Shown here: positions 1-64,000 of the stretch, in pieces
Layout of the letters: every line of letters starts with the position of its first letter
Position numbering within the stretch: the first letter of the stretch is position 1
NCBI RefSeq assembly: GCF_037042905.1
Contig: NC_087245.1
Location: 7,752,001 to 7,816,000 of the forward strand
DNA length: 64,000 nucleotides
Reading direction: 5' to 3'
From: Lytechinus pictus
Lineage: Eukaryota
Made by a program: the position numbers and the translations under genes
The notes under the pieces: generated by a model
Told to the model about the DNA's origin: nothing
Database searches by the model: none
What the model saw: the letters and a program-made list of their open reading frames with translations, nothing else

Positions 1-844
1 GACTGGAAAAACCTACAGGAGAAGTCCTTCATTTCCATACCTGATACTTGTGATGTGATGTGATGGGGCATTTGTGCATCATAACACAAACTTGTTTTTA
101 TATTTTTTTTCCGATGAAATGTAAATATAAAGAAAATGAGTTATGTAACTACAACTACATTGTAGGCCTGTATTGAGTCAGGATAACCTGGTACATGTAT
201 GTATGTGATGAGTCAATACCGAGAAATACAGTTGATTATTTTAGGTTGTTTAAAGAACTAGGCCTATCTCTTTACATTATGTATCAAGACACTTGTCAGT
301 GTGATTGGGCCTGTAGGTAAATAAACAGGGAAGAAAATAGACTGTCCATATTTGCTCAGATATAGGCCTACTGTGTACAAGGTTGTAATTGCACTCAGCA
401 ACTTCCAAATCCAAATTGATGCTGGACCTGTAACATAATTGTTTATGTAGAATGGCAAATAGTTATGAAAGAACCACTCTGATTGGTCCCTGGTCGGTGC
501 TTTGAAAAAAGTCCACATATACAGTGATGATCTTGCGTCTTGTGTCCCAGAAAACATGGAAATGTACAGGTAATTCAGTGTATTTTTTTTGCTATCATGA
601 TCATACCGGTAATCATAATTTGCTTCATGTATATACATTACTGGGAAGATATTCCTCTCTTTTCATGACTGAGTTAGAACAATAGAAAGTGATCAATGCA
701 ACCAAAGTTTCATTTGCACAAGCAAATTCTGATTTTGAGTGTTCTTTTTCTGGCTTTTGCTGCTATCTATTCGTAAACAAAGTTCACAATGTAAACGTAA
801 TACTTTTTTTGTTAGGTATGAGACTTTAAGTGTAAGTTATGCAT

Positions 845-1220
845 GGTCAAGAAAAAGTTGCATGAAAACATGCTAAAATGTCAAGTTCATCCCAGAAAAA
901 TGTTGCTTTGAATAACTATAACAATCAAACAAACCTGTACCTATTTGAAAACACTGAAAATTTCATCAAAATTGGATGTAAAATAAGAAAGTTTATATGA
1001 CATTTTCAAATTTTGCTTATTTTTCACAGCACAACACAGTGATAAGAGAGTCAAATTATGTCCCTACGTGTAACTCACTATTTCTTTTGCTTTTTTATTA
1101 TTTGAATTATAATACAATATTTCTATTCTTTTTTTATAGATTTGACAATAAGGACCAACTTGACCCAACCACAAAAGTAATTTTACATGTTCTGGGAGCA
1201 ATAAAACTTATTTTTACATG
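845..1220. mobile_element. Degenerate partial copy of Kolobok-like MITE family A
   Basis: Shares CACTGAAAATTTCATCAAA..GGATGTAAAATAAGAAAGTT and GACAATAAGGACCAACTTGAC blocks with the family A copies at 7094 and 46086. Confidence 0.6.
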
Positions 1221-1519
1221 ACAGAGAAAAAAAAGAGAAAAAAGTTCAAAACAGAAAGAGAAGGGGGTTGGAAGTCTTATCAATTTAGAAAAAATACTGT
1301 TACTCAGTTAGTACATTATAAGGGAAAGATGTCTTTATAACAGTGCATTGAGTAATAATAGTAAACAATACCAACTTTGTCTGTGTGTGAATTGAGAAAG
1401 AACCAAAACTACAAAATGATACTTATTATATTATGCTGTCAATGTACATGTATCTGTAAGCAAGGCGAAATGAGGTCAATATGTTAATCAATTCTAAATT
1501 GTGCTGGACCTGTACAAAG

Positions 1520-2272
1520 GGCTTGTATTCAGGTCAATGTTAAAGTTTTATATGTGCAAGACTTTCTTATGGCACATAACTCTGCAACCGTTAGTCACTT
1601 TTCAACCAAGCTTGGAAGGTAGATGTACCTAGGATACCTGCATATTATGCTCCAGTCGGAGGTCACATGGTAAGGTCAAAGGTCATTTTCAGGTGAACGT
1701 TAATAGTTTGTGCAAGACTCTCTTATGACACATAACTCCACAACCGTAAGTCACTTTCCAACCAAACTTGGAAGGTACAGTAGATGTACATGTACAGGGG
1801 ACCTGCATGTTATGCTCCAGTCAGAGGTCACATGGTAAGGTCAGAGGTCATTTTCAAGTCAACATAAAAGTTTACGTGCAAGATTATTACACATACAGTA
1901 ACTCCGCAACCGTAATTAATTTTTCACCCAAACTTGAGTTGTAGATGTACTTAGGAGACCTGCATATCATGGCGCAGTCAGAGGTCCCATGGTATACAGG
2001 TCAAAGGTCATTTTGAGGTCATTGTTATGACATAACGCTGCAACCATAAGTCACTTTTGAACCAAACTTAGGTTGTACAGTATGTAGCTGTACTTGGGAG
2101 ACCTGCATGTTATTGTGTTAATAGGTCACATGGTAATTAAGGTCAAAGGTCATTTTGAGGTCAATATTAAAGTTTACATGCAAGACTCTTCTAGCTATTC
2201 CATCTCAGTTATTTTACAATGAACTGTTGATACACTTTCATAAGTGGGCGAGACACAACATCGCTTATGCCT
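1520..2272 (+). mobile_element. Helentron-associated (HINE/DINE-1-like) element family H2, 5'-truncated, about 4.5 units of ~150 bp
   Basis: Tandem unit ...GGTCACATGGTAAGGTCAAAGGTCATTTTCAGGTCAACGTTAAAGTTT...; 3' end CATAAGTGGGCGAGACAC..GCCTTG as in copy 57941-58599. Confidence 0.75.
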
Positions 2273-2981
2273 TGCGCTACAAATCATTTTTCAGTAATAC
2301 ATTTTTAGCCTGATACTACAGTGTAGATAGATAAGAAGTAACAAATTAAAAACTTTATTTTTTTATACAATGCTGTTTCAACAAACAGTATTGTATGAAA
2401 ATTTCAACACAGTTTTTTTTATGTGAACAGGCCTTCATCTTCAGAACTATTCAGAAAATTCCTCCCTTTGACATAACTTTAAACCATAGAGCTCTATGAT
2501 TAAACAAAACTATAATTATTCATGCGAGATAGCATAGCTACCAAGCAAGATTTGCTACATGTTTTTAGAGGGAAATGACTAGGCCTTTTATGAAACTGTT
2601 TGGACATTTCAATGGAAGTTTTGTGATATTAATATTATCCTCTAAAAAATTATCACTTTGCATTCCTGTCTACAATGGAGGGTAACAAAAGAGGGAGAAA
2701 TTTATATGTTTCAGTATTGTATTTACATTTAGATTCACAGTGTTGATATTTAATGATCCTAACACAAAATTTTCTCTACTTTTTTGCAAAATTTAAAGAT
2801 GAGATTAAATCTAGCCTTTTTTTATTCATTAATTTTTTTTGTTTTGTTTAGATAATTCCTTTGGGATTTTACATGTACCATGGTGAGTTTATTATGGTGG
2901 GGCAGGGAGGGGAGGATGGTGTGGGGAAGGAGGGGACATGATTATTTTTTGTGTGTGGGATGTGTGGGTGTGTTTTTGTTG

Positions 2982-3690
2982 TTGTCTCGCTTGCATACAT
3001 GTACATGTAGCAGAGGGATACTACATGTATAGGCGCCCCTTTTCCAATGGCATTGGCGTCGTCAACATCAAATCTTAACCTAAGCAGGTCAAGTTTTTGA
3101 AATGACATAACTTTTAAAGTATATGGACCTAGTTTATGAAACCTGGAAATTGGGTCAATCAAGTTTTCCTGAACATATTGCCTTAGTTTCAGGTCACATG
3201 ACCAAGGTGAAAGGTCATTTAGGGTCGATCAACTTAGACCATGTTGGGGAAATCAACATCGCAATCTTAACCAAGGTTAAGTTTTTGAAATGCCATCATA
3301 ACTTAAAAAGTATATGTATAATGAAGTATTACTGAATATCCTGCCTGAATTTCAGGTCACATGACCAATGTCAAAGGTCATTTAGGGTCACAGAACTTTG
3401 GCCAAGTTGGGGGTATTTGTTGAATTATTATTATTGAACTTTCTTTGAAAGTTTATTGATATAATTATAAAATGTGGACATACATGTAAGGGTAATTAAG
3501 TATCACTGACAAGTCTTAGGTCACATGATCAAGGTCAAATGTCATTAAGGGTCAATGAAAATAGTATTGTATTATTATATGAATGGTGTTTTTTCATTTT
3601 GTGAATTATTATTTTAGTTTTCAAAGTCAGCACTGCTGCTATATTCAAAATCGCGTAATGCAGGCGAGAATACCAGAGGCACTCCAATTG
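2982..3690 (+). mobile_element. HINE-like element family H1, diverged copy
   Basis: 5' GTCTCGCTTGCA and 3' TGCAGGCGAGA subterminal inverted repeat; internal AGGTCACATGACCAAGGTCAAAGGTCATTTAGGGTC-type units. Confidence 0.75.
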
Positions 3691-5928
3691 TTTTTATTTC
3701 TTTATTGTCTCTCTCATATTTCAAAATTTCTTCCAGTGAAAATTTTGGAAAAATGAATGGATCAATTGAATTAATTTAATATGAATTTATATGTTTATGA
3801 CTCATTTTACTGGTACCTTGATCTATCTATGAAGTTATGAAGTTATTATAATATGATGTATTATGTAGAAATTATGGCATTTATGAAGTCAGTTTATGTT
3901 TGTTTGGGTAAGAGTGGTAATAAGCATTTTCCAGGTCTTAAAGGCTTAAGCATTCAAGATATTGTTTCCTCAATATTTGGTAATATTGGAGGGGTTCTCA
4001 AGAAATATTTCAAACAGAATTGTTTGAACAGAAAAGTCAATTTGGTAGGTGATCAAAATGCGTACTAAGCAATTGACTACCACCAAAAGTGATAGCTGAG
4101 ATGTGTATAACATGCTCATATCATCTTGACAGGGTGTGTACTAGTTTACATCACACTAATTCTTCTTTATTGCAATAATTATCATCAAATGTCCTATTAC
4201 GGTACTCTTGTAAAATACAGATATTCACACTTGAGGAATAATTTTTGGTGTTGTTTGTTATGTTATGTTATGTTTTTTGATGAATTTTTTCCCCTTGTAT
4301 TTCAGCGCTTTACTTTGTTAAATTGGTTAAAAATTACATAGGTAGGTAAGGGCACAACTGGTCTTCGGGTAGCCATTTTCCCGGGAGTAACTAGTGTTGG
4401 TATACATGTTGGGTTTGCTGCTGAGTGCACATGGCGTCTAGAAATGGTAATGTTTAGCATGAAACGTGTGACCCCACTGAGAGCAAGCCCATGGCAAGAC
4501 CAATACCTAAAGTGGGTTCTGGAAAACATTGTACATGTAGGGGAATGCTAGCAAACTGATCTTCAAAACAGGTTTTAAAACTGGTTTAAGGGAAACCAGT
4601 TCAAGAAAGTAGGAGATTGAAACGCGATCTGAAAAATCACAAAAAACTTGGGATTCACAGGGTACAGATTTCTTAGCGTATTTTTATGGTCTGAATAGCA
4701 AGTATGATATTCTGGTTTAAGAAGTGGAGTGATAATTTTGCAATCTTCTTATAGAGTTAAAATAAACACCACCAAATTTAGCAAAGATGAAAGTAAAGTG
4801 AGTCAGGTAAGATGCGAATCCTTGAAATACCAGATCCAAAGGATCAACATACAAATTGGAAATTTATCAAGAGCCAAGGACCTTATTGCTACATGTATAC
4901 TGTACATTAGCAACATATCTACTTAAAATGAAATGTATTTTACACATGTTTCTATGTGTGGACTTCATTAATTTTGTGTTTTGAGGATCTTCGATAGTTT
5001 GATTCTTGCTGTGTGTGAGTGGATGATAAGTACAGAAATTTATTGAAAAGAAGAGAAGATTTTTTTTTTAGAAATAAAAGAAGGTTGTGTCTTTACTGTA
5101 CAAGTTCAAATAACTGTTAAAGTACTACATGCCATATGGAAAATCTCAATTTATATATTTGATTTTCATAATTCTACTTCAAGGTTCTACCAATAATCCA
5201 AATCCAGACAGAACTGATTTCCAATTTACTGAAATAATATTCCTTACCATAATGCATAAAGACACCTACATGTACATCTACATGTAGTATGGGTAACTTT
5301 CTTCCCTGATTTTCTTGAAAAATATTTTTTCAGGTACATGTATTAGCAGTTACATGGCACTTCTCCATTGTAACATACATGTATAAAACATCCCCAACAC
5401 CCACAAACACGCACACACATCCACTCATGTACATGAAGGCCTTCAACCTTTTAATAAAGAATGCAATTATGACAGCTTAATTTTTATGTAATTTAATCTA
5501 AACTATTTTCTTACTTTCTTATGCTCTAGATGTATGTTTGTGTTCATGTTCTATACTCATGCTACTGTATTATGTTACCAGCACCACAAAACCCACAAAA
5601 AGTGTGATCTGTATTATTTTTAATTGGAGCAAATTGAGAGTACATGTATTTTGGTCAGAATGTTCAAATTATAAAAAAAATGGATACATGTGTGCCAATC
5701 AAATGTAAAGTGTAGTTTTTGAGTTTTTATATTAGAACTATTTTTGTCTTTTTTAGTTAATTGTAGGTCATATTTTGTTTTCACGAAAACCTGAATATTC
5801 ATCTAAACCCCTATAAATTTGTTCTAACATTGGTACTTGTTCAAACTAATGGACAGAATGTACGTAATTATATGGTTTGTGAACTTTGGGGTCAATCTGA
5901 TAATTCCTTCTATTGAAATTCTATTGAT

Positions 5929-6896
5929 TTTTGTCTCACCTGCATAGCAGAGTGAGACTATAGGCGCCGCTTTTCCGACGGCGACGGCGACGGCGGCGGC
6001 GGCGGCGGCGTCAACACCAAATCTTAACCTGAGGTTAAGTTTTTGAAATGACAGCATAACTTAGAAAGTATATGGACCTAGTTCATGAAACTTGGCCATA
6101 AGGTTAATCAAGTATTACTGAACATCCTGCCTGAGTTTCATGTCACATGACCAAGGTCAAAGGTCATTTAGGGTCAATGAACTTAGACCATGTTGGGGGA
6201 ATCAACATCAAAATCTTAACCTAAGGTTAAGTTTTTGAAATGTCATCATTACTTAGAAAATATATGGACCTAGTTCATGAAACTTATACATAAGGTTAAT
6301 CAAGTATCACTGAACATCCTGCATGAGTTTCACATCACATGACCAAGGTCAAAGGTCATTTAGGGTCAATGAACTTTGGCCGAATTGGGGGTATCTGTTG
6401 AATTACCATCATAACTTTGAACGTTTATGGATCTGATTCATGAAACTTGGACATAATAGTAATCAAGTATTACTGAACATCCTGTGCAAGTTTCAGGTCA
6501 CATGATCAAGGTCAAAGGTCATTTAGGGTCAATGAACTTTGGCCAAATTGGGGTATTTGTTGAATTACAGCCATAAATTTGAAAGTGTGTTGGTCTAGTT
6601 CATAAAACTTGGACATAATAGTAATCAAGTATCACTGAACATCCTGTGCGAGTTTCAGGTCACATGATCAAGGTCAAAGGTCATGTAAGGTCAAAGAACT
6701 TTGGCCGCGTTGGGGGTATTTGTTGAATTGCCATCATATCTCTATAAGAGTATTGGTCTAGTTCATAAAACGTGGAAATAAGAGTAACCAAGTATCACTG
6801 AACATCTTGTGCAAGTTATAGTAGTTTTCAAAATCAGCACTGCTGCTATATTGAATCGCGTGATGCAGGTGAGACGGCCAGAGGCATTCCACTTGT
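5929..6896 (+). mobile_element. HINE-like element family H1, full length
   Basis: T-run; 5' GTCTCACCTGCA with local hairpin (..GTGAGAC); (CGG)n microsatellite; ~160-190 bp tandem units; 3' TGCAGGTGAGAC followed by GGCCAGAGGCATTCCACTTGTT. Layout matches DINE-1/pearl-type elements. Confidence 0.82.
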
Positions 6897-7093
6897 TAAT
6901 TTTCCTTTTGTCTACAAATTTAATGGAAGAGTAGGCCTAAGTGCTCTTCAATAGACTACATGTAGTAATTCCCCCTTTTGTCATTCTCATGAACATTCTC
7001 CTCTTTCTTGAGTGGGTTAGGATAAGGATCAATTATTGTTATATATCATTATAAAGCTTAGAATCAATCTCCTATTTCAGAAGGGCTATTTAA

Positions 7094-7692
7094 AGGACAA
7101 GTCCACCCCAACAAAAAGTTGATTTGAATAAAAAGAGAACAATCCAACAAACATAACACTGAAAATTTAATAAAAATCGGATGTAAAATAAGAAAGTTAT
7201 GACATTTTAAAGTTTTGCTTAATTTCACAAAACAGTTATAACTGTATGTACATCCTGTTGGGTATGCAAATGAGGAGACTGATGACATCATCCACTCACT
7301 ATTTCTTTTGTATTTTATTATATAAAATAGGGATTATCCTATTTTTCTCCTCCTTGTCAAGTGATACAACGATCAATTCCTCCCTGAACATGTGGAATGG
7401 GCATTGTTTAATACTATATGATTCAGTCAAGTTGGTCCTTATTCTCAAATCTATAAAAAATGAAATATTGTATAATTCAAACAATAAAAAACAAAAGAAA
7501 TAGTGAGTGAGGGACATCATCGACTGTCTCATTTGAGTTGTGCATATCACTGTTTTGTGAAAAATAAGCAAAACTTTAAAATGTCATAACTTTCTTATTT
7601 TACATCAGATTTTGATGAAATTTTCAGCATTTTGCTAGTTTGATTTTTGTCTATTTATTCAAATCAACATTTTTGTGGGGTGGACTTGACCT
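7094..7692. mobile_element. Kolobok-like palindromic MITE family A
   Basis: TTAA at 7090-7093 and 7693-7696; ends AGGACAAGTCCACCCCA / TGGGGTGGACTTGACCT; long imperfect inverted arms; further copies at 44663 and 46086. Confidence 0.85.
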
Positions 7693-7696
7693 TTAA

Positions 7697-8281
7697 AGGA
7701 GAATGAAACCCTTGAAACCAGCTGAATCCATATCAAAGAGAAAAATCAAAGAAACATATTGTTGAAAGTTTGAGGAAGATTGAATGAATAGTAAGAAAGT
7801 TATGAGCATTTGAATATTGAGATCACTAATGCCATGTAGTTCCTCCAATTGGCAATGCGACCAAGATCTGTGATGTCACACACGTACAACTCCCTCATTA
7901 CTTTAGTACTTATTTCACTTATATTCTCGCTTTTATAGAGTCTTATCACAAGGTGAGGTGTTCTCTTTATGAGAGGACAAGTACAGAGGTTTCACAACAT
8001 CATATCATTAATGAATCGTTTGTCATATGATTAGAATGAGCAAAAAGAGATGTTTTGGGGTATATTTTCAGTGTCCAAAAGGGGAGAGTTGTTCATCTGT
8101 GACATCATAGAACTTGGTCGCATTGCCAATGGGAGGATCTCCATAGCATTAGTGATCTCGGCATTCAAATGCTCATAACTCTTCTATTGCTAGTCCTATT
8201 TTACTCCAACTTTTGTTGATCTTATTCTTTGATTTTTCTGCTTTCACAAAAGCTAACTTGCTCCAATAGTTTCATTCTCCT
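7697..8281. mobile_element. Kolobok-like palindromic MITE family B
   Basis: TTAA at 7693-7696 and 8282-8285; ends AGGAGAATGAAAC / GTTTCATTCTCCT; internal inverted blocks (TTGGCAATGCGACCAAG / CTTGGTCGCATTGCCAA). Confidence 0.82.
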
Positions 8282-10919
8282 TTAACTAACATTTCATTCC
8301 TGATGACTTTAAGTGAGTTTTGTGGTGCCTGGTCACATATGTATTTTTTCATGTATGGTTGAAATTGAAATAGAAGTTTTGAGGAATAGAATTTGGAGAA
8401 AAGTAAACTCGACTGAATAAAAATGGATAATGAAACAACAAATTTGGTTGGGTTTACCCCCACCTTATTGACAAGATGAAGCTGCTTTGGTTTTCATTGG
8501 TAAACTCTCGACCTGTTAAGAATCAAATTTAAACATTGTATGATTCATTTCTTTCATTCTGAATTTACAAACAGAGTGGTAAGGGACCTAGATATTAACA
8601 ACATGAGAGTCATTAACTCAAGCCCACATCTAGATAATAAAAATCACAATGTCTGCCCTGCTTTTTTTTATTGTAATGAAATTATGAATATTGGGTTCAT
8701 AAAAATGAGGTTTCATGCTGGTAGTTTTATTAGTTGGATGATGATAACTGACAGAAATTGAGAAGTTGTTGAATATTTGTAGAATGAAGTTAGTGCACAT
8801 GATGTACATCTGTAAAGAAAAAAAAATCTTATTTTTTGTGAATTTTATAAATAAGAACTCAGATTTGAATGGAGGATAAAATCAAACTCTGACAATTTAA
8901 AATTGAGTGCAATACAGTACTGGTCATACATCATATTTCTCTTTATCATCCTTTATATATTCTTGTGGACATGGCCACACGTACATGTTTCGTGTCCAGT
9001 TTGGGTAAGATAGCATACAATAAATGAATCAAGGTTGGCTAGTTACACTATGGTTAGTTTGTCCTGGCTGAAATTATTGATAAAGGAAAAAAAGCATAAA
9101 TACAAATCATCCCTTTTTTATGTCATGAAAAGCAGATGAAAATTATAAATTTTCAAAGTATTGCATTATTTGAGTTAAAATGCATTATTTAAGTGAAATA
9201 GTCTTACATATATTAGTTGAAAATATTGTTTTATGAATATCTGCAAAATTCACATTTTCGATGCATTATTTTTGTTGTGAATTTAGTGATTTTGTGCTTT
9301 TTAGCTTACAACTTTAATCATAGCCAATGTGAATGAATGTCCTTGACCCAAACTTCCTGTATGATTTAAATCAGAACACCTTTTCCCCATAGTTTATTTC
9401 ATGCTCTACACTTATTTCTTTTGGCATGTTCAATTGGTTGATCTGAAAGTAAAAAAGAAATGCATTCTGATTTTCCACTTTTTTCTCACCTATACAAGTC
9501 TATTTTGCTTCAATCATATTTTTCCTACAAAATAATGTCAGAAGATTTGATGAAAAGTGCATTTCCCGAAATATCCAAATTAAATTCAACCTAATTTCAT
9601 TAATTTTGCCTTGCTTGACCCCTGACCTTTTGATAGCAGCGATGGATGGGCATGTATGATTAGGTCTACTCTCTCTCTCTTTCTAGGAGACAGCTTCAGT
9701 ATTATGCATAGTTTATTAGAATGTAGTCATGCCTCTGAACTATAGAGCATGGTCCAGAATGAAAATTACTCTGGGAAAGGTCACTGCTGAAATTAGAAGA
9801 AAGGGAAAAGATAGAGGATATTATAAATCTTATTGGAATTACCTTTTTCTACTTGTGCAATGTATACGTTGGCTATTCCAACTACATAGGGGAGGGGGGT
9901 AGGGTTTTCAGTGAATATGATGTATGAAGACTGAGATGTTTCCATTGTCTTGCTTACATGTGCACATGTAGCTTTATAGAATTTCTAGACATTACCAGTA
10001 CTGAATGAAATGATAAAACATCTTCAGTACATGTCTCATATTTATTTGAGATGCTTAGTACATATTTTTAGTTTTACATGAATTGACATGCACATGTAGG
10101 CCTACATGTACATGTACAGTAGTTGAGATAATCCAGATTCATGTATTAAACACCCATTTCACAAGATGACAAATTTCAGTGATCTTTGAGACTGCTGTAA
10201 GACCTTGCCAGTTTTTGGTCTTTCAGAAGTCCTTCAAATGTCTCTCCCTCTGTGGAATGGGGGCCTTACTCTTAGTCAACAACATACAGGTACAATGTAT
10301 GTACATGTTGATTTCTAATAGCAGATGCAAGAAAGCGATATTTGAGTTGTACATTAAATATACATGTACATACATTTGAAAATCCTATGCAGTGTATTAT
10401 CGATTGAAATTGCTAGGGAAACAACGCTTGAGCCTGTATACAGAAACAATGTAAAAGGTTGGTTCTAAGAGTGATAGCAATGATTTTAACCTTTATGTGT
10501 ACATAAACATAAAGAATATCAACTTTTTACTGAAAATGATTAAATCAATCTTATATACATGTACATACAGTATGTAATTTTAACACAGTTTATGAGGGTT
10601 ATCTTTCGCCAGTAGTTTGGCGTATACATGTAGATGGTGGGCATGGCCCACAGTCACCCCTCCCCCCCCCCCCATTTCATGACCAAGAAAAAAAGGAAAG
10701 GAAAAGGGATAAACGGTGATGTTACTTCTTAATATTACCTTTATGCCAAAAATCTGTCACAAAATTAGATTTTCATTTTTGAAAAGGTCAAAATTGTTGC
10801 TCGCTTGCTTGGGACTTTGTTTCAATAAAGTTGAACCTCTTCAAAATGGTTTTCACTAACTTCTCAAAATATCCTCCTGCTGAGCCGAGCTTTTATATTA
10901 ATAACTCAATAACTTTAGT

Positions 10920-11852
10920 CTGTTAAAATTCTTGATGTAATCATCTAATCCAATCTAAAATGGGACCTACAAATCATGGGAATCATCAAAAATTATAACA
11001 GAAAGTTGTTCATGGATGTTTAGACTTTAAAGCGATATTGGCTGTCTCTATCGAACCTGAAATTGGTTTACATGATTGGCTACGTCCTGTTACGGAATAT
11101 TGCACCCCAGTTTTTAATGGTGGGCTTACAATGAAGCATGTACAATAAGTTTAGAATAAATTAAAAAAGCTTGTAGAAACATGTTGGGCCCAAACTACAT
11201 GCACAGTACACAGATTATGCCAGTGCTTGCCTATCATGGGAAATTCCTACTCTTGAATACAGAAGGGAGAAACTCAGCCTGGATTTTGCAATGTCTTTAA
11301 CCAAATATCCAACATTTAGTGCCTGGTTACCTCCAAAAAACTTTACCACCAATCTCCGACATGCTCCTAGATATCAACAATATTACAAATGTAAAACAAA
11401 TAGATTTTGCAATAGCCCCATACCATATTTCATAGATCTCCTGAATAAAGACATGCCCAATTAATAAACCCACTACTCTTTTGAAAGCAATACCATAAAT
11501 ATGCCTACATTGTACTTGCAATAATAAACTTTTTTTAATGAATGAGGAAATCGACACTTTTATTCAATATCCATATATTTTAATGATCTTTTACAACTGG
11601 CTTATTTTCTTTTATTATTCTTAATTTACCACTTCCTCATTATCTTATGTACATTTATATTAATTTCCATTGCCTAAGTATTCTTGCCTTATTAACTATA
11701 GATACACATATTTCTCATGTCAGTTTTTACAAAGGTTACTGCTTTTTAATGTTTGAAATATGGAATGAGTCTTTTAATTGTTTGTACTTTGTATACATGA
11801 CCAATTCAGCAATTTAGCTGCAACTCATGTTTTTAATAAACCTTGAATTGAA
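10920..11852 (+). mobile_element. Degenerate 5'-truncated CR1/L2-type LINE (ORF2 C-terminus plus 3' UTR)
   Basis: Frameshifted translation KILDVII*SNLKWDLQI...RPVTEYCTPVFNGGLT...DYASACLSWEIPTLEYRREKLSLDFA resembles the post-RT region of CR1/L2 ORF2; ends AATAAACCTTGAATTGAATT. Confidence 0.75.
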
Positions 11853-12101
11853 TTTTGTAAAACAATAAGAATCACAGATGCTGTTTTGGGCTAGCATTTT
11901 TTTTTTTGCCATTTACACCATTGCAGTTTAAGTTGTATCAGACAACTTTGCTAATTACATACTATGTATTCATTGCATTATGAAATGATGTTCATCTCAT
12001 GCTTACACTTATTATGCTATTGTATGTATCAAACTTAGACCAAATTTAGCATTACTAACAGTAACATCCAGGATTTGATGTTTTCTTTCTTGTTTCTGCA
12101 G

Positions 12102-12181
12102 TTTGTAACTTTGTGAGCCATGATCGATGCACGGAAGCAGGTATTTCACCATGTGCAACAATAGCAGCAGATAGGATAAAG
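12102..12181 (+). CDS. DGKQ: DGK-theta exon: end of first C1 domain (VCNFVSHDRCTEAGISPCATIAADRIK)
   Basis: Pyrimidine tract and ctgcag acceptor; AAG|gtatga donor; CxxxxHxxC...C spacing of a C1 zinc finger; phase 1 to 0, in frame with the next exon. Confidence 0.9.
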
Positions 12182-15100
12182 GTATGATCATCCCAAAATG
12201 TACAAAATGAAATCATGGTTTTAAGTTTGTAGAAAAATATGGTATTGAAATTGATACACATACTGTACATGTACAGGATGAAAAAAAAAAGGTTTTAAAT
12301 AATTTTAGGGCAGTATTATGGAATGTGTATTGTCAGTATTGAGCCTGGACCCCCTTTTACATCTACTTTCCAAAAGCCATATGACTGTATGAAAGAGGAA
12401 ATGATACAGATGAAAGAAATAAAGGTAACCCATTACACTGTACATTGAAAAGTACATTTCAACTTTTCCTTAGGTGAGGAAGAAGACAACCACCTTATTT
12501 TTATTTTGCTGTGATGCTACATGTAAGTGCATGAGAGAGAGAAAAAATGGATAGTTTATTTGCTTTCAGACTTTGATATCAGAGTCTTGATGTTAAAAGT
12601 ATCTTTCCTAATTTCTTTCACTGTTGCCAAATATTCTACAGAAGGTGTTGTAATGAACTGACTATAATGACAAAAGCTTACACATACCTTTAGATTAAGC
12701 CTTTTCAAACCTTTTCACTGGAGAAGTGTAATGATGGCAGAAAGAAATTTGTGAGTGCAGAGAGGGAGAAATCATTTGTAGGATGTTGGTTCAGGTTTCA
12801 CCTCATGAACAGAAAGTAATGGAATCAAAGCTCAGGTTGAGTTATTTGTATCATAATTCAAAAAGGCTTATTTGCTTTCTTGTATAAGATGCTGAGCATT
12901 TTTTTGGACTTATAGGGGGCAATGAATACACATTGTACATGTTTGTTTGCTAGACCTGTGATAAATCTCTGAAAATTGCATGTTAATATTCAAATTCATT
13001 ACCAGATTATAAGATGTGAAATAAAAATGTGATTGGACAAGAAGGATCCCCCTCCCCCCAAAAAGACCAGCAAAAGATCATCACTCACTGACAGGACAAC
13101 ATTGATCCACATCTTTCCTGGAAATCTGTTTAGCCTTTTATAGTGCAAAGATGCATGTGGGGAAAGAGTGAGAAAGAGAGAGACAGTGGGAAAAATTGGT
13201 ACATGTATGTGTTTTTGATGTTAATGATGATAATACATGTCCATCGTCTGAATGTATTCTGTATTATTAGCAGATCAGTGATGTATTTTTAAAAGAAAAT
13301 AGGCTTATGTGTATTTTGGTTGGGATCCTTGCAACTTCTCCACAGTAAAAAAAAAAACACAATAAAAAATGATTTTTTTATAGTAAAAAAAAAAAATTCT
13401 CAATCATGGAATGGATTGAAATTTGAAGGATGCACATTAGTTTGGAGCTTTCTGATAAGCAACCACTAAATTTGTAAGGTGCTTTAAAGTGTTCAAACAC
13501 GTACATGTATTATCACTCTGTAGATGAACCAAAAGGTAAGTTTAAATGCAATTTATTACAAAAAAAGACTGGAATACAAAATGAATAGATCACAGTTCAA
13601 TGTGTGTTCAAATTGATATTGGCCTTTTGTAGCTTATTTGCCAAGCATACTAATTATGGCTGCAATTTATGTCTGCATTAATACACACACCAAATCTACC
13701 CTGAAGCTCTCTCACAGCTCAACTCAACTCAGCTCAGACTGGCTGGCTGGCAGGTTTGTTCTTACAGGTAGCCTAAATAGACTTTACATATGGTTTATTA
13801 AACTGTCATCGCAAAGCCAGATACCAGACGATGCCAAAGCTTACAGTGCCGGCTATTAGTGATAACAATTACAAAGACCCACTTCTATCCTCTCTCTTTC
13901 ATCGCTACTCTACCACAATGAAGCACCGCCTCATGTGGTCTAGCTTGACGACAGACCAAGTGATCACACACGGCAGCTATAAAAAGACTCGAGCAGCGAG
14001 GTCTAAAAATAGACCTGATATTTATGGAAGGGAGATATTTGTAGCTGCCCAGTAAAAGGAGATGCTCGGGAGATTTGACTAGTGGTGGCTGAGCGATGGC
14101 AGCACTACGGCGGCATAGGCAGCAATATGACACTGTGCAAACCCAGCCACCTCACACACACACACACACACACACCCTCTTACTCCCACACACCCACTGT
14201 AACCCTAACACACTCATTTTCCTTTTTGCTTGCACATTTTGTTCATGAAACATAGGCGTCTTTTAGTGGTTGTATTTCTTACATTCAAATTATGGGTTAT
14301 ATTTTTATTCTGCTATTTGCCTTTATTTTGTTTTATGGTTTTATGCCATTGGTTATTTTACCTACTTGGATTATCACATTTTTTATTGAAGCTGCATGGA
14401 ACATCATGAATTTCATTATTTATGATATTCGACAGTTGTACATGCATTCTGCACTAATGTGATTGATATCTAAGTCACGATTATGTTAACTTTTCAAAAT
14501 GAAAAGGAAGGAGGATTACATTTTGAAGATTTAAAATAGAATAAGATTATTTTCTGCTATGATTACAATTTTGGAAAAAAATATTTTCAGCAGTTTAGTT
14601 TGTTCATGGACTTACAGTCCGTAGTTTGTTTCAATAGAAGATCAATAGTAGATATTAAACTATAGTGTGATGTTGAAAATTTTGTTCTGTTTTTATCTTT
14701 AAACCTCAAATTTGTCAATTTCTCTGCTCCAAATAAGGAGAAAAATGGGACTAAGTCTCCTTATGATATGTGTGAAATCATATTTGGTATATAAATTCCA
14801 TCTGGTACTGCTCACTGATAAAATAAACAATAATATAGATAGTAGATACTAAGACTAAAGGAAATATTATGATACAGCAAGTATGTCACCTAGTTGCTTA
14901 TAATATGAATCATGTTCAAATTCCTTCCCCTTTTATCTTCTCCATTTCGATCCTTTTATTTTAAGCTCTCTCCATTTTATTTTTTGCCATATTCCATCTC
15001 TACCTTCATGGTACACGTAGCTTACATGTTTGTCTTAATGAAGAACAAATTTATATTTTCATATACAGATATCTTATGAAGTAGCTTTAAAAGATGCTTT

Positions 15101-15694
15101 TCACTATTAAGGCAAGATATGTTTAATCATCATTATATATAGTACTTTATCTTACACTCATCTGTCTGTTGGCAACCTTGGGTATTGCAATATTTTAGTT
15201 GGTTATGCAGTCCTATATCTATGGAGTCCTATATCTATGGAGTAATTCATCTGCTTGAACAACACATAGAATTAGGCGATACACTACATGTCATGGATTT
15301 GGAAGATTTTCTATTCTGTTTTATATACTTGTATCAAAGGTGTAATTCACAAGATTGATGTCAAAGAGTTTGGTCTGAATTGCTTTTTGGTGTGGTTATA
15401 AATTGTCATCTGTTTTGAGTCAGAAAAACATGGTTTTCTTTCCTTTATTCAAACTTCATTGGGTTCTTATCCCACTGCTGCCACCAATATTAACTCATGC
15501 AATTCAAAATGGTGCATCTTCGTGGTCTTATGATTATCTTTGACATTTAAAGCAACATAATTAGAATATAACTACTTTAAAAATTTTATATTGTTTCTTG
15601 GTAATGTAAAAGACATTTCAGATTTATAATTCCTAGTTCTACATGCAATATCCTTAAACCTGGAAAATGGAGCAGAAAACCTACATAAAATGTT

Positions 15695-15955
15695 TAAAAA
15701 CATGAAACATAAAGCATGAAATATGAAAGCCTAAAACATAAAGCATAAAGTATAAAACATGAAGCACAAAACTTAAAACAGATATGTAAAATAAAAGATA
15801 TAAATAGATGACAAAATATAAAACATGTAAACTAAGCATAACATACATGTATTACACAACACATAACTCTTAACATGATACACATAAACCTTAAAACATG
15901 TTACAACATTAGGAAAACAAAAATGTAAAACATGAAAAATAGAACATAAAATGAA
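15695..15955. repeat. Degenerate (AAAACAT)n-like low-complexity repeat
   Basis: Recurring ~7-nt units AAACATG/AAACATA/AAGCATA. Confidence 0.7.
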
Positions 15956-18900
15956 TGTATTACATTTCCAAAAAAAAAACCCAAATAAAATGTAGTCACT
16001 TCACACTGACAAAATATTTTCAATTCAGGTAAGGTAGCGATCTCTTATTTCCAATGATATATACTCGCCTTATTTACAATGAGTTTTGACTTTGCAATCA
16101 TCCAAGTACATGTAATGATGAAAACAATATGACATTTCATATTGCCTGTTTTATCTCGATACTATTTTTTCATTTAGCCTAAAAGTGACACATTCTGTTT
16201 TCATTTGATTTTGATGAATACTTGTACATGTATTATCATCTGGTATTATTCTTGTACATGTATTATCATCTAGTATCAGAAATAATATCTTCTTTGATTT
16301 CCTCTCTATTTTAGTCATCTTAATTAGGGGAAAACAATCATGCACTCACTGGTTTGTTGGTAGGTCTGTCCCACCTTATTACATTCAACATCTTGATGTA
16401 CACACTACATGTATATCTTTATATCATTTTTTTTCTCCTTGTGATGAGGCGCAAGCGACCCACACAAAAATCAATGCACGCTGTACGTTATGTAAATAGA
16501 TGCGGGCAACCCTTGGTGTCTTGTTGGAAGGTTGCATTATTTAGCAAATGCCAAGGAGTAGTGGTCACACAGAGTACACACACTCCCTTCTCACAGACAC
16601 CCCCACACACACATTAAAATACATGCATTGTAGTAAGCATGCATACACAAACATACACACACACACCCCTGATATGTGTACATGCAGAGGGTATCGGGAG
16701 ATAAAGATGGAGAGATGGAGAGAGGAGAAGAAAAAGGGCTCACATACACTGGAGACTGGATGTAGGTACAGCTAACACACAATCATATATACATCATGCT
16801 GGATCCATGCCATGGAGCTACATACATACATACCCACAATGCTCTAAGACCTCTGTCTCTCTCTCTCCATCCCTTTTCTTCTGATGCCTGCCTGTATATT
16901 GCTCAAATAGACATGCTAAGTAGCTAAGCACATATCTGCAATGTAGAGCGCACTCAATGATACAGGTAGCAAAAGGAATAATGAAAAGGAAGGATAGAGA
17001 ATAAGAAGCTCTAAAAAACACTGGGGAAGATTGTTATAAAAATGGGAACATCTACATATATCTAGAGACAAGGCCACAAATGAAGTGTTCATAGTGACAA
17101 AGACTTAAAAGAAAACCGAAATTAAGTGTTCCTGGGTGTGATCAATACAATGAGAGGAGAGAGGTGATGGGGTACTTTTGGAAATAAATTCAGAGCTATT
17201 GTAATTTTCTATTTCATCTTTATAATGCTTAGGATAAAAAAAAATAAGTCCTGCATATTTTGAAATACATATGGCCAAGGATGTACATCATACAAATTAC
17301 AAGGCATTTGAATTATAATAATAAACTAGCAACACCCTGTAAAGAACCCCAACATGGTAATGGAATATTTGTTTAGAATTGTTCTGAAGTGTACCCTTGA
17401 TTGCTGCTGGACATGTTTTGATTCCTCTGCAACATTCATATCTACCCAAGATATCTAAATGTATGGCTAAAGACTTCTTATTAGAAACATTCATTGTTGT
17501 CATAATAATACAGGTTGTCCTTTTATACATGTTATTAAATGTATGAGGCCAAAAAATCAAAGGGACATTGAAAATGGGTTTCAAACAGACAGGTGGTCTA
17601 TAAACCTGTACAGCGCTTCCCAGAAAAAAATGAAACCAAAAATTTATTATTTTTACAAATATGATAGACAGATGATCTGTCATTGTAAAGCAGAGGGTCT
17701 CCTCTTACATCTGATATACATGTTGAGATTTGAGAGTAAAAATCCTGTATTCTGAAGAAAGTGTGCAAAAAATCATTTTGCCGATGGTATCTGACCTTAA
17801 AAAGGAAAATAACATGTCTAAAAAATGTTCCATTCTCATATTGTTTGGTTTGTTCCATTTATTTCACTTTAACAAAAGGCACATAATCAGACTGGCGCAA
17901 AATATTGAGTGCTGATTGGCTAATGATAAATTAAGTCTTAAATCAGAATAGAGCAAGTGTTTGCACAAACTCCTATTTGATTTTAATAAAATGATATTTA
18001 CAAGGTAGACCATATTACATCTGTGTTAAGTTCTGTGTACCTGTAAGAAAAGAAAGGCCTTTATGGCTTAATTGGTACAAGTTCCCTCAGTTCATTATCT
18101 TTGTTATGATATCTCAATCAAACTCAAAGAAAATAAAGGAATAACAAAATTCAATTTCTGTTCGTTTTTGTTTCTTTTAAATGACACTTGATTTTCATTA
18201 ATTTTATTAAATGAAGGCATTTTTACAGGTTAGCTGACTGACTGAAAGCAGTACTCTAGACTGAAAATAATATGATTTGAAAAGATAAAGTAAAATGAAA
18301 CAAACAAGACACTGAAAATATCATCAATATCAGATTTATTTGATTGGGGTATCACATTAAAGAGCAGATATTTAATTTCTTTAACAATTCAATTACTGTC
18401 TGTGACTTTTTTTGTTTCCTTTCTTCCAATTGTTGTTACTCCTGTGTGAATGAAGAATAAGTTATACCAGATAAAAATGAGACTCTCAGCTTTATAATGA
18501 ATATAGTTGTGATTAAGTTACAATAAATCATTTATATTCTTCTTTTCATTTTTGTGGGAACCACTGTATATATTGTAGTTCAAAGATAGTTCGTCAATGT
18601 TATTAAAGTGAATCTAGCGATAATGGCAGACCTGCTTCAAATCAAGAACATTCAATGTAAGAATTCATTTACTATATGGCACATCATCTGGCTTTGAATT
18701 ATTTTTCCTTTTTTCACTTAAATATTCCCTATCAAGTTGAAAGCAAAAACAAATTGTTTAACAGAATTCAGAGTTTTTTAAAGACCTCTTTTTTTACCAT
18801 TGTAACAAGTAACAACTCATGTAGATTTTGAGAACAGGTTTCTATATAGAGCATGTTTGTGTCATATCGTAAAGGTGAACTGCCTGTAACTTGCAATCTG

Positions 18901-21900
18901 TGCCCCAAATCATTTTTGATATTCAGATGTCAGTGAACTTTTCTTTTGAATTTCAGTTATGAAATATTTGCCATTTTATGAATAATGTAACTAATTATGT
19001 GTACTTGAATGCAAGTCATTATATTTGCATATACAGTATATATTCCTCAGTTTTGCTGGTAAATACTAGGGTGGCAAATACTAGTATAACCTGTAAATAC
19101 TGGTATAATACCCCCCCCCCCAAAAAAAAAAATGGACAAAACAAAATACTGGGAAATACTCTGCAACTATCATGAAGTAAATAAAAATAACACATTATAG
19201 AATAAATGGCAAGATAAAACATCTGAAGCCCCTTCCAAAATTGGTCTTGTTCCTGTTCGCAACCATATTATGGTCACAATATATTCTGCTGGAAAATACA
19301 AACATTGGTATTAAAGTTAACTTTACCCTTTAAAAATATTAATTTTACCCAAATTCATTCAGTTATTTTGATTAAAATGACCCCATTATTTTTGTTCAGT
19401 GGTATAATGATTAGGATTAATTGCCTGTTAAAATAAAAATGCCACTTGAACAAACCTTTCCTGGTTTTTTTTGGGTATAATGTCTGGGAAATTATGGGTG
19501 TCAGTTATTTGGGTCATAAAAAACAATGTAATATTAATGATGATAAATGAAGATATTGTAGGGTTAATTACTGAACTGGGCTCTTGCATTATAGTTATGA
19601 ATGGTACAGTACTGTACATGTTGGATGACTGGGCATTACATGTAGTAGTACCTCAGTCACATTTCCCCTACGGCGGCCGTATGTCAAGTGGAAAACATAC
19701 ATTTTTTTGTACCAGCTACATGAATGTCCATGTACATATAGATGTCTTGAATGAAAATTAATGAAACAGCTATTTTTGACACCGTATGGCTGCCCCATAT
19801 GACATGTGACTGAGGTATTAGGCATCAGATATTTTACTGGCTTACATGTATCCCACCGCTGCCACCAAATTACCACACTTAGGATTGTTTATGTTATGAT
19901 TATGGTAAAAATGTTCCATGAACTCTTGTGCAGGTGTCTCATCACCACTAATTATCTGAATGCATTTTTATGAAGTGTTTTTATTTTTTATTGGTGCAGG
20001 AATAATCAAATATTGTGCTAAGTGATAGATACGTCCTGGTTCTAATCTAGGAGTATCTTCTTGCAAGGTCTGAACAATGGGCCATACATGTATGTATGTA
20101 CATGTAGGGCCATCTTACATAAAACCAACATCATAATATAAGAAATAAGAGAATGTGAAGGAGTATTTGTACATGTCTGTGCAAAGATTACGGAAGTGTT
20201 AAAGACATGATATTATCCTCATCTCATTTACTTCATTATGGAAATTTGTGTCACAATTAATTGCCAAAGCAACCTACGTCACCTAATGCGAAAAGCATTA
20301 CTTTGGAATTCTTGTCATTTGAATTCCCCTCTGCGAGTACAGTCTATAGATGCACTGTACTGCAATTAACCATTTGTACATATCATTAACAATGATTGCT
20401 GAATTACAGGCATGAGAACCCACCTCGCGTTCTAGGATGCATACATGTGTGTACACATTGCATGCCTAGCACATTCAAGCGATTTGTTGAAGCCTTTGAA
20501 TCTACATGTAGTACTTGCAAGCAAAAGAGATGATTTGATAATTACATATATATACAGTGTAAGGCCTGGCCAACATTGCAGCATGCCATTCCTATCAGTA
20601 CAATCAATATTACACAGGAATCCCATTTTCAATAAAGCCTGAAACATCAAAGAAATAATGGCAAATCTCATAAATTTTCCCCTTCAAGCAGTTCTTAGGA
20701 ATTCTTGTCATTTGAATTCCTTACTTTAAACGAGGTGAAAGTAAACCAGACCTGTGAGTGTTCAGACTACATGTTACATGGATACAACATGGACATATTT
20801 AAATTGTCTAGTTCTGTAGGTGATTAACATTTTGAAAAAAACCCAATGACACATCTTCAACTGTGTTTCTTGATCCATGCTAAATAATATGAAATATTAT
20901 TTTATTTCTATCTTTATTTTATTTTATTTATTTATTTATTTTTATTTTTTTGTTGGGGGGCTGTCATGTTTTATGTTGATAAATATGAAGGAGACTTTTT
21001 AATGTAGATAGATGTTCCAAAGGCTCTATGTATCAGATGACACCTTAAGGTGAATTTTTGTTCATGCATGACTATACATGTATGTACAGTACATACTATA
21101 GTGACCTTTTTTTCTCCAGGGTTTACAAAATCTGCTTTCGCCAAAATGAAAAAAATATCATTCAAGCAGTACATGTACTGTAGCTCTCATTTCATTGAGT
21201 AAGCCTATCAGCCTACATTAGATGCATGAAAAGCTTTGATGTATCAGTTGATTCCATTTGATAATTTTTATTCTTTTTTATGCATGGTTATGAATAGGTA
21301 TTGTGTAAATGTAATCACTTTATTTGTTTTGAGAACTTGGCCAGACATTTGACTTGACCTACACAAAAGCGATTCAGTCAAGAAGAAGGTTTCTGAATTG
21401 ATGACTTTTTCATGTGAATTATTGCCCGATAAGAAATATCTTCTTTCAAAATTGATGTTTTCTCATTCGTGGACATACACACACCTGAAACTGATCCTGA
21501 TTAATAATGCTGGTATTGTAATTTAGTCAAATTTCGATCATTTGATTTATGTGTGCTTACATTTGTGTAATTTGTGTAATGTTAATGATAATATTACGTA
21601 AAATTTTTAAACCCATTAGGCCTAAATGTATATATACAAAAGTTGCAAGAAAAGAAGAATATAGATTAAAGATCCAAGTAGGAATGGTGCAAAGAAGTCA
21701 TGTGTACATAGTAAACAACATGAACAAATATGCAATGTGCGGTAAACAACAAATATGAATGGCAAAAACATCAATACTGCAACTACTTAAAAGTACGATA
21801 TAGAAATAATTTGAATCATACAGCTCGAATACAATAGATTGATGTGTGAAACATTTTAATCAATATTGATACTTTATAGTGGTTTGCACACACGTCCTGT

Positions 21901-24654
21901 GTGTAAAGGAAGGATGTTCTGGTGTTCATTCAGGCTACTCATGTAATCACCATAATCATGATGATGTATCTTACATGTACATGTAGGTCTGGGGTTACAG
22001 TAATTGTAAAGAAGAGCTTAGTAGAAGAAAGACCCCCAAAATCAATCAATTCAACCTTGAATTGCGGTGGAGTCATACAGTAAATGGTTATTTGTCAATC
22101 TGTACTTGTAACCATATAAAGGTAGGGCCTACATTTATGAAAGTAGTAAACTCTTTTGTGAAGTCTTACAAATATTGATGGCAGCCATATTCCTCACTAT
22201 TCTCTCCTCTTTCTGCCATGTCATGCTCATATTTGTGTGTGAGAGGTTACTTTTATTTTTCCATGTGTTCCAGTTCCATCAGCAGTTTATAATCTAGTTA
22301 CGCTTTTATAAATTGCAAAATGCAAGATCGGCTAGTAATTTTACAGTGAAAGTTGCAAGGGCTCTGATGAGAAGGTTACCCTCGATGGGGTTTTTTCTCC
22401 TCACTTGAAGTTAAACAGAGAATTGTTGTGTGATACGTTGACCCCTGCCTAGGATTTATTGATATTAATCAATAATGAATACGTTTGGAATGAAAACAAA
22501 AGTTAGATATGTTATCCTATTGTTGTTTACACTCAAACAGATATTTATTAAGATAATGCAAAATAAGTAAGGGGAAAGTTTTGAAGCAAATCCTTCACCA
22601 AAATTAAAATTGCTGTAACTTATGTTATTTCAAGGAAGAAAATTAGTTTTCCTTCATTTTAAGAAAAAATATTACACATCATGGTTTCATGTACTCTAAA
22701 TATAAATCTTTAGTTCACACACGAAATACAAGGACATTTTTAAGACTGGAGGCAGTGGAGCTATCCACAACTTTCTAAATCAGTGACTTCGTTATTTTTC
22801 AACCAAACAACCAAATTTGATGAAAACGTATTTTTATTGTTTTCTTTCACTGTTTAGTCCCAAATATACTTTTATTATTTTATTTTTGCTCAATACTATG
22901 TTAATTATTGTTTTGTGTTGTATGCTCTTTTTTAATTTTCAATCTTACACATCTTTTAAGTCATTTTCTTTTAATTAGGACCCCATGGAAGAACAGTGAT
23001 GTTTTGTAAATATCACTGAAATGGGCTATCCTCCATTGTAAATATTTTCTTGATTTTCATGTATTTTATTTAAGATTTTTGTATGGAAATAAAAACAAAC
23101 AAACAACAAATTATATTCATTTTCATTCTGGAGTATCCCCTCTGTATTCATCCAAGTGCTGCCTTTGAATAAAGTAGAATTGGTGATTGCGTTTAAACAC
23201 AGAACGCATTATCCAGACCTAGAGAGCAATGAATAGATATGTATTCTCATATGAAATGAGTAACGACATGAGGAATGCATGGGAAGCAAGCCTAGCATGA
23301 TTCTCATTATTCTGACCAATCTACTTGTTGAAAGGGGGACTGACTTATTTCTCCACCAACTAACTAGCTAGCCAGTCATACATGTAGTCTGGTTAAACAC
23401 TTTTCGTCTAGATGTACAAATTATTACATGAGGAGTATAATGACATGATCATTTTCTTGATAAAATTAATTGTTGTAACATGCTGTACATGCTTCTTTTG
23501 AAACCAGACTTGAAATGTGACATTAGTTAATGAGATTTTGTCTGAGATATTAAAAGTGCATATATCACTGCTCTTTATACTCTTTATACTTTTTAATGCA
23601 AGTCTACAGTAGGCTACAGACTGTGGCTGAAGAGGGCCATCCAGCCCAAGAATGGAGAATACATAAATGATATAAATAAATAAGTTTAACTGACAAATTT
23701 CACTGTAGAATCAGTGTACAGTTAGTTGGTCAGTTGCTATCTTGTTGATCGAACATCTTCCTCTGCTTTATCCAATGCTTCTAAGACTTAGTACGCATGG
23801 TCTGTGTTTGTCAAGACGTCTTTGCATAAGTTAAATTGGTTTAGCTTACATGTAATACTAGTAGATGAGGACATCACACAACCATTTTTCAGGAAGCAAT
23901 TTTTATCCAGAAGTACTATCATGTTTGTACATATACATGTACATGTACATGTATGTTGGGAGTGTTGTATATATATGTACAGCATGATCTGTCATTGTAT
24001 ACCAATTTGTTTGATTTATGATTTGTCATTTATGTTCTGGACCCCTTGGCAGAACTGAGTGGTAATGATTACCACTCTGAGTGGGCAATCCAGCCATTCA
24101 TTATGCTAATATGCTGTATATTATAATTGATTTCAATTATGTTTCTGTTTTTGATTTTTTAATGAATGGAGAATATTTGTACATACAGTACAACAATGAA
24201 CTGTTAATATGCCTCTAGATACACTTATCATATTTCTGCTCAAAGTTATGTATTGCATTGTCTTGGGTTGAGTTTGTGTAATTACACTTATCTACAATTT
24301 GTAATTTTTGTGTGAAATATAAACCAACTGAGAGCTTGCCATAGCAAGAAGATGGCTATAGTATGAACTGGTTTGGAAATTGGAAACCAGTTTACATGTA
24401 CAAGATTGTCATGAGAACGCTAGTGAAGTGGTCTTCTGTGGGTCTTCTATGCTATTTTTGTCTGAAGTGTTTGGTGAAAACCAGTTCAGAAAAGTAGATA
24501 AGAACAGGGTCTTAGCTAGTGAAGACATGAACACACATTTTTGAATATGTAAACATGTTTCTCACTCAAGTCCATTGATGGTAGGGAAGCCTGGGCATGA
24601 ATCCTATTAGCGATACTTCTAGTTTTCTTATCATGTCCTGGATGAAGTTGTTAA

Positions 24655-25256
24655 AGGGATGGTCCGGGCTGAAAGTACATGTACATGTAGTTAAAGCTTA
24701 ATAAATAGAGTAGAATTCACTGAGTAAAATGCCGAAAATTTCATCAAAATCGGATAACAAATAACAAAGTTATTGAATTTTAAAGTTTAGAAATATTTTG
24801 TGAAAAGTGTCGTCATGAATATTCATTAGGTGGGCTGATGATGTCACATCCCCACTTGTTCTTTTGTATTTTATTATATGAAATTATGTTTATTCAATTT
24901 TTTCCTCCAAGAACTAGAAAAATTGGATTGACAACTGATTTAGTGTGCACATTAAATATTTATGGTACAACTTATTTCATTATAAGGGAGACATATTATT
25001 CACACAAGTATGAAATAATGAAATAATTATGATTTTATGTAATAACATAAGAAAACGGAAAGTGGAGATGTGACATCATCAGCTCACCTAATGAATATTC
25101 ATGACGACTGTTTTCACAAAATGTTGCTAAACTTTAAACTTCAATAACTTTATTATTTGTTATCCGATTTTGATGAAATTTTCGGCATTTTGCTCAGTGA
25201 ATTCTACTCTATGTACATGTATTAAGATATAAATATTTTCAGCCCGGACCATCCCT
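24655..25256. mobile_element. Kolobok-like palindromic MITE family C
   Basis: TTAA at 24651-24654 and 25257-25260; ends AGGGATGGTCCGGGCTGAAA / TTTCAGCCCGGACCATCCCT; ~200-bp inverted arms. Confidence 0.88.
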
Positions 25257-26035
25257 TTAAGGATAATGGGAGTGATTTCTAAATAAAATGAACCATCTCA
25301 AATTAAAATCACACTTGTTTTATTTGTGTGAATGAATCTAGCCTTGTCCTCAATTGAGGTCAAGCATTGTTGATGCAATCACTATCAGTCAAATCACATC
25401 ACTCTTCAAGTATTTCACTGTACCAATGATATGGAATGCTCATAAACGATATGTGATTTTTTTTTATTAAAATGGGATTTGATGATAGTAGGATACTAGA
25501 ACTTGTTAATTTTGATTTTGTAACATCTTTTTATTCAGGACAATTTGATACCACATTTTGTTGTTTAGCCAAATAAACTGATTATCTAAAACCTGACAAA
25601 ATCTTGCAAAGTACACCAAAAGGAAGAAGAAACAAAATACATTGACCTATTTTAAACACATCAGTACCCTTTTTTTAAACATTTTTTTTCTAAAGTAAAA
25701 ACAGTCACTTAAAAAATTGATAAAATTTCAAAACTCACAGTTTGATGCAAATTCAAATTGTTTACCTTGTAAAGATTCTCCACCAATCTGTACATACCTC
25801 TATTATTAAAATGAAATTTAAAAAATGACAGAAAAAATGTAGCAATAAGAGAAAATATCACATAAGGATATACAGGTGTAATATGAAATACCATACATGT
25901 ACATAGAACAATTTAGAAGAAAAATATGTGTAAAGTACTGTACCGGTATGCATACAATTTATTTGAAGATGTTAATATTATATTTCATTATTATTTTCTT
26001 ATTGAATATTAAATTTTTTGAATGCAAATCATATT

Positions 26036-26377
26036 TTTGTCTCGCTTGCATAGTAGAATGAGACTATATGCGCTGCTTTTCCAATGGCGGTGGCATTGAA
26101 ATCTTAACCAAGAACTCTTTTTTAAAATGCCTTTTTAATCTGAAAAGTTAATGGATCTAGTGTATGAACTTGGCTTTTAGTGTAATCAAGTAAAGTCTTG
26201 CATAAGCCTTAGGTCACATGATCAAGGTCATAGGTCATTTATGGTTGATGAACTTAGTATTTCATTATCATATGAATGTTTTTTTTTTTGTAATTCATCT
26301 TGGTTATTTTCAAAGTCAGCACTGCTGTTATATTCAACCGTGTAATGCAGGCGAGACTGACAGAGGTTTTCCACTTG
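26036..26377 (+). mobile_element. HINE-like element family H1, short diverged copy
   Basis: GTCTCGCTTGCA ... TGCAGGCGAGAC..AGAGG..TTCCACTTG ends; single internal unit. Confidence 0.72.
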
Positions 26378-26773
26378 CTATTATAATTTTATTACAATTT
26401 TAATAATGAAAAATAGGAATTGCTGGGCCCTTCAATATGCAACTTACAATGCAAAATGATCATTTGGCCTTTGTACATGTAGTTGCAATCATTTTTTTCT
26501 GTGGTGTAGCCTTGCTTGCTGGTAGTCAATATCATACATTAATCAGCAACAAATTACATGTATTCTGTTGAGAATTGTTGAAAGGGATTTTTATGGAATT
26601 TGAAATGTATCATATAAAATGTAGTGTAAACGTGTACTTGATACTTGATGAAGTAATCCTTATTGCGGCTCATACAGGAAGCTATACTTGGATGATAATA
26701 TGAAATATTATAGTTACACTTTGTTTCCATTACTTTCTCTCTCTCTCTCTCTCTTTCTCCCTCTCCCTAATAG

Positions 26774-26876
26774 GATCCTGTACCACATACATGGTCAGAT
26801 CCAGGGCACTTCAGGAAGAAGTTCTGCAATGTTTGTAGGAGAAGATTAGATGATGCCTTGTCACTTCACTGTGAAG
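26774..26876 (+). CDS. DGKQ: DGK-theta exon: C1B N-terminal half (DPVPHTWSDPGHFRKKFCNVCRRRLDDALSLHCE)
   Basis: (CT)n tract and taatag acceptor; GAAG|gtaagc donor; H...FCxVC...HC motif of DGK-theta C1B; phase 0 to 1. Confidence 0.93.
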
Positions 26877-26888
26877 GTAAGCTACATC

Positions 26889-27379
26889 GGGGGGTGTTTC
26901 ACATAGATTTAAGTATGACTTAGAGTCATACTTAAATACCTACATGTAGTTGCGTGCGTTATAAAAGGCATAACCGCATTGGTTAGGGCCCCCTCTTACA
27001 AAGAGTTGTGATTGATCCAATCAAGGGTATCTCTATTAAAATCCATGAGTGTCTTAACCTTTTCTACAGGAAATTCACAAAATGTCCTTTGTAAACAAAG
27101 GAGATCACACCAAATTGTCAAGAAATCAATGAATTTATTGATATGCATTCATATCTAGATTTAAAAAAAATTTTAAAGCATTTTATATGTTGACTTTGCT
27201 GGCTTTCCATAGTTGTGATTGATTGGATCAATCGCAACTCTTTGTAAGACGGGGCCCAGATCATGCAAGAGGGTGCGCACTACTGCGTAATGATCAATTA
27301 GATTGCGCTTTGTATTTCAGATGCGCGTCAGCATTTAAGTGCGATTTAAGTCATAATTAAATCTTTGTGAAACACCCCC
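26889..27379. mobile_element. PIF/Harbinger-like MITE containing a second MITE (26986-27257)
   Basis: Outer TIR GGGGGTGTTTCACA.AGATTTAA / TTAAATCTTTGTGAAACACCCCC; inner TIR GGGCCCC.TCTTACAAAGAGTTG / CAACTCTTTGTAAGACGGGGCCC; superfamily is inferred from the GGG termini. Confidence 0.75.
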
Positions 27380-28175
27380 TGGGTTGGGTCTAGAGCTCTG
27401 TTTACACACCCCCCATTTGGCAAAAATACCTATAAATGTGAATGTCCTAGATTCCTGATAACGCATACATTCATACCTGCCTGAACTAGAAAAGTTCATG
27501 TAGTTTCTGAACATGCAACAAGCCTTTCTTATTCCTCTAGCAAATGATATGCACTCCTTCTGGCCTCGCCTCACATATATAATGTAATTTTGCTGGTAAT
27601 AGTATGCTTAAAAGAAGACATCTATTTATCAGACACATTAATATTAATATCTGTGCATTCACACCTTCCCTTAACTTGAAGAATTTTTGTAGTTTCTGAA
27701 TATGCAACAAGACTTTAACATTCTTAGCAAATGATGCACACTCTTTCTGGCCTATCCTATAAAAAATCTTTTAATGTACTTTGCCGGTATCGCTTTGCCT
27801 GAACGATAGGATTACAGTAATGTTATTACTCTGAAAGTTTGTCTTTTTCCATTGCTGACCTTGTTTTTAACAGGTCTGTGAAACTCCATTAATGTGTAAA
27901 CTTGGAATGGATAAAGTATGATAATGCATTTACATTGCCAAGTTTAATGGGTTTTATACACTAATCATATTAATTTGAATATGTATGTGTTCACTGATGT
28001 AATCATCATTTTCTTGTTCAATTTCTATGGAATCTATAGCAAGCCTGATCTACAAAAGTTCTATAAATAAGGGATTGTTTGTTAATTCAATTCCTGTGAT
28101 TATATTTATTGATATGATCATGAATTCTAATTTATTTTCATGTATTTTTATTGTTCTTTCTTTTTTTCCCTTTAG

Positions 28176-28264
28176 CCTGTGAATACTATACACACCTTGG
28201 TTGTTTAGATTTTGTTGTAAGCAACTGCATACGTTTCATTGCTTATGACGAAAGTAAAGAACTG
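28176..28264 (+). CDS. DGKQ: DGK-theta exon: C1B C-terminal half (ACEYYTHLGCLDFVVSNCIRFIAYDESKEL)
   Basis: ccctttag acceptor; CTG|gtaaga donor; CEYYxHxxCxDFxxxxC motif; phase 1 to 0. Confidence 0.93.
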
Positions 28265-28479
28265 GTAAGACAATATGATGCTCTTTTAATTTCATGTAGG
28301 ATTTTTGAAATATCTGTATAGCTTTAGAGCTCCTCAGTGCATAAGGCTAGCTCAGTATTATACTTAACACACTGAGACAAAACAATGCTTACTTGATTTT
28401 ATTGTTTCATTTTATTACTTTGTCCATGTATAGTTCCCCATATTAAAGAAACATAGATGTTACATACATCATGATTATT

Positions 28480-28686
28480 GACTTTTAATTCATTGAACTC
28501 AAAATGGAATTACATTATATTGGATGGCTCAGAATGGAATACCAGAAATATTCCAAGAGTTTGGGAAAATATTCCACGAATCTGCTTCGTGAAATATTTT
28601 CCCAAACTCTTGGAATATTTCTGGTATTCCATTCTGAGCCATCCAATATAATGTAATTCCATTTTGAGTTCAATGAATTAAAAGTC
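28480..28686. repeat. Near-perfect palindrome: 101-bp arms, 5-nt loop
   Basis: 28480-28580 is the reverse complement of 28586-28686 with one mismatch seen; loop TCTGC. Confidence 0.92.
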
Positions 28687-28960
28687 CCTAACAAGTGGAA
28701 TATTTCTGGTATTTCATGAAATAAAGCCATCCAGTATAATTATTATCATCTATACAACCCCCCCCCCCAAAAAAAAAGAGGGAGAAATTTGATTTAACAA
28801 GTCATATCACTTATCACATTAGTGCATCATCACGTTAGGATCAATTTTAGTCATTGACATGCGACTTACATGTAGTTCATTATGACTTCATTGAGCGGAA
28901 TTGTGATAGTTATGCTGCAGATCGCATTGTTTTCATTCTTGTATGCGTTGTATAGTTAAA

Positions 28961-29625
28961 GGGATGTTCCAGGCTGAAAGTATTTAGAGCTTAATAAATA
29001 GAGTAGAATTCACTGAGCAAAATGCCGAAAATTTCATCAAAATCGGATAACAAATAATAAAGTTATTGAAGTTTAAAGTTTAGCAATATTTTGTGAAAAC
29101 AGTCGTCATGAATATTCATTAGGTGGGCTGATCATGTCACATCCCCACTTTGAAGTTTAAAGTTTAAAGTTTAGCAATATTTTGTGAAAACAGTCGTCAT
29201 GAATATTCATTAGGTGGGCTGATCATGTCACATCCCCACTTTCCGTTTTCTTATGTTATTACATAAAATCATAATTTTTTCACTATTTCATACTTCTGTG
29301 AATAATATGTCTCCCTTATAATGAAATAAGTTGCAGCAATGAATATCTAATGCACTAGATCAGTTGTCAAGCCAGTTTTTCTAGTTCTTGGAGGAAAAAA
29401 AAAGATTAAATCTAATTTCATATAATAAAATACAAAAGAACAAGTGGGGATGTGACATCATCAGCTCACTTAATGAATATTCATGACGACTGTTTTCACA
29501 AAATATTGCTAAACTTTAAAATTTAATAACTTTGTTATCCGATTTTGATGAAATTTTTGGCATTTTGCTCAGTGAATTGTACTCTATTTATTAAGCTATA
29601 AATACTTTCAGCCCGGACCATCCCT
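28961..29625. mobile_element. Kolobok-like MITE family C, opposite orientation to the 24655 copy, with an internal ~85-bp tandem duplication
   Basis: TTAA at both ends; GGGATGTTCCAGGCTGAAA / TTTCAGCCCGGACCATCCCT; ~29068-29150 repeated at ~29152-29241. Confidence 0.87.
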
Positions 29626-29913
29626 TTAATGCATTCGCGCATGAGCACTAGACTGTTGAATATGGTCTCATACTCAATGGTTAATTTTGTGCAGGAGCCT
29701 ATGGGATATTCGTCGGATTTCGGTTATTTTAGGGATACACTCTGATACTGCACATGCAACTGATGCAGACCAAAATATGTGTTTTAATGTATGGCTTAAA
29801 CGCTCTATATAAATGATAATTGTTAATATTGTAAGACTGTATCTCATGAAAAGAGAAAACATATCAATTCCTAACTAAGAAAGTCATGGACTCTTTTCAT
29901 TTGTCTTTTACAG

Positions 29914-30045
29914 GATAAAATCACAGTATATCACCATTGGCGGGAAGGCAATCTACCAACCAACAGCCGATGTCTTGTATGCAAGAAGTCTTGTGCAACC
30001 CATGAGTGTCTGGCTAGTATGAAGTGTGAATGGTGTTGGGCAACG
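29914..30045 (+). CDS. DGKQ: DGK-theta exon: C1C (DKITVYHHWREGNLPTNSRCLVCKKSCATHECLASMKCEWCWAT)
   Basis: ttttacag acceptor; ACG|gtacgt donor; HHWREGNLP...CxxCKK...C...CEWC signature of the last DGK C1 domain; 44 codons. Confidence 0.95.
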
Positions 30046-32967
30046 GTACGTCCTTATAATATTACTTATTTTTTATTTCATTTTGATGGATGAAAACATC
30101 TTATTCCTCACATACGATATGTGTACAATCTTATTCTTATCCCCACCTACATCCCCCCAAAGAGAACTTCTTGTCATTCTTTGAAATAAATCCACCTACT
30201 CCAACAAATTTCTCAACTTCAAAATTGCTAGGAGAGGTAATAATGTTTTTTATGAATAAGTACCAATGTACCTGTATGTAAATAGCATACTTTCTTATAT
30301 ATGTAATGGGATTATGTAAACTATGACAGGAATATATTTCTACATTACATTTCATACACATCGCTAAAACATACATGTCCATGGCTCTATAAACACCAAC
30401 ATGCTTTGCTTAGAATTTGCTTAATTCATATTCATATGATGCTCTATAACATGAAACTGAAATTGAGAAGTATTGTGACATCACTCTGACATCACAAAAT
30501 ATAGTGTTACATTTTTGTTTTGTGCAGCTCCGGAAGTTGCATACAAAACATAACTTAACTTCTGTGTGAAATACATTGCGAAAATCACAACTCACATGCA
30601 CCTTGTAAGTGAACATTGGAAAAATTATTTTATCAAAGTAAAGATGTTATTAAAGTAATAATTTCAAATGCTATTGAATTGACTACCAACTACATGTAGA
30701 TGCTTGATTTATTTTTCTTCTTCTTCAAATTAAAATGGTTTCTTTTTCTATGTTGCAAACACATGTACAAGGTTAATATTACATCATATCAACCATGGTG
30801 CATTAGAAAATGAAATTAAAAACTAGAGTCTGACACTGTGTTATAAAAGGATAGTAATTTCATGCTTTTCCCAGTTATTGCTGAGCTGTCCAGGGGTGAG
30901 ATGCAAGCATATTCTTAAAGAAAGAAACAGGTTGCCTTTTAATAAATTAAGTCATAGGAAGCCATCTTGATATACATATAGCCTCAGACTGCACCTTGTG
31001 AGTGGTTGTCATAGTAACCCATCTGAATGGTATAGAAAGATGAATGCCAGCTATAAAATCGATCTTGACAAAATCAAACAAGCAGACCATTTATTCTCTC
31101 TCTTCATCTCTCTCCTTCCTTTCCTCCTCCTCATCCTCCTCCTTATTCCTCGTTGCCAATCCTGACCTTCTTTTCTGCCATGGCGCTTAGTTTGTTTCTT
31201 GTGAGCTTCCGAGATCTGGCCCCCATGTCTATTTTTAGCTCAAATTGCCTGGAGAAATGAGAGTCGGGTTGCGTTTCAGCTTATGAGGCTAAGTAAGAGG
31301 CATATTAGATGTGCTAGTAGAGTGTGGATTGTAAAAGGTGGTGTACCATCTATAGGCTTTCTCTGCATACAGTCTCTCTGGCTGGGTGGGTGTGTGACTT
31401 GGGTGTTCCTAGCTATAATAAATGCATTTTCTATGAGTCTTTTTGAGAGAGTGGCAGGGGGGGGGGGGTAGGTTTTTATTTTTAGTGAAAGTCAATGATT
31501 TATGACATTCTCATCCAAGAACTACATGTATTCTTTCCTATTTAATCATAACACACTACTTTGGAGGATATTGTAAACTTGAATTTATAGTTAACATGTT
31601 TTATCAAAAGGTAAATCACATGGGTTATTGCATCATCCTGATCTAGCTTAATTGGATTTGTTAAGAAGTAATTTGATTCAGTTGTTTAGAAGAAAGGACT
31701 TTGGCTTACATTGTAGTGCTGGTCGATTTCAATGGTAGTTGATTGATTATCACCAGCGAAATATTGCAGATAACACGATATATTGCAGAGTCTGAAAATC
31801 CATTTTACTTTCATTATGAGCTGCAATTCTGTGAGAGCAGGGAAGGCGGAAATGGAAGTAAGGCTTGTCCATGAAAAACAGTAATTTGGGTACCAATTTG
31901 AATATGAAGTTCTTAGTTTGTGTAAAACAATACATAGCAGTATTCACTAAAATAGTGATTCATTTTTATCAACATATTTTAGTCATATCGTGTTACTGCA
32001 ATATATTGACATAATCATATGTATTCATTTTTTTTTCAATATCATATAATTTTGATAATATCTTATTATCGCCCAGCACTGTTACATTGTAAAATGTATG
32101 TTCCAATAATTTCAGCTCTTTTTTTCCTATGCAGTTACTATACATTTGTACATCATGTAGGCCCTATTTTAGCTGGCTTTGGATTCATCTTGCATGTGTT
32201 AATATCTGTGGTATAATTATGTTTAATAAATGTCCAAAAAAAATATAATAATTTAGATCAAATATAAATGCACATTCATGCAATATTCAGTGTATCAAAT
32301 AAGTACCTCTTTTCCCCAAATGATGCAAGAAAAGAATATTTTGAATTTCCATTTGCATCTTCATATTCCTTTTTTTATAACTGCCATGTAATCCTAGGTT
32401 TTTAATGGCGGTCAAAATTTGTAACCAATTGTAGTTAAGATTTAATGATTAAGTTAATTTTAATGCAATGGGGACTCATGTCAAGGTTCCAGCAAATTCA
32501 TATCTTACGAACTCGTTCTATACCATGAAGGTCTGTTCTAAACAAAATTTGCACGCTTTAATGATCTTTTATTTGGTCATTATTCTGTAGTGATTGATTG
32601 CAAACACTGAAACCTGGTTAGTGTTTCATAACGCTGTTCTTAAGTTAAGAGCGACTTTAAAAATTACTGGTGATCCTTTCTTTTGGTAAATGGTATACAC
32701 CAAAATGTTCATTTGCAATGGTTTAGCACCTGCATTGTAAGAATGGTTCACCGGTCGTTCTTAAAGTCACTCTTGAAGGGGAATCTAACCCAAATAAAAA
32801 CTTGTTTTTAAAGGAAAGAGAAAAATAAGACAAGTGGTTAGGCGAAAGTTTGAAAAATATCGGACAAACAATACAAAAGTTATGAATTTGTAAAAGTTGT
32901 AAATATTGGTAATCACTGTACCCATGGAGACTTCAAATTGTCCGCATATGTGATGTCATATGATGTA

Positions 32968-35900
32968 GGGTCATTCTCAAAAAAATGTTACAATTCACAA
33001 AAAACGTGTCTCGACTATCTTATGGCCGCTAGCTTCACAACCCTGAACATTTTCTACAAAAATATTATCAAGAGAATTACAATAATAGACTAGCTCCACA
33101 AAGCATAAACGACAAGTGACTAATAAAGCTCTAATTTTATTACAAAAGCCTTTTATTTTTGCTTTTTGTTAGAATCGACGCTGTCTCGGGTCAGTTTTAG
33201 ATTTTACTATCATTCTCTTTCCTAAGTAGTCTGTATTTCTTACCTACATTAATGTCTGGTTAGGGCAGCTTGGTGTAAACGTCCGACATACTGCGCTTAT
33301 CCTAGTATTTGATGATCCCTTTGTGATTAATTTCACTTTTAACTTTGTCCCAAATTCATTTTAACCTCCGTAACGAATACTGCCACAAGTTTTTTTTCCC
33401 ATTCAAACTGAATGATATTATATGATAATGTGTCTACAAGTAGAGTGATATTCATTAATAAATAATTGATAGGGAATTATCATATGTGTTTCCTGTATTA
33501 CACGGAAATAAAGGACTATTCTTAAAAAATAAAATGTATGACTAAACAGCTTTAACATCCGTAACGCACCTTAAGAAAATGTGCACTTTGGCAGTTCTGT
33601 TAAGGATTCAGTATCTTATAGGATAAGAGACACCTTTCATAATAAATACAATTTTCAAAGGTATGACTGCTAAATAAGGACCACGTTGGACCATAAAGCA
33701 TAAAGACATTAACTTCCGTAACGCATTAACTTCCGTAACATTTTTTCTTGAATATGCTACAAATTTGTGCTATACTGAATCACTCCGGATCATACAGATA
33801 TAAATCATATAAGGTACCGTCCACCTACTTACCCATAAAAATGATAGCTATTCATCCTTGTCAAATTATTATTACACACCTTATTTTTAACATCACTTTG
33901 AAAAGAGGGAAAATTGCCAGCGAAAACAATTTCCCGAGAATTATATATGATATTTAATGCTTTTAGAATTTTGAATAATACATACTACAAATTTTAAATA
34001 TTGGCATCTTCTTTAGAACTTAAGATTTCTAATTTCCTTTGCTATATAAAGTGCATTAACTTCCGTAACAATTACTGTTACGGAAGTTAATACACTTCTT
34101 TGCTGTACTTTGCTAAGATTGATAGCACGATTCTAGTTCCAGAATAGGTGACATGGCTTTGTCTAATGCTGTAGTCGGCAGAAATGGTATAGAGAAAGGG
34201 AAGAAGGAGAAACAATTAAGCTTTCATGGACAAGGAAAGAGACAGAAAAACTGTTTGCAATGACTCATGAGGAGGGTTAATGTATCACCGATCAAAAATG
34301 TGAGCGCAAAGCGCGAGCTAAAACTTGTGAATAGTCTAACCTGAAAACTTGAAATTCTAGCATTTTTTTGTAGAAATGATCAGGATGTTATCTGAATAAA
34401 CTATTAATGCGAGTACAAAGTGCTAGCTGATTTGTTTTTCGTATTCTGACCGAAAGCTTGACATTCTAAACACTCTTTGTACCAATTACAAGGATGGGTA
34501 TCTTAATTGATGCGACTGTAAATTTTTTATATGTTGATCTGAAAACAATAATTTTTTGACGTTGTAATTTGAGAACAAGATATATATCCAATAAACAATT
34601 ATTGCAAAGGTAAAACGCGCGCTTTTTTAGGTTTAGTCCCCAAAACGGGACATTCTACTAACTTTTTGTAATCATAAAAAGGATGGGTGTCTTGCTAAGG
34701 AAATGATGCGCAGTGAGTGCGAAGCGCTAGCTGAAAATATGTGTCATTCCAATATGAAAACCAGACATCTTAAGCACGCTTTCAAATAAAGAGGATATAA
34801 ATTGAATAAAAAATAATTTCATGCAATAGAATACAAACAAAAACAAGTGGGGATTACATGTATGTACACCATCAATCAACTCTTTTAATATTCATGAAGA
34901 TATGCATAGACTATATTGTTTCACTAAAATAATGCAAATCTTTAAAATGGCATAACTCCGCTATTCCTTGTTCAATTTTGATCTTATTTGCAGTATTTTG
35001 TTTGTCTGCTTATTATCTGTTCAGATCATATTTTTCAGCCTGGATGACCCCTTTAACGTGCATAAAAAGCGCTTGAATAATCGATATAGGCCTACTTACA
35101 TGAACACATGGAAAGGGGTATTTCAAACTCTCACGGTTTGTTGGAATTTATAAATGAAATACGTATTTCGATAATCAAACATTTTGGCTATTCATCATTT
35201 TTTAAAATCACGAATAGAATGCGTAATTGTGTATCTCGATATAACAAACTGATGAAAATAAAATCGCGATTAGATAATATAGATTCCATTAATAATTTAT
35301 GTATTTGTGATTTTTTAGCCTCTTGTTTCATTCACCTTACTTTTTTATTATTCATTTCCCCATGTCCTTTTTTAAATGTTTTTCCCTCTTTTTCTATCTT
35401 TTTTGGCTATTGGCAGGCGGCGGGATTCCTCGTAACCCAGAGAACTCATCCTGGTAACGGGACTGCGATTGTTATATTTTGTTTATTGCCAGAAACTTTA
35501 AAGATAAACTGTAATTCTGTTGCCCGGTTATTCGGTTTTCTCATTCCAACTTTGAACAAGAACGACAATAAAATTACAGTTTCCGTTTCCTGTTTATGTT
35601 TTTTACATTTTTTAAGGGGGGGGGGATTGGCAAATTAAGCTATGCGTTCCATATTTATCTTTATTTATTAATAAAAGGTTATACGAATACCTAAATATGG
35701 ATTTTCCTAAGCTAACAAATAAATACTGCAATTTGTAACTTCATTTAACTTCCGTAACGAAGATTGACAAGGGTAAATGCCACTCGAGGATTTGATGGTA
35801 AAGTATCTTGGGATTCCCAGAATTGGTCATGCATTGCTTAGGATCTTGCTTAGGATTACTTAGTGCCAGAAACTTTTAAGATGAACTGCAATTCTGTGGC

Positions 35901-36717
35901 CCGGTTATTCGGTTTTCTTATTCCAACTGTGAACAAGAACGACAACAAAAATGACAGTTGTCCGTTTCCTGTTCTGTTTTTAACATTTTTTATTTGGGGG
36001 GGGGGGGGTGGGAAAATTAAGCAATGCGTTCCACATTCATCTTCAATAAGTTTTTAAAAAAATGTTATACCAATACCTTAATATGGATGTTCCTAAGGTA
36101 ACATAATAAGTAGTGCAATTTGTAACTTGATTTTAACTTCCGTAACGAAGGTTGACATGGTTAAATGCCATCGAGAGGATTTAATGGTAAACTATCTTTT
36201 GATTCCCAGCATTGGTCAAGCATTGCTTAGGATCTCAGGTTATGGATGGAATTTATTTCAAGGTTGCCTCATTCAAATTATGAACATTAAACTGAACGAA
36301 AGATGTGCAATGATTTTTATGGTTCTTTTTGTTAAATGTTATTTGGTAAAATCCTGCTTCTGAAAAAGAATATTGAATATTTTTTCTATCTTGCAAACAT
36401 TTTTGCTTCAGTAAATAAAATTGTTGATACCACACTGAAACTTAATGGTGTGCATTTCTATTTCAATCATTTCAAAGGTGATTTAATTGAGTAACATAAG
36501 TGAACAATGCTAACGATTAACCTCCGTAACGTTGATATACAGTGCTTGAGTTAATCCGGTCAGTACTTCAAATTGACGCAACAGCGACATGCCCCTTTTC
36601 TGTTGCCACTTTCTCATACATGGTACTTTCACAATCTGTATTTTTCAACCCATTTTGTAGATTTCATTTTTACGATTTTTCCCCCCATCAATTGTAGCAT
36701 TTTTCTGAGAATGACCC
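32968..36717. mobile_element. Non-autonomous DNA transposon, Sola2-like, 3.75 kb
   Basis: 4-bp TSD TGTA (32964-32967, 36718-36721); ~28-bp TIR GGGTCATTCTCA.AAAAATG.TACAATT; GGG/CCC termini with a 4-bp TSD fit Sola2; no transposase ORF seen. Confidence 0.78.
35486..36236. repeat. Two-copy tandem duplication, ~380-bp period, inside the Sola2-like element
   Basis: TGCCAGAAACTTT.AAGAT.AACTG.AATTCTGT.GCCCGGTTATTCGGTTTTCT starts near 35487 and 35864; both copies end GCATTGCTTAGGAT. Confidence 0.85.
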
Positions 36718-37050
36718 TGTAAGGCAAGGAATACTCTTCCATGTATTACCAATACATAAAACGACATAAAATTTCTTTTTTTTTCAAAAGTTTTATTTCT
36801 TTCATGAGGACATAAAACAATATAATACCTGGGTTATATTTAGATTACTGCCTCTGGGGAATGGGTACTTAGGAGAAAACACAAATCCCTTATAATTAAG
36901 TACATGGCCTATGAGAAAGTTTTTTTTTTGCCTCTTGTCATAATTTACTTACCCAGTTGCCAATTTGAAATCTACATAGTCTTAGGGATCTCAGTTTTAA
37001 AGCAGCCATAACTTTCTTATTGCTTGTCCGATTTTTTTTCAAACTTTCAC

Positions 37051-38810
37051 CAGGGCTCGACACTAGCGCCGGTCCGACGGTCCCAGACCGGTAAAAATCA
37101 CTGTCGGACCAGTAGATTTTCAGAAATAGCAAGATTTACTGGTCCGACATGACCAGTAAAAAATATCATTGTCGGGCCAGTAATTTTTCCAAAAATAGCA
37201 AGCTTTATGGGTCCGACATAAACAGTAATAAAAACTATTGTTGGGCCAGTAACTTTTTCAGAAATGGTCAAATTCGCTAGTCCAACATAAACATGAAAAA
37301 TATTCCATGACTCAAATTGCGAACCATTTTCCTCCCGTTAAATTCTGGCATTCACACACAGAACACACACAGAATGAATCGCATGCAATTTTTGATAGGG
37401 TAACATACAGTGTACACGTGGCTAGCCAGCCACACAGCCCACATGGTAAATTTCCTACTGGCTGCTAACGAAGCTTGGCTAACCTCTGCCAGAAATCTCT
37501 CACAGAACTGTCAAAATTCACATTTCACACTAATGAAAAGCTCTTATAATGTCCATATTTCCTAAAAATTTGCCAAAATTGGGGTAACTCTGTCATTTGA
37601 AAGCAGTAAAAGGAGAAATTTTCACTTCTGTTTTAGTTCAAAGAGATCGGGTTTCGAGTGATATTGTCTGAATACATGATAGCCCCACATATGCCTTTGT
37701 GTGTGTGTTGATACACTTGGTTTCTTTCGTAGCTAGTACTAGTATATTTTAATTGAGCCAAAAAGAAACTGATAATTTATTTATGATGATAGTTTTAGCT
37801 TTCTTCCTTTGTTTTCTTTCAATCTTTCTTTCCTTCTTTCTTTGTTTCTTCCCTCTCTTCTTTTACTGTCTTTCTTTTTTAATTTTCCCTTTTTCTTTGT
37901 CTTTTGTTCTTTCATTCTTTCTGTCCTGTTAATATTTTTCTCTATTTCTAATGCTCTTTCTTTTTTTATTTCCTTCTTTCTTTAATTCTTGAGTCCATCC
38001 ATCCTATATTTATCTCTTCTTTCTTTCTTCATTTCCTTCCTTCTTTTCCCCTTTCTTTCCTTCATTCTTTGTTACTTTCTTTCTTTCCTCATTCCATCCA
38101 TCCTTTCTTTACCCTTTCTTGTTTTTATTCCTTCTTGCAGCCCTTTCTCTCTTTCATTCCTTCCTTTCTTCTTTGTCTTTTGTTCTTTCTTTTTCCCCTT
38201 TGTTCCATCTATCCTTTTACCTTTTCTTTCTTCCTTTTATTTACTGCTTGCTTCCTTTCCTTTCTTTCTTTGAAGTTTGGTCTTTCTTTTTTGTTCTTCC
38301 TTTCATTTATTCTTTTACATTTTCTTTTTTTTTTTATATTGCTTGCTTGCTTCCTTCCTTCTTTATTCCTTCCCAACATTCCTTTTTCCTTCTATCATTT
38401 TCCCTTTTCTTGATTTCTTCCTTCTTTCAATCCTTTCTTTCTGTTTTCCTTCTTTCCATCTCTCCTTTTACCCTTTCTTTCTTTTTTTATTCCTTCTTTC
38501 CTTCTTTCTTTCAATACTTTGTCTTTTGTTCTTTCTTTCTATATTGCTTGCTTCATTTCTTTCCTTCTTTCCTTCATTCTTTTTTTCTTTTATTCTTTCT
38601 TTCCTTCCTTTCCTTCTTTGTTTTTTTTTCCTTCCTTCACATTTTTTCTTTACTTTTTTCTTCCTTCGTTTCTTTTATTCTTTCTTTTTTCCTTCTTTCC
38701 ATCTCTCCTTTTACCCTTTCTTTCTTGCTTCTTTCCTTCTTTCTTCATTACTTTCTGTCTTTTGTTTTTTCTTTCTTTATTGCTTGCATCATTTCTTTCC
38801 TTCTTTTTTT

Positions 38811-38906
<96 letters not shown>

Positions 38907-39549
38907 TCCTTCCTTTTTTCTTTCGTTCTTTCTTTCTTATTTTTGTTCTTTCTTTCCTTCCTTTCCTTCTTTCTTTCTTTAGTTCTTTCTTTTTTTCCTT
39001 CCTTCACATCTATCCTTTCTTTACCTTTGCTTTTTTCTTCCTCCCTTCCTTTCTTTCCTTCTTTCTTCATTACTTTCTGTCTTTTGTTTTTTCTTTCTTT
39101 ATTGCTTGCATCATTTCTTTCCTTCTTTTTTTTTTTTTCTTTCTTTCTTTCTTTCTTTCCTTCCTTTTTTCTTTCGTTCTTTCTTTCTTATTTTTGTTCT
39201 TTCTTTCCTTCCTTTCCTTCTTTCTTTCTTTAGTTCTTTCTTTTTTTCCTTCCTTCACATCTATCCTTTCTTTACCTTTGCTTTTTTCTTCCTTCCTTCC
39301 TTTCTTTTATTCTTTCTTCCTTTCTTTCTTTTTGTCTTTCATTCATTCATTCCTTCATTTTTTTTTTGGGGGGGGGGGGTAACAAGAAAGGACAGCAAAA
39401 TAAACTCACGCCTTTTTCTTATGTTTTCTTTATTTTTTGGGACCAGTAGATTTTAGGTTCGGACCAGTAAAAAATTGAAAAACTGGGTATCTACTGGTCC
39501 GACATGAATAGGTTGGACCAGTAGAAAAAAGGGTTAGTGTGGAGCCCTG
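37051..39549. mobile_element. Non-autonomous hAT-like DNA transposon
   Basis: 15-bp TIR CAGGGCTC.ACACTA; TSD CTTTCAC(C) of 7-8 bp; arrays of GGACCAGTA/GGTCCGAC subterminal repeats at both ends. Confidence 0.82.
37796..39367. repeat. ~1.6-kb TTTC/TTCC-rich homopyrimidine tract with higher-order duplications
   Basis: Almost only T and C on the + strand; pure (TTTC)n at ~38811-38907; block ~38730-39050 repeated at ~39051-39300. Confidence 0.95.
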
Positions 39550-40017
39550 CTTTCACCATTTTGTTTTGTTTATTTTTCTCCTTTCCTACACATTAATTTA
39601 TTACCAAGGCTGGATTCCCTTTTAACTTAAAACAGCTTTATGAAATTTCACCCAGGTGATAATTTAGGGTCAGTTTATCAATAGTCGTAGATAGAGGTCA
39701 AAGTGCATATGAAAATGGTCTATTGTCGTAATATTTTCAATTGAATTGATGATGTTCTGGTCAGATTTGGAGGGGTCACAGATTCAAAGGAGAGGTCAAG
39801 CAAGTGTCATTGGGGTAAATAATTGAAATGTTTTATTTGATTCTCACCAATATTTATTATCATTTTTTGGTCTAGATCTTTATGGCAAACAAAAATAATT
39901 CAAAGTTGAATGTATGCATAGTTCTGTAGTGATGATCCAAAGTTGCAGTTGGTGGAGGCCTAAATTTCAATTTCTTTGACTGTTCAAAAGCAGTCTCTGT
40001 GCTTCTGAATTAGTTAA

Positions 40018-41467
40018 AGTTGAATTAAGAAGGGGGTGAGTTTCCATAAATATAGGTTCTACATACAATATATAGTATATATAAGTTGTTCAAACACATA
40101 GCATGTCACAATAATCCTCTGCCTTCTCGATATTTTGCTTTGAAAGTCTATGAAATTAGCCACCTGTCAGAGCCCGAGAGACGAGTGTACAGAAAAGTCA
40201 CTCGGAGTGTGACGTCACCGGGGGGAATTTAATATAAGAGGTGCCTGAATGTCATACAGAAATGCTATGCAGAGAGAGAAAGATATTTTACAATTTTTTT
40301 TCAAAGCAACTCAAATCAAACAAATAGGACTGATATGTACAAATCTTTACTTTCCCTGTATAAAAAACAGTATGAATAACCACCATGAACTCTTCAATCA
40401 TGATGTAAGATAGCAAACAGTGAGTTATTGAATGATATTTTCACTATTTCTCATTTATTTTATCACGATGTTCAATCAAGTGAGTAGCTGGAAAGTAATT
40501 CCGGCGGCTAGCTCAGCGCGCGCTGAACGCATAATACTAGTACACACAACACCCAGGCATTGAGTGTACTGTTATGGTCTGGAATGTCGACTTAGTTCAT
40601 GGCCGTGCAGCGATCCCCTGGCGTTTTTTCTTCTTTTCTTTTGTCTTTGACTCCACTTTTATATCCTCTGGATCATTTCCACTCATAGCTCATTCCACAG
40701 AACAATCTTGAACCAAACGTATAGTATTCTTTCTCGGCCTTCTGAGTTGTTTTCTATATTTAATTACGCTAGGGGTCACCGTCACACATACAAACGCAAT
40801 TCGGAAGTGAGTTGAAGACAGAAAGATATATAGTAATTAGTATACATCTCTATGGTTGAAGACAACAAGAACGGTACGGTAGCTAGCTCGACAGCTATAT
40901 AGCTGCGCCGGAGCGGGCGGCCGGTCGGCACAAAGCAATTCCGCAACCAACTGTGTTTTTTTGCAAGAGCCGCGTCACACGCGGATAAATATGTCATAAT
41001 AACACGTCTGCTACGTTATCGACTGGTGAGAAGATCTCGATCAAATTTCATATTATTCACCTTGAAATTATTCCTTTAGGGTCTATGGTATCATTCTGAG
41101 GGAATTAACATATTTGGAATAATAGTACGGCCACAAATATTTTAATCATTTCCTCTTTGCAAGTTCTATGGCTCGCAGATACAACTTCAACTGCAGTTAT
41201 TCCATATGAAGGAGTACGTGCATAGTACACAAAACGGCACTGCCACCGGGACCGAATACCCCCCGGTGACGTCACACTCAAAGAACACCCGTCTCGGTAG
41301 GCATTGCAGGAGCGAACTCAGGGAAAATGGGTAGGGATAAATCGTTCAAATTCACTATTTTGAAAAAAGAAAATGGGGGGTCGAATCACCTATTAGTGTT
41401 TGGGGGGTTGTAAGGTTGCTATTAATGTAAATATCTCAATATTTGGAATCGTCTTCTTAATTCAACT
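40018..41467. mobile_element. Kolobok-like non-autonomous DNA transposon, 1.45 kb, CpG-rich interior
   Basis: TTAA at 40014-40017 and 41468-41471; perfect 15-bp TIR AGTTGAATTAAGAAG; internal inverted pair GAGTGTGACGTCACCGGGGGG (40205) / CCCCCCGGTGACGTCACACTC (41259). Confidence 0.82.
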
Positions 41468-43160
41468 TTAATGTTTTCTCTAAAGTTAAATAGCTGAAGC
41501 AAAGTACAAAGCGGCTCCCACAACCAGAAGTTTCCACTCACCCCAAGCCAGGATCCGCTTCCTGCTTACATCTATCATGTTTTCCTGTTCCAATGCAATC
41601 GTTACAGTCATTAGCCATAAGAACTGATGTAAATCAATGTTAATACCAAATTAAAACTAGTTATATGTATGGTAGGTATAGGTTCATTTTCACTTTCTAT
41701 AGATTGGGAATACACTCCAGTAATTAAGGAAGTTCTAAATAATTATCTTTCTCATTCAATTTGATCACTTATCGGTTGTATAGACAGTGAAACCAAAATG
41801 TTTATTCCCATCCAAAGTAAGCTTAATCCGAAGTGAGCAGAAAGTTTCAAGTGAGCATTTTCTTTTCAAGATAGATCAGTATTTTGACAGCAAGATAATT
41901 TATCTTTTGCTGCATGGTGATACTCTCTGTTTGAAGCATTTTGCTTTATCTCGGTTAAGGGTTAGAGTAGTTGGGAAATAAACTTTTCTAAGGGAAAAGC
42001 CGCAGTGACTATTGCTTCTTCAATGAATGCAGAAACATATGAAAGTTTGATGAAAACAATTTAAGGATAATTACAGCCTTATTAATGTCTTTATGATATT
42101 TCTAGCATTCAGTAATTTTTTTTAAGTTAGGGTGTTTTTTTAGTGGATCACCCCTCACACCCCCTTGAGATCACCATTAAAAAGTGAATAAAATGATTAT
42201 TAATTATATATAATGTTTTCCACTTGTAAGATGACTTTTAGACACCATTATAAGAAATAGACTATATGAGCTGAAATCCAATTGTTAAGTAGTAGCTGCT
42301 ACAGCATGTTTATTTACAGATCTATATAGAGGCCTAGATAAAATACAGTGAGGTTACAGGCAGGCTCTTTGATAGTATAGTATGTCAAAGGAGACTATTA
42401 AGAGCACTAGTTAGTGTTCAAATCATCACCTGATACTTTCTCTAGTATGTTCATACTCCATCCATCAAAATGATTACACATTGAGAGATTATTTGAATTC
42501 ATTTCATGTGAAAACATAAATATACATGATTAAATAGTTTGTACATAGTATGGCAGATAACCCATTGTTCTTTTTCTGTGGTCCTTTCACTTAAAGCAAC
42601 ACATGCACAATGCATCATTACAATGAATTAAAACAATGGATGACCGCTGATGATACGTAGTAGGAATTGCCCTCCATGGAGTTGATAGGTATATTAGAAC
42701 AAGTTTCTCTTTGAATGGCCATGATAGTAAGTTGATTCAAAGAGTAAAAATTTGTTTATCTGACACCATTTTCCCTGGACAACTTGAGAGTTTCGCCAAG
42801 ATTGCACATTGTGCAGAACACCTCATGCTTGAGTGAACCCCAAACTTCAAATCTTATTTTCTAATTCTCTGTATCTCCCACTGAATTTTTTTCTACATTC
42901 AATCAAGCACTTTTATGGGTTATCATTAATTTTAAAGCTTAGGATCTTCTTTTGAAACTAATCAAAATATCAATATTCATTTTAGAAGACTTATTTTTAG
43001 TTTAAGGGCGGAGGGTCACATATGAATTTGATAACAGTCTATAAACTGAAAGTACCTCTACATTTAGGGTATGTCATACAGATATGATAAGTGTTCTTTT
43101 GGTTTCTTTGTTCTTTTTCATTTGAAATTTAAAAACATTTGTATTTTCTTTCTTTTTTAG

Positions 43161-43299
43161 GCACATTCGGGATGTTACAAATCTCTAATGAGGGAGTGTG
43201 ATATGGGTCCAATCCGTGAGCTTATTATACCCCCATGGGCTGTATCCATGCCTGTTACTATGAACATGGTTAAAGGAGACATTGTATCCAGGATACAAG
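43161..43299 (+). CDS. DGKQ: DGK-theta exon: end of C1C and DGK-specific extension (AHSGCYKSLMRECDMGPIRELIIPPWAVSMPVTMNMVKGDIVSRIQ)
   Basis: tttttag acceptor; CAAG|gtaaga donor; HxxC...ECDxG..R.LIIPP extended C1 motif; phase 0 to 1. Confidence 0.93.
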
Positions 43300-44662
43300 G
43301 TAAGATTCAAACTGACCAATCACAGGCCTGACTAATGGTTAATTGACCAATCAGTGTACTGATCCATCACTAAATCATTATGTTTCTTTAATACCGATGA
43401 TGGAATAATCTTTCCTCCTGTTGCTAGTAGGTTTTAGTTTTACAAAAGTGATGAATTCATGCACAATGATGCTACATCACCACTATTTAGGTAAGATGAC
43501 TGTTGTATTTTTATCTTTTGCTTTTGTAAGTGTTTTTCATTGCATTTTCAAAAATTGAAGTGCACTTTCTTGATGTATGTATATAAATACAATCAGGCAA
43601 GCATGCTTGCTGTTGAAATGTTTCATTATTCTTTATTTCCAGTTTTTATTACTTGTTTCCTATAAAATCCTTTAATTGTATAAAATTAATCAATTGTTGT
43701 GCATTAATGATGTATAGTTATAGCCTCTTCATTTTTTTAAAAATATTTATTCTTTCTTAAGCTTATCCTTAATGTAGAATTCATCTGTTTTAGTTCATTG
43801 ATAATAACCCCTTGATTCGAAATATTTTTTTTTCTATAACCTCCTATAAAGCAAGTTTAACATACATGTAAATATTCCTTACCCATTTGCATGATGATGA
43901 ACATATTGGTTTGTTTTCCAACCTGCATATCAGCTCCCACTAAAGCTTATATACTTGATATTCTAAGCATACTTTAATGATAATGCATAACAACCATAAG
44001 ATCTGAGGGTCCTCCTTTTATCATTCATAGCCTTAACCCTGTAGCGATAGAATGAGTGTTAGATCTCACACCTTTTACCTCTACCAACAGCTGTTATCAA
44101 ATTAACCGTCAAAGTACATGTCTCCACTCCCCCTTCCACCATCAATCCCACTGTGTATAAATTGGTGTCATGAATATTATAGAGTGACCCTCGTTTAAAA
44201 TTTAGTTCAGCACTACTTATACATGCATTTATTGCGTTTGAAAAGGAATTACCAAGAATTCTTAAGTGTAGTTCAAGCAGCATAGGAATTTGGTATTTAA
44301 TTATGAGGTTTATTATTTTTTTAGATGCTTTCTTTTTTTACATCTAAATGGTGTAGTGTTATGAAAACACTGAATACAGAGGTATATGCTTACAGGAAAT
44401 GCATGTTAGTCTTTCTAAAATGTACACCAAGCATGTTTTTATCTTGTAGTTGAATTCTGAAGATTATTAAAAAGCAAATGAGGGTGGTAACTAGTAATTT
44501 TGCTATAGGATGATAAGAATACCCATATGAGGAGCAGGAGGTATATCTTCTCCCATAACCAAACCAGCCCACTTAATATAAAAAGAGTGTGCTGACTGGT
44601 CCAAGGGGAACTGACTGAACCCGAACAAGTTGACCAAGCTCACCAGTTCAGGACAAGCTTAA

Positions 44663-45215
44663 AGGACAAGTCCACCCCAACAAAAAGTTGATTGTAATAA
44701 AAACAGAAAAATCAAACAAGCATAACATTGAAAATTTCATCAAAATCGGCTGTAAAATATTATGACATTTTAAAGTTTCGCTTTATTTCACAAAACAGTT
44801 ATATGCACATCCTGGTCGGTATGCAGATGAGGAGACTGATGACGTCATCCACTCACTATTTTTTTGTATTTTATTATATGAAATATGAAATATCCTAATA
44901 TTCTCCTTATTGTCAAGTGAAACAACGATTAATTCCTCCCTGAACATGTGGAATTAGCATTGTTTAATGCTATATGGTTCAGTCAACTTGGTCCTTATTT
45001 TCAAATCTGTAAAAAATGAAATATTGTATAATTCAAACTATAATAAACAAAAGAAATACATGTAGTGAGTGATGGACATCATCGACTGACTCATTCGCAT
45101 GACACTGAGTTGTGCATATCACTGCTCTGTGAAAAATAAGTGAAACTTTAAAATGTTGTAACTTTCTTATTTTGCATCCGATTTTGATGAAATTTTTCTG
45201 GGATGGACTTGACCT
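44663..45215. mobile_element. Kolobok-like MITE family A with a small deletion in the right arm
   Basis: TTAA flanks; AGGACAAGTCCACCCC ... GGACTTGACCT; colinear with 7094-7692. Confidence 0.85.
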
Positions 45216-46085
45216 TTAAATCTTGGTGTGAAAGCAATTAATTTTTTTTTTCAAATTTAGGCCGTCTGTGCAAAGAGGTTGTCAACTTAACTGGTGTGAG
45301 CAGAGATAGAAAGTAGGCTGGTCTAACATGGGTTATGATATTACTTTTGAAGGACTTGGCATGGCCCAGTCCTTGATGTAGAAGTTACCCCTTTAAATCT
45401 TGATGGTAGTATGGAAGACTTGCATGAGAATAGTTGAATGGTAATAGCAAAGGGGTGTGTAGAAATCAGAAATCATGTAGAAATCAGAGTCTTAAAATGT
45501 TTCTTGGTTTTATTGTGCACTTTGACAAAGTCATTGTCTCATTTTAAGTACTAGTATGTAATTGAAACCCTAATCAAAATTTCCTAAAAGAAATTAGGAC
45601 TGAACTTACTGCAAAATTGACAATTCTTTCCATTAGTATTTTTAGTTCTCTTTTATATCAACTTCTAATAAACTGAACAATGCTCTTACAGTGTGATTTC
45701 ATTGTCTTCTGATTATGTTAATTTCTTTTTTTTATGGTGGAATCTAGGGTTTTGTGTGAGCCATTATGATTTGAATGTTAATGTTGAGAGTTAAGACTGG
45801 AAAAGTGATTTTCCTTTTATGGCTTTCCATTGTTTTTTTTTTTATTGTTTAGTTTTAGTTTTAACTTTCAATATGAATAAAATTTTTAATAATAACTTTA
45901 TAAGTGTGAGCAGCCACTCAAATAAACTTTTTTTTTTTTATTGTAGTTTATCCATTGCTCATGAAAGAATATTTTTTGTAGTCTTGGTTTGAAAATAATC
46001 TCCATTAGAGATAGGATAATAATCCCTGGAACTTGGAACTTTGAATATATATTTTTAGATATCAGTTCAGTTCAAGTACTTTTAA

Positions 46086-46680
46086 AGGTCAAGTCCACAA
46101 CAGGAAAATTTTGATTTGAATAAATAGAGAAAAAAATCAAACTAGCATAACACTGAAAATTTCATCAGAATCGGATGTAAAATAAGAAAGTTATGGCATT
46201 TTGAAGTTTCGCTTATTTTTCAAAAAACAGTGATATGCACGACTCAGTGACATGCAAATGAGACAGTCGATGATGTCCCTTACTATTTCTTTTGTTTTTT
46301 TATTGTTCGAATTATACAATATTTCATTTTTTACAAATTTGACAATATGGACCAACTTGACTGAACAATATATTATTTAACAATGCTAATTCCATATGTT
46401 AAGGGAGGAATTATTGTTGTTTCACTTGACAATGAGGAGAAATTCAGAATATTTCATATAATAAAATACAAAAGAAATAGTGAGTGGATGATGTCATCAG
46501 TCTCCTCATTTGCATACCGACCAGGATGTGCATATAACTTTTTTTGTGAAATTAAGCAAAACTTTAAAATGTCATAACTTTCTTAATTCATATCCGATTT
46601 TCATGAAATTTTCAGTGTTATATTTGTTGGATTTTTCTCTTTTTATTCAAATCAACTTTTTGTTGGGGTGGACTTGTCCT
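46086..46680. mobile_element. Kolobok-like MITE family A, opposite orientation to the 44663 copy
   Basis: TTAA flanks; AGGTCAAGTCCAC ... GGGGTGGACTTGTCCT. Confidence 0.85.
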
Positions 46681-47300
46681 TTAAGGATAGGGGCATATGC
46701 CACATATATTTATTTTGCAAAAGGAAAATGAAAAATATAAAGAATACATGTACAATTAATTTTCCATTAAATTTGGGATTGTTTAGTTAAGTTTTTTTTC
46801 CAACTCAGATGTGAGGTGCTTCTGACTATGTGGCATGATGTGAAAATTGTGATACTGTTTTAACCCGTTGTCCTTAATCTGAACTCACATTTAACTTATA
46901 CTGCAGTTTCCAGCTATGTTTATGGTATCAAAAGCAGACAAGTCCCTTCATGTATTATTACTACATTTACCAATTAATTGAATTAAAATTGTCTAGGAAT
47001 AAGGTAGTTGTCCCCTCTAGAAAAGAGCCCTGGAAGCATAAGAAATATTCGGTGAAAAGCATGGACTTGTGCAATGGCTTAAGTTAAAGTAGAGTTCAGA
47101 ACACATTCTCTATTTCCTAATGTAGGCATGTTATTGGTATTGTCTGGTTACTAAATTTGTTAATATTACTATTGAGTGATGTTCACATCTCATGTTCATG
47201 CATGCTCTCATTATTAACTTCTCATTGTCATTTATCAATGCTTCTCAAACATTGACAAAAACCAAAGCTCTTAAAACTGACCTGCACAATCAGCTAACAG

Positions 47301-47480
47301 AGCGGCGGCGTCGCCTGACACCACCAACGACGACGACTCCCAATGGAGCTAGGAGAGAGGCGCACTCCGCTTCCGGTCAGAAGCAGTATCTTGTGCCAAG
47401 ATTAACTCAAAGGTCTAGCAGTGCATCACCGGTCTTATCCAGATTAAAAGTCAAACTCAAACGGAGCGAATCCTTATCAA
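47301..47480 (+). CDS. DGKQ: Candidate 180-nt cassette exon, Arg/Ser/Thr-rich linker (ERRRRLTPPTTTTPNGARREAHSASGQKQYLVPRLTQRSSSASPVLSRLKVKLKRSESLS)
   Basis: GC-rich open frame in an AT-rich intron; ctaacag acceptor with weak pyrimidine tract; TCAA|gtatga donor; phase 1 to 1, multiple of 3. Confidence 0.65.
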
Positions 47481-49929
47481 GTATGAAAGAATGCTCTAAA
47501 TCAACTAACTTTTGGTTATTTTTTTTTTCTTACTAATAATTCTTGTTGTTGTTGTTTTTGTATTCAAGAATTTGATGTGCTGATGCCCCTCATGTTTAGA
47601 GTTATAAATATCACTTTTTTAGCCGAAGTAGAACTTGTAACTAAAAATATACCTTTTGACAACTTCAACTCAACATTTCATACAAGAATATTGTTATATC
47701 AAGTTAGTTAGACACAAAGAAACAAAGAGTTTCAAATTTCTCTTTCCCTCTTTGAATGTAGTTTTAAAGAATAAAATTTTGAAATTGGTATTCATTTTAA
47801 TTCAATGTTTATAAATCATTACGGGGGATATGCTTTATAAAGACTTCAATCTTTTATCAAAATTTAGTCTTGATTTTTCAAGGAGGGGGAGAATTCCTGT
47901 GTTATAGGTTGTAGGTCCCCCCTTTTTACTTTCAAGAAATTTCAACTCATTTTCACACACTTGCTGTGTTTGCAGTATACAGTGACTCTAATTGTTTTCA
48001 AAACCGATCACTAATCCATACCTTTGTCTCCTCATTTCATCTTCATATCCATTGTTTTGTAAGGTTTTATTTGTTAGTGTCAATTGCGTTTGGATACAGT
48101 AAATAAAAAAGTGTAATAGTATGAGATGAACTTGGCTATAGGATGAATAAATAACAAATCTTCTTTATTTCAAATTAAAAAAAGCAAATAAAGGTTGATA
48201 ATGATAATTAGTTATGAAAATGATGTTTAAAATATGGCTATAAAACATATTTGCTAGCTGATTAGCCAGTAGCTACCCCCTTTCCCCCAACACTCATTTG
48301 CTATTTTAATCGTGTGGACCCACACACTGTATGTCATGTCCTGCTTTAATCCACCCCTTATGTATACACATAGAGAGGGTGTCACAACTTGATTAGAAGG
48401 TATAGAGGGATGGGACATTGTCCTTAAATGACTGAGGGTTTCTTAGAAATGGAAGGAGGGCAACTGCACTGTCCTCTTCGTGTTCTTATTCATTGTTGCA
48501 AATTGGCAATGTCACTAACAGAACAGAGTCGTCTGCGACTCTCTTCTTGCATGCATGGTGCTTTCCATTGTTTTTTTTTTCATTGATTTTTTTTTTGCTA
48601 TGCAGTTTTATTTTTCAGAATTCTTCTTGACTATTATTAACAATAGAAGACACAATCATATTCTAATTTAAGTGTTCCTTTCGTAAATGATTTTCAAATG
48701 TAAAAAAAAAAAAAAAAGCCTGATTTGAATTATGATACATGTTTATTGATATGAGTTTCTCTTTTCATCTATGTATTAAGTTTACCCCCAACAATTTTAG
48801 ATTTCAAATATTTTTTTGGCATGAAATTTCACATTTTTTAAATATTAAACACTAACTCTTTACGATTAGAAGTTTTTTTTATGTTCAGTGACATATTTCA
48901 ATAGTCAGACTTTGATAACCATCAGAACTTAAACACTCTCCACCAATTCCTCCTAGAGGGAGAAATTGTAATAAACTAATACCCTGCATGGACAAAAATA
49001 TCTACTACATATATATATACTGTATGTCATAAAAAAAATATATATTTGTCATACCTCTTCAGATCTCTGTCCTACATTTCTTTTTTTTTACAGTGTTTCA
49101 TATTTCAACTCTTTATTCTCTCATGCAACATTGAGAGACACATTCAAAGTTGAATAGCAATTGCATGCCATTGCTTATATTAATGTAATTTTGTATTTGT
49201 TTGAATTTTATTTTAGTTAACAGGGATTATAATTAGTATTTGCTTGACAGTTTTCTTGACATTGAAGTGTTTCTGTAATGTTATAAGGAATGTTCACTAT
49301 TTAATAAACTACTGTTAGTACAATTATCACCACCTTATCTATATTTGCATCCTTTATCTCTTTTAAAATGTGTTTTAAGCAATCTCTCAATTTTTTACTG
49401 TGTTTTTCAAAGTATGTGTCTCTGGCTTTCCTTGTAAATTTTGTTCCATGATATAGAAAAATTAGACATATAACCTTTCAATATAGTTTAAATTTCAAAA
49501 CATATTTTTTTTTTTTTTTTTTAATATCCCGTTGCACATACACAGGCACATATACACCTGTATTTGTTAGCTCTTTGTATTCTTTTTACAGTATTTGTTT
49601 TTTTCTCACACATTTGACTTGTCTTGCCTTGAGAGAATGCTACTACTTCATAGCTTTTATCTTAAAGAAACATCTAAAAAAAGCTTGTGAAGAATTTATT
49701 GACTTTTTTAATGTATTAGTAAATAGAATTCCATAAGTGCTTCAAATGTATGGCCTGGATGGATTGTAATATTCTGCACTCAAATATGTAACCAAAACAC
49801 AGTTTTTTGTCATCATTCTTGTGAAGTTGTAGTATTGTCTAATGTTGGAGATAACAACTTTAAGTGGTATTTTATTAATTGTTTATGTGAATGTCTGCAT
49901 TTTTTCATTATTTCTTTCACACTCCTCAG

Positions 49930-51015
49930 ATTTGTTGGCCACTACACAAAGGAATAAAAACTACCAGAATCTAAAAAACTCCCGTCATAGTCTAGACTCC
50001 CTAACCCTCAGTACAGCCCCTTCTATCTCTTACACTAAATCCCCAGTCCCATCGTCAGGTAGCCCCTCCTCTTCTCGATCATTAGATCCATCCCCCACCC
50101 ACCGTTCAAAGTTGACACTCCCCCACCTAAATCCTGTCAGTAAATCCCAAGGGTCATCTCCGACATCTCCTAGAACCCTGTCCCCAAGCATCTATCTTCC
50201 CAAGTCCTCCTCACCCACTAAGGGGCCGAGACCGAAATCAGCTGTCCCTTGCATGCAATCATCCTCTAAGGGATCCAGTGGCAAGATGAAGCCATCTAAA
50301 TCTTTTGATGGAGGTCTTACCTCTCCTGATGTCTTCTTCTCCTCTAAGCCTACCTCCCTGTCTAATCCTCACTTGTCTGAACCAACCCATGAGGAGGCAG
50401 GCTCTGTTAAGCCCACGTTACTCTCACAAGCCTTACCCTTGCTGAATAAACACAAAACTGGTGAGAATGATTCTGAGGATTTGAACAGTTCAGCCATGAC
50501 CAAAAACCAAATATCAAACAACAATCAAAGCTCATTATCAGGTGGTATTATGACTAATACAAGTGCACACTCTGCTTCAAATGCTGCAGCCCCTGTCACT
50601 TCAAACATGGGTAGTATGTCATGTTCACACACCCCAGGTAGTCAAGATTCCCAAACCATGGAAACACTTGACCCTTCCTCCAGACCTACTAATGGCATAG
50701 GGATCTCTGATTCTGTAACCCCATCAGAAGCATGTTTTTCTCCTGGGATGATGGTTCTTTCTCCTTCCTCCATCTCTAACCCTAGCCCCCCTCCCACCCC
50801 GACCATAGCACCTATACCAACCCACCCCCCTCTTACCCGTACATCTGTGTCAATGTATCGATCCAAGGGGCAGCGATCTGCCTCCGAGTCTGGTTTCGAC
50901 CCAAGCACCCCTGATTTTGGTGATGGTGATAGTGATGATGATGGTGATGCATGCCTACTGCAACGGAATGGAGCAGTGCGGGGCAGGCCCCTGTCTACTC
51001 AAATTATCTGTTCAG
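49930..51015 (+). CDS. DGKQ: Large 1086-nt exon encoding a 362-aa Ser/Pro-rich low-complexity linker
   Basis: Core of ORF 49842-51191; ctcctcag acceptor in phase 1; TCAG|gtcttt donor (weak, phase 1) where coding-like composition ends; in frame with flanking exons. Confidence 0.75.
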
Positions 51016-54000
51016 GTCTTTACAATTTTCTTCCCTTTCATACGTTTCAATTACCTTTAGCATGCATGCATGATTTCATCCTGTACAATCCTCATTCAGT
51101 ACACTTATTGCATGACCATTTCACAAGGAAAGAAAATGCTCTTGCTATCATTTTATATTCTTGCTCCATTGCACAGTCACATTTATTATGAAATTACCTG
51201 CATTTATATTTTGTTTTCTCATTTTGTGTTTGTGGATACATTCTACTCTCCTTTGTTAATGTATCCCCTCTCTCTGTAATTGTTTTCATATTTTGTTGTT
51301 TCTTTCTTTGACTTCATTCCCCCATTTCACTGTAATACCCTCTTGTAGTATCTCTCAACCAGCTCAGGTCTGAAAACATGATGCAAGTTACCTACTCATA
51401 ACCATGTCATTTATGAATTATGTTTTATATGCTCATAAGTTCTTAATGATATAATCTTTATTGTTTTTCATCATTCCAATTGCTGCTTTGAAAAAAAGAA
51501 ATTATGCAGGTGCATTCAAGGTGCCATCCAGTTTATGTTGAAGGGAATAAAAGAAATTCAATATACCAGTATATATCAAGACCCTGAATGAAATAGCTGG
51601 GATAATGCTCACTGTTTCTTTATTATTGTAATTTAATATTTACGACGAAAACTTGAAAATATGCAGTTTACATGGTATGAAATATTAAGTAATTTATTTA
51701 AGAAAAAAAATAAACATTGGCCTTTATGTTGAAATGTAATTTTTCATGAAAAATCTTGGCATGGTCCATTAGCTTTGGATCCAAAATTTTCTGAGAATTT
51801 ATTCTATATTTTGACAGAAATTATTTTTAAAAAGAGAAAAATCATGTGAATATGATTATTCAGACTGAATCATGTAATATAAGAACTGAAGATGATTGGA
51901 TTGGTTACTTTTTAACAGAAATCCCCTTAGAAAATCTTACTTGTTGAATTTGCATATATTGAAAAAAATATATTATAGAATATGTCACTCCCATCAGTAT
52001 GATCAAGTGACCTTGAAGATGTACATATTTGCATTGAAATTGAATAATATTAAAAGCTGTTTTACTTCTCTTGAACACTAATTCTAAATCGGTGAATAAA
52101 CTATATGAATCTTTATTGTTTTAAAGCCTGTTTGATGGTTTAGGAATTTCATTCATGGTCTTGACCCAAGTTATAATAGTAAGTAGAGACAGAGATGGAT
52201 AAGAAAAATGATGTAAAGCAAAAATAAATTACATCATAATTGATTTCTTTGTCTGAAGTACATGTACATGAAATGTTCAGTCCTATAAACTTCCTGCCTG
52301 GTGTTTTATCGGTCACTTGTCATTTGAATGTATATTCAGAATGAGTTTGAGACTGGGTGGAGTTGTCATAATATTTGCATGCTATACATCTTTTGTTCAG
52401 CTTCTCATGGCCTTGTATTCATTTGTTTTTTTTATTTTCTGTCAGCTGGTTCTATATAATGTTTGCGTTCTCATATTCATATTGATTTTTCATATTTCAT
52501 TTTGAGTTTCTCTCATGTGTAATGCGTTTTTATTATTGCTTTGATGCATTTGGTGGACAACTGTCATTTCATATTGCATTTAAATTTATTTACACATTAT
52601 TTTTTAGGTGTCTCTATGGTTATGAGTTTGTTTATTTATATCCAGTTTGCTTGTATATTTAAATTTGGTTTCAATCGCATATAATGTTATGCTTTATTTT
52701 TCTTTGTTTTCCACACTAATGCTTTAATGTTTCATGCAGATTATTAACAAAATTGCATTTTAGAATATGAAAAAATCTGTGTTGTTGCAGTATAATGAAA
52801 AAAAAATTAATCTCACTAACCTGAAATAAATAACTTACCACTTCTCTTTTTTTCTTTCTTTCTGGTTTATCTCATAATTATTTTTGTTATTGTTGTTGTA
52901 GCTCCTTGTCATATTCATTTCAAACTGTATAAGGCTTATGAAATTCATATACCATCACTATGGGTTTAATAATTGTATCATTCTATAAAGTGTACATGTG
53001 ATTTTGGCTGATTCAGATTTTGGAAATGATCTTGCTATTATACACATGAACTCACAAGTATTGACAACAAAGGGAAGATGGAGAAATATTAGACAGTGCT
53101 AACTTAAGAATACTTGTTGATATTGAGAATATGTTATAAAGAAAGAATAACATTTTCTCTCCAAATCTAAATATTTTCCTCATTTCCAAAATGATATCCA
53201 TAGTTACATTACAATTAAGAGCACTGTACAGCTTACATTGACATCAAGATACAGGGGCATATAGAGAGAGTATTCAAAGAATTGACAAAATACAGGAAAG
53301 CTTGCTGCATTATTGGGATATGTATGAGTATTTTATCAATTGGGTGTTACATCATTTCACTCCTCCGTGATCAGTAGTTTGGGTGTATTATTACCATTGT
53401 TTATTTAACATTGTCTTTCACAAGAGCAGAATTCATATTGTAAGTGATATCCATGTTTATTGCTTAATTCATTTGTTGGGAGAAAAATCAAGGATAATGT
53501 ATTATTATTTCATTTTCTTGAAAATAATCACATATACATGTATAATCTGTTATTATTTTCCTAACCATTAACTTTTTTTTCTTTTCAATAACATTACAAA
53601 TTTTTCTTTCATTTGATTCAGTTTGTCAATGATGTTCACAAATGTTATCATTTTACATATGGTTTTTATAACTGCATTCATTATAAATGCCAAAGAATGT
53701 TTTAAGAGCTACTCTACACTTTACATGCTGATACTCTTTATTACACTTTTATATCATGATATTCCGCTATGAATTTTGAACTAGAATAATGATTTGATTT
53801 ACAAAATCTTTCATGCATTGATTTCAGTATGCGCCATTGTAATTCTTTAAATATATTCTACAATTGTTAACAATCTAGAACATGATTTTCCAAAATGATC
53901 AGCAATTACAAATTTCTTTATAAGTTCTGTAGAATTATATTATTATTTTAAGTCTTTTCCATATTTTAAGATATATTAAAGTGTATTTTATGGCTAGGTT

Positions 54001-54326
54001 TCAATTGTTATTCTTGTGTCTCTTAAAGATTGAGGATCTTATGATTCTTTTTCTTTCCCAAAACCATATAGTATTTCACTGTTGGTGATAGATTTGAAAA
54101 AATATAATAATCACAGGAATATTAATTTACATGTATCAACATAGACCCTTATTCTTGATATACTTTGAATGTGATATATATAGTATAATTTCAAATAATA
54201 CGTGTACATCCAAAGAATAATTCTCATAATAATTATAAGAATAATTATTAGCACTGACTCAAATGAATATATGGGTTTTCTTGATGAAAGTTGATATTAA
54301 TTTATGAATATTTTGTGTGTTTACAG

Positions 54327-54395
54327 ACTTTATAGGTTCATCTGCACAAGATGGAAACTCTGATCTTAGACTCAAGGAGGAATATGGTTCAGAAG
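54327..54395 (+). CDS. DGKQ: DGK-theta exon, linker (DFIGSSAQDGNSDLRLKEEYGSE)
   Basis: tttacag acceptor; GAAG|gtgggt donor; 69 nt, phase 1 to 1. Confidence 0.75.
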
Positions 54396-55226
54396 GTGGG
54401 TGGGATTCTAAACAGTATTCAAGAATTTATGATTAAAACAAAATCAAAATTTAGATTAGAAACTGAAGTGTTAAAAATGCAGCTCTTGAGCCTGTATCAT
54501 TTAGACTTACAATTATTCTAATTCTGTCATTATTGTTGCTACCATTGAAGTCTTGATTGTAATTGGCTGCTGAGTCCTGCTAACATGATCATTGTCTAAA
54601 TGGCAAATTTACCAGTGTTGCACCTCTCTACAGGCCTCTTGTCAGACTTACATATATGTATAGCCTATCAGATCAGATTATCATTAAGTCATATTCCAAT
54701 CAACTATAGATGAAATCCAATATTTTTAGATTAAATTCTCTGTGCTAACATGTCAAGATTTGAGTAGAGTTATAGAACTGACCTCCATTATGTTAAAACA
54801 AAATATTTGGGGTATCTTGTATATTACATGAAATGTAACCAGTTTTTTTGTAAAATATTGTGAGTAACTTAAAAGAGTTTATGAAATGGCCCTCAGTATT
54901 AATAGGATGTCTACTTGGTGAATTGGTTAGCACATGGCAATCTATAAAAGCGTAGTCTTAATTAATATCAAGTTAACTTTCTATGAGAAAAGCAATCTTT
55001 GTACCACATTCAGATTACACCAGCCAATGTGGAGAACCTCTCGACAGAATTTTCAATTCTTTTAGGTGATCCCCAGGCATTGGCTGGTGCTCAATTTTAC
55101 ATTTCTTTTGTAATGTTTCTATTGCTGTCATGTTTTCTTGCCTGGAAATGAAATAAATAAATAAAAAAAATAAAAATGAAATAAATAAATAAATTTGTTG
55201 AATTATACGTATATTCTATCTTTCAG

Positions 55227-55327
55227 ATGGTCATTTAGTTCGATTGTTTGATGGACCAGCCTCTCTAGAGAAAGGTTCATATCATCTCATCTGTGTTGCC
55301 AAGGATACCACCATGAAACAGCTGACA
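55227..55327 (+). CDS. DGKQ: DGK-theta exon, first RA/ubiquitin-like region (DGHLVRLFDGPASLEKGSYHLICVAKDTTMKQLT)
   Basis: tttcag acceptor; ACA|gtaaga donor; (V/I)xxFDG motif typical of DGK-theta; phase 1 to 0. Confidence 0.88.
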
Positions 55328-56303
55328 GTAAGATCATTACACTATTCAATGTGTTGGCAACCCCAAAATTCTGAGAACAACGAATTCATCTGGGACTTTG
55401 CAGTACTTGTCTGTCAAAAATGATGATTTTGGCTGTTGTTATCATTATGAACTGGGTTTGTTGCAGAAAGAGCTCTTATTGACTCTTTGCATGCTGAATT
55501 AAATTTGTGGGGATAATAATGACAATTGTTTCCATGTTATTTTCTTTAAATCAAGATTTCCATATCGCACAATTGATACTTGTGATCATTATATAGATGT
55601 TATCCAAGAATTGCCTTTTATTAGCTTCTCTAATTTGAAGTTAGGGGAGAAAAGTAATTGTTACGATTGTTCATTTCAATTGTACAAATGTGCAAAATTG
55701 CAACATCAGCGCGAAAAGAGTTAAAGGCAACTAAAAAAATCAAGCAAAACAATTTTTTTTCCCCACTCAGATGCAGCCATTTTGACTTGCATTTGATTGC
55801 TAGTACCTTCTAAGGCTATTGTATCACATGGTAATCACATGATAAAGTTGCTGTTTGGATGGACTTTCTTTAGAAGAAAGAAGAAGCCATTTTTGGTCAT
55901 GATGATAATCACTTGTATTCTTGTGCAGAAGCCATGTGAGGAGGAGGCTATAATTATTAGATTGTTAAGCATACCACAAAGTATTAACCTAATCATGTTT
56001 AGATTTTTACTACTTATGCACTAGATAACTAATCATACCTTCTTTCAACATCTTTATTCAATTTGATTATCTAAATTTCTCTTCCAGAGAGCAGATATTA
56101 CTGTCATATATACAAAATTCAAAATGAGTGAATCCTAAAACCTTGATGCCTTGAAAGAAATAGAGAGTTATTGATTATCTAATTGACTGATCTATTAAAA
56201 TGATATGTACTCTTGAACAATTGTTTATGTTGTAGTCTTGTCTGTGTTGCCCTTATCGTATTCAATGAAAACAACAATGATTATTTTCATTTTTTTTATT
56301 CAG

Positions 56304-56385
56304 GAAACGGCAATGAGGTCATTTTACATTGCTGACAATGCTGCTCTATACTACCTCACAGAAGTAGCAGAATCAGGTCAAAACG
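56304..56385 (+). CDS. DGKQ: DGK-theta exon (ETAMRSFYIADNAALYYLTEVAESGQN)
   Basis: T-tract and cag acceptor; AACG|gtaaat donor; resembles the AALRAFHI...YxL segment of DGK-theta; phase 0 to 1. Confidence 0.88.
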
Positions 56386-56644
56386 GTAAATACATGTACA
56401 TGTAACACTCAAACTCTATCCACCGTCTGTGTACCTCCTACCCCCCCTCCTTCCCTCCGAATTTTTCACCATTCTTCAGTAATGTTTTGAAAATGTGTAC
56501 CATGTGTTAAGAAAAAATGATAAGTACATGTACCCTATTGGATTCTGAATATCATGTGATACTACTATAGTTGGATTAATATAGCACTTTTTGCCATAGG
56601 ATACCAAACACAACTGTTAGTACCATTGATTTATCAGCAGTGCT

Positions 56645-56776
56645 CAGTGCACTCACCTTGCTTGAGTGCGGTACAGTGTGGATCAATTTCTTGCTGAAGG
56701 AAATTACGCCATGGGATTTAAACCCATGATCCTACTTTCAAAGTCTGGAGACTAATTCACTAAGCCACAACGCACC
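56645..56776 (-). mobile_element. tRNA-derived SINE head, degenerate
   Basis: Minus strand GGTGCGTTGTGGCTTAGTGAATT (A-box-like) ... GGTTTAAATCCC (B-box-like), then CCTTCAGCAAGAAATT. Confidence 0.6.
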
Positions 56777-57570
56777 ATATGTAAGTCATGCAAAACGTGG
56801 AAAATTTTCTCATAATTTAGGATAAAATTGCAAAGAGACATGAGTGCAGTGGCATGAAATTTATCTTGGGTGAGAAAGTAATTTATCTGTTCTATGATGT
56901 GAAGTGCGTTAAAAAAAATGTCCGTTTGTCTCACCTAATGTAAAATTTCAAGCCATTACAAGAAAGTACTTGCTATTTGTGTTGTACAACATCTCAGAAA
57001 TTTAGATATTCACGAAAAGGACAAGTTGAAATCTTATAAGGTTGAAAAGAATTCCTGATTATACTAAAAAACTTTGCTGATACTGTAACTTTTACATGGA
57101 TGACCTGAAAGTCCAATTTTATTTCGCAAGTTCGCGCAAAGTTTGTCACAAAATAAACCAAACAAATAATTTAACCCTCTCAGAGTTGCGGTTGGCAAGC
57201 GCTGAGCTGAATACACAGCAGTCAAATTGTGACATACGTGGCAGTAAAATGGTTCATTTCAGTATGTTTTCTATTGTACTAATGCTCAAGATTTCTTGTT
57301 ACAGCTCTAGACCCTGACAAGTTAAAAGCCATTTTAGCTAACCTTCATAACAAGGCAATATTTTAAAAAGCTCATTTCAAAATACAATTTACTGTGGCCA
57401 TAGGATGCTTTGTACCATAATTAGTCCAATAGGGCATTTTATGCTCCATGTGGCAAATCAGGACCAGTATTTTTAAACCCTACAGTAACAAGCTTTTATG
57501 TAGCTGGCATTGTACAGTGGACTATTGATAAAAAGGAAGGGGCTATTTTTCATATGTATGATTGATGTAG

Positions 57571-57671
57571 GTTCCCAGACTATTGAGAGAAGACCCAGGG
57601 ACAATGAGACAGTTCATCAACTCTGTAAACATCATCCTACTAAGATTCCATCATTCATACTCAAATACCAG
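57571..57671 (+). CDS. DGKQ: DGK-theta exon (GSQTIERRPRDNETVHQLCKHHPTKIPSFILKYQ)
   Basis: tgtag acceptor; CAG|gtaaga donor; phase 1 to 0; inside ORF 57510-57752. Confidence 0.82.
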
Positions 57672-57940
57672 GTAAGACATTACAGCTCTGCAGTGACTGA
57701 GAATTCAATAGATGCATATATGTCAACCTCTCACGAGTCAAATATCCACTGAGTTCAGACACATGAAGGGAATCCATTGATGCATGTTGTTTGTGTTATT
57801 AAAAAAAGAATGCTTTCAACTCTGTAGCAGAATATTCAATATTGTTACATAGCTTGATATATGATGAATAATAATAATGATAAAGCAACTTTACTGCTCA
57901 TATCAAGCATGCAGAGAACTCAATGCCCCAATCATTATTA

Positions 57941-58599
57941 TTGTCTCGCCCACCAGAGGTGAAGGCGAGACTTAGGGATCCAAATGTCATCCGTCCATCA
58001 CAAACCTTATGACACATAACTCCACAACCGTAAGTCGCTTTTCAACCAAACTTGGATGGTAGATGGACTTGGGGGACCTGCATGTTATGCTGCAGTCGGA
58101 GGTCACAGGTTAAGGTCAAAGGTCATTTTCAGGTCAACGTTAAAGTTTACATGCAAGACTCTCTTATGACACCTAACTCAGCAACCCTAAGTCACTTTTT
58201 TCTCCAAACTTGGATGGTAGGTGGACTTGGGGGACCTGCATGTTAGGCTGCAGTTGGAGGTCACATGGTAAGGTCAAAGGTCATTTTCAGGTCAACGTTA
58301 AATTTTACATGCAAGACTCTCTTATGACACCTAACTCCGCAACCATAAGTCACTTTTCAACCAAACTTGCATTGTAGATGGACTTGGGGGACCTGCATGT
58401 TATGCTGCAGTGGGAGGTCACATGGTAAGGTCAAAGGTCATTTTCAGGTCAACGTTAAAGTTTACGTGCAAGGCTCTTTTTCCATCCCAGTCATTTCACA
58501 ATGAAGTTTCGATACAATTCTGTTGCGTACCCTCGCAAATCACTATATTTCTGGTTATTTTCATAAGTGGGTGAGACACAAAATCGCTTTTGCCTTGTT
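57941..58599 (+). mobile_element. HINE-like element family H2, full length, about 3 units of ~157 bp
   Basis: 5' TTGTCTCGCCCAC..GGCGAGAC hairpin; short TCCG/TCCA microsatellite; tandem units; 3' GTGGGTGAGAC..GCCTTGTT. Confidence 0.82.
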
Positions 58600-58957
58600 A
58601 TTATTACCATGGCTGTATCAATAGTAATTTTCTCTGAGAATTGAAGCTTGAATTTTGGTATCATATGTTTATATGCTGAAAAATAGGGAGATTTCAAATT
58701 TGGCATGGACCTTTTGTTGTTGATGTCGCGCTGATTGTTAGATCAGCAGAGCACCAAAGTTATAACTGAGGTTGTTCCTCTCTCCAGGTGTTCAGCTATC
58801 AATATTGTGCTTTGGATTTTTAGGTGTTTGGGATGGGAAAGACAATCTTAATGGTGCTTCAACACCAACACAACTTGAAATCACCCAGTGTTTTCAACAT
58901 CTCTTGTCCATTAATGTTACTATTTTTCATTATTTTGTTGTTTGTCTTTTTTTTCAG

Positions 58958-59013
58958 GGAGGTGACGCAAAGAAGGGTATAATCAAGGTGTATCCTGGCA
59001 ATTTAGATTCTCC
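58958..59013 (+). CDS. DGKQ: DGK-theta exon, start of RA domain (GGDAKKGIIKVYPGNLDSP)
   Basis: T-tract and cag acceptor; CC|gtaagt donor; GxIKVYPG RA-domain motif; phase 0 to 2. Confidence 0.9.
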
Positions 59014-59631
59014 GTAAGTTAATCCTTCTAAACAGTCAATCATTTTGCTATAATGGTAACTACCATGGTAACATAGCTTGGTAACCAATCAAAATTGAAG
59101 ATTCCATAGGAGTCATCCTATTCAAAAGTCGTTATAATAAATGCATGATGCTTTGCCATATTTTAATGAAGTACACAGTGTTTGATTTGAGATGTAATAT
59201 GTAAGATAAAATTTGTTGAGATATACCCAAACTTTATTGTAATGCAGAAGAAATGATACGTTGTGGAAGACTTTGTAACAATTAACATGGCCATTTGTAA
59301 AGGCCGCCTCAAGACTGACTCCACTGAGATTTATTTATATATCCTCCAAGACAGAGTCTGATTCATCCAAGTAATAAACATATTACAACATGTTGGCAGC
59401 AGTGGGATACAACTTTACCTGTATGAAATTGTAAATATTAAAGTATACCATTTGGTATAACACCCCCAGCTCTAATTAGATTTGAGATTATAGGAACAAA
59501 GGTCGCAGGTCATTGCTAAAAATAGCCTGTGATCATGAAACCTAATAGACTGACTTATTTTCATGAAACTTTGTAACTAGTTGACTCAATCTCAATAACC
59601 CATGTTGTGTTTCCTTCTTTTTTTCCCCCAG

Positions 59632-59722
59632 AGTGCCTGTTGAGTTTACATCAATCTCTATCACCAGTTATATTTCAGTGGAGGAGATCATTGATATGTC
59701 CTTGCATAAATTTGGCCTTGAG
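59632..59722 (+). CDS. DGKQ: DGK-theta exon, RA domain (VPVEFTSISITSYISVEEIIDMSLHKFGLE)
   Basis: cccccag acceptor; GAG|gtatgg donor; phase 2 to 0; LxKFGL RA motif. Confidence 0.9.
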
Positions 59723-59935
59723 GTATGGATTCTTGCAACATGTATATTTCACATTTTATTTTAAGGAAGTAACAACATGTATTTTTATTGTCTATACAAA
59801 TCCATTTATAATTCTTCATTTTAAACTTTGGCAATATGAATAAATGTGACTTGCCACCCCAAAACCAACAATAAGTCAACCCAAATAATTGTTTAGATTT
59901 TTATTGAGCTTGAATATAGGCTCAATATTGTGATA

Positions 59936-60031
59936 TAATAATAATAACGCAGTTCTTGCATAGCGCATATCACATTATGTCATAACGTCCCTATGCGCTT
60001 CCAAAGGACTTGGATATTATTACCCTGGCTT
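59936..60031 (-). mobile_element. SINE 3' fragment with (TTA)n tail
   Basis: (ATA)n run, then ..ATAGCGC..ATTATTACCCTGGCTTT shared with 63707-63847. Confidence 0.55.
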
Positions 60032-60209
60032 TATATGATTAGATATATGATATGTGAGATAATACTTGTCAAAGCATAGTCGACCCACACAAGTACTTGA
60101 TTGAAGACATTCAGCGAGAACTTCAAAGAATGAGGAGAAAACAAGTTTAAAGTGTAGTGTCACTCATGCATGATGCAGTCATTCATACCTTCCTTTATCT
60201 TTTTTTCAG

Positions 60210-60323
60210 GATGAAGAACCAGTTCAGTACTCTTTAGTTGAGATGATCATGGATCATGAATTACAAGAAAGAGCTATGGAAAGAGATGAATGTCCATGGA
60301 CTCAACTTCTCAAAGCACGCAAG
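60210..60323 (+). CDS. DGKQ: DGK-theta exon, RA domain (DEEPVQYSLVEMIMDHELQERAMERDECPWTQLLKARK)
   Basis: ttttcag acceptor; AAG|gtcagt donor; YxLxE...ER...ExP RA motif; 38 codons. Confidence 0.92.
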
Positions 60324-60668
60324 GTCAGTACAGAGTTGTGATGAATCTGCTTTATTTTCCTAACTACAAAATGGGTCTTCATTGAATCATTGCTGCACAA
60401 AATGAGTCAACATTTTTATACAGCGATTATTATTTTTTAAATGAATTTTGCCACTTTTTGTTGGGAGGGGGGAGGGTGAGTAGGGGGTTCAGTTTTATAT
60501 AAAGGTGTACAAGTCATTTTAGATGTCACAGTAGACTTCCCCTTTGCAAATTTGTATGTAACCATCTTGACATTACAAATAATTTGCTATTCTTGTGTAG
60601 TGCCCCTCTTAGTGATATGGTATAGTTTTGTATAAAATCTAAGTTGATTTCTTTCTTTTTTCTGCCAG

Positions 60669-60822
60669 AACTCTCTACGGAGGATGCAGAAGACTCGATA
60701 CTACCTACATAAGAAGGATAAGTGTGCATGTCATCAAGGAGCTCAAATGTTTGTTGGTAACCTACCAATCAATCTATCAGAACATAAGTATGCACACATC
60801 ATCAGGCACCTGCTAGAAGAAG
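60669..60822 (+). CDS. DGKQ: DGK-theta exon, RA end and RRM-like start (NSLRRMQKTRYYLHKKDKCACHQGAQMFVGNLPINLSEHKYAHIIRHLLEE)
   Basis: tgccag acceptor; GAAG|gttagt donor; SLRxMxxTRxY and FVGNLP motifs; phase 0 to 1. Confidence 0.92.
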
Positions 60823-61341
60823 GTTAGTACATTATTCTAAGGCTTATGCACACTGAATCCCAGGGGGACAATTGAATATAAACAAATTGTAAAAAGGGTA
60901 TGTATTTTAAAGAGCCACTTGTGTATAGAATCAATGTGATTTCTGTATGATATGCACTATCAATAATGGTAGCTTCCCCTGAAATGACTGGAGCAATAGG
61001 TGGACTGAGAAGGTTATCACTTGAATTATTTTGTTAAAAATTTACATTCATGAGCAGAATATCAGATGATATGTCACATATTCCCAATTCCTGTAGAGAA
61101 CTCTTTGTAGGCAAAAGAAGTTTGCTGATTATGTCATGAATCTAATATAAAGCTTTTCCAGAACTGTCCTCAAAATTCTTGAACTTGTGATACAACAGTA
61201 TTTTAACAGCCTTCCTGTATGTAATGTTAGGTATTATGATTTTTCAAAGCTTTGATCACTGTAAAGGCTTGAGTTATATTTTCTAAAGCCCACACTCACA
61301 TCACATTATCATGTTTCAAGGTGTTTTTGCTTTTATTTCAG

Positions 61342-61389
61342 CCAATTGCAAGGTCTTCAATGCAGTGAACAGTGTATATGAGCAATATG
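61342..61389 (+). CDS. DGKQ: DGK-theta 48-nt exon (ANCKVFNAVNSVYEQY)
   Basis: tttcag acceptor; ATG|gtaagt donor; phase 1 to 1; joins to form YEQYG. Confidence 0.85.
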
Positions 61390-61860
61390 GTAAGTGCTGT
61401 CAATCATGGATAATGATTTGAAGAGAAAATAATGACTGAAAAGGAAAATGTTTACTTTATCTTGTTGATTGCAAAATCACTTACAGATTATTTATTTAAA
61501 TTTGTTCCATATTTGAAAGACAGCTAATTGACACGTGTCATTTGTATGGTTTTCCCCCCAAAATAATATGTAATCGATGTTACATACCAGTCATGAAAGT
61601 TGCAATTAATTGTCTAATTTAATGATCATTTGTTGTTTGCACAGATGATGTGCAATAAAATTTTTTATCACAAAGCCAGATAGATCAAAAAAGTGTATTT
61701 CCTTCATTTTAAGAGGCTGCTAATCCAGTACATCATGAGTTGGATACCATATTTGATTCTTTCTTGAAGAAAACATATTATATTCATGTGAATATGTTGA
61801 TCTTTGCAAGATCTTTCTGATTTGTGCTATAGAAATATTAACCAAAATCTAGGAATAGGT

Positions 61861-63170
61861 TTTTTGTCTCACCTGCATAGCAGAGTGAGACTATATAGGC
61901 GCCGCTTTTCCGACGGCGGCGGCGTCAACACCAAATCTTAACCGAAGGTTAAGTTTTTGAAATGACAGCATAACTTAAAAAGTATAAGGACCTAGTTCAT
62001 GAAACTTGGCCATATGGTAATCAAGTATTACTGAACATCCTGCTTGAGTTTCACGTCACATGACCAAGGTCATTTAGGGTCAATGAACTTAGACCATGTT
62101 GGGGGAATCAACATCAAAATCTTCACCTAAGGTTAAGTTTTTGAAATGTCATCATAACTTAGAAAATATATGGACCTAGTTCATGAAACTTGGACATAAG
62201 GTTAATCAAGTATCACGAACATCCTGTGCAAGTTTCAGGTCACATGGTTAAGGTCAAAGGTCATTTAAGGTCAATGAACTTTGGCCAAGTTGGGGGTATT
62301 TGTTGAATTACCATCATAACTTTAAAAGTTTATTGGTCTAGTTCATAAAACGTGGACATAAGAGTAATCAAGTATCTTTGAACATTTCGTCCGAGTTTCA
62401 GGTCACATGACCAAAGTCAAAGGTCATTTAAGGTCATTGAACTTTGGCCATTTTAGAGGTAATTATTAGATTGATGCCATAACTTTCAAAGTTTATAGAT
62501 ATAGTGTATAAAATGTGGATGTAGGGGTAATCAAGTTTCACTGACAAGTTTTAGGTCACATGATCAAGATCAAATGTCAATGAACTTTGGCCATGTGGGG
62601 GATATCTGTTGAATTACCATCATAACTTTGAAAGTTTATGGATCTGATTCATGAAACTTGGACATAAGAGTAATCAAGTATCACTTAACATCCTGTGCAA
62701 ATTTTAGGTCACATGACCAATGTCAAAGGTCAATGAACTTTGGCCATGTGGGGGATATCTGTTGAATTACCATCATAACTTTGAAAGTTTATGGATCTGA
62801 TTCATGAAACTTGGACATAAGAGTAATCAAGTATCTTTGAACATTTCGTCCGAGTTTCAGGTCACATGACCAAAGTCAAAGGTCATTTAAGGTCATTGAA
62901 CTTTGGCCATTTTAGAGGTAATTATTAGATTGATGCCATAACTTTCAAAGTTTATAGATATAGTGTATAAAATGTGGATGTAGGGGTAATCAAGTTTCAC
63001 TGACAAGTTTTAGGTCACATGATCAAGATCAAATGTCAATGAACGTAGTATTGTATCATTATATGAATGTTTTTTGTGAATAATTATTTCATAGTAGTTT
63101 TCAAAGTCAGCACTGCTGCTATATTGAATCGCGTGATGCAGGTGAGACCGCCAGAGGCATTCCACTTGTT
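61861..63170 (+). mobile_element. HINE-like element family H1, full length, expanded internal array, inserted in a T-run
   Basis: Same termini as 5929-6896; T-runs on both flanks; internal higher-order duplication (~62356-62580 versus ~62813-63040). Confidence 0.85.
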
Positions 63171-63299
63171 TTTTTATTAATCCCTAGGAATAGGTATTTG
63201 GCTGCGCCTTTTCTTTTTTTGTACACATATACATGTTGGTATCAATAATGCTCATGGTATTTTCATTTATTTGATACCAGATAAAAGGCCAATTATGAT

Positions 63300-63388
63300 A
63301 AAATGCATTGCTCAAGGACCATGCAGGGAATTGAACCCCAGTCTTCCATGATGTAGTCATGCGCCTCAGACCACTCCGCCGTGGCACC
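63300..63388 (-). mobile_element. tRNA-derived SINE head
   Basis: Minus strand GGTGCCACGGCGGAGTGGTCTGAGGCG...GGGGTTCAATTCCC..GTCCTTGAGCAA; A- and B-box-like motifs but no clean cloverleaf. Confidence 0.6.
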
Positions 63389-63449
63389 TTGCCTACTCTG
63401 CATAAACTTTCATTTCCTCATTGTAGCATATCCTCTTTTTCTGATACAG

Positions 63450-63565
63450 GAGCAGCAATAGTCTGTTTCAAAGACCCTGAAGTAGCGATGAAAGCCTTCT
63501 ATGTTCTCAAGGATCAGTCATATGATGACAGGCCACTCACAGTCCTCTTCATTCCAGAAATTCAT
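63450..63565 (+). CDS. DGKQ: DGK-theta exon, RRM-like end (GAAIVCFKDPEVAMKAFYVLKDQSYDDRPLTVLFIPEIH); catalytic domain expected beyond the window
   Basis: atacag acceptor; CAT|gtaaga donor; phase 1 to 0; inside ORF 63359-63694. Confidence 0.9.
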
Positions 63566-63706
63566 GTAAGACTTGAGCAAAGACTATCAAGACCAGAAAA
63601 CATGTCATGCCTTGTTATATCATTAAAGATTTTTGCAATCAGTTACCTTGCTATTCATTTTGATCCAAAACTTGGATTGTCGATGTATTTATGAGACCTG
63701 CATGTT

Positions 63707-63847
63707 ATAATAATAATAATAATAATAATAGGCATTTATATAGCGCCATCTATCTAGAAATATTCTATTCCGAGGCGCGTTGTTATTATTACCCTGGCTT
63801 TAGCTCGAGCTGCCTTTCAGCGCTCATGCATTCAAGGAATTAATCCT
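63707..63847 (-). mobile_element. 5'-truncated SINE with (TTA)n tail inserted into an H2 repeat unit
   Basis: (ATA)n run; flanked by duplicated TGTTAT; interrupts GACCTGCATGTTATGCTGCAGTCGGAGG. Confidence 0.7.
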
Positions 63848-64000
63848 GTTATGCTGCAGTCGGAGGTAGGTCAAAGATCATTTTCAGGTCAACGTTAAAG
63901 TTTCTGTGCAAGACTCTCTTATGACACATAACTCTGCAACCGTAAATCACTTTTCAACCAAACTTAGATGGTAGATGAACTTAGGGGACCTGGATTGCTA
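63848..64000 (+). mobile_element. HINE-like family H2 tandem unit running off the window edge (begins near 63660)
   Basis: Matches the 57941-58599 unit sequence. Confidence 0.75.

Follow-up and report, generated by a model that had tools for sequence, protein, structure and literature searches.

A Six-Base Palindromic Insertion at TA Sites of the Lytechinus pictus Genome, Probably Left by the Excision of Tc1-Type Transposons

The octamer TACATGTA, which recurs in a 64,000-base stretch of Lytechinus pictus DNA (the window), reflects a genuine insertion of six bases at TA. Such words are probably footprints that Tc1-type cut-and-paste transposons left on excision. An element of this type would insert at TA and duplicate it, and on its exit the transposase would cut two bases inside each 5′ end; joining of both flanks by the host without loss would then give TA + CA + TG + TA, a net gain of 6 bases. 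Rarer repair would give TA-CAG-TA or TA-CTG-TA (+5), TA-CAG-TG-TA (+7), or TA-CA-TA (+4), and reuse of the scar's own TAs would build short stacks. An earlier note on this DNA had read the words as Tc1/mariner footprints. The insertion at TA, the reuse of sites, the +5 class, and a family with fitting ends bear this out in part; no donor family could be connected to the scars, and no site was observed with empty, occupied, and scarred alleles.

Results and Discussion

Abundance of the Palindrome

The palindrome had been described as recurring dozens of times, and a count against shuffled sequence had been proposed. The window holds 65 copies of TACATGTA versus 1.90 ± 1.28 expected from dinucleotide-preserving shuffles, and 0 of 100 shuffles reached 65. 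TACAGTA, counted on both strands and thereby including TACTGTA, was likewise enriched (26 copies versus 9.55 ± 2.99; 0 of 100 shuffles reached 26). The Markov expectations for TACATGTA, which is the commonest 8-mer of the window when simple repeats are set aside, are 2.4 (order 0), 6.9 (order 3), and 29 (order 5). Genome-wide (812 Mb), 224,046 copies were counted, compared with ∼29,500 predicted by composition; the reversed word has 85,448. Within the dense patch (Table 1), 54 exact copies are accompanied by 77 one-mismatch variants versus 44.8 expected, an excess that indicates that many scars are old.

Table 1. Features of the Window Related to the TA-Site Insertions
Feature	Position	Strand	Remark
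Dense TACATGTA patch	1..31530	.	55/65 window copies (∼1.75 per kb), 21/26 TACAGTA/TACTGTA
+5 scar TACAGTA	1776..1782	.	compared with sister units of 160-bp tandem repeat
Second +5 scar, same 160-bp tandem repeat	1894-1900		compared with sister units
Two stacked units, TACATGTACATGTA	2996..3009	.	plain TA in paralogous repeat copy at 5945
Further single TACATGTA unit	3022-3029		near the 2996..3009 stack
Mixed stack TAGGCCTA-CATGTA-CATGTA-CAGTA	10097..10121	.	TA sites common to neighboring units
Coding exon 2, diacylglycerol kinase theta-like gene	12092..12181	+	no TACATGTA
Three stacked TACATGTA units	23934..23953	.	449 positions of this 20-mer in genome
TTAA-flanked, nearly palindromic 610-bp MITE copy (molecular ruler)	24651..25260	+	4,555 first-look candidates in genome
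Private +12 insertion (two units) at MITE-consensus TA	24676..24689	.	absent from 29 other aligned copies
Private +6 insertion at TA, other MITE arm	25214..25221	.	MITE copy alignment
Coding exon 3, same gene	26786-26878		no TACATGTA
Coding exon 4, same gene	28175-28264		no TACATGTA
Coding exon 5, same gene	29914-30045		no TACATGTA
Coding exon 6, same gene	43161-43319		no TACATGTA
Single TACATGTA unit	45057..45064	.	plain TA in paralogous copy at 7501
Coding exon 7, same gene	49911-51014		no TACATGTA
Two stacked TACATGTA units	56391..56404	.	few bases into intron, adjoining inferred donor site of exon ending near 56387

Insertion at Plain TA Sites

The scars sit at TA and leave it duplicated, as is evident from paralogue pairs, from an alignment of 30 repeat copies, and from genome-wide spectra of MITE arms. 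Upon realignment, all the pairs of repeat copies quoted in the earlier note gave the difference claimed for them (+6, +12, or +5), the pair at 3481 only approximately. The alignment of MITE copies that it had suggested was made with 30 genomic copies of the 610-bp element and revealed eight private insertions, four of them of the CATGTA type. Each of these is confined to one copy, which identifies them as derived insertions and not deletions.

In the genome-wide comparison, which sampled insertions without bias, 1,704 arms were unmodified over a first stretch of the MITE arm, and 53 of 57 further matches were real insertion variants. The 18 insertions of at least 5 bp include nine CATGTA, one TACTGTA, one TACAGTGTA, and two complex insertions with CATG. 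A second stretch yielded 43 matches; its 15 insertions of at least 4 bp include four canonical arrays (two of them doubles), one TACAGTA, one TACACTGTA, and one TACATA. Minor classes of +5 (CAGTA/CTGTA), +7, and +4 are thus found alongside +6 at MITE arms. Some events were inherited and are not independent, since three of the six MITE copies with one common scar cluster in the tree (92/93 support). For this reason, the site-preference count from the two MITE subfamilies is only suggestive. As a test between CAG and CAC ends, the 3+2 scars TACAGTGTA and TACACTGTA were rejected because both parsings yield the same duplex. Sequencing runs X15–X17 showed 0 other letters versus the window over kilobases and so supplied no second haplotype; run X1 covers repeats only, none of the runs contains half of the words, and CATGTA is absent among the 12 indels listed of 19.

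An origin from a repeat consensus, which the earlier note had named as a refutation, is ruled out for the MITE, where the word is absent from the consensus. More broadly, the word could be part of repeat consensuses or be kept by selection as an Irx binding site. TACATGTA is indeed described as the sequence that Irx homeodomain factors prefer to bind and as an abundant Phytophthora promoter motif (PMC3520976), and a nearby cluster of TAGATCTA and TAGGCCTA words does sit in a repeated element. This origin is nevertheless highly improbable: the flanks of the 65 window sites are unrelated to one another, the events are private insertions in copies of a MITE whose consensus is free of the word, and selection fails to explain why the word should be created through a single exact 6-bp insertion at TA.

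Stacks of Units

The palindrome is often chained, as had been claimed, with seven overlapping 14-mers among the 65 window sites and stacks of up to three units (Table 1). Reuse of the same site is evident from stacks whose units have a TA in common, mixed stacks included, and the +5 class co-occurs with TACATGTA in the patch. Across the genome, arrays of 1, 2, 3, 4, and 5 units number 205,789, 8,485, 390, 28, and 1, respectively, with successive ratios of 0.041, 0.046, 0.072, and 0.036. This fall-off is geometric, and the long-tailed, length-dependent arrays of a microsatellite were not seen in the 812 Mb, where a single five-unit array occurs. Replication slippage of a TACATG hexamer, the process that the earlier note had named as able to refute it, would account for the existence of tandem stacks (9,353 double positions genome-wide). 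The geometric sizes indicate that slippage is not the cause. Moreover, 205,789 of the 214,693 arrays are single units, created where a plain TA had stood between flanks unrelated from site to site, and mixed stacks with GGCCTA or CAGTA are impossible by slippage, so that an ordinary microsatellite is extremely improbable.

Location within the Diacylglycerol Kinase Theta Gene

The insertions had been said to fill the introns. This is true of the diacylglycerol kinase theta gene's introns 1 and 2, which hold 51 of the 65 TACATGTA copies at 1.6–2.1 per kb. It is not true of the remaining introns, in which the density is near the genome mean of 0.28 per kb (0.23 in intron 5); 55 of the 65 copies lie before 31.6 kb. 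The patch begins just downstream of coding exon 1, itself located 0.8–1.0 kb before the window. Elsewhere in the genome, TACATGTA patches span 10–60 kb and have sharp edges; densities beyond the 171 kb examined were taken from pattern counts. The accumulation in introns 1 and 2 may reflect where elements landed or left in germ-line chromatin. Target choice by Tc1/mariner elements is not known to produce a six-fold patch, a point against the footprint reading.

The 25 coding exons (4,329 bases) were mapped with tblastn. In agreement with the claim that called exons are free of the palindrome, no overlap with a coding exon was found for any of the 65 window sites or of the 94 sites in 171 kb, a weak point because only ∼1–4 overlaps would be expected at intron density.

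Target Context and Resident Transposons

The scars are biased in their sequence context. TTAA accounts for 2.6% of scars versus 10.3% of TA sites, a four-fold depletion, and S-TA-S for 23.3% versus 12.6%. The half-sites ACA-TA and ATG-TA make up 39 of 234, a further target bias. The share of A-TA-T (13.7%) is close to its background share of 13.0%.

The search for a young Tc1 family with CA..TG ends that the earlier note had proposed was successful. The genome encodes an active DDE transposase that targets TA: a DDE_3 search gave 729 candidates; the 150 that were scored mostly contain uninterrupted 364-aa frames. At least 150 scored copies correspond to an intact Tc1 with TA-CA...TG-TA ends. 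The family is 1,896 bp long, ends in TA-CACTAC...GTAGTG-TA, carries the Pfam domains HTH_Tnp_Tc3_2 and DDE_3, and has copies with near-identical scores. Pogo-type DDE_1 gave 76 matches. The mariner Transposase_1 profile found no match, and the control for the same search was also without any match.

That this young, CACTAC-ended family, now filling the genome, wrote the scars is suggested by its TA duplication and CA...TG ends, which suit the +6 scar, and by its hundreds of intact copies, one of which lies 21 kb downstream of the window end. Several observations make this very unlikely. The family, the only one whose context was compared with that of the scars, inserts at A-TA-T in 27 of 31 half-sites and seven of eight full copies, and the preference is missing from the scars. 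The third base of its ends is C, which misfits the +5 CAG/CTG scars; CAC ends cannot anneal to TAC(A/T)GTA, and the family is therefore not the source of that class. Finally, many scars are old, whereas the copies score almost identically. The context and the CAC ends together indicate that the donors were probably older families, and most scars would have been written by successive, mostly older families ending in CAG...CTG.

Searches of the genome recovered no CAG-ended TA family, tblastn with 120 Tc1-type proteins detected no relic within the patch, and a generic search for TA-flanked inverted repeats returned only nested matches in two known families. The failure to tie a donor family to the scars, the lack of a relic in the patch, and the A-TA-T mismatch count against the footprint reading. 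A donor search of the window produced five inverted-repeat candidates with TA/CA ends. Two of them (17609-18568 and 22342-23707) proved not to be repeats that end in this way, and a third (26997-27246) lies within a 275-bp element. The true ends of this element are flanked by C(A/T)G and not by TA, so its GG...CC ends do not explain TAGGCCTA.

Excision Footprints and Similar Words in Other Systems

Transposons are the likely donors of the scars. Minos leaves six-base footprints in Drosophila that consist of the TA plus four terminal bases and are the product of a four-base stagger and heteroduplex repair. The +6 scar has the same composition here, but the Minos route would require CATG-ended elements, and none was found.

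Tc1/mariner enzymes are described as cutting 2–3 nt inside the 5′ ends (PMC2170065), and footprints formed by NHEJ correspond to the overhangs (PMC7827188). Tc1 and Tc3 of Caenorhabditis elegans share with the process proposed here the TA target, the CA...TG ends, a staggered cut of two bases, and the TA-CA-TG-TA scar (PMC3520976, PMC2170065). However, taCATGta is called a rare footprint of Tc1 in the worm (PMC3520976, with reference to Eide and Anderson 1988); in the urchin it predominates, with 224,046 copies, a difference that counts against the reading. The TAC(A/T)GTA footprint of Sleeping Beauty and mariner, formed from annealed three-base CAG overhangs (PMC7827188), corresponds to the minor +5 class, 26 in the window; the majority scar retains two bases from each end.

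In Trichoplax adhaerens, the major microsatellite (ACAGT)n resembles the present word in being TA anchored and scar-like, in its great excess, and in lying near gene starts. Unlike here, it forms true tandem arrays of a 5-bp unit; its authors consider it a possible binding site and describe the transposons as few and inactive (PMC2871265). Motif-1 of Phytophthora promoters is the same palindrome, TACATGTA, found upstream of 12,070 genes. It is interpreted as a transcription-factor site, and its authors explicitly put aside the footprint idea (PMC3520976). Apart from that dismissal, no paper linking the abundance of TACATGTA to footprints appeared among the texts and excerpts returned by the literature search.

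If the words are footprints, one precise 6-bp insertion would make up roughly half of all those of at least 5 bp at the scored sites, and ∼1.3 million bases of the genome would be scar tissue, a mutation class absent from standard indel models. The strongly patchy scar density would serve as a fossil map of the germ-line sites at which DNA transposons arrived and from which they departed, comparable with germ-line chromatin data. That Irx factors are published as preferring this sequence makes it directly testable whether excision scars contribute to regulatory evolution.

A Second Palindrome

A second word, TAGGCCTA, has 66,473 genomic copies, about eight-fold over composition, and stacks with itself and with TACATGTA 5–7 times more often than generic TA does. 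Nine of nine copies in the examined loci have unique flanks; the word is absent among ∼96 insertion variants in MITE arms. Stacking like that of TACATGTA without a known donor counts against the footprint reading. It is one of several observations that suit a host or domesticated enzyme, or else abortive attacks by a transposase, writing TA-palindrome-TA words (CATG, perhaps GGCC) at chosen chromatin patches with no resident element at each site; the others are the donor family not found in the searches, the very uniform scar, the sharply bounded patches, and the scar-like repeat in Trichoplax with its few, seemingly inactive transposons (PMC2871265). Such an origin is quite unlikely. The inserted letters are exactly the leavings of Tc1 ends, the minor +5, +7, and +4 classes match the variants to be expected from repair, the genome carries hundreds of active Tc1 copies, and the proposal is without a candidate enzyme.

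Perhaps, although this is doubtful, the scars are no randomly scattered by-product, and a germ-line process aims cut-and-paste at chromatin patches of 10–60 kb, in this case introns 1 and 2 of an expressed gene, writes TA-palindrome-TA (CATG, perhaps GGCC), and seeds Irx-type sites. Chromatin-guided transposons or a co-opted transposase may underlie such targeting, which would place hundreds of thousands of ready-made Irx-type homeodomain sites in regulatory introns.

As a third scar type, TAGATCTA was considered and rejected, because a young repeated element contains 12 of the 14 copies found in 171 kb.

Excess and insertion polarity of TACATGTA

The eight-letter TA-CATG-TA word TACATGTA occurs 65 times in the window compared with 1.90 ± 1.28 in dinucleotide-preserving shuffles, none of which (0 of 100) reached 65, and, simple repeats aside, it is the top 8-mer of the window. 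TACAGTA, counted on both strands, is also overrepresented (26 versus 9.55 ± 2.99 expected), and the comparison with shuffled sequence proposed in the earlier note came out in favor of enrichment. The flanks of the 65 sites are mutually unrelated. In the 812 Mb sea urchin assembly, where the window spans G000:C1:7752001-7816000, 224,046 copies of TACATGTA are present (0.276 per kb), against ∼29,500 predicted by composition and 85,448 for the reversed word.

The words were claimed to be insertions at a former TA. Indeed, upon re-alignment every quoted pair of repeat copies gave a clean gain of 6, 12, or 5 bases, the pair at 3481 only approximately. A 610 bp MITE family, TTAA-flanked and nearly palindromic (4,555 first-look candidates in the genome), served as a ruler. 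The suggested alignment of MITE copies, made here with 30 of them, covered 17,508 aligned positions and contained 1,791 substitutions along with 8 private insertions. Of these insertions, four are CATGTA placed at a TA of the consensus, five units in total, three of them carried by the single window copy. Confinement of each CATGTA insertion to one MITE copy indicates that the word is a derived insertion, hereafter a scar.

The insertion spectrum was obtained by genome-wide pattern searches for all length variants of two stretches of the MITE arms, both short and containing TA. For the first stretch, 1,704 arms were unmodified and 57 matches had extra letters, 4 of them spurious. Half of the 18 insertions of at least 5 bp were canonical CATGTA (9, one with a neighboring 1-base loss); the remainder comprised TACTGTA (1), TACAGTGTA (1), complex CATG-containing insertions (2), and local duplications or others (5). 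The second stretch gave 43 matches, with 15 insertions of at least 4 bp: four canonical arrays (two of them doubles), one each of TACAGTA, TACACTGTA, and TACATA, and 8 others. Among six MITE copies with one identical scar, three form a tree group (support 92/93) and possibly represent one inherited event. In one MITE arm, TAGAG-CATG-TAGAG stands in place of the TAGAG of other arms; this scar-like insertion duplicates five bases rather than two. Taken as an excess of the word and its origin by insertion, the observation is solid; the type of lesion is already known, and its scale in L. pictus is unusual.

Stacking and target context

Slippage of adjacent sequence had been named as a rival source of the insertions. 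Genome-wide, however, TACATGTA arrays number 205,789 single, 8,485 double, 390 triple, 28 quadruple, and 1 quintuple, with ratios between successive sizes of 0.041, 0.046, 0.072, and 0.036; stacked-unit positions number 9,353 with two units, 449 with three, 30 with four, and one with five. This geometric drop without a long tail indicates that slippage is not the engine. CATGTA follows a scar-edge TA 12.5 times more commonly than a generic TA, a figure in which regional clustering and target preference are confounded.

The choice of target is biased. TTAA accounts for 2.6% of scars versus 10.3% of all TA sites, and TA with C or G on both sides for 23.3% versus 12.6%, while ATAT is at background (13.7% versus 13.0%). 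In a 344 kb sample, 39 of 234 half-sites are ACA|TA or ATG|TA, and for several scars in repeats such a half-site was already present in the ancestral sequence. These half-sites resemble the published Tc1 target consensus.

Distribution along the diacylglycerol kinase theta gene

Mapping of a sea-urchin diacylglycerol kinase theta protein against 171 kb (the window plus flanking DNA) placed 25 coding exons on the + strand. The introns were described in the earlier note as full of insertions, which holds for introns 1 and 2 but not for the sparse introns 5 and 6 (odds ratio 5.8 for scars per TA site, P ∼1e-6). Together with only 18 TACATGTA sites in the 60 kb upstream, the intron counts indicate that the scar-dense patch starts at the 5′ end of the gene and ends ∼31 kb in. 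CpG depletion showed no correspondence with the patch. Double scars are grouped in 10–60 kb clusters along the whole contig, so patchiness is general; chromatin-guided landing, local hopping, or better local tolerance of insertions may be the cause. One double scar lies a few bases into an intron, directly after an inferred GTAAAT donor site, which indicates that this site tolerated 12 additional bases next to a splice signal. An extremely strand-skewed T/C-rich simple repeat, built from CTTT and TTCC units, also lies in intron 5.

Positions of features and scar counts by intron (window coordinates unless a contig or locus is named; negative values and values above 64,000 lie outside the window)
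Feature	Position	Length	TACATGTA	Per kb	+5 scars
Diacylglycerol kinase theta gene	-985 to 71,563
Intron 1		12.9 kb	21	1.63	10
Intron 2		14.6 kb	30	2.05	11
Intron 5		13.1 kb	3	0.23	0
Intron 6		6.6 kb	3	0.46	3
T/C-rich simple repeat	37900-39500	∼1.5 kb
Double scar at donor site	56386-56404
MITE, window copy	24651-25260	610 bp
MITE arm with five duplicated bases	G000:C1:21730953-21730985
Tc1 element, copy 1	L033:450-2346	1,896 bp
Tc1 element, copy 2	L051:3908-5803 (∼84.9-86.8 kb)	1,896 bp
Coding remnant within copy 2 (intact Tc1 copy)	85,442-86,575
Tc1 copies, recurrent spacing (example)	G000:C6:20053360-20055436
CTAG-rich stretch	L053:8950-9650; ∼-15 to -5 kb (L052, L053)
TAGGCCTA	259, 363, 6932, 10097, 21617, 35087
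Inverted-repeat element	26986-27259	275 bp

Candidate donor elements

Tc1/mariner elements are described as cutting two to three bases inside their 5′ ends (PMC2170065), and end joining after Sleeping Beauty excision as leaving a footprint equal to the overhangs (PMC7827188). A two-base stagger at CA...TG ends would yield the six-base scar. A young Tc1 family with such ends, proposed as something to look for, is present: a genome search for DDE_3 gave 729 candidates, and all 150 scored were above cut-off, nearly all with near-identical scores and most with an uninterrupted 364-aa frame, suggesting that the family is very young. The element is bounded by TA|CACTAC...GTAGTG|TA and encodes 342 aa from the ATG with HTH_Tnp_Tc3_2 and DDE_3 domains; its named relatives are Tcb1/Tcb2-type transposases (∼40%–59% identity). 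Consistent with the absence of an intact Tc1 from the window, the sole Tc1-like coding remnant in the 171 kb is an intact copy outside it. A search for pogo-type DDE_1 gave 76 matches, and one for mariner Transposase_1 gave none, its control also matching nowhere.

The CACTAC-ended family is nevertheless not the main writer of the scars. It prefers A-TA-T (27 of 31 half-sites and 7 of 8 full copies), a context in which scars are found at background share, and its CAC ends are unable to give TAC(A/T)GTA. In addition, many scars are old, judging from the surplus of one-mismatch variants in the patch (77 versus 44.8 expected, beside 54 exact copies). Of the proposal in the earlier note, insertion at TA, the co-occurring five-base class, and the presence of a young CA...TG-ended Tc1 are supported. 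Naturally read, the scars would have accumulated from one Tc1-type family after another, each with CAG...CTG ends, but no such family was found among the elements recovered here. Tc1-type excision as the class of mechanism is well supported, if indirectly.

In C. elegans, taCATGta is given as a rare Tc1 footprint (PMC3520976, citing Eide and Anderson 1988). The same source gives TACATGTA as the preferred Irx homeodomain site and, in Phytophthora, as an abundant promoter motif upstream of 12,070 genes, for which its authors set the footprint idea aside. Analogous to the scars of L. pictus, (ACAGT)n is described near gene starts in Trichoplax (PMC2871265). No attribution of a genome-wide TACATGTA excess to footprints was found in a search of mostly open-access literature.

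Tc1 copies often lie head to head, with recurring spacings of 1645, 1678, ∼1273, 1037, and ∼804 bp. Fourteen runs, labelled as marine metagenomes or as other organisms (six or more), contained 0.15–0.17 of the words of a 10 kb stretch of which the Tc1 element makes up 0.19, which hints at near-identical copies elsewhere, through horizontal spread or shared ancestry.

Other TA-palindrome-TA words

Among TA-NNNN-TA words in the 171 kb, palindromes show the strongest excesses: inner CATG (94 observed, 7.9 expected), GGCC (23, 1.1), GATC (14, 2.2), CCGG (6, 0.9), and CTAG (9, 1.9). One young repeated element upstream of the window accounts for the GATC excess and for 9 of the 23 GGCC words. A stretch rich in CTAG and packed with TAGATCTA, TAGGCCTA, and similar words belongs to a young repeated element for which there are 229 candidates as well as ∼10 copies that are 100% identical. 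Genome-wide, TAGGCCTA occurs 66,473 times versus ∼8,400 from composition (∼8-fold), stacked with itself as TAGGCCTAGGCCTA 478 times and with TACATGTA as TAGGCCTACATGTA 2,421 times, 5–7 times the generic rate. It was absent from ∼96 insertion variants of the MITE arms, and the one abundant GG...CC-ended element was rejected as its source because that element is not TA-flanked.

This GG...CC-ended element, a 275 bp inverted repeat with a copy in the window (3,670 first-look candidates, 86%–90% identity), ends in GGGCCCC...GGGGCCC. The C(A/T)G on both of its flanks may be a 3 bp target duplication or may belong to the repeat itself.

Follow-up and report, generated by a model that had tools for sequence, protein, structure and literature searches.

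Most of a DGK-theta gene, encoding an enzyme with a role in synaptic vesicle recycling, lies on the forward (+) strand of the window, by which we mean the whole 64-kb stretch of Lytechinus pictus DNA that was analysed, placed on contig C1 of the 812-Mb genome searched for repeats and matches. The exons of L. variegatus isoform X1 map onto it one by one, over 12092-61391. Three C1 domains (PF00130) are found by Pfam in L. variegatus X1 and X5, and the matching exons map in the window, as do those of two RA domains (PF00788) and of an RBD-like domain (PF24099); the catalytic (PF00781) and accessory (PF00609) domains are found in the RefSeq proteins, with their exons past the window end. Judged by these C1, RA/RBD-like and kinase domains, the locus appears to be a member of DGK-theta (type V DGK), and the full Pfam domain set, together with exact RefSeq joins, agrees with the identity proposed by an earlier, sequence-only reading of this DNA. 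A protein search with exon B (see below) alone returns 6 proteins, all of them DGK-theta, from Lytechinus, Strongylocentrotus and Diadema.

The part of the gene considered here is the hinge between the C1C domain and the first RA domain, with the following features:

43161..43299, + strand: exon ending the C1C domain, with the phase-1 donor upstream of the module (read depth in 3/3 raw RNA runs)
46750..54450, no strand: stretch whose introns hold no detectable dispersed repeat (genome search)
47268..47480, + strand: cassette exon A, 213 nt / 71 aa, basic (net +11), with a weak acceptor (exact in L. pictus X1 and X3)
47301..47480, + strand: 180-nt version of A from the sequence-only reading, with a possible second acceptor (open frame)
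47426..47479, + strand: conserved basic end of A, SPVLSRL followed by a K/R-rich part and a Ser cluster at the end (alignment)
49930..51015, + strand: cassette exon B, long form, 1086 nt / 362 aa, S/T/P content 42% (frame, RefSeq joins)
49930..50460, + strand: short form of exon B made through an inner donor, 531 nt / 177 aa, the basic half (net +15; exact in L. pictus X3 and X4)
50784..50840, + strand: proline-rich block of 19 residues that does not vary among Lytechinus, Strongylocentrotus and Diadema (alignment)
50946..51014, + strand: final 23 residues of long B, without variation in these three genera, with weakly predicted docking on the core (alignment, models)
51063..51114, + strand: three TGCATG hexamers shortly after the B donor, a lead only (motif scan)
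54327..54395, + strand: exon C, 69 nt / 23 aa, an apparently constitutive linker exon (19/19 records)
55227..55327, + strand: first exon of the first RA domain (exon mapping, splice-site scoring)

Three exons had been read here from the letters alone (47301-47480, 180 nt; 49930-51015, 1086 nt; 54327-54395, 69 nt), and they are indeed multiples of 3, bounded by AG and GT and open in phase 1; any combination was said to keep the frame, and 9/9 combinations built are open. Frame-preserving alternative splicing of A and B is further found in the isoform table, which is made of 19 urchin records, all of them predicted gene models, and in exact joins. Four joins of window exons equal the RefSeq L. 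pictus DGK-theta isoforms X1-X4 letter for letter, and the insert-free join, which gives urchin forms of 945-953 aa, has exact counterparts in L. variegatus X5 and S. purpuratus X6. The ends of A and B are the same in four to five species of three genera.

Exon A, a multiple of 3 with equal phase on both sides, is included in 10/19 records and skipped in others. It starts at 47268 (213 nt) in 9/10 of the A-containing records, and the join at 47301 equals none of the 19. The exon first proposed is thus open, 180 nt long and bounded by AG and GT, but the modelled start is 47268. As the Diadema cassette is 60 aa long, the 47301 acceptor may nevertheless be real too, as a second, older acceptor. 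Exon B is full in 11 records, short in 3 (inner donor at 50460; L. variegatus X3 in addition to the two L. pictus isoforms listed above) and absent from 5 (L. variegatus X4 and X5, S. purpuratus X5 and X6, Diadema antillarum X1); according to the gene models it is a multiple of 3, of equal phase, and skipped in three other species. B skipping is seen in 0/5 L. pictus records retrieved, these RefSeq models being predictions without C1 domains, with the gene split over two records. The inner donor is an addition to the exons initially listed.

Exon C is likewise a multiple of 3 and phase symmetric, and it is 100% identical across 5 aligned urchin proteins. Since it is present in 19/19 records, free combination of three exons is unsupported. 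The largest optional insert is 433 aa instead of the ~445 aa first estimated, and the long isoform, once thought possibly undescribed, is already annotated by RefSeq, as X1, in L. pictus, L. variegatus and S. purpuratus; exon A is very probably also found in a published table (see below). The isoform records therefore describe a module of two cassettes and an alternative donor, adding 0 to 433 residues, followed by constant C. We hold this anatomy as very probable: A and B (1086 or 531 nt) are alternatively spliced and conserved, C is apparently constitutive, and 0-433 residues are placed in the C1C-RA hinge.

The splice sites of the module were scored. The acceptors of A are the weakest, with pyrimidine fractions of 0.48 and 0.52 vs 0.62-0.95 for the other exons, in agreement with the weak acceptor first attributed to this exon. 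The B donor, first described as weak, scores 6/9 and its intron side is non-consensus, but the donors of A and of two other exons also score 6/9. The three TGCATG hexamers, an Rbfox-type motif to which a position rule applies, lie 48-94 nt after the outer B donor. TGCATG occurs 39 times in the window, and at least three copies are found in 8 of 1274 overlapping 300-nt windows; the cluster emerged when 6 motifs were scanned in 7 regions and is hence a lead only. Opposite-strand frames of 118 and 58 aa over exon B are taken as shadows.

No transposons had been recognised across about 46.7-55 kb, unlike the rest of the gene. Two introns agree with this, as 46750-49900 and 51020-54450 give only self matches in a genome search that skips very common words, while 2/2 control intron stretches (only two controls) contain dispersed repeats. 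It does not apply to the end of the region, where dispersed repeats are found at ~54478-54653 and, inside or at its edge, at ~55017-55190.

Reads were placed on 43050-47700 only, from 4 of the 21 listed runs, with about 6% of each raw run read. In three raw RNA runs, all from one study, depth is 1.35-8.92, on the expected strand, over the bins of the C1C exon, and 0.5, 0 and 0 over exon A, a dip that is no finding by the tool's own warning. The junction and loose-end rows displayed for this interval are repeat-derived only. One contig run, guessed to be RNA, contains a record on 43160-43299 at depth 26 and another on 47265-47480 at depth 8.95, followed by 30 unmatched letters; the three letters at the start from 47265 are common to the end of the upstream exon. 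We take this start and the 30-letter overhang to reflect joins at 47268 and 47480, although ends cannot be proven from contigs. A candidate internal first exon at 43451-43490 is a weak lead: the same pattern is met at 30/317 background positions, and depth is 0 in 4/4 runs. A sequencing-run search with exon B gave 14 rows guessed to be RNA and 4 of undetermined type, 3 raw RNA runs being added by species label, and had no RNA run on record as holding exon B. In a pattern scan for urchin DNA, the metagenome matches to the start of the C1C intron were rejected, 7/7 being chance matches of 20-24 nt without DGK sequence.

The regulation of exon A that had been proposed receives support from published data, in which partial inclusion and a response to Esrp are printed for a length-matched S. 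purpuratus exon. SpuEX0006702, a 207-nt exon of S. purpuratus DGKQ at Scaffold442:237622-237828, is classed as ESRP_DEP-SIL (Burguera et al., 2017; PMC5703972, supplements 3 and 4). In 24-h embryos, its PSI is 21.95/18.68 in controls vs 33.33/28.36 after Esrp knockdown, a shift of about 10 points, and the authors expect many indirect Esrp targets in sea urchin (PMC5703972). As 207 nt correspond to 69 aa, which is the difference between S. purpuratus X1 and X4 (exon A), SpuEX0006702 is very probably S. purpuratus exon A, matched by gene and length, not sequence. Under the terms searched, exon B is absent from the supplements. Candidate GU-rich Esrp pentamers occur at 5 places in exon A or its upstream intron, as TGGTT/TTGGT only, among 6 pentamers of our own choice, which are not the 12 hexamers of PMC5703972.

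The inserted residues are predicted to be disordered, as had been claimed. In the AlphaFold model of L. pictus X1, pLDDT is <50 over residues 54-466, with just 5 alignment rows across the insert; the model of the short form has the insertion point inside a low-confidence linker (226-255). Composition is biased in the same direction (order-promoting residues 0.20 in the insert vs 0.36 in the short protein), and Pfam finds no family in any of the three exons. Against Diadema, A is 39% identical, the first half of B 59%, its second half 41-48% and C 100%. The middle of B aligns poorly, and seven invariant runs of at least 7 residues extend out to Diadema in the inserts. The motifs RRRRLT and KRSES noticed at first are present, and long B holds 15 SP/TP sites, 4 RxxS/T and 5 PxxP, as raw counts uncorrected for composition. 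The charge of the L. variegatus inserts varies with the isoform: +10 for A, +24 for A plus short B, +3 for long B and +14 for A plus long B. The second half of B is net -9. The basic residues are spread out, the best 15-residue window reaching +4 to +6.

We consider it probable, with good confidence, that the inserts have a regulatory function of some kind. The reading we favour, with a probability of about 0.5, is that A and B insert 0-433 predicted-disordered residues in the C1C-RA hinge and so would tune membrane binding and kinase activation through basic, phosphorylatable segments. The weak acceptors would cause A to be mostly skipped, and Esrp would lower A further, directly or not; B would be chosen among skipping, the inner donor and the outer donor, perhaps with the help of the three TGCATG hexamers. 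Any insert would lengthen the flexible hinge and leave the folded domains untouched. A (+10) and A plus short B (+24) could then supply a tethered polybasic patch, acting on acidic lipids or on the activation site of the enzyme itself, leading to more membrane binding or activation; the second half of B, which is acidic and rich in proline, would counter the patch (long B alone is +3) and add docking motifs, and phosphorylation of the adjacent Ser clusters could modulate the patch or switch it off. A and short B are proposed as a tethered activating patch because polybasic proteins activate mammalian DGK-theta, 10-fold in the case of synaptotagmin-1 (PMC9095502). The charge mechanism proper, in which basic A and short B would activate and the acidic second half of B would offset them, is plausible by analogy but we rate it somewhat below even odds: the cassettes are not uniformly basic, and their basic residues are dispersed.

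The inserts could instead be scaffolding or phospho-switch regions, whose conserved blocks bind partners and relocate the enzyme, net charge being incidental. The partners would presumably be of the SH3/WW type or phosphoserine readers. The invariant proline-rich 19-mer, the Ser-rich blocks and the SP/TP, RxxS/T and PxxP sites of B fit this explanation, as does the translocation of human DGK-theta to the membrane on GPCR and PKC activation (PMC12673472). We consider it rather unlikely. Pfam gives no family for the inserts and the Atlas no usable hit: the best Atlas score for B is 0.83, and the conserved end of B has no usable hit.

This conserved end also allows a form of auto-regulation, in which the last 23 residues of long B would fold back on the RA/RBD/kinase core or act in a pseudosubstrate-like manner, the inner donor removing the brake. 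The R-x-G-A-V-R stretch found there resembles PKC pseudosubstrate motifs, and the 23 residues are invariant in three genera. A strand is modelled at 466-473 in L. pictus X1 (pLDDT ~42), and none is found at the place of the B end in the short-form fold. The predicted complex of residues 440-475 with 478-1130 is weakly supported, scoring 0.48 vs 0.02 for the best of 3 controls (runs 0.48/0.63/0.18), with contact agreement of at least 61% and partner pLDDT of at least 40. The mark applied to such complexes is reached by 51/78 solved and 2/108 mismatched pairs, with peptides and disordered chains outside the calibration, but at scores up to 0.60 it is reached by 5/78 solved complexes and by all 4 passing mismatches. 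The docking peptide moreover takes in 5 residues from exon C, a constitutive exon, and it may be these that dock; the invariance of the 23 residues could stem from constraint on the donor at the DNA level. No PDB match is found for the final 27 residues of B at E up to 10, and the 28 PDB matches, which are C1-domain relatives and one RRM protein, include no DGK-theta structure. Such a brake is in our view decidedly unlikely.

It is very improbable that the exons arose by exonisation, lack a function and are simply tolerated in a flexible hinge, with the frame kept only through the purging of out-of-frame versions. The recurrence of unrelated inserts at the hinge in many animals, the low depth of A relative to the C1C bins (a dip that, as said, is no finding) and the poorly aligned middle of B speak for it; against it stand the invariant blocks, the exon ends shared by four to five species of three genera, the ~20% inclusion and splicing-factor response of the length-matched S. 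purpuratus exon (PMC5703972) and the repeat-poor flanking introns. The initial version, with three free cassettes of 180, 1086 and 69 nt and an undescribed isoform longer by 445 aa, is hardly credible, in spite of its open combinations and of the 60-aa Diadema cassette, as C is skipped in none of the 19 records, the 180-nt join is in none of them either and the long isoform is RefSeq X1.

A broader extension of the tuning we favour is speculative and improbable as a whole: the hinge would be a splice-controlled slot across invertebrates, urchin A and short B a built-in cis activator, and the acidic second half of B, invariant end included, a damper docking on the core, while Esrp acting on A and a Rbfox-type factor acting on B would set the DAG-kinase gain by cell type. 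As annotation our results add little, the isoforms being in RefSeq and one exon having a published inclusion value. If the extension is true, the isoforms would reveal the polybasic activation site of DGK-theta, and if the basic exons activate in cis, the isoform series of net +0, +3, +10 and +24 would be a natural test of polybasic switching. The recurrence of unrelated inserts at one hinge across invertebrates is absent from the literature searched. No echinoderm study of DGK-theta isoforms, and no function for those described here, was found in the literature searched by listings and abstract starts; other supplements and splicing databases may hold B.

When the module is compared with known systems, the closest are the RefSeq models of L. 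pictus X1-X4, L. variegatus X1-X5, S. purpuratus X1-X6 and Diadema, which have the same exons and combinations. SpuEX0006702 belongs to the same gene and has the length of the 69-aa exon A orthologue, as a table row only (PMC5703972, supplements). Among 188 non-urchin proteins, 51-176 residues (median 90) separate C1C from RA, vs 64-497 for 20 urchin records. Judging by isoform records, this hinge carries separate inserts in starfish, brittle star, sea cucumber, crinoids, a hemichordate, a nemertean and insects. These cassettes occupy the same C1C-RA position, but they are unrelated in sequence and much shorter than those of urchins. The C1C-adjacent cassettes are net basic (+3 to +9) in 3 starfish, the brittle star, 2 crinoids and the hemichordate; non-basic ones are the second cassettes of crinoid and hemichordate (-3), one of sea cucumber (+1) and that of insects (about neutral). 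In a linker survey for which 44 cluster representatives were examined of 150 listed, the linker being measurable in 17, one protein whose nearest named proteins are those of insects (P0218) has a 461-aa linker, net -2 and unrelated to B (best E 1.5). Because of this linker, a giant hinge insert appears to be rare but not unique to urchins.

Alternative splicing of a DGK-theta gene is likewise regulated in Caenorhabditis elegans, where dgk-1 has a cell-type-specific isoform; it reportedly results, unlike the hinge insert, from an alternative 3' splice site beside the stop codons (PMC12084633). Mammalian DGK-theta shares the three C1, two RA, RBD-like, catalytic and accessory domains. The human protein, of 942 aa, is close in length to the insert-free urchin forms, and its splice variants are described as "reported but not characterized" (PMC12673472). 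The known activators of mammalian DGK-theta act in trans (PMC9095502), whereas the basic segment of the urchin enzyme would act in cis.

In RefSeq, the L. pictus DGK-theta gene is broken into separate records over window positions 12092-43299: C1 sequence sits in a separate record of 154 aa, and isoforms X1-X4 begin at an internal Met within the C1C exon. Despite this split, the exons of the interval are present in order in the window.

Directly 3' of the C1C donor, at 43313-43353, TGACCAATCA occurs twice with a spacing of 31 nt, in copies that we take to be of the CCAAT-box type; a pair at this spacing is counted 11 times in the genome, versus once for the control. Downstream of the pair, at 43451-43490, an ATG starts a frame of 13 codons and 1 nt that ends at a phase-1 donor scoring 7/9; this pattern is seen at 30/317 background positions. 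Together, these sequence elements are a candidate for an internal promoter with its own first exon, from which DGK-theta lacking the C1 domains would be expressed. CpG is low, and the candidate first exon is devoid of reads in all four runs, i.e., three raw RNA runs and run X1, a contig run guessed to be RNA and distinct from RefSeq isoform X1. In S. purpuratus, isoform X3 extends 20 codons into the intron start after the C1C exon and has IQTDQS in common with the window's frame at this place, so that the DNA of the intron start looks conserved.

Upstream of cassette exon A, over 47180-47267, the exon frame remains open up to the acceptor and contains two Met codons, which could serve as an alternative start; depth over this segment is 0 in 4/4 runs. 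Closer to the C1C exon, over intron sequence at 43767-44541, low-depth contigs (3-7) are found in run X1 only, and they may represent either nascent RNA or DNA. Repeats, low-complexity sequence and paired donors are distributed as follows.

About 37780-39350, + strand: pyrimidine-only low-complexity tract of 1.5 kb
About 44610-45230 and 46015-46790, in opposite orientation: high-copy repeat, present twice in the intron that separates the C1C exon from exon A
About 54478-54653: older repeat, copies at 70-88%
55017-55190: repeat of ~160 nt, found on many contigs at 94-99% identity
56376 and 56385: donor pair of the second RA exon, with a spacing of 9 nt

The two inverted copies could pair in the pre-mRNA, and both of their strands collect piled-up reads originating from other repeat copies. 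The repeat at 55017-55190 belongs to a young family. The paired donors correspond to a 3-residue difference between S. purpuratus X1 and X2.

As for Esrp, the splicing factor linked to the S. purpuratus DGKQ exon, supplements 3 and 6 of PMC5703972 give an Esrp-dependent retained intron in mouse Dgkq (31.65/27.19 to 51.22/52.14) and a lowered expression of both S. purpuratus DGKQ gene records upon Esrp knockdown (log2 -0.70 and -0.63).

In other species, the Diadema models of D. antillarum and D. setosum (proteins P0005 and P0006) differ by ~95 residues in the middle of cassette exon B, through either a deletion or an internal intron. Finally, P0218, an insect-like DGK-theta, carries a 461-residue insert at the same C1C-to-RA hinge as in urchins, but of unrelated sequence.
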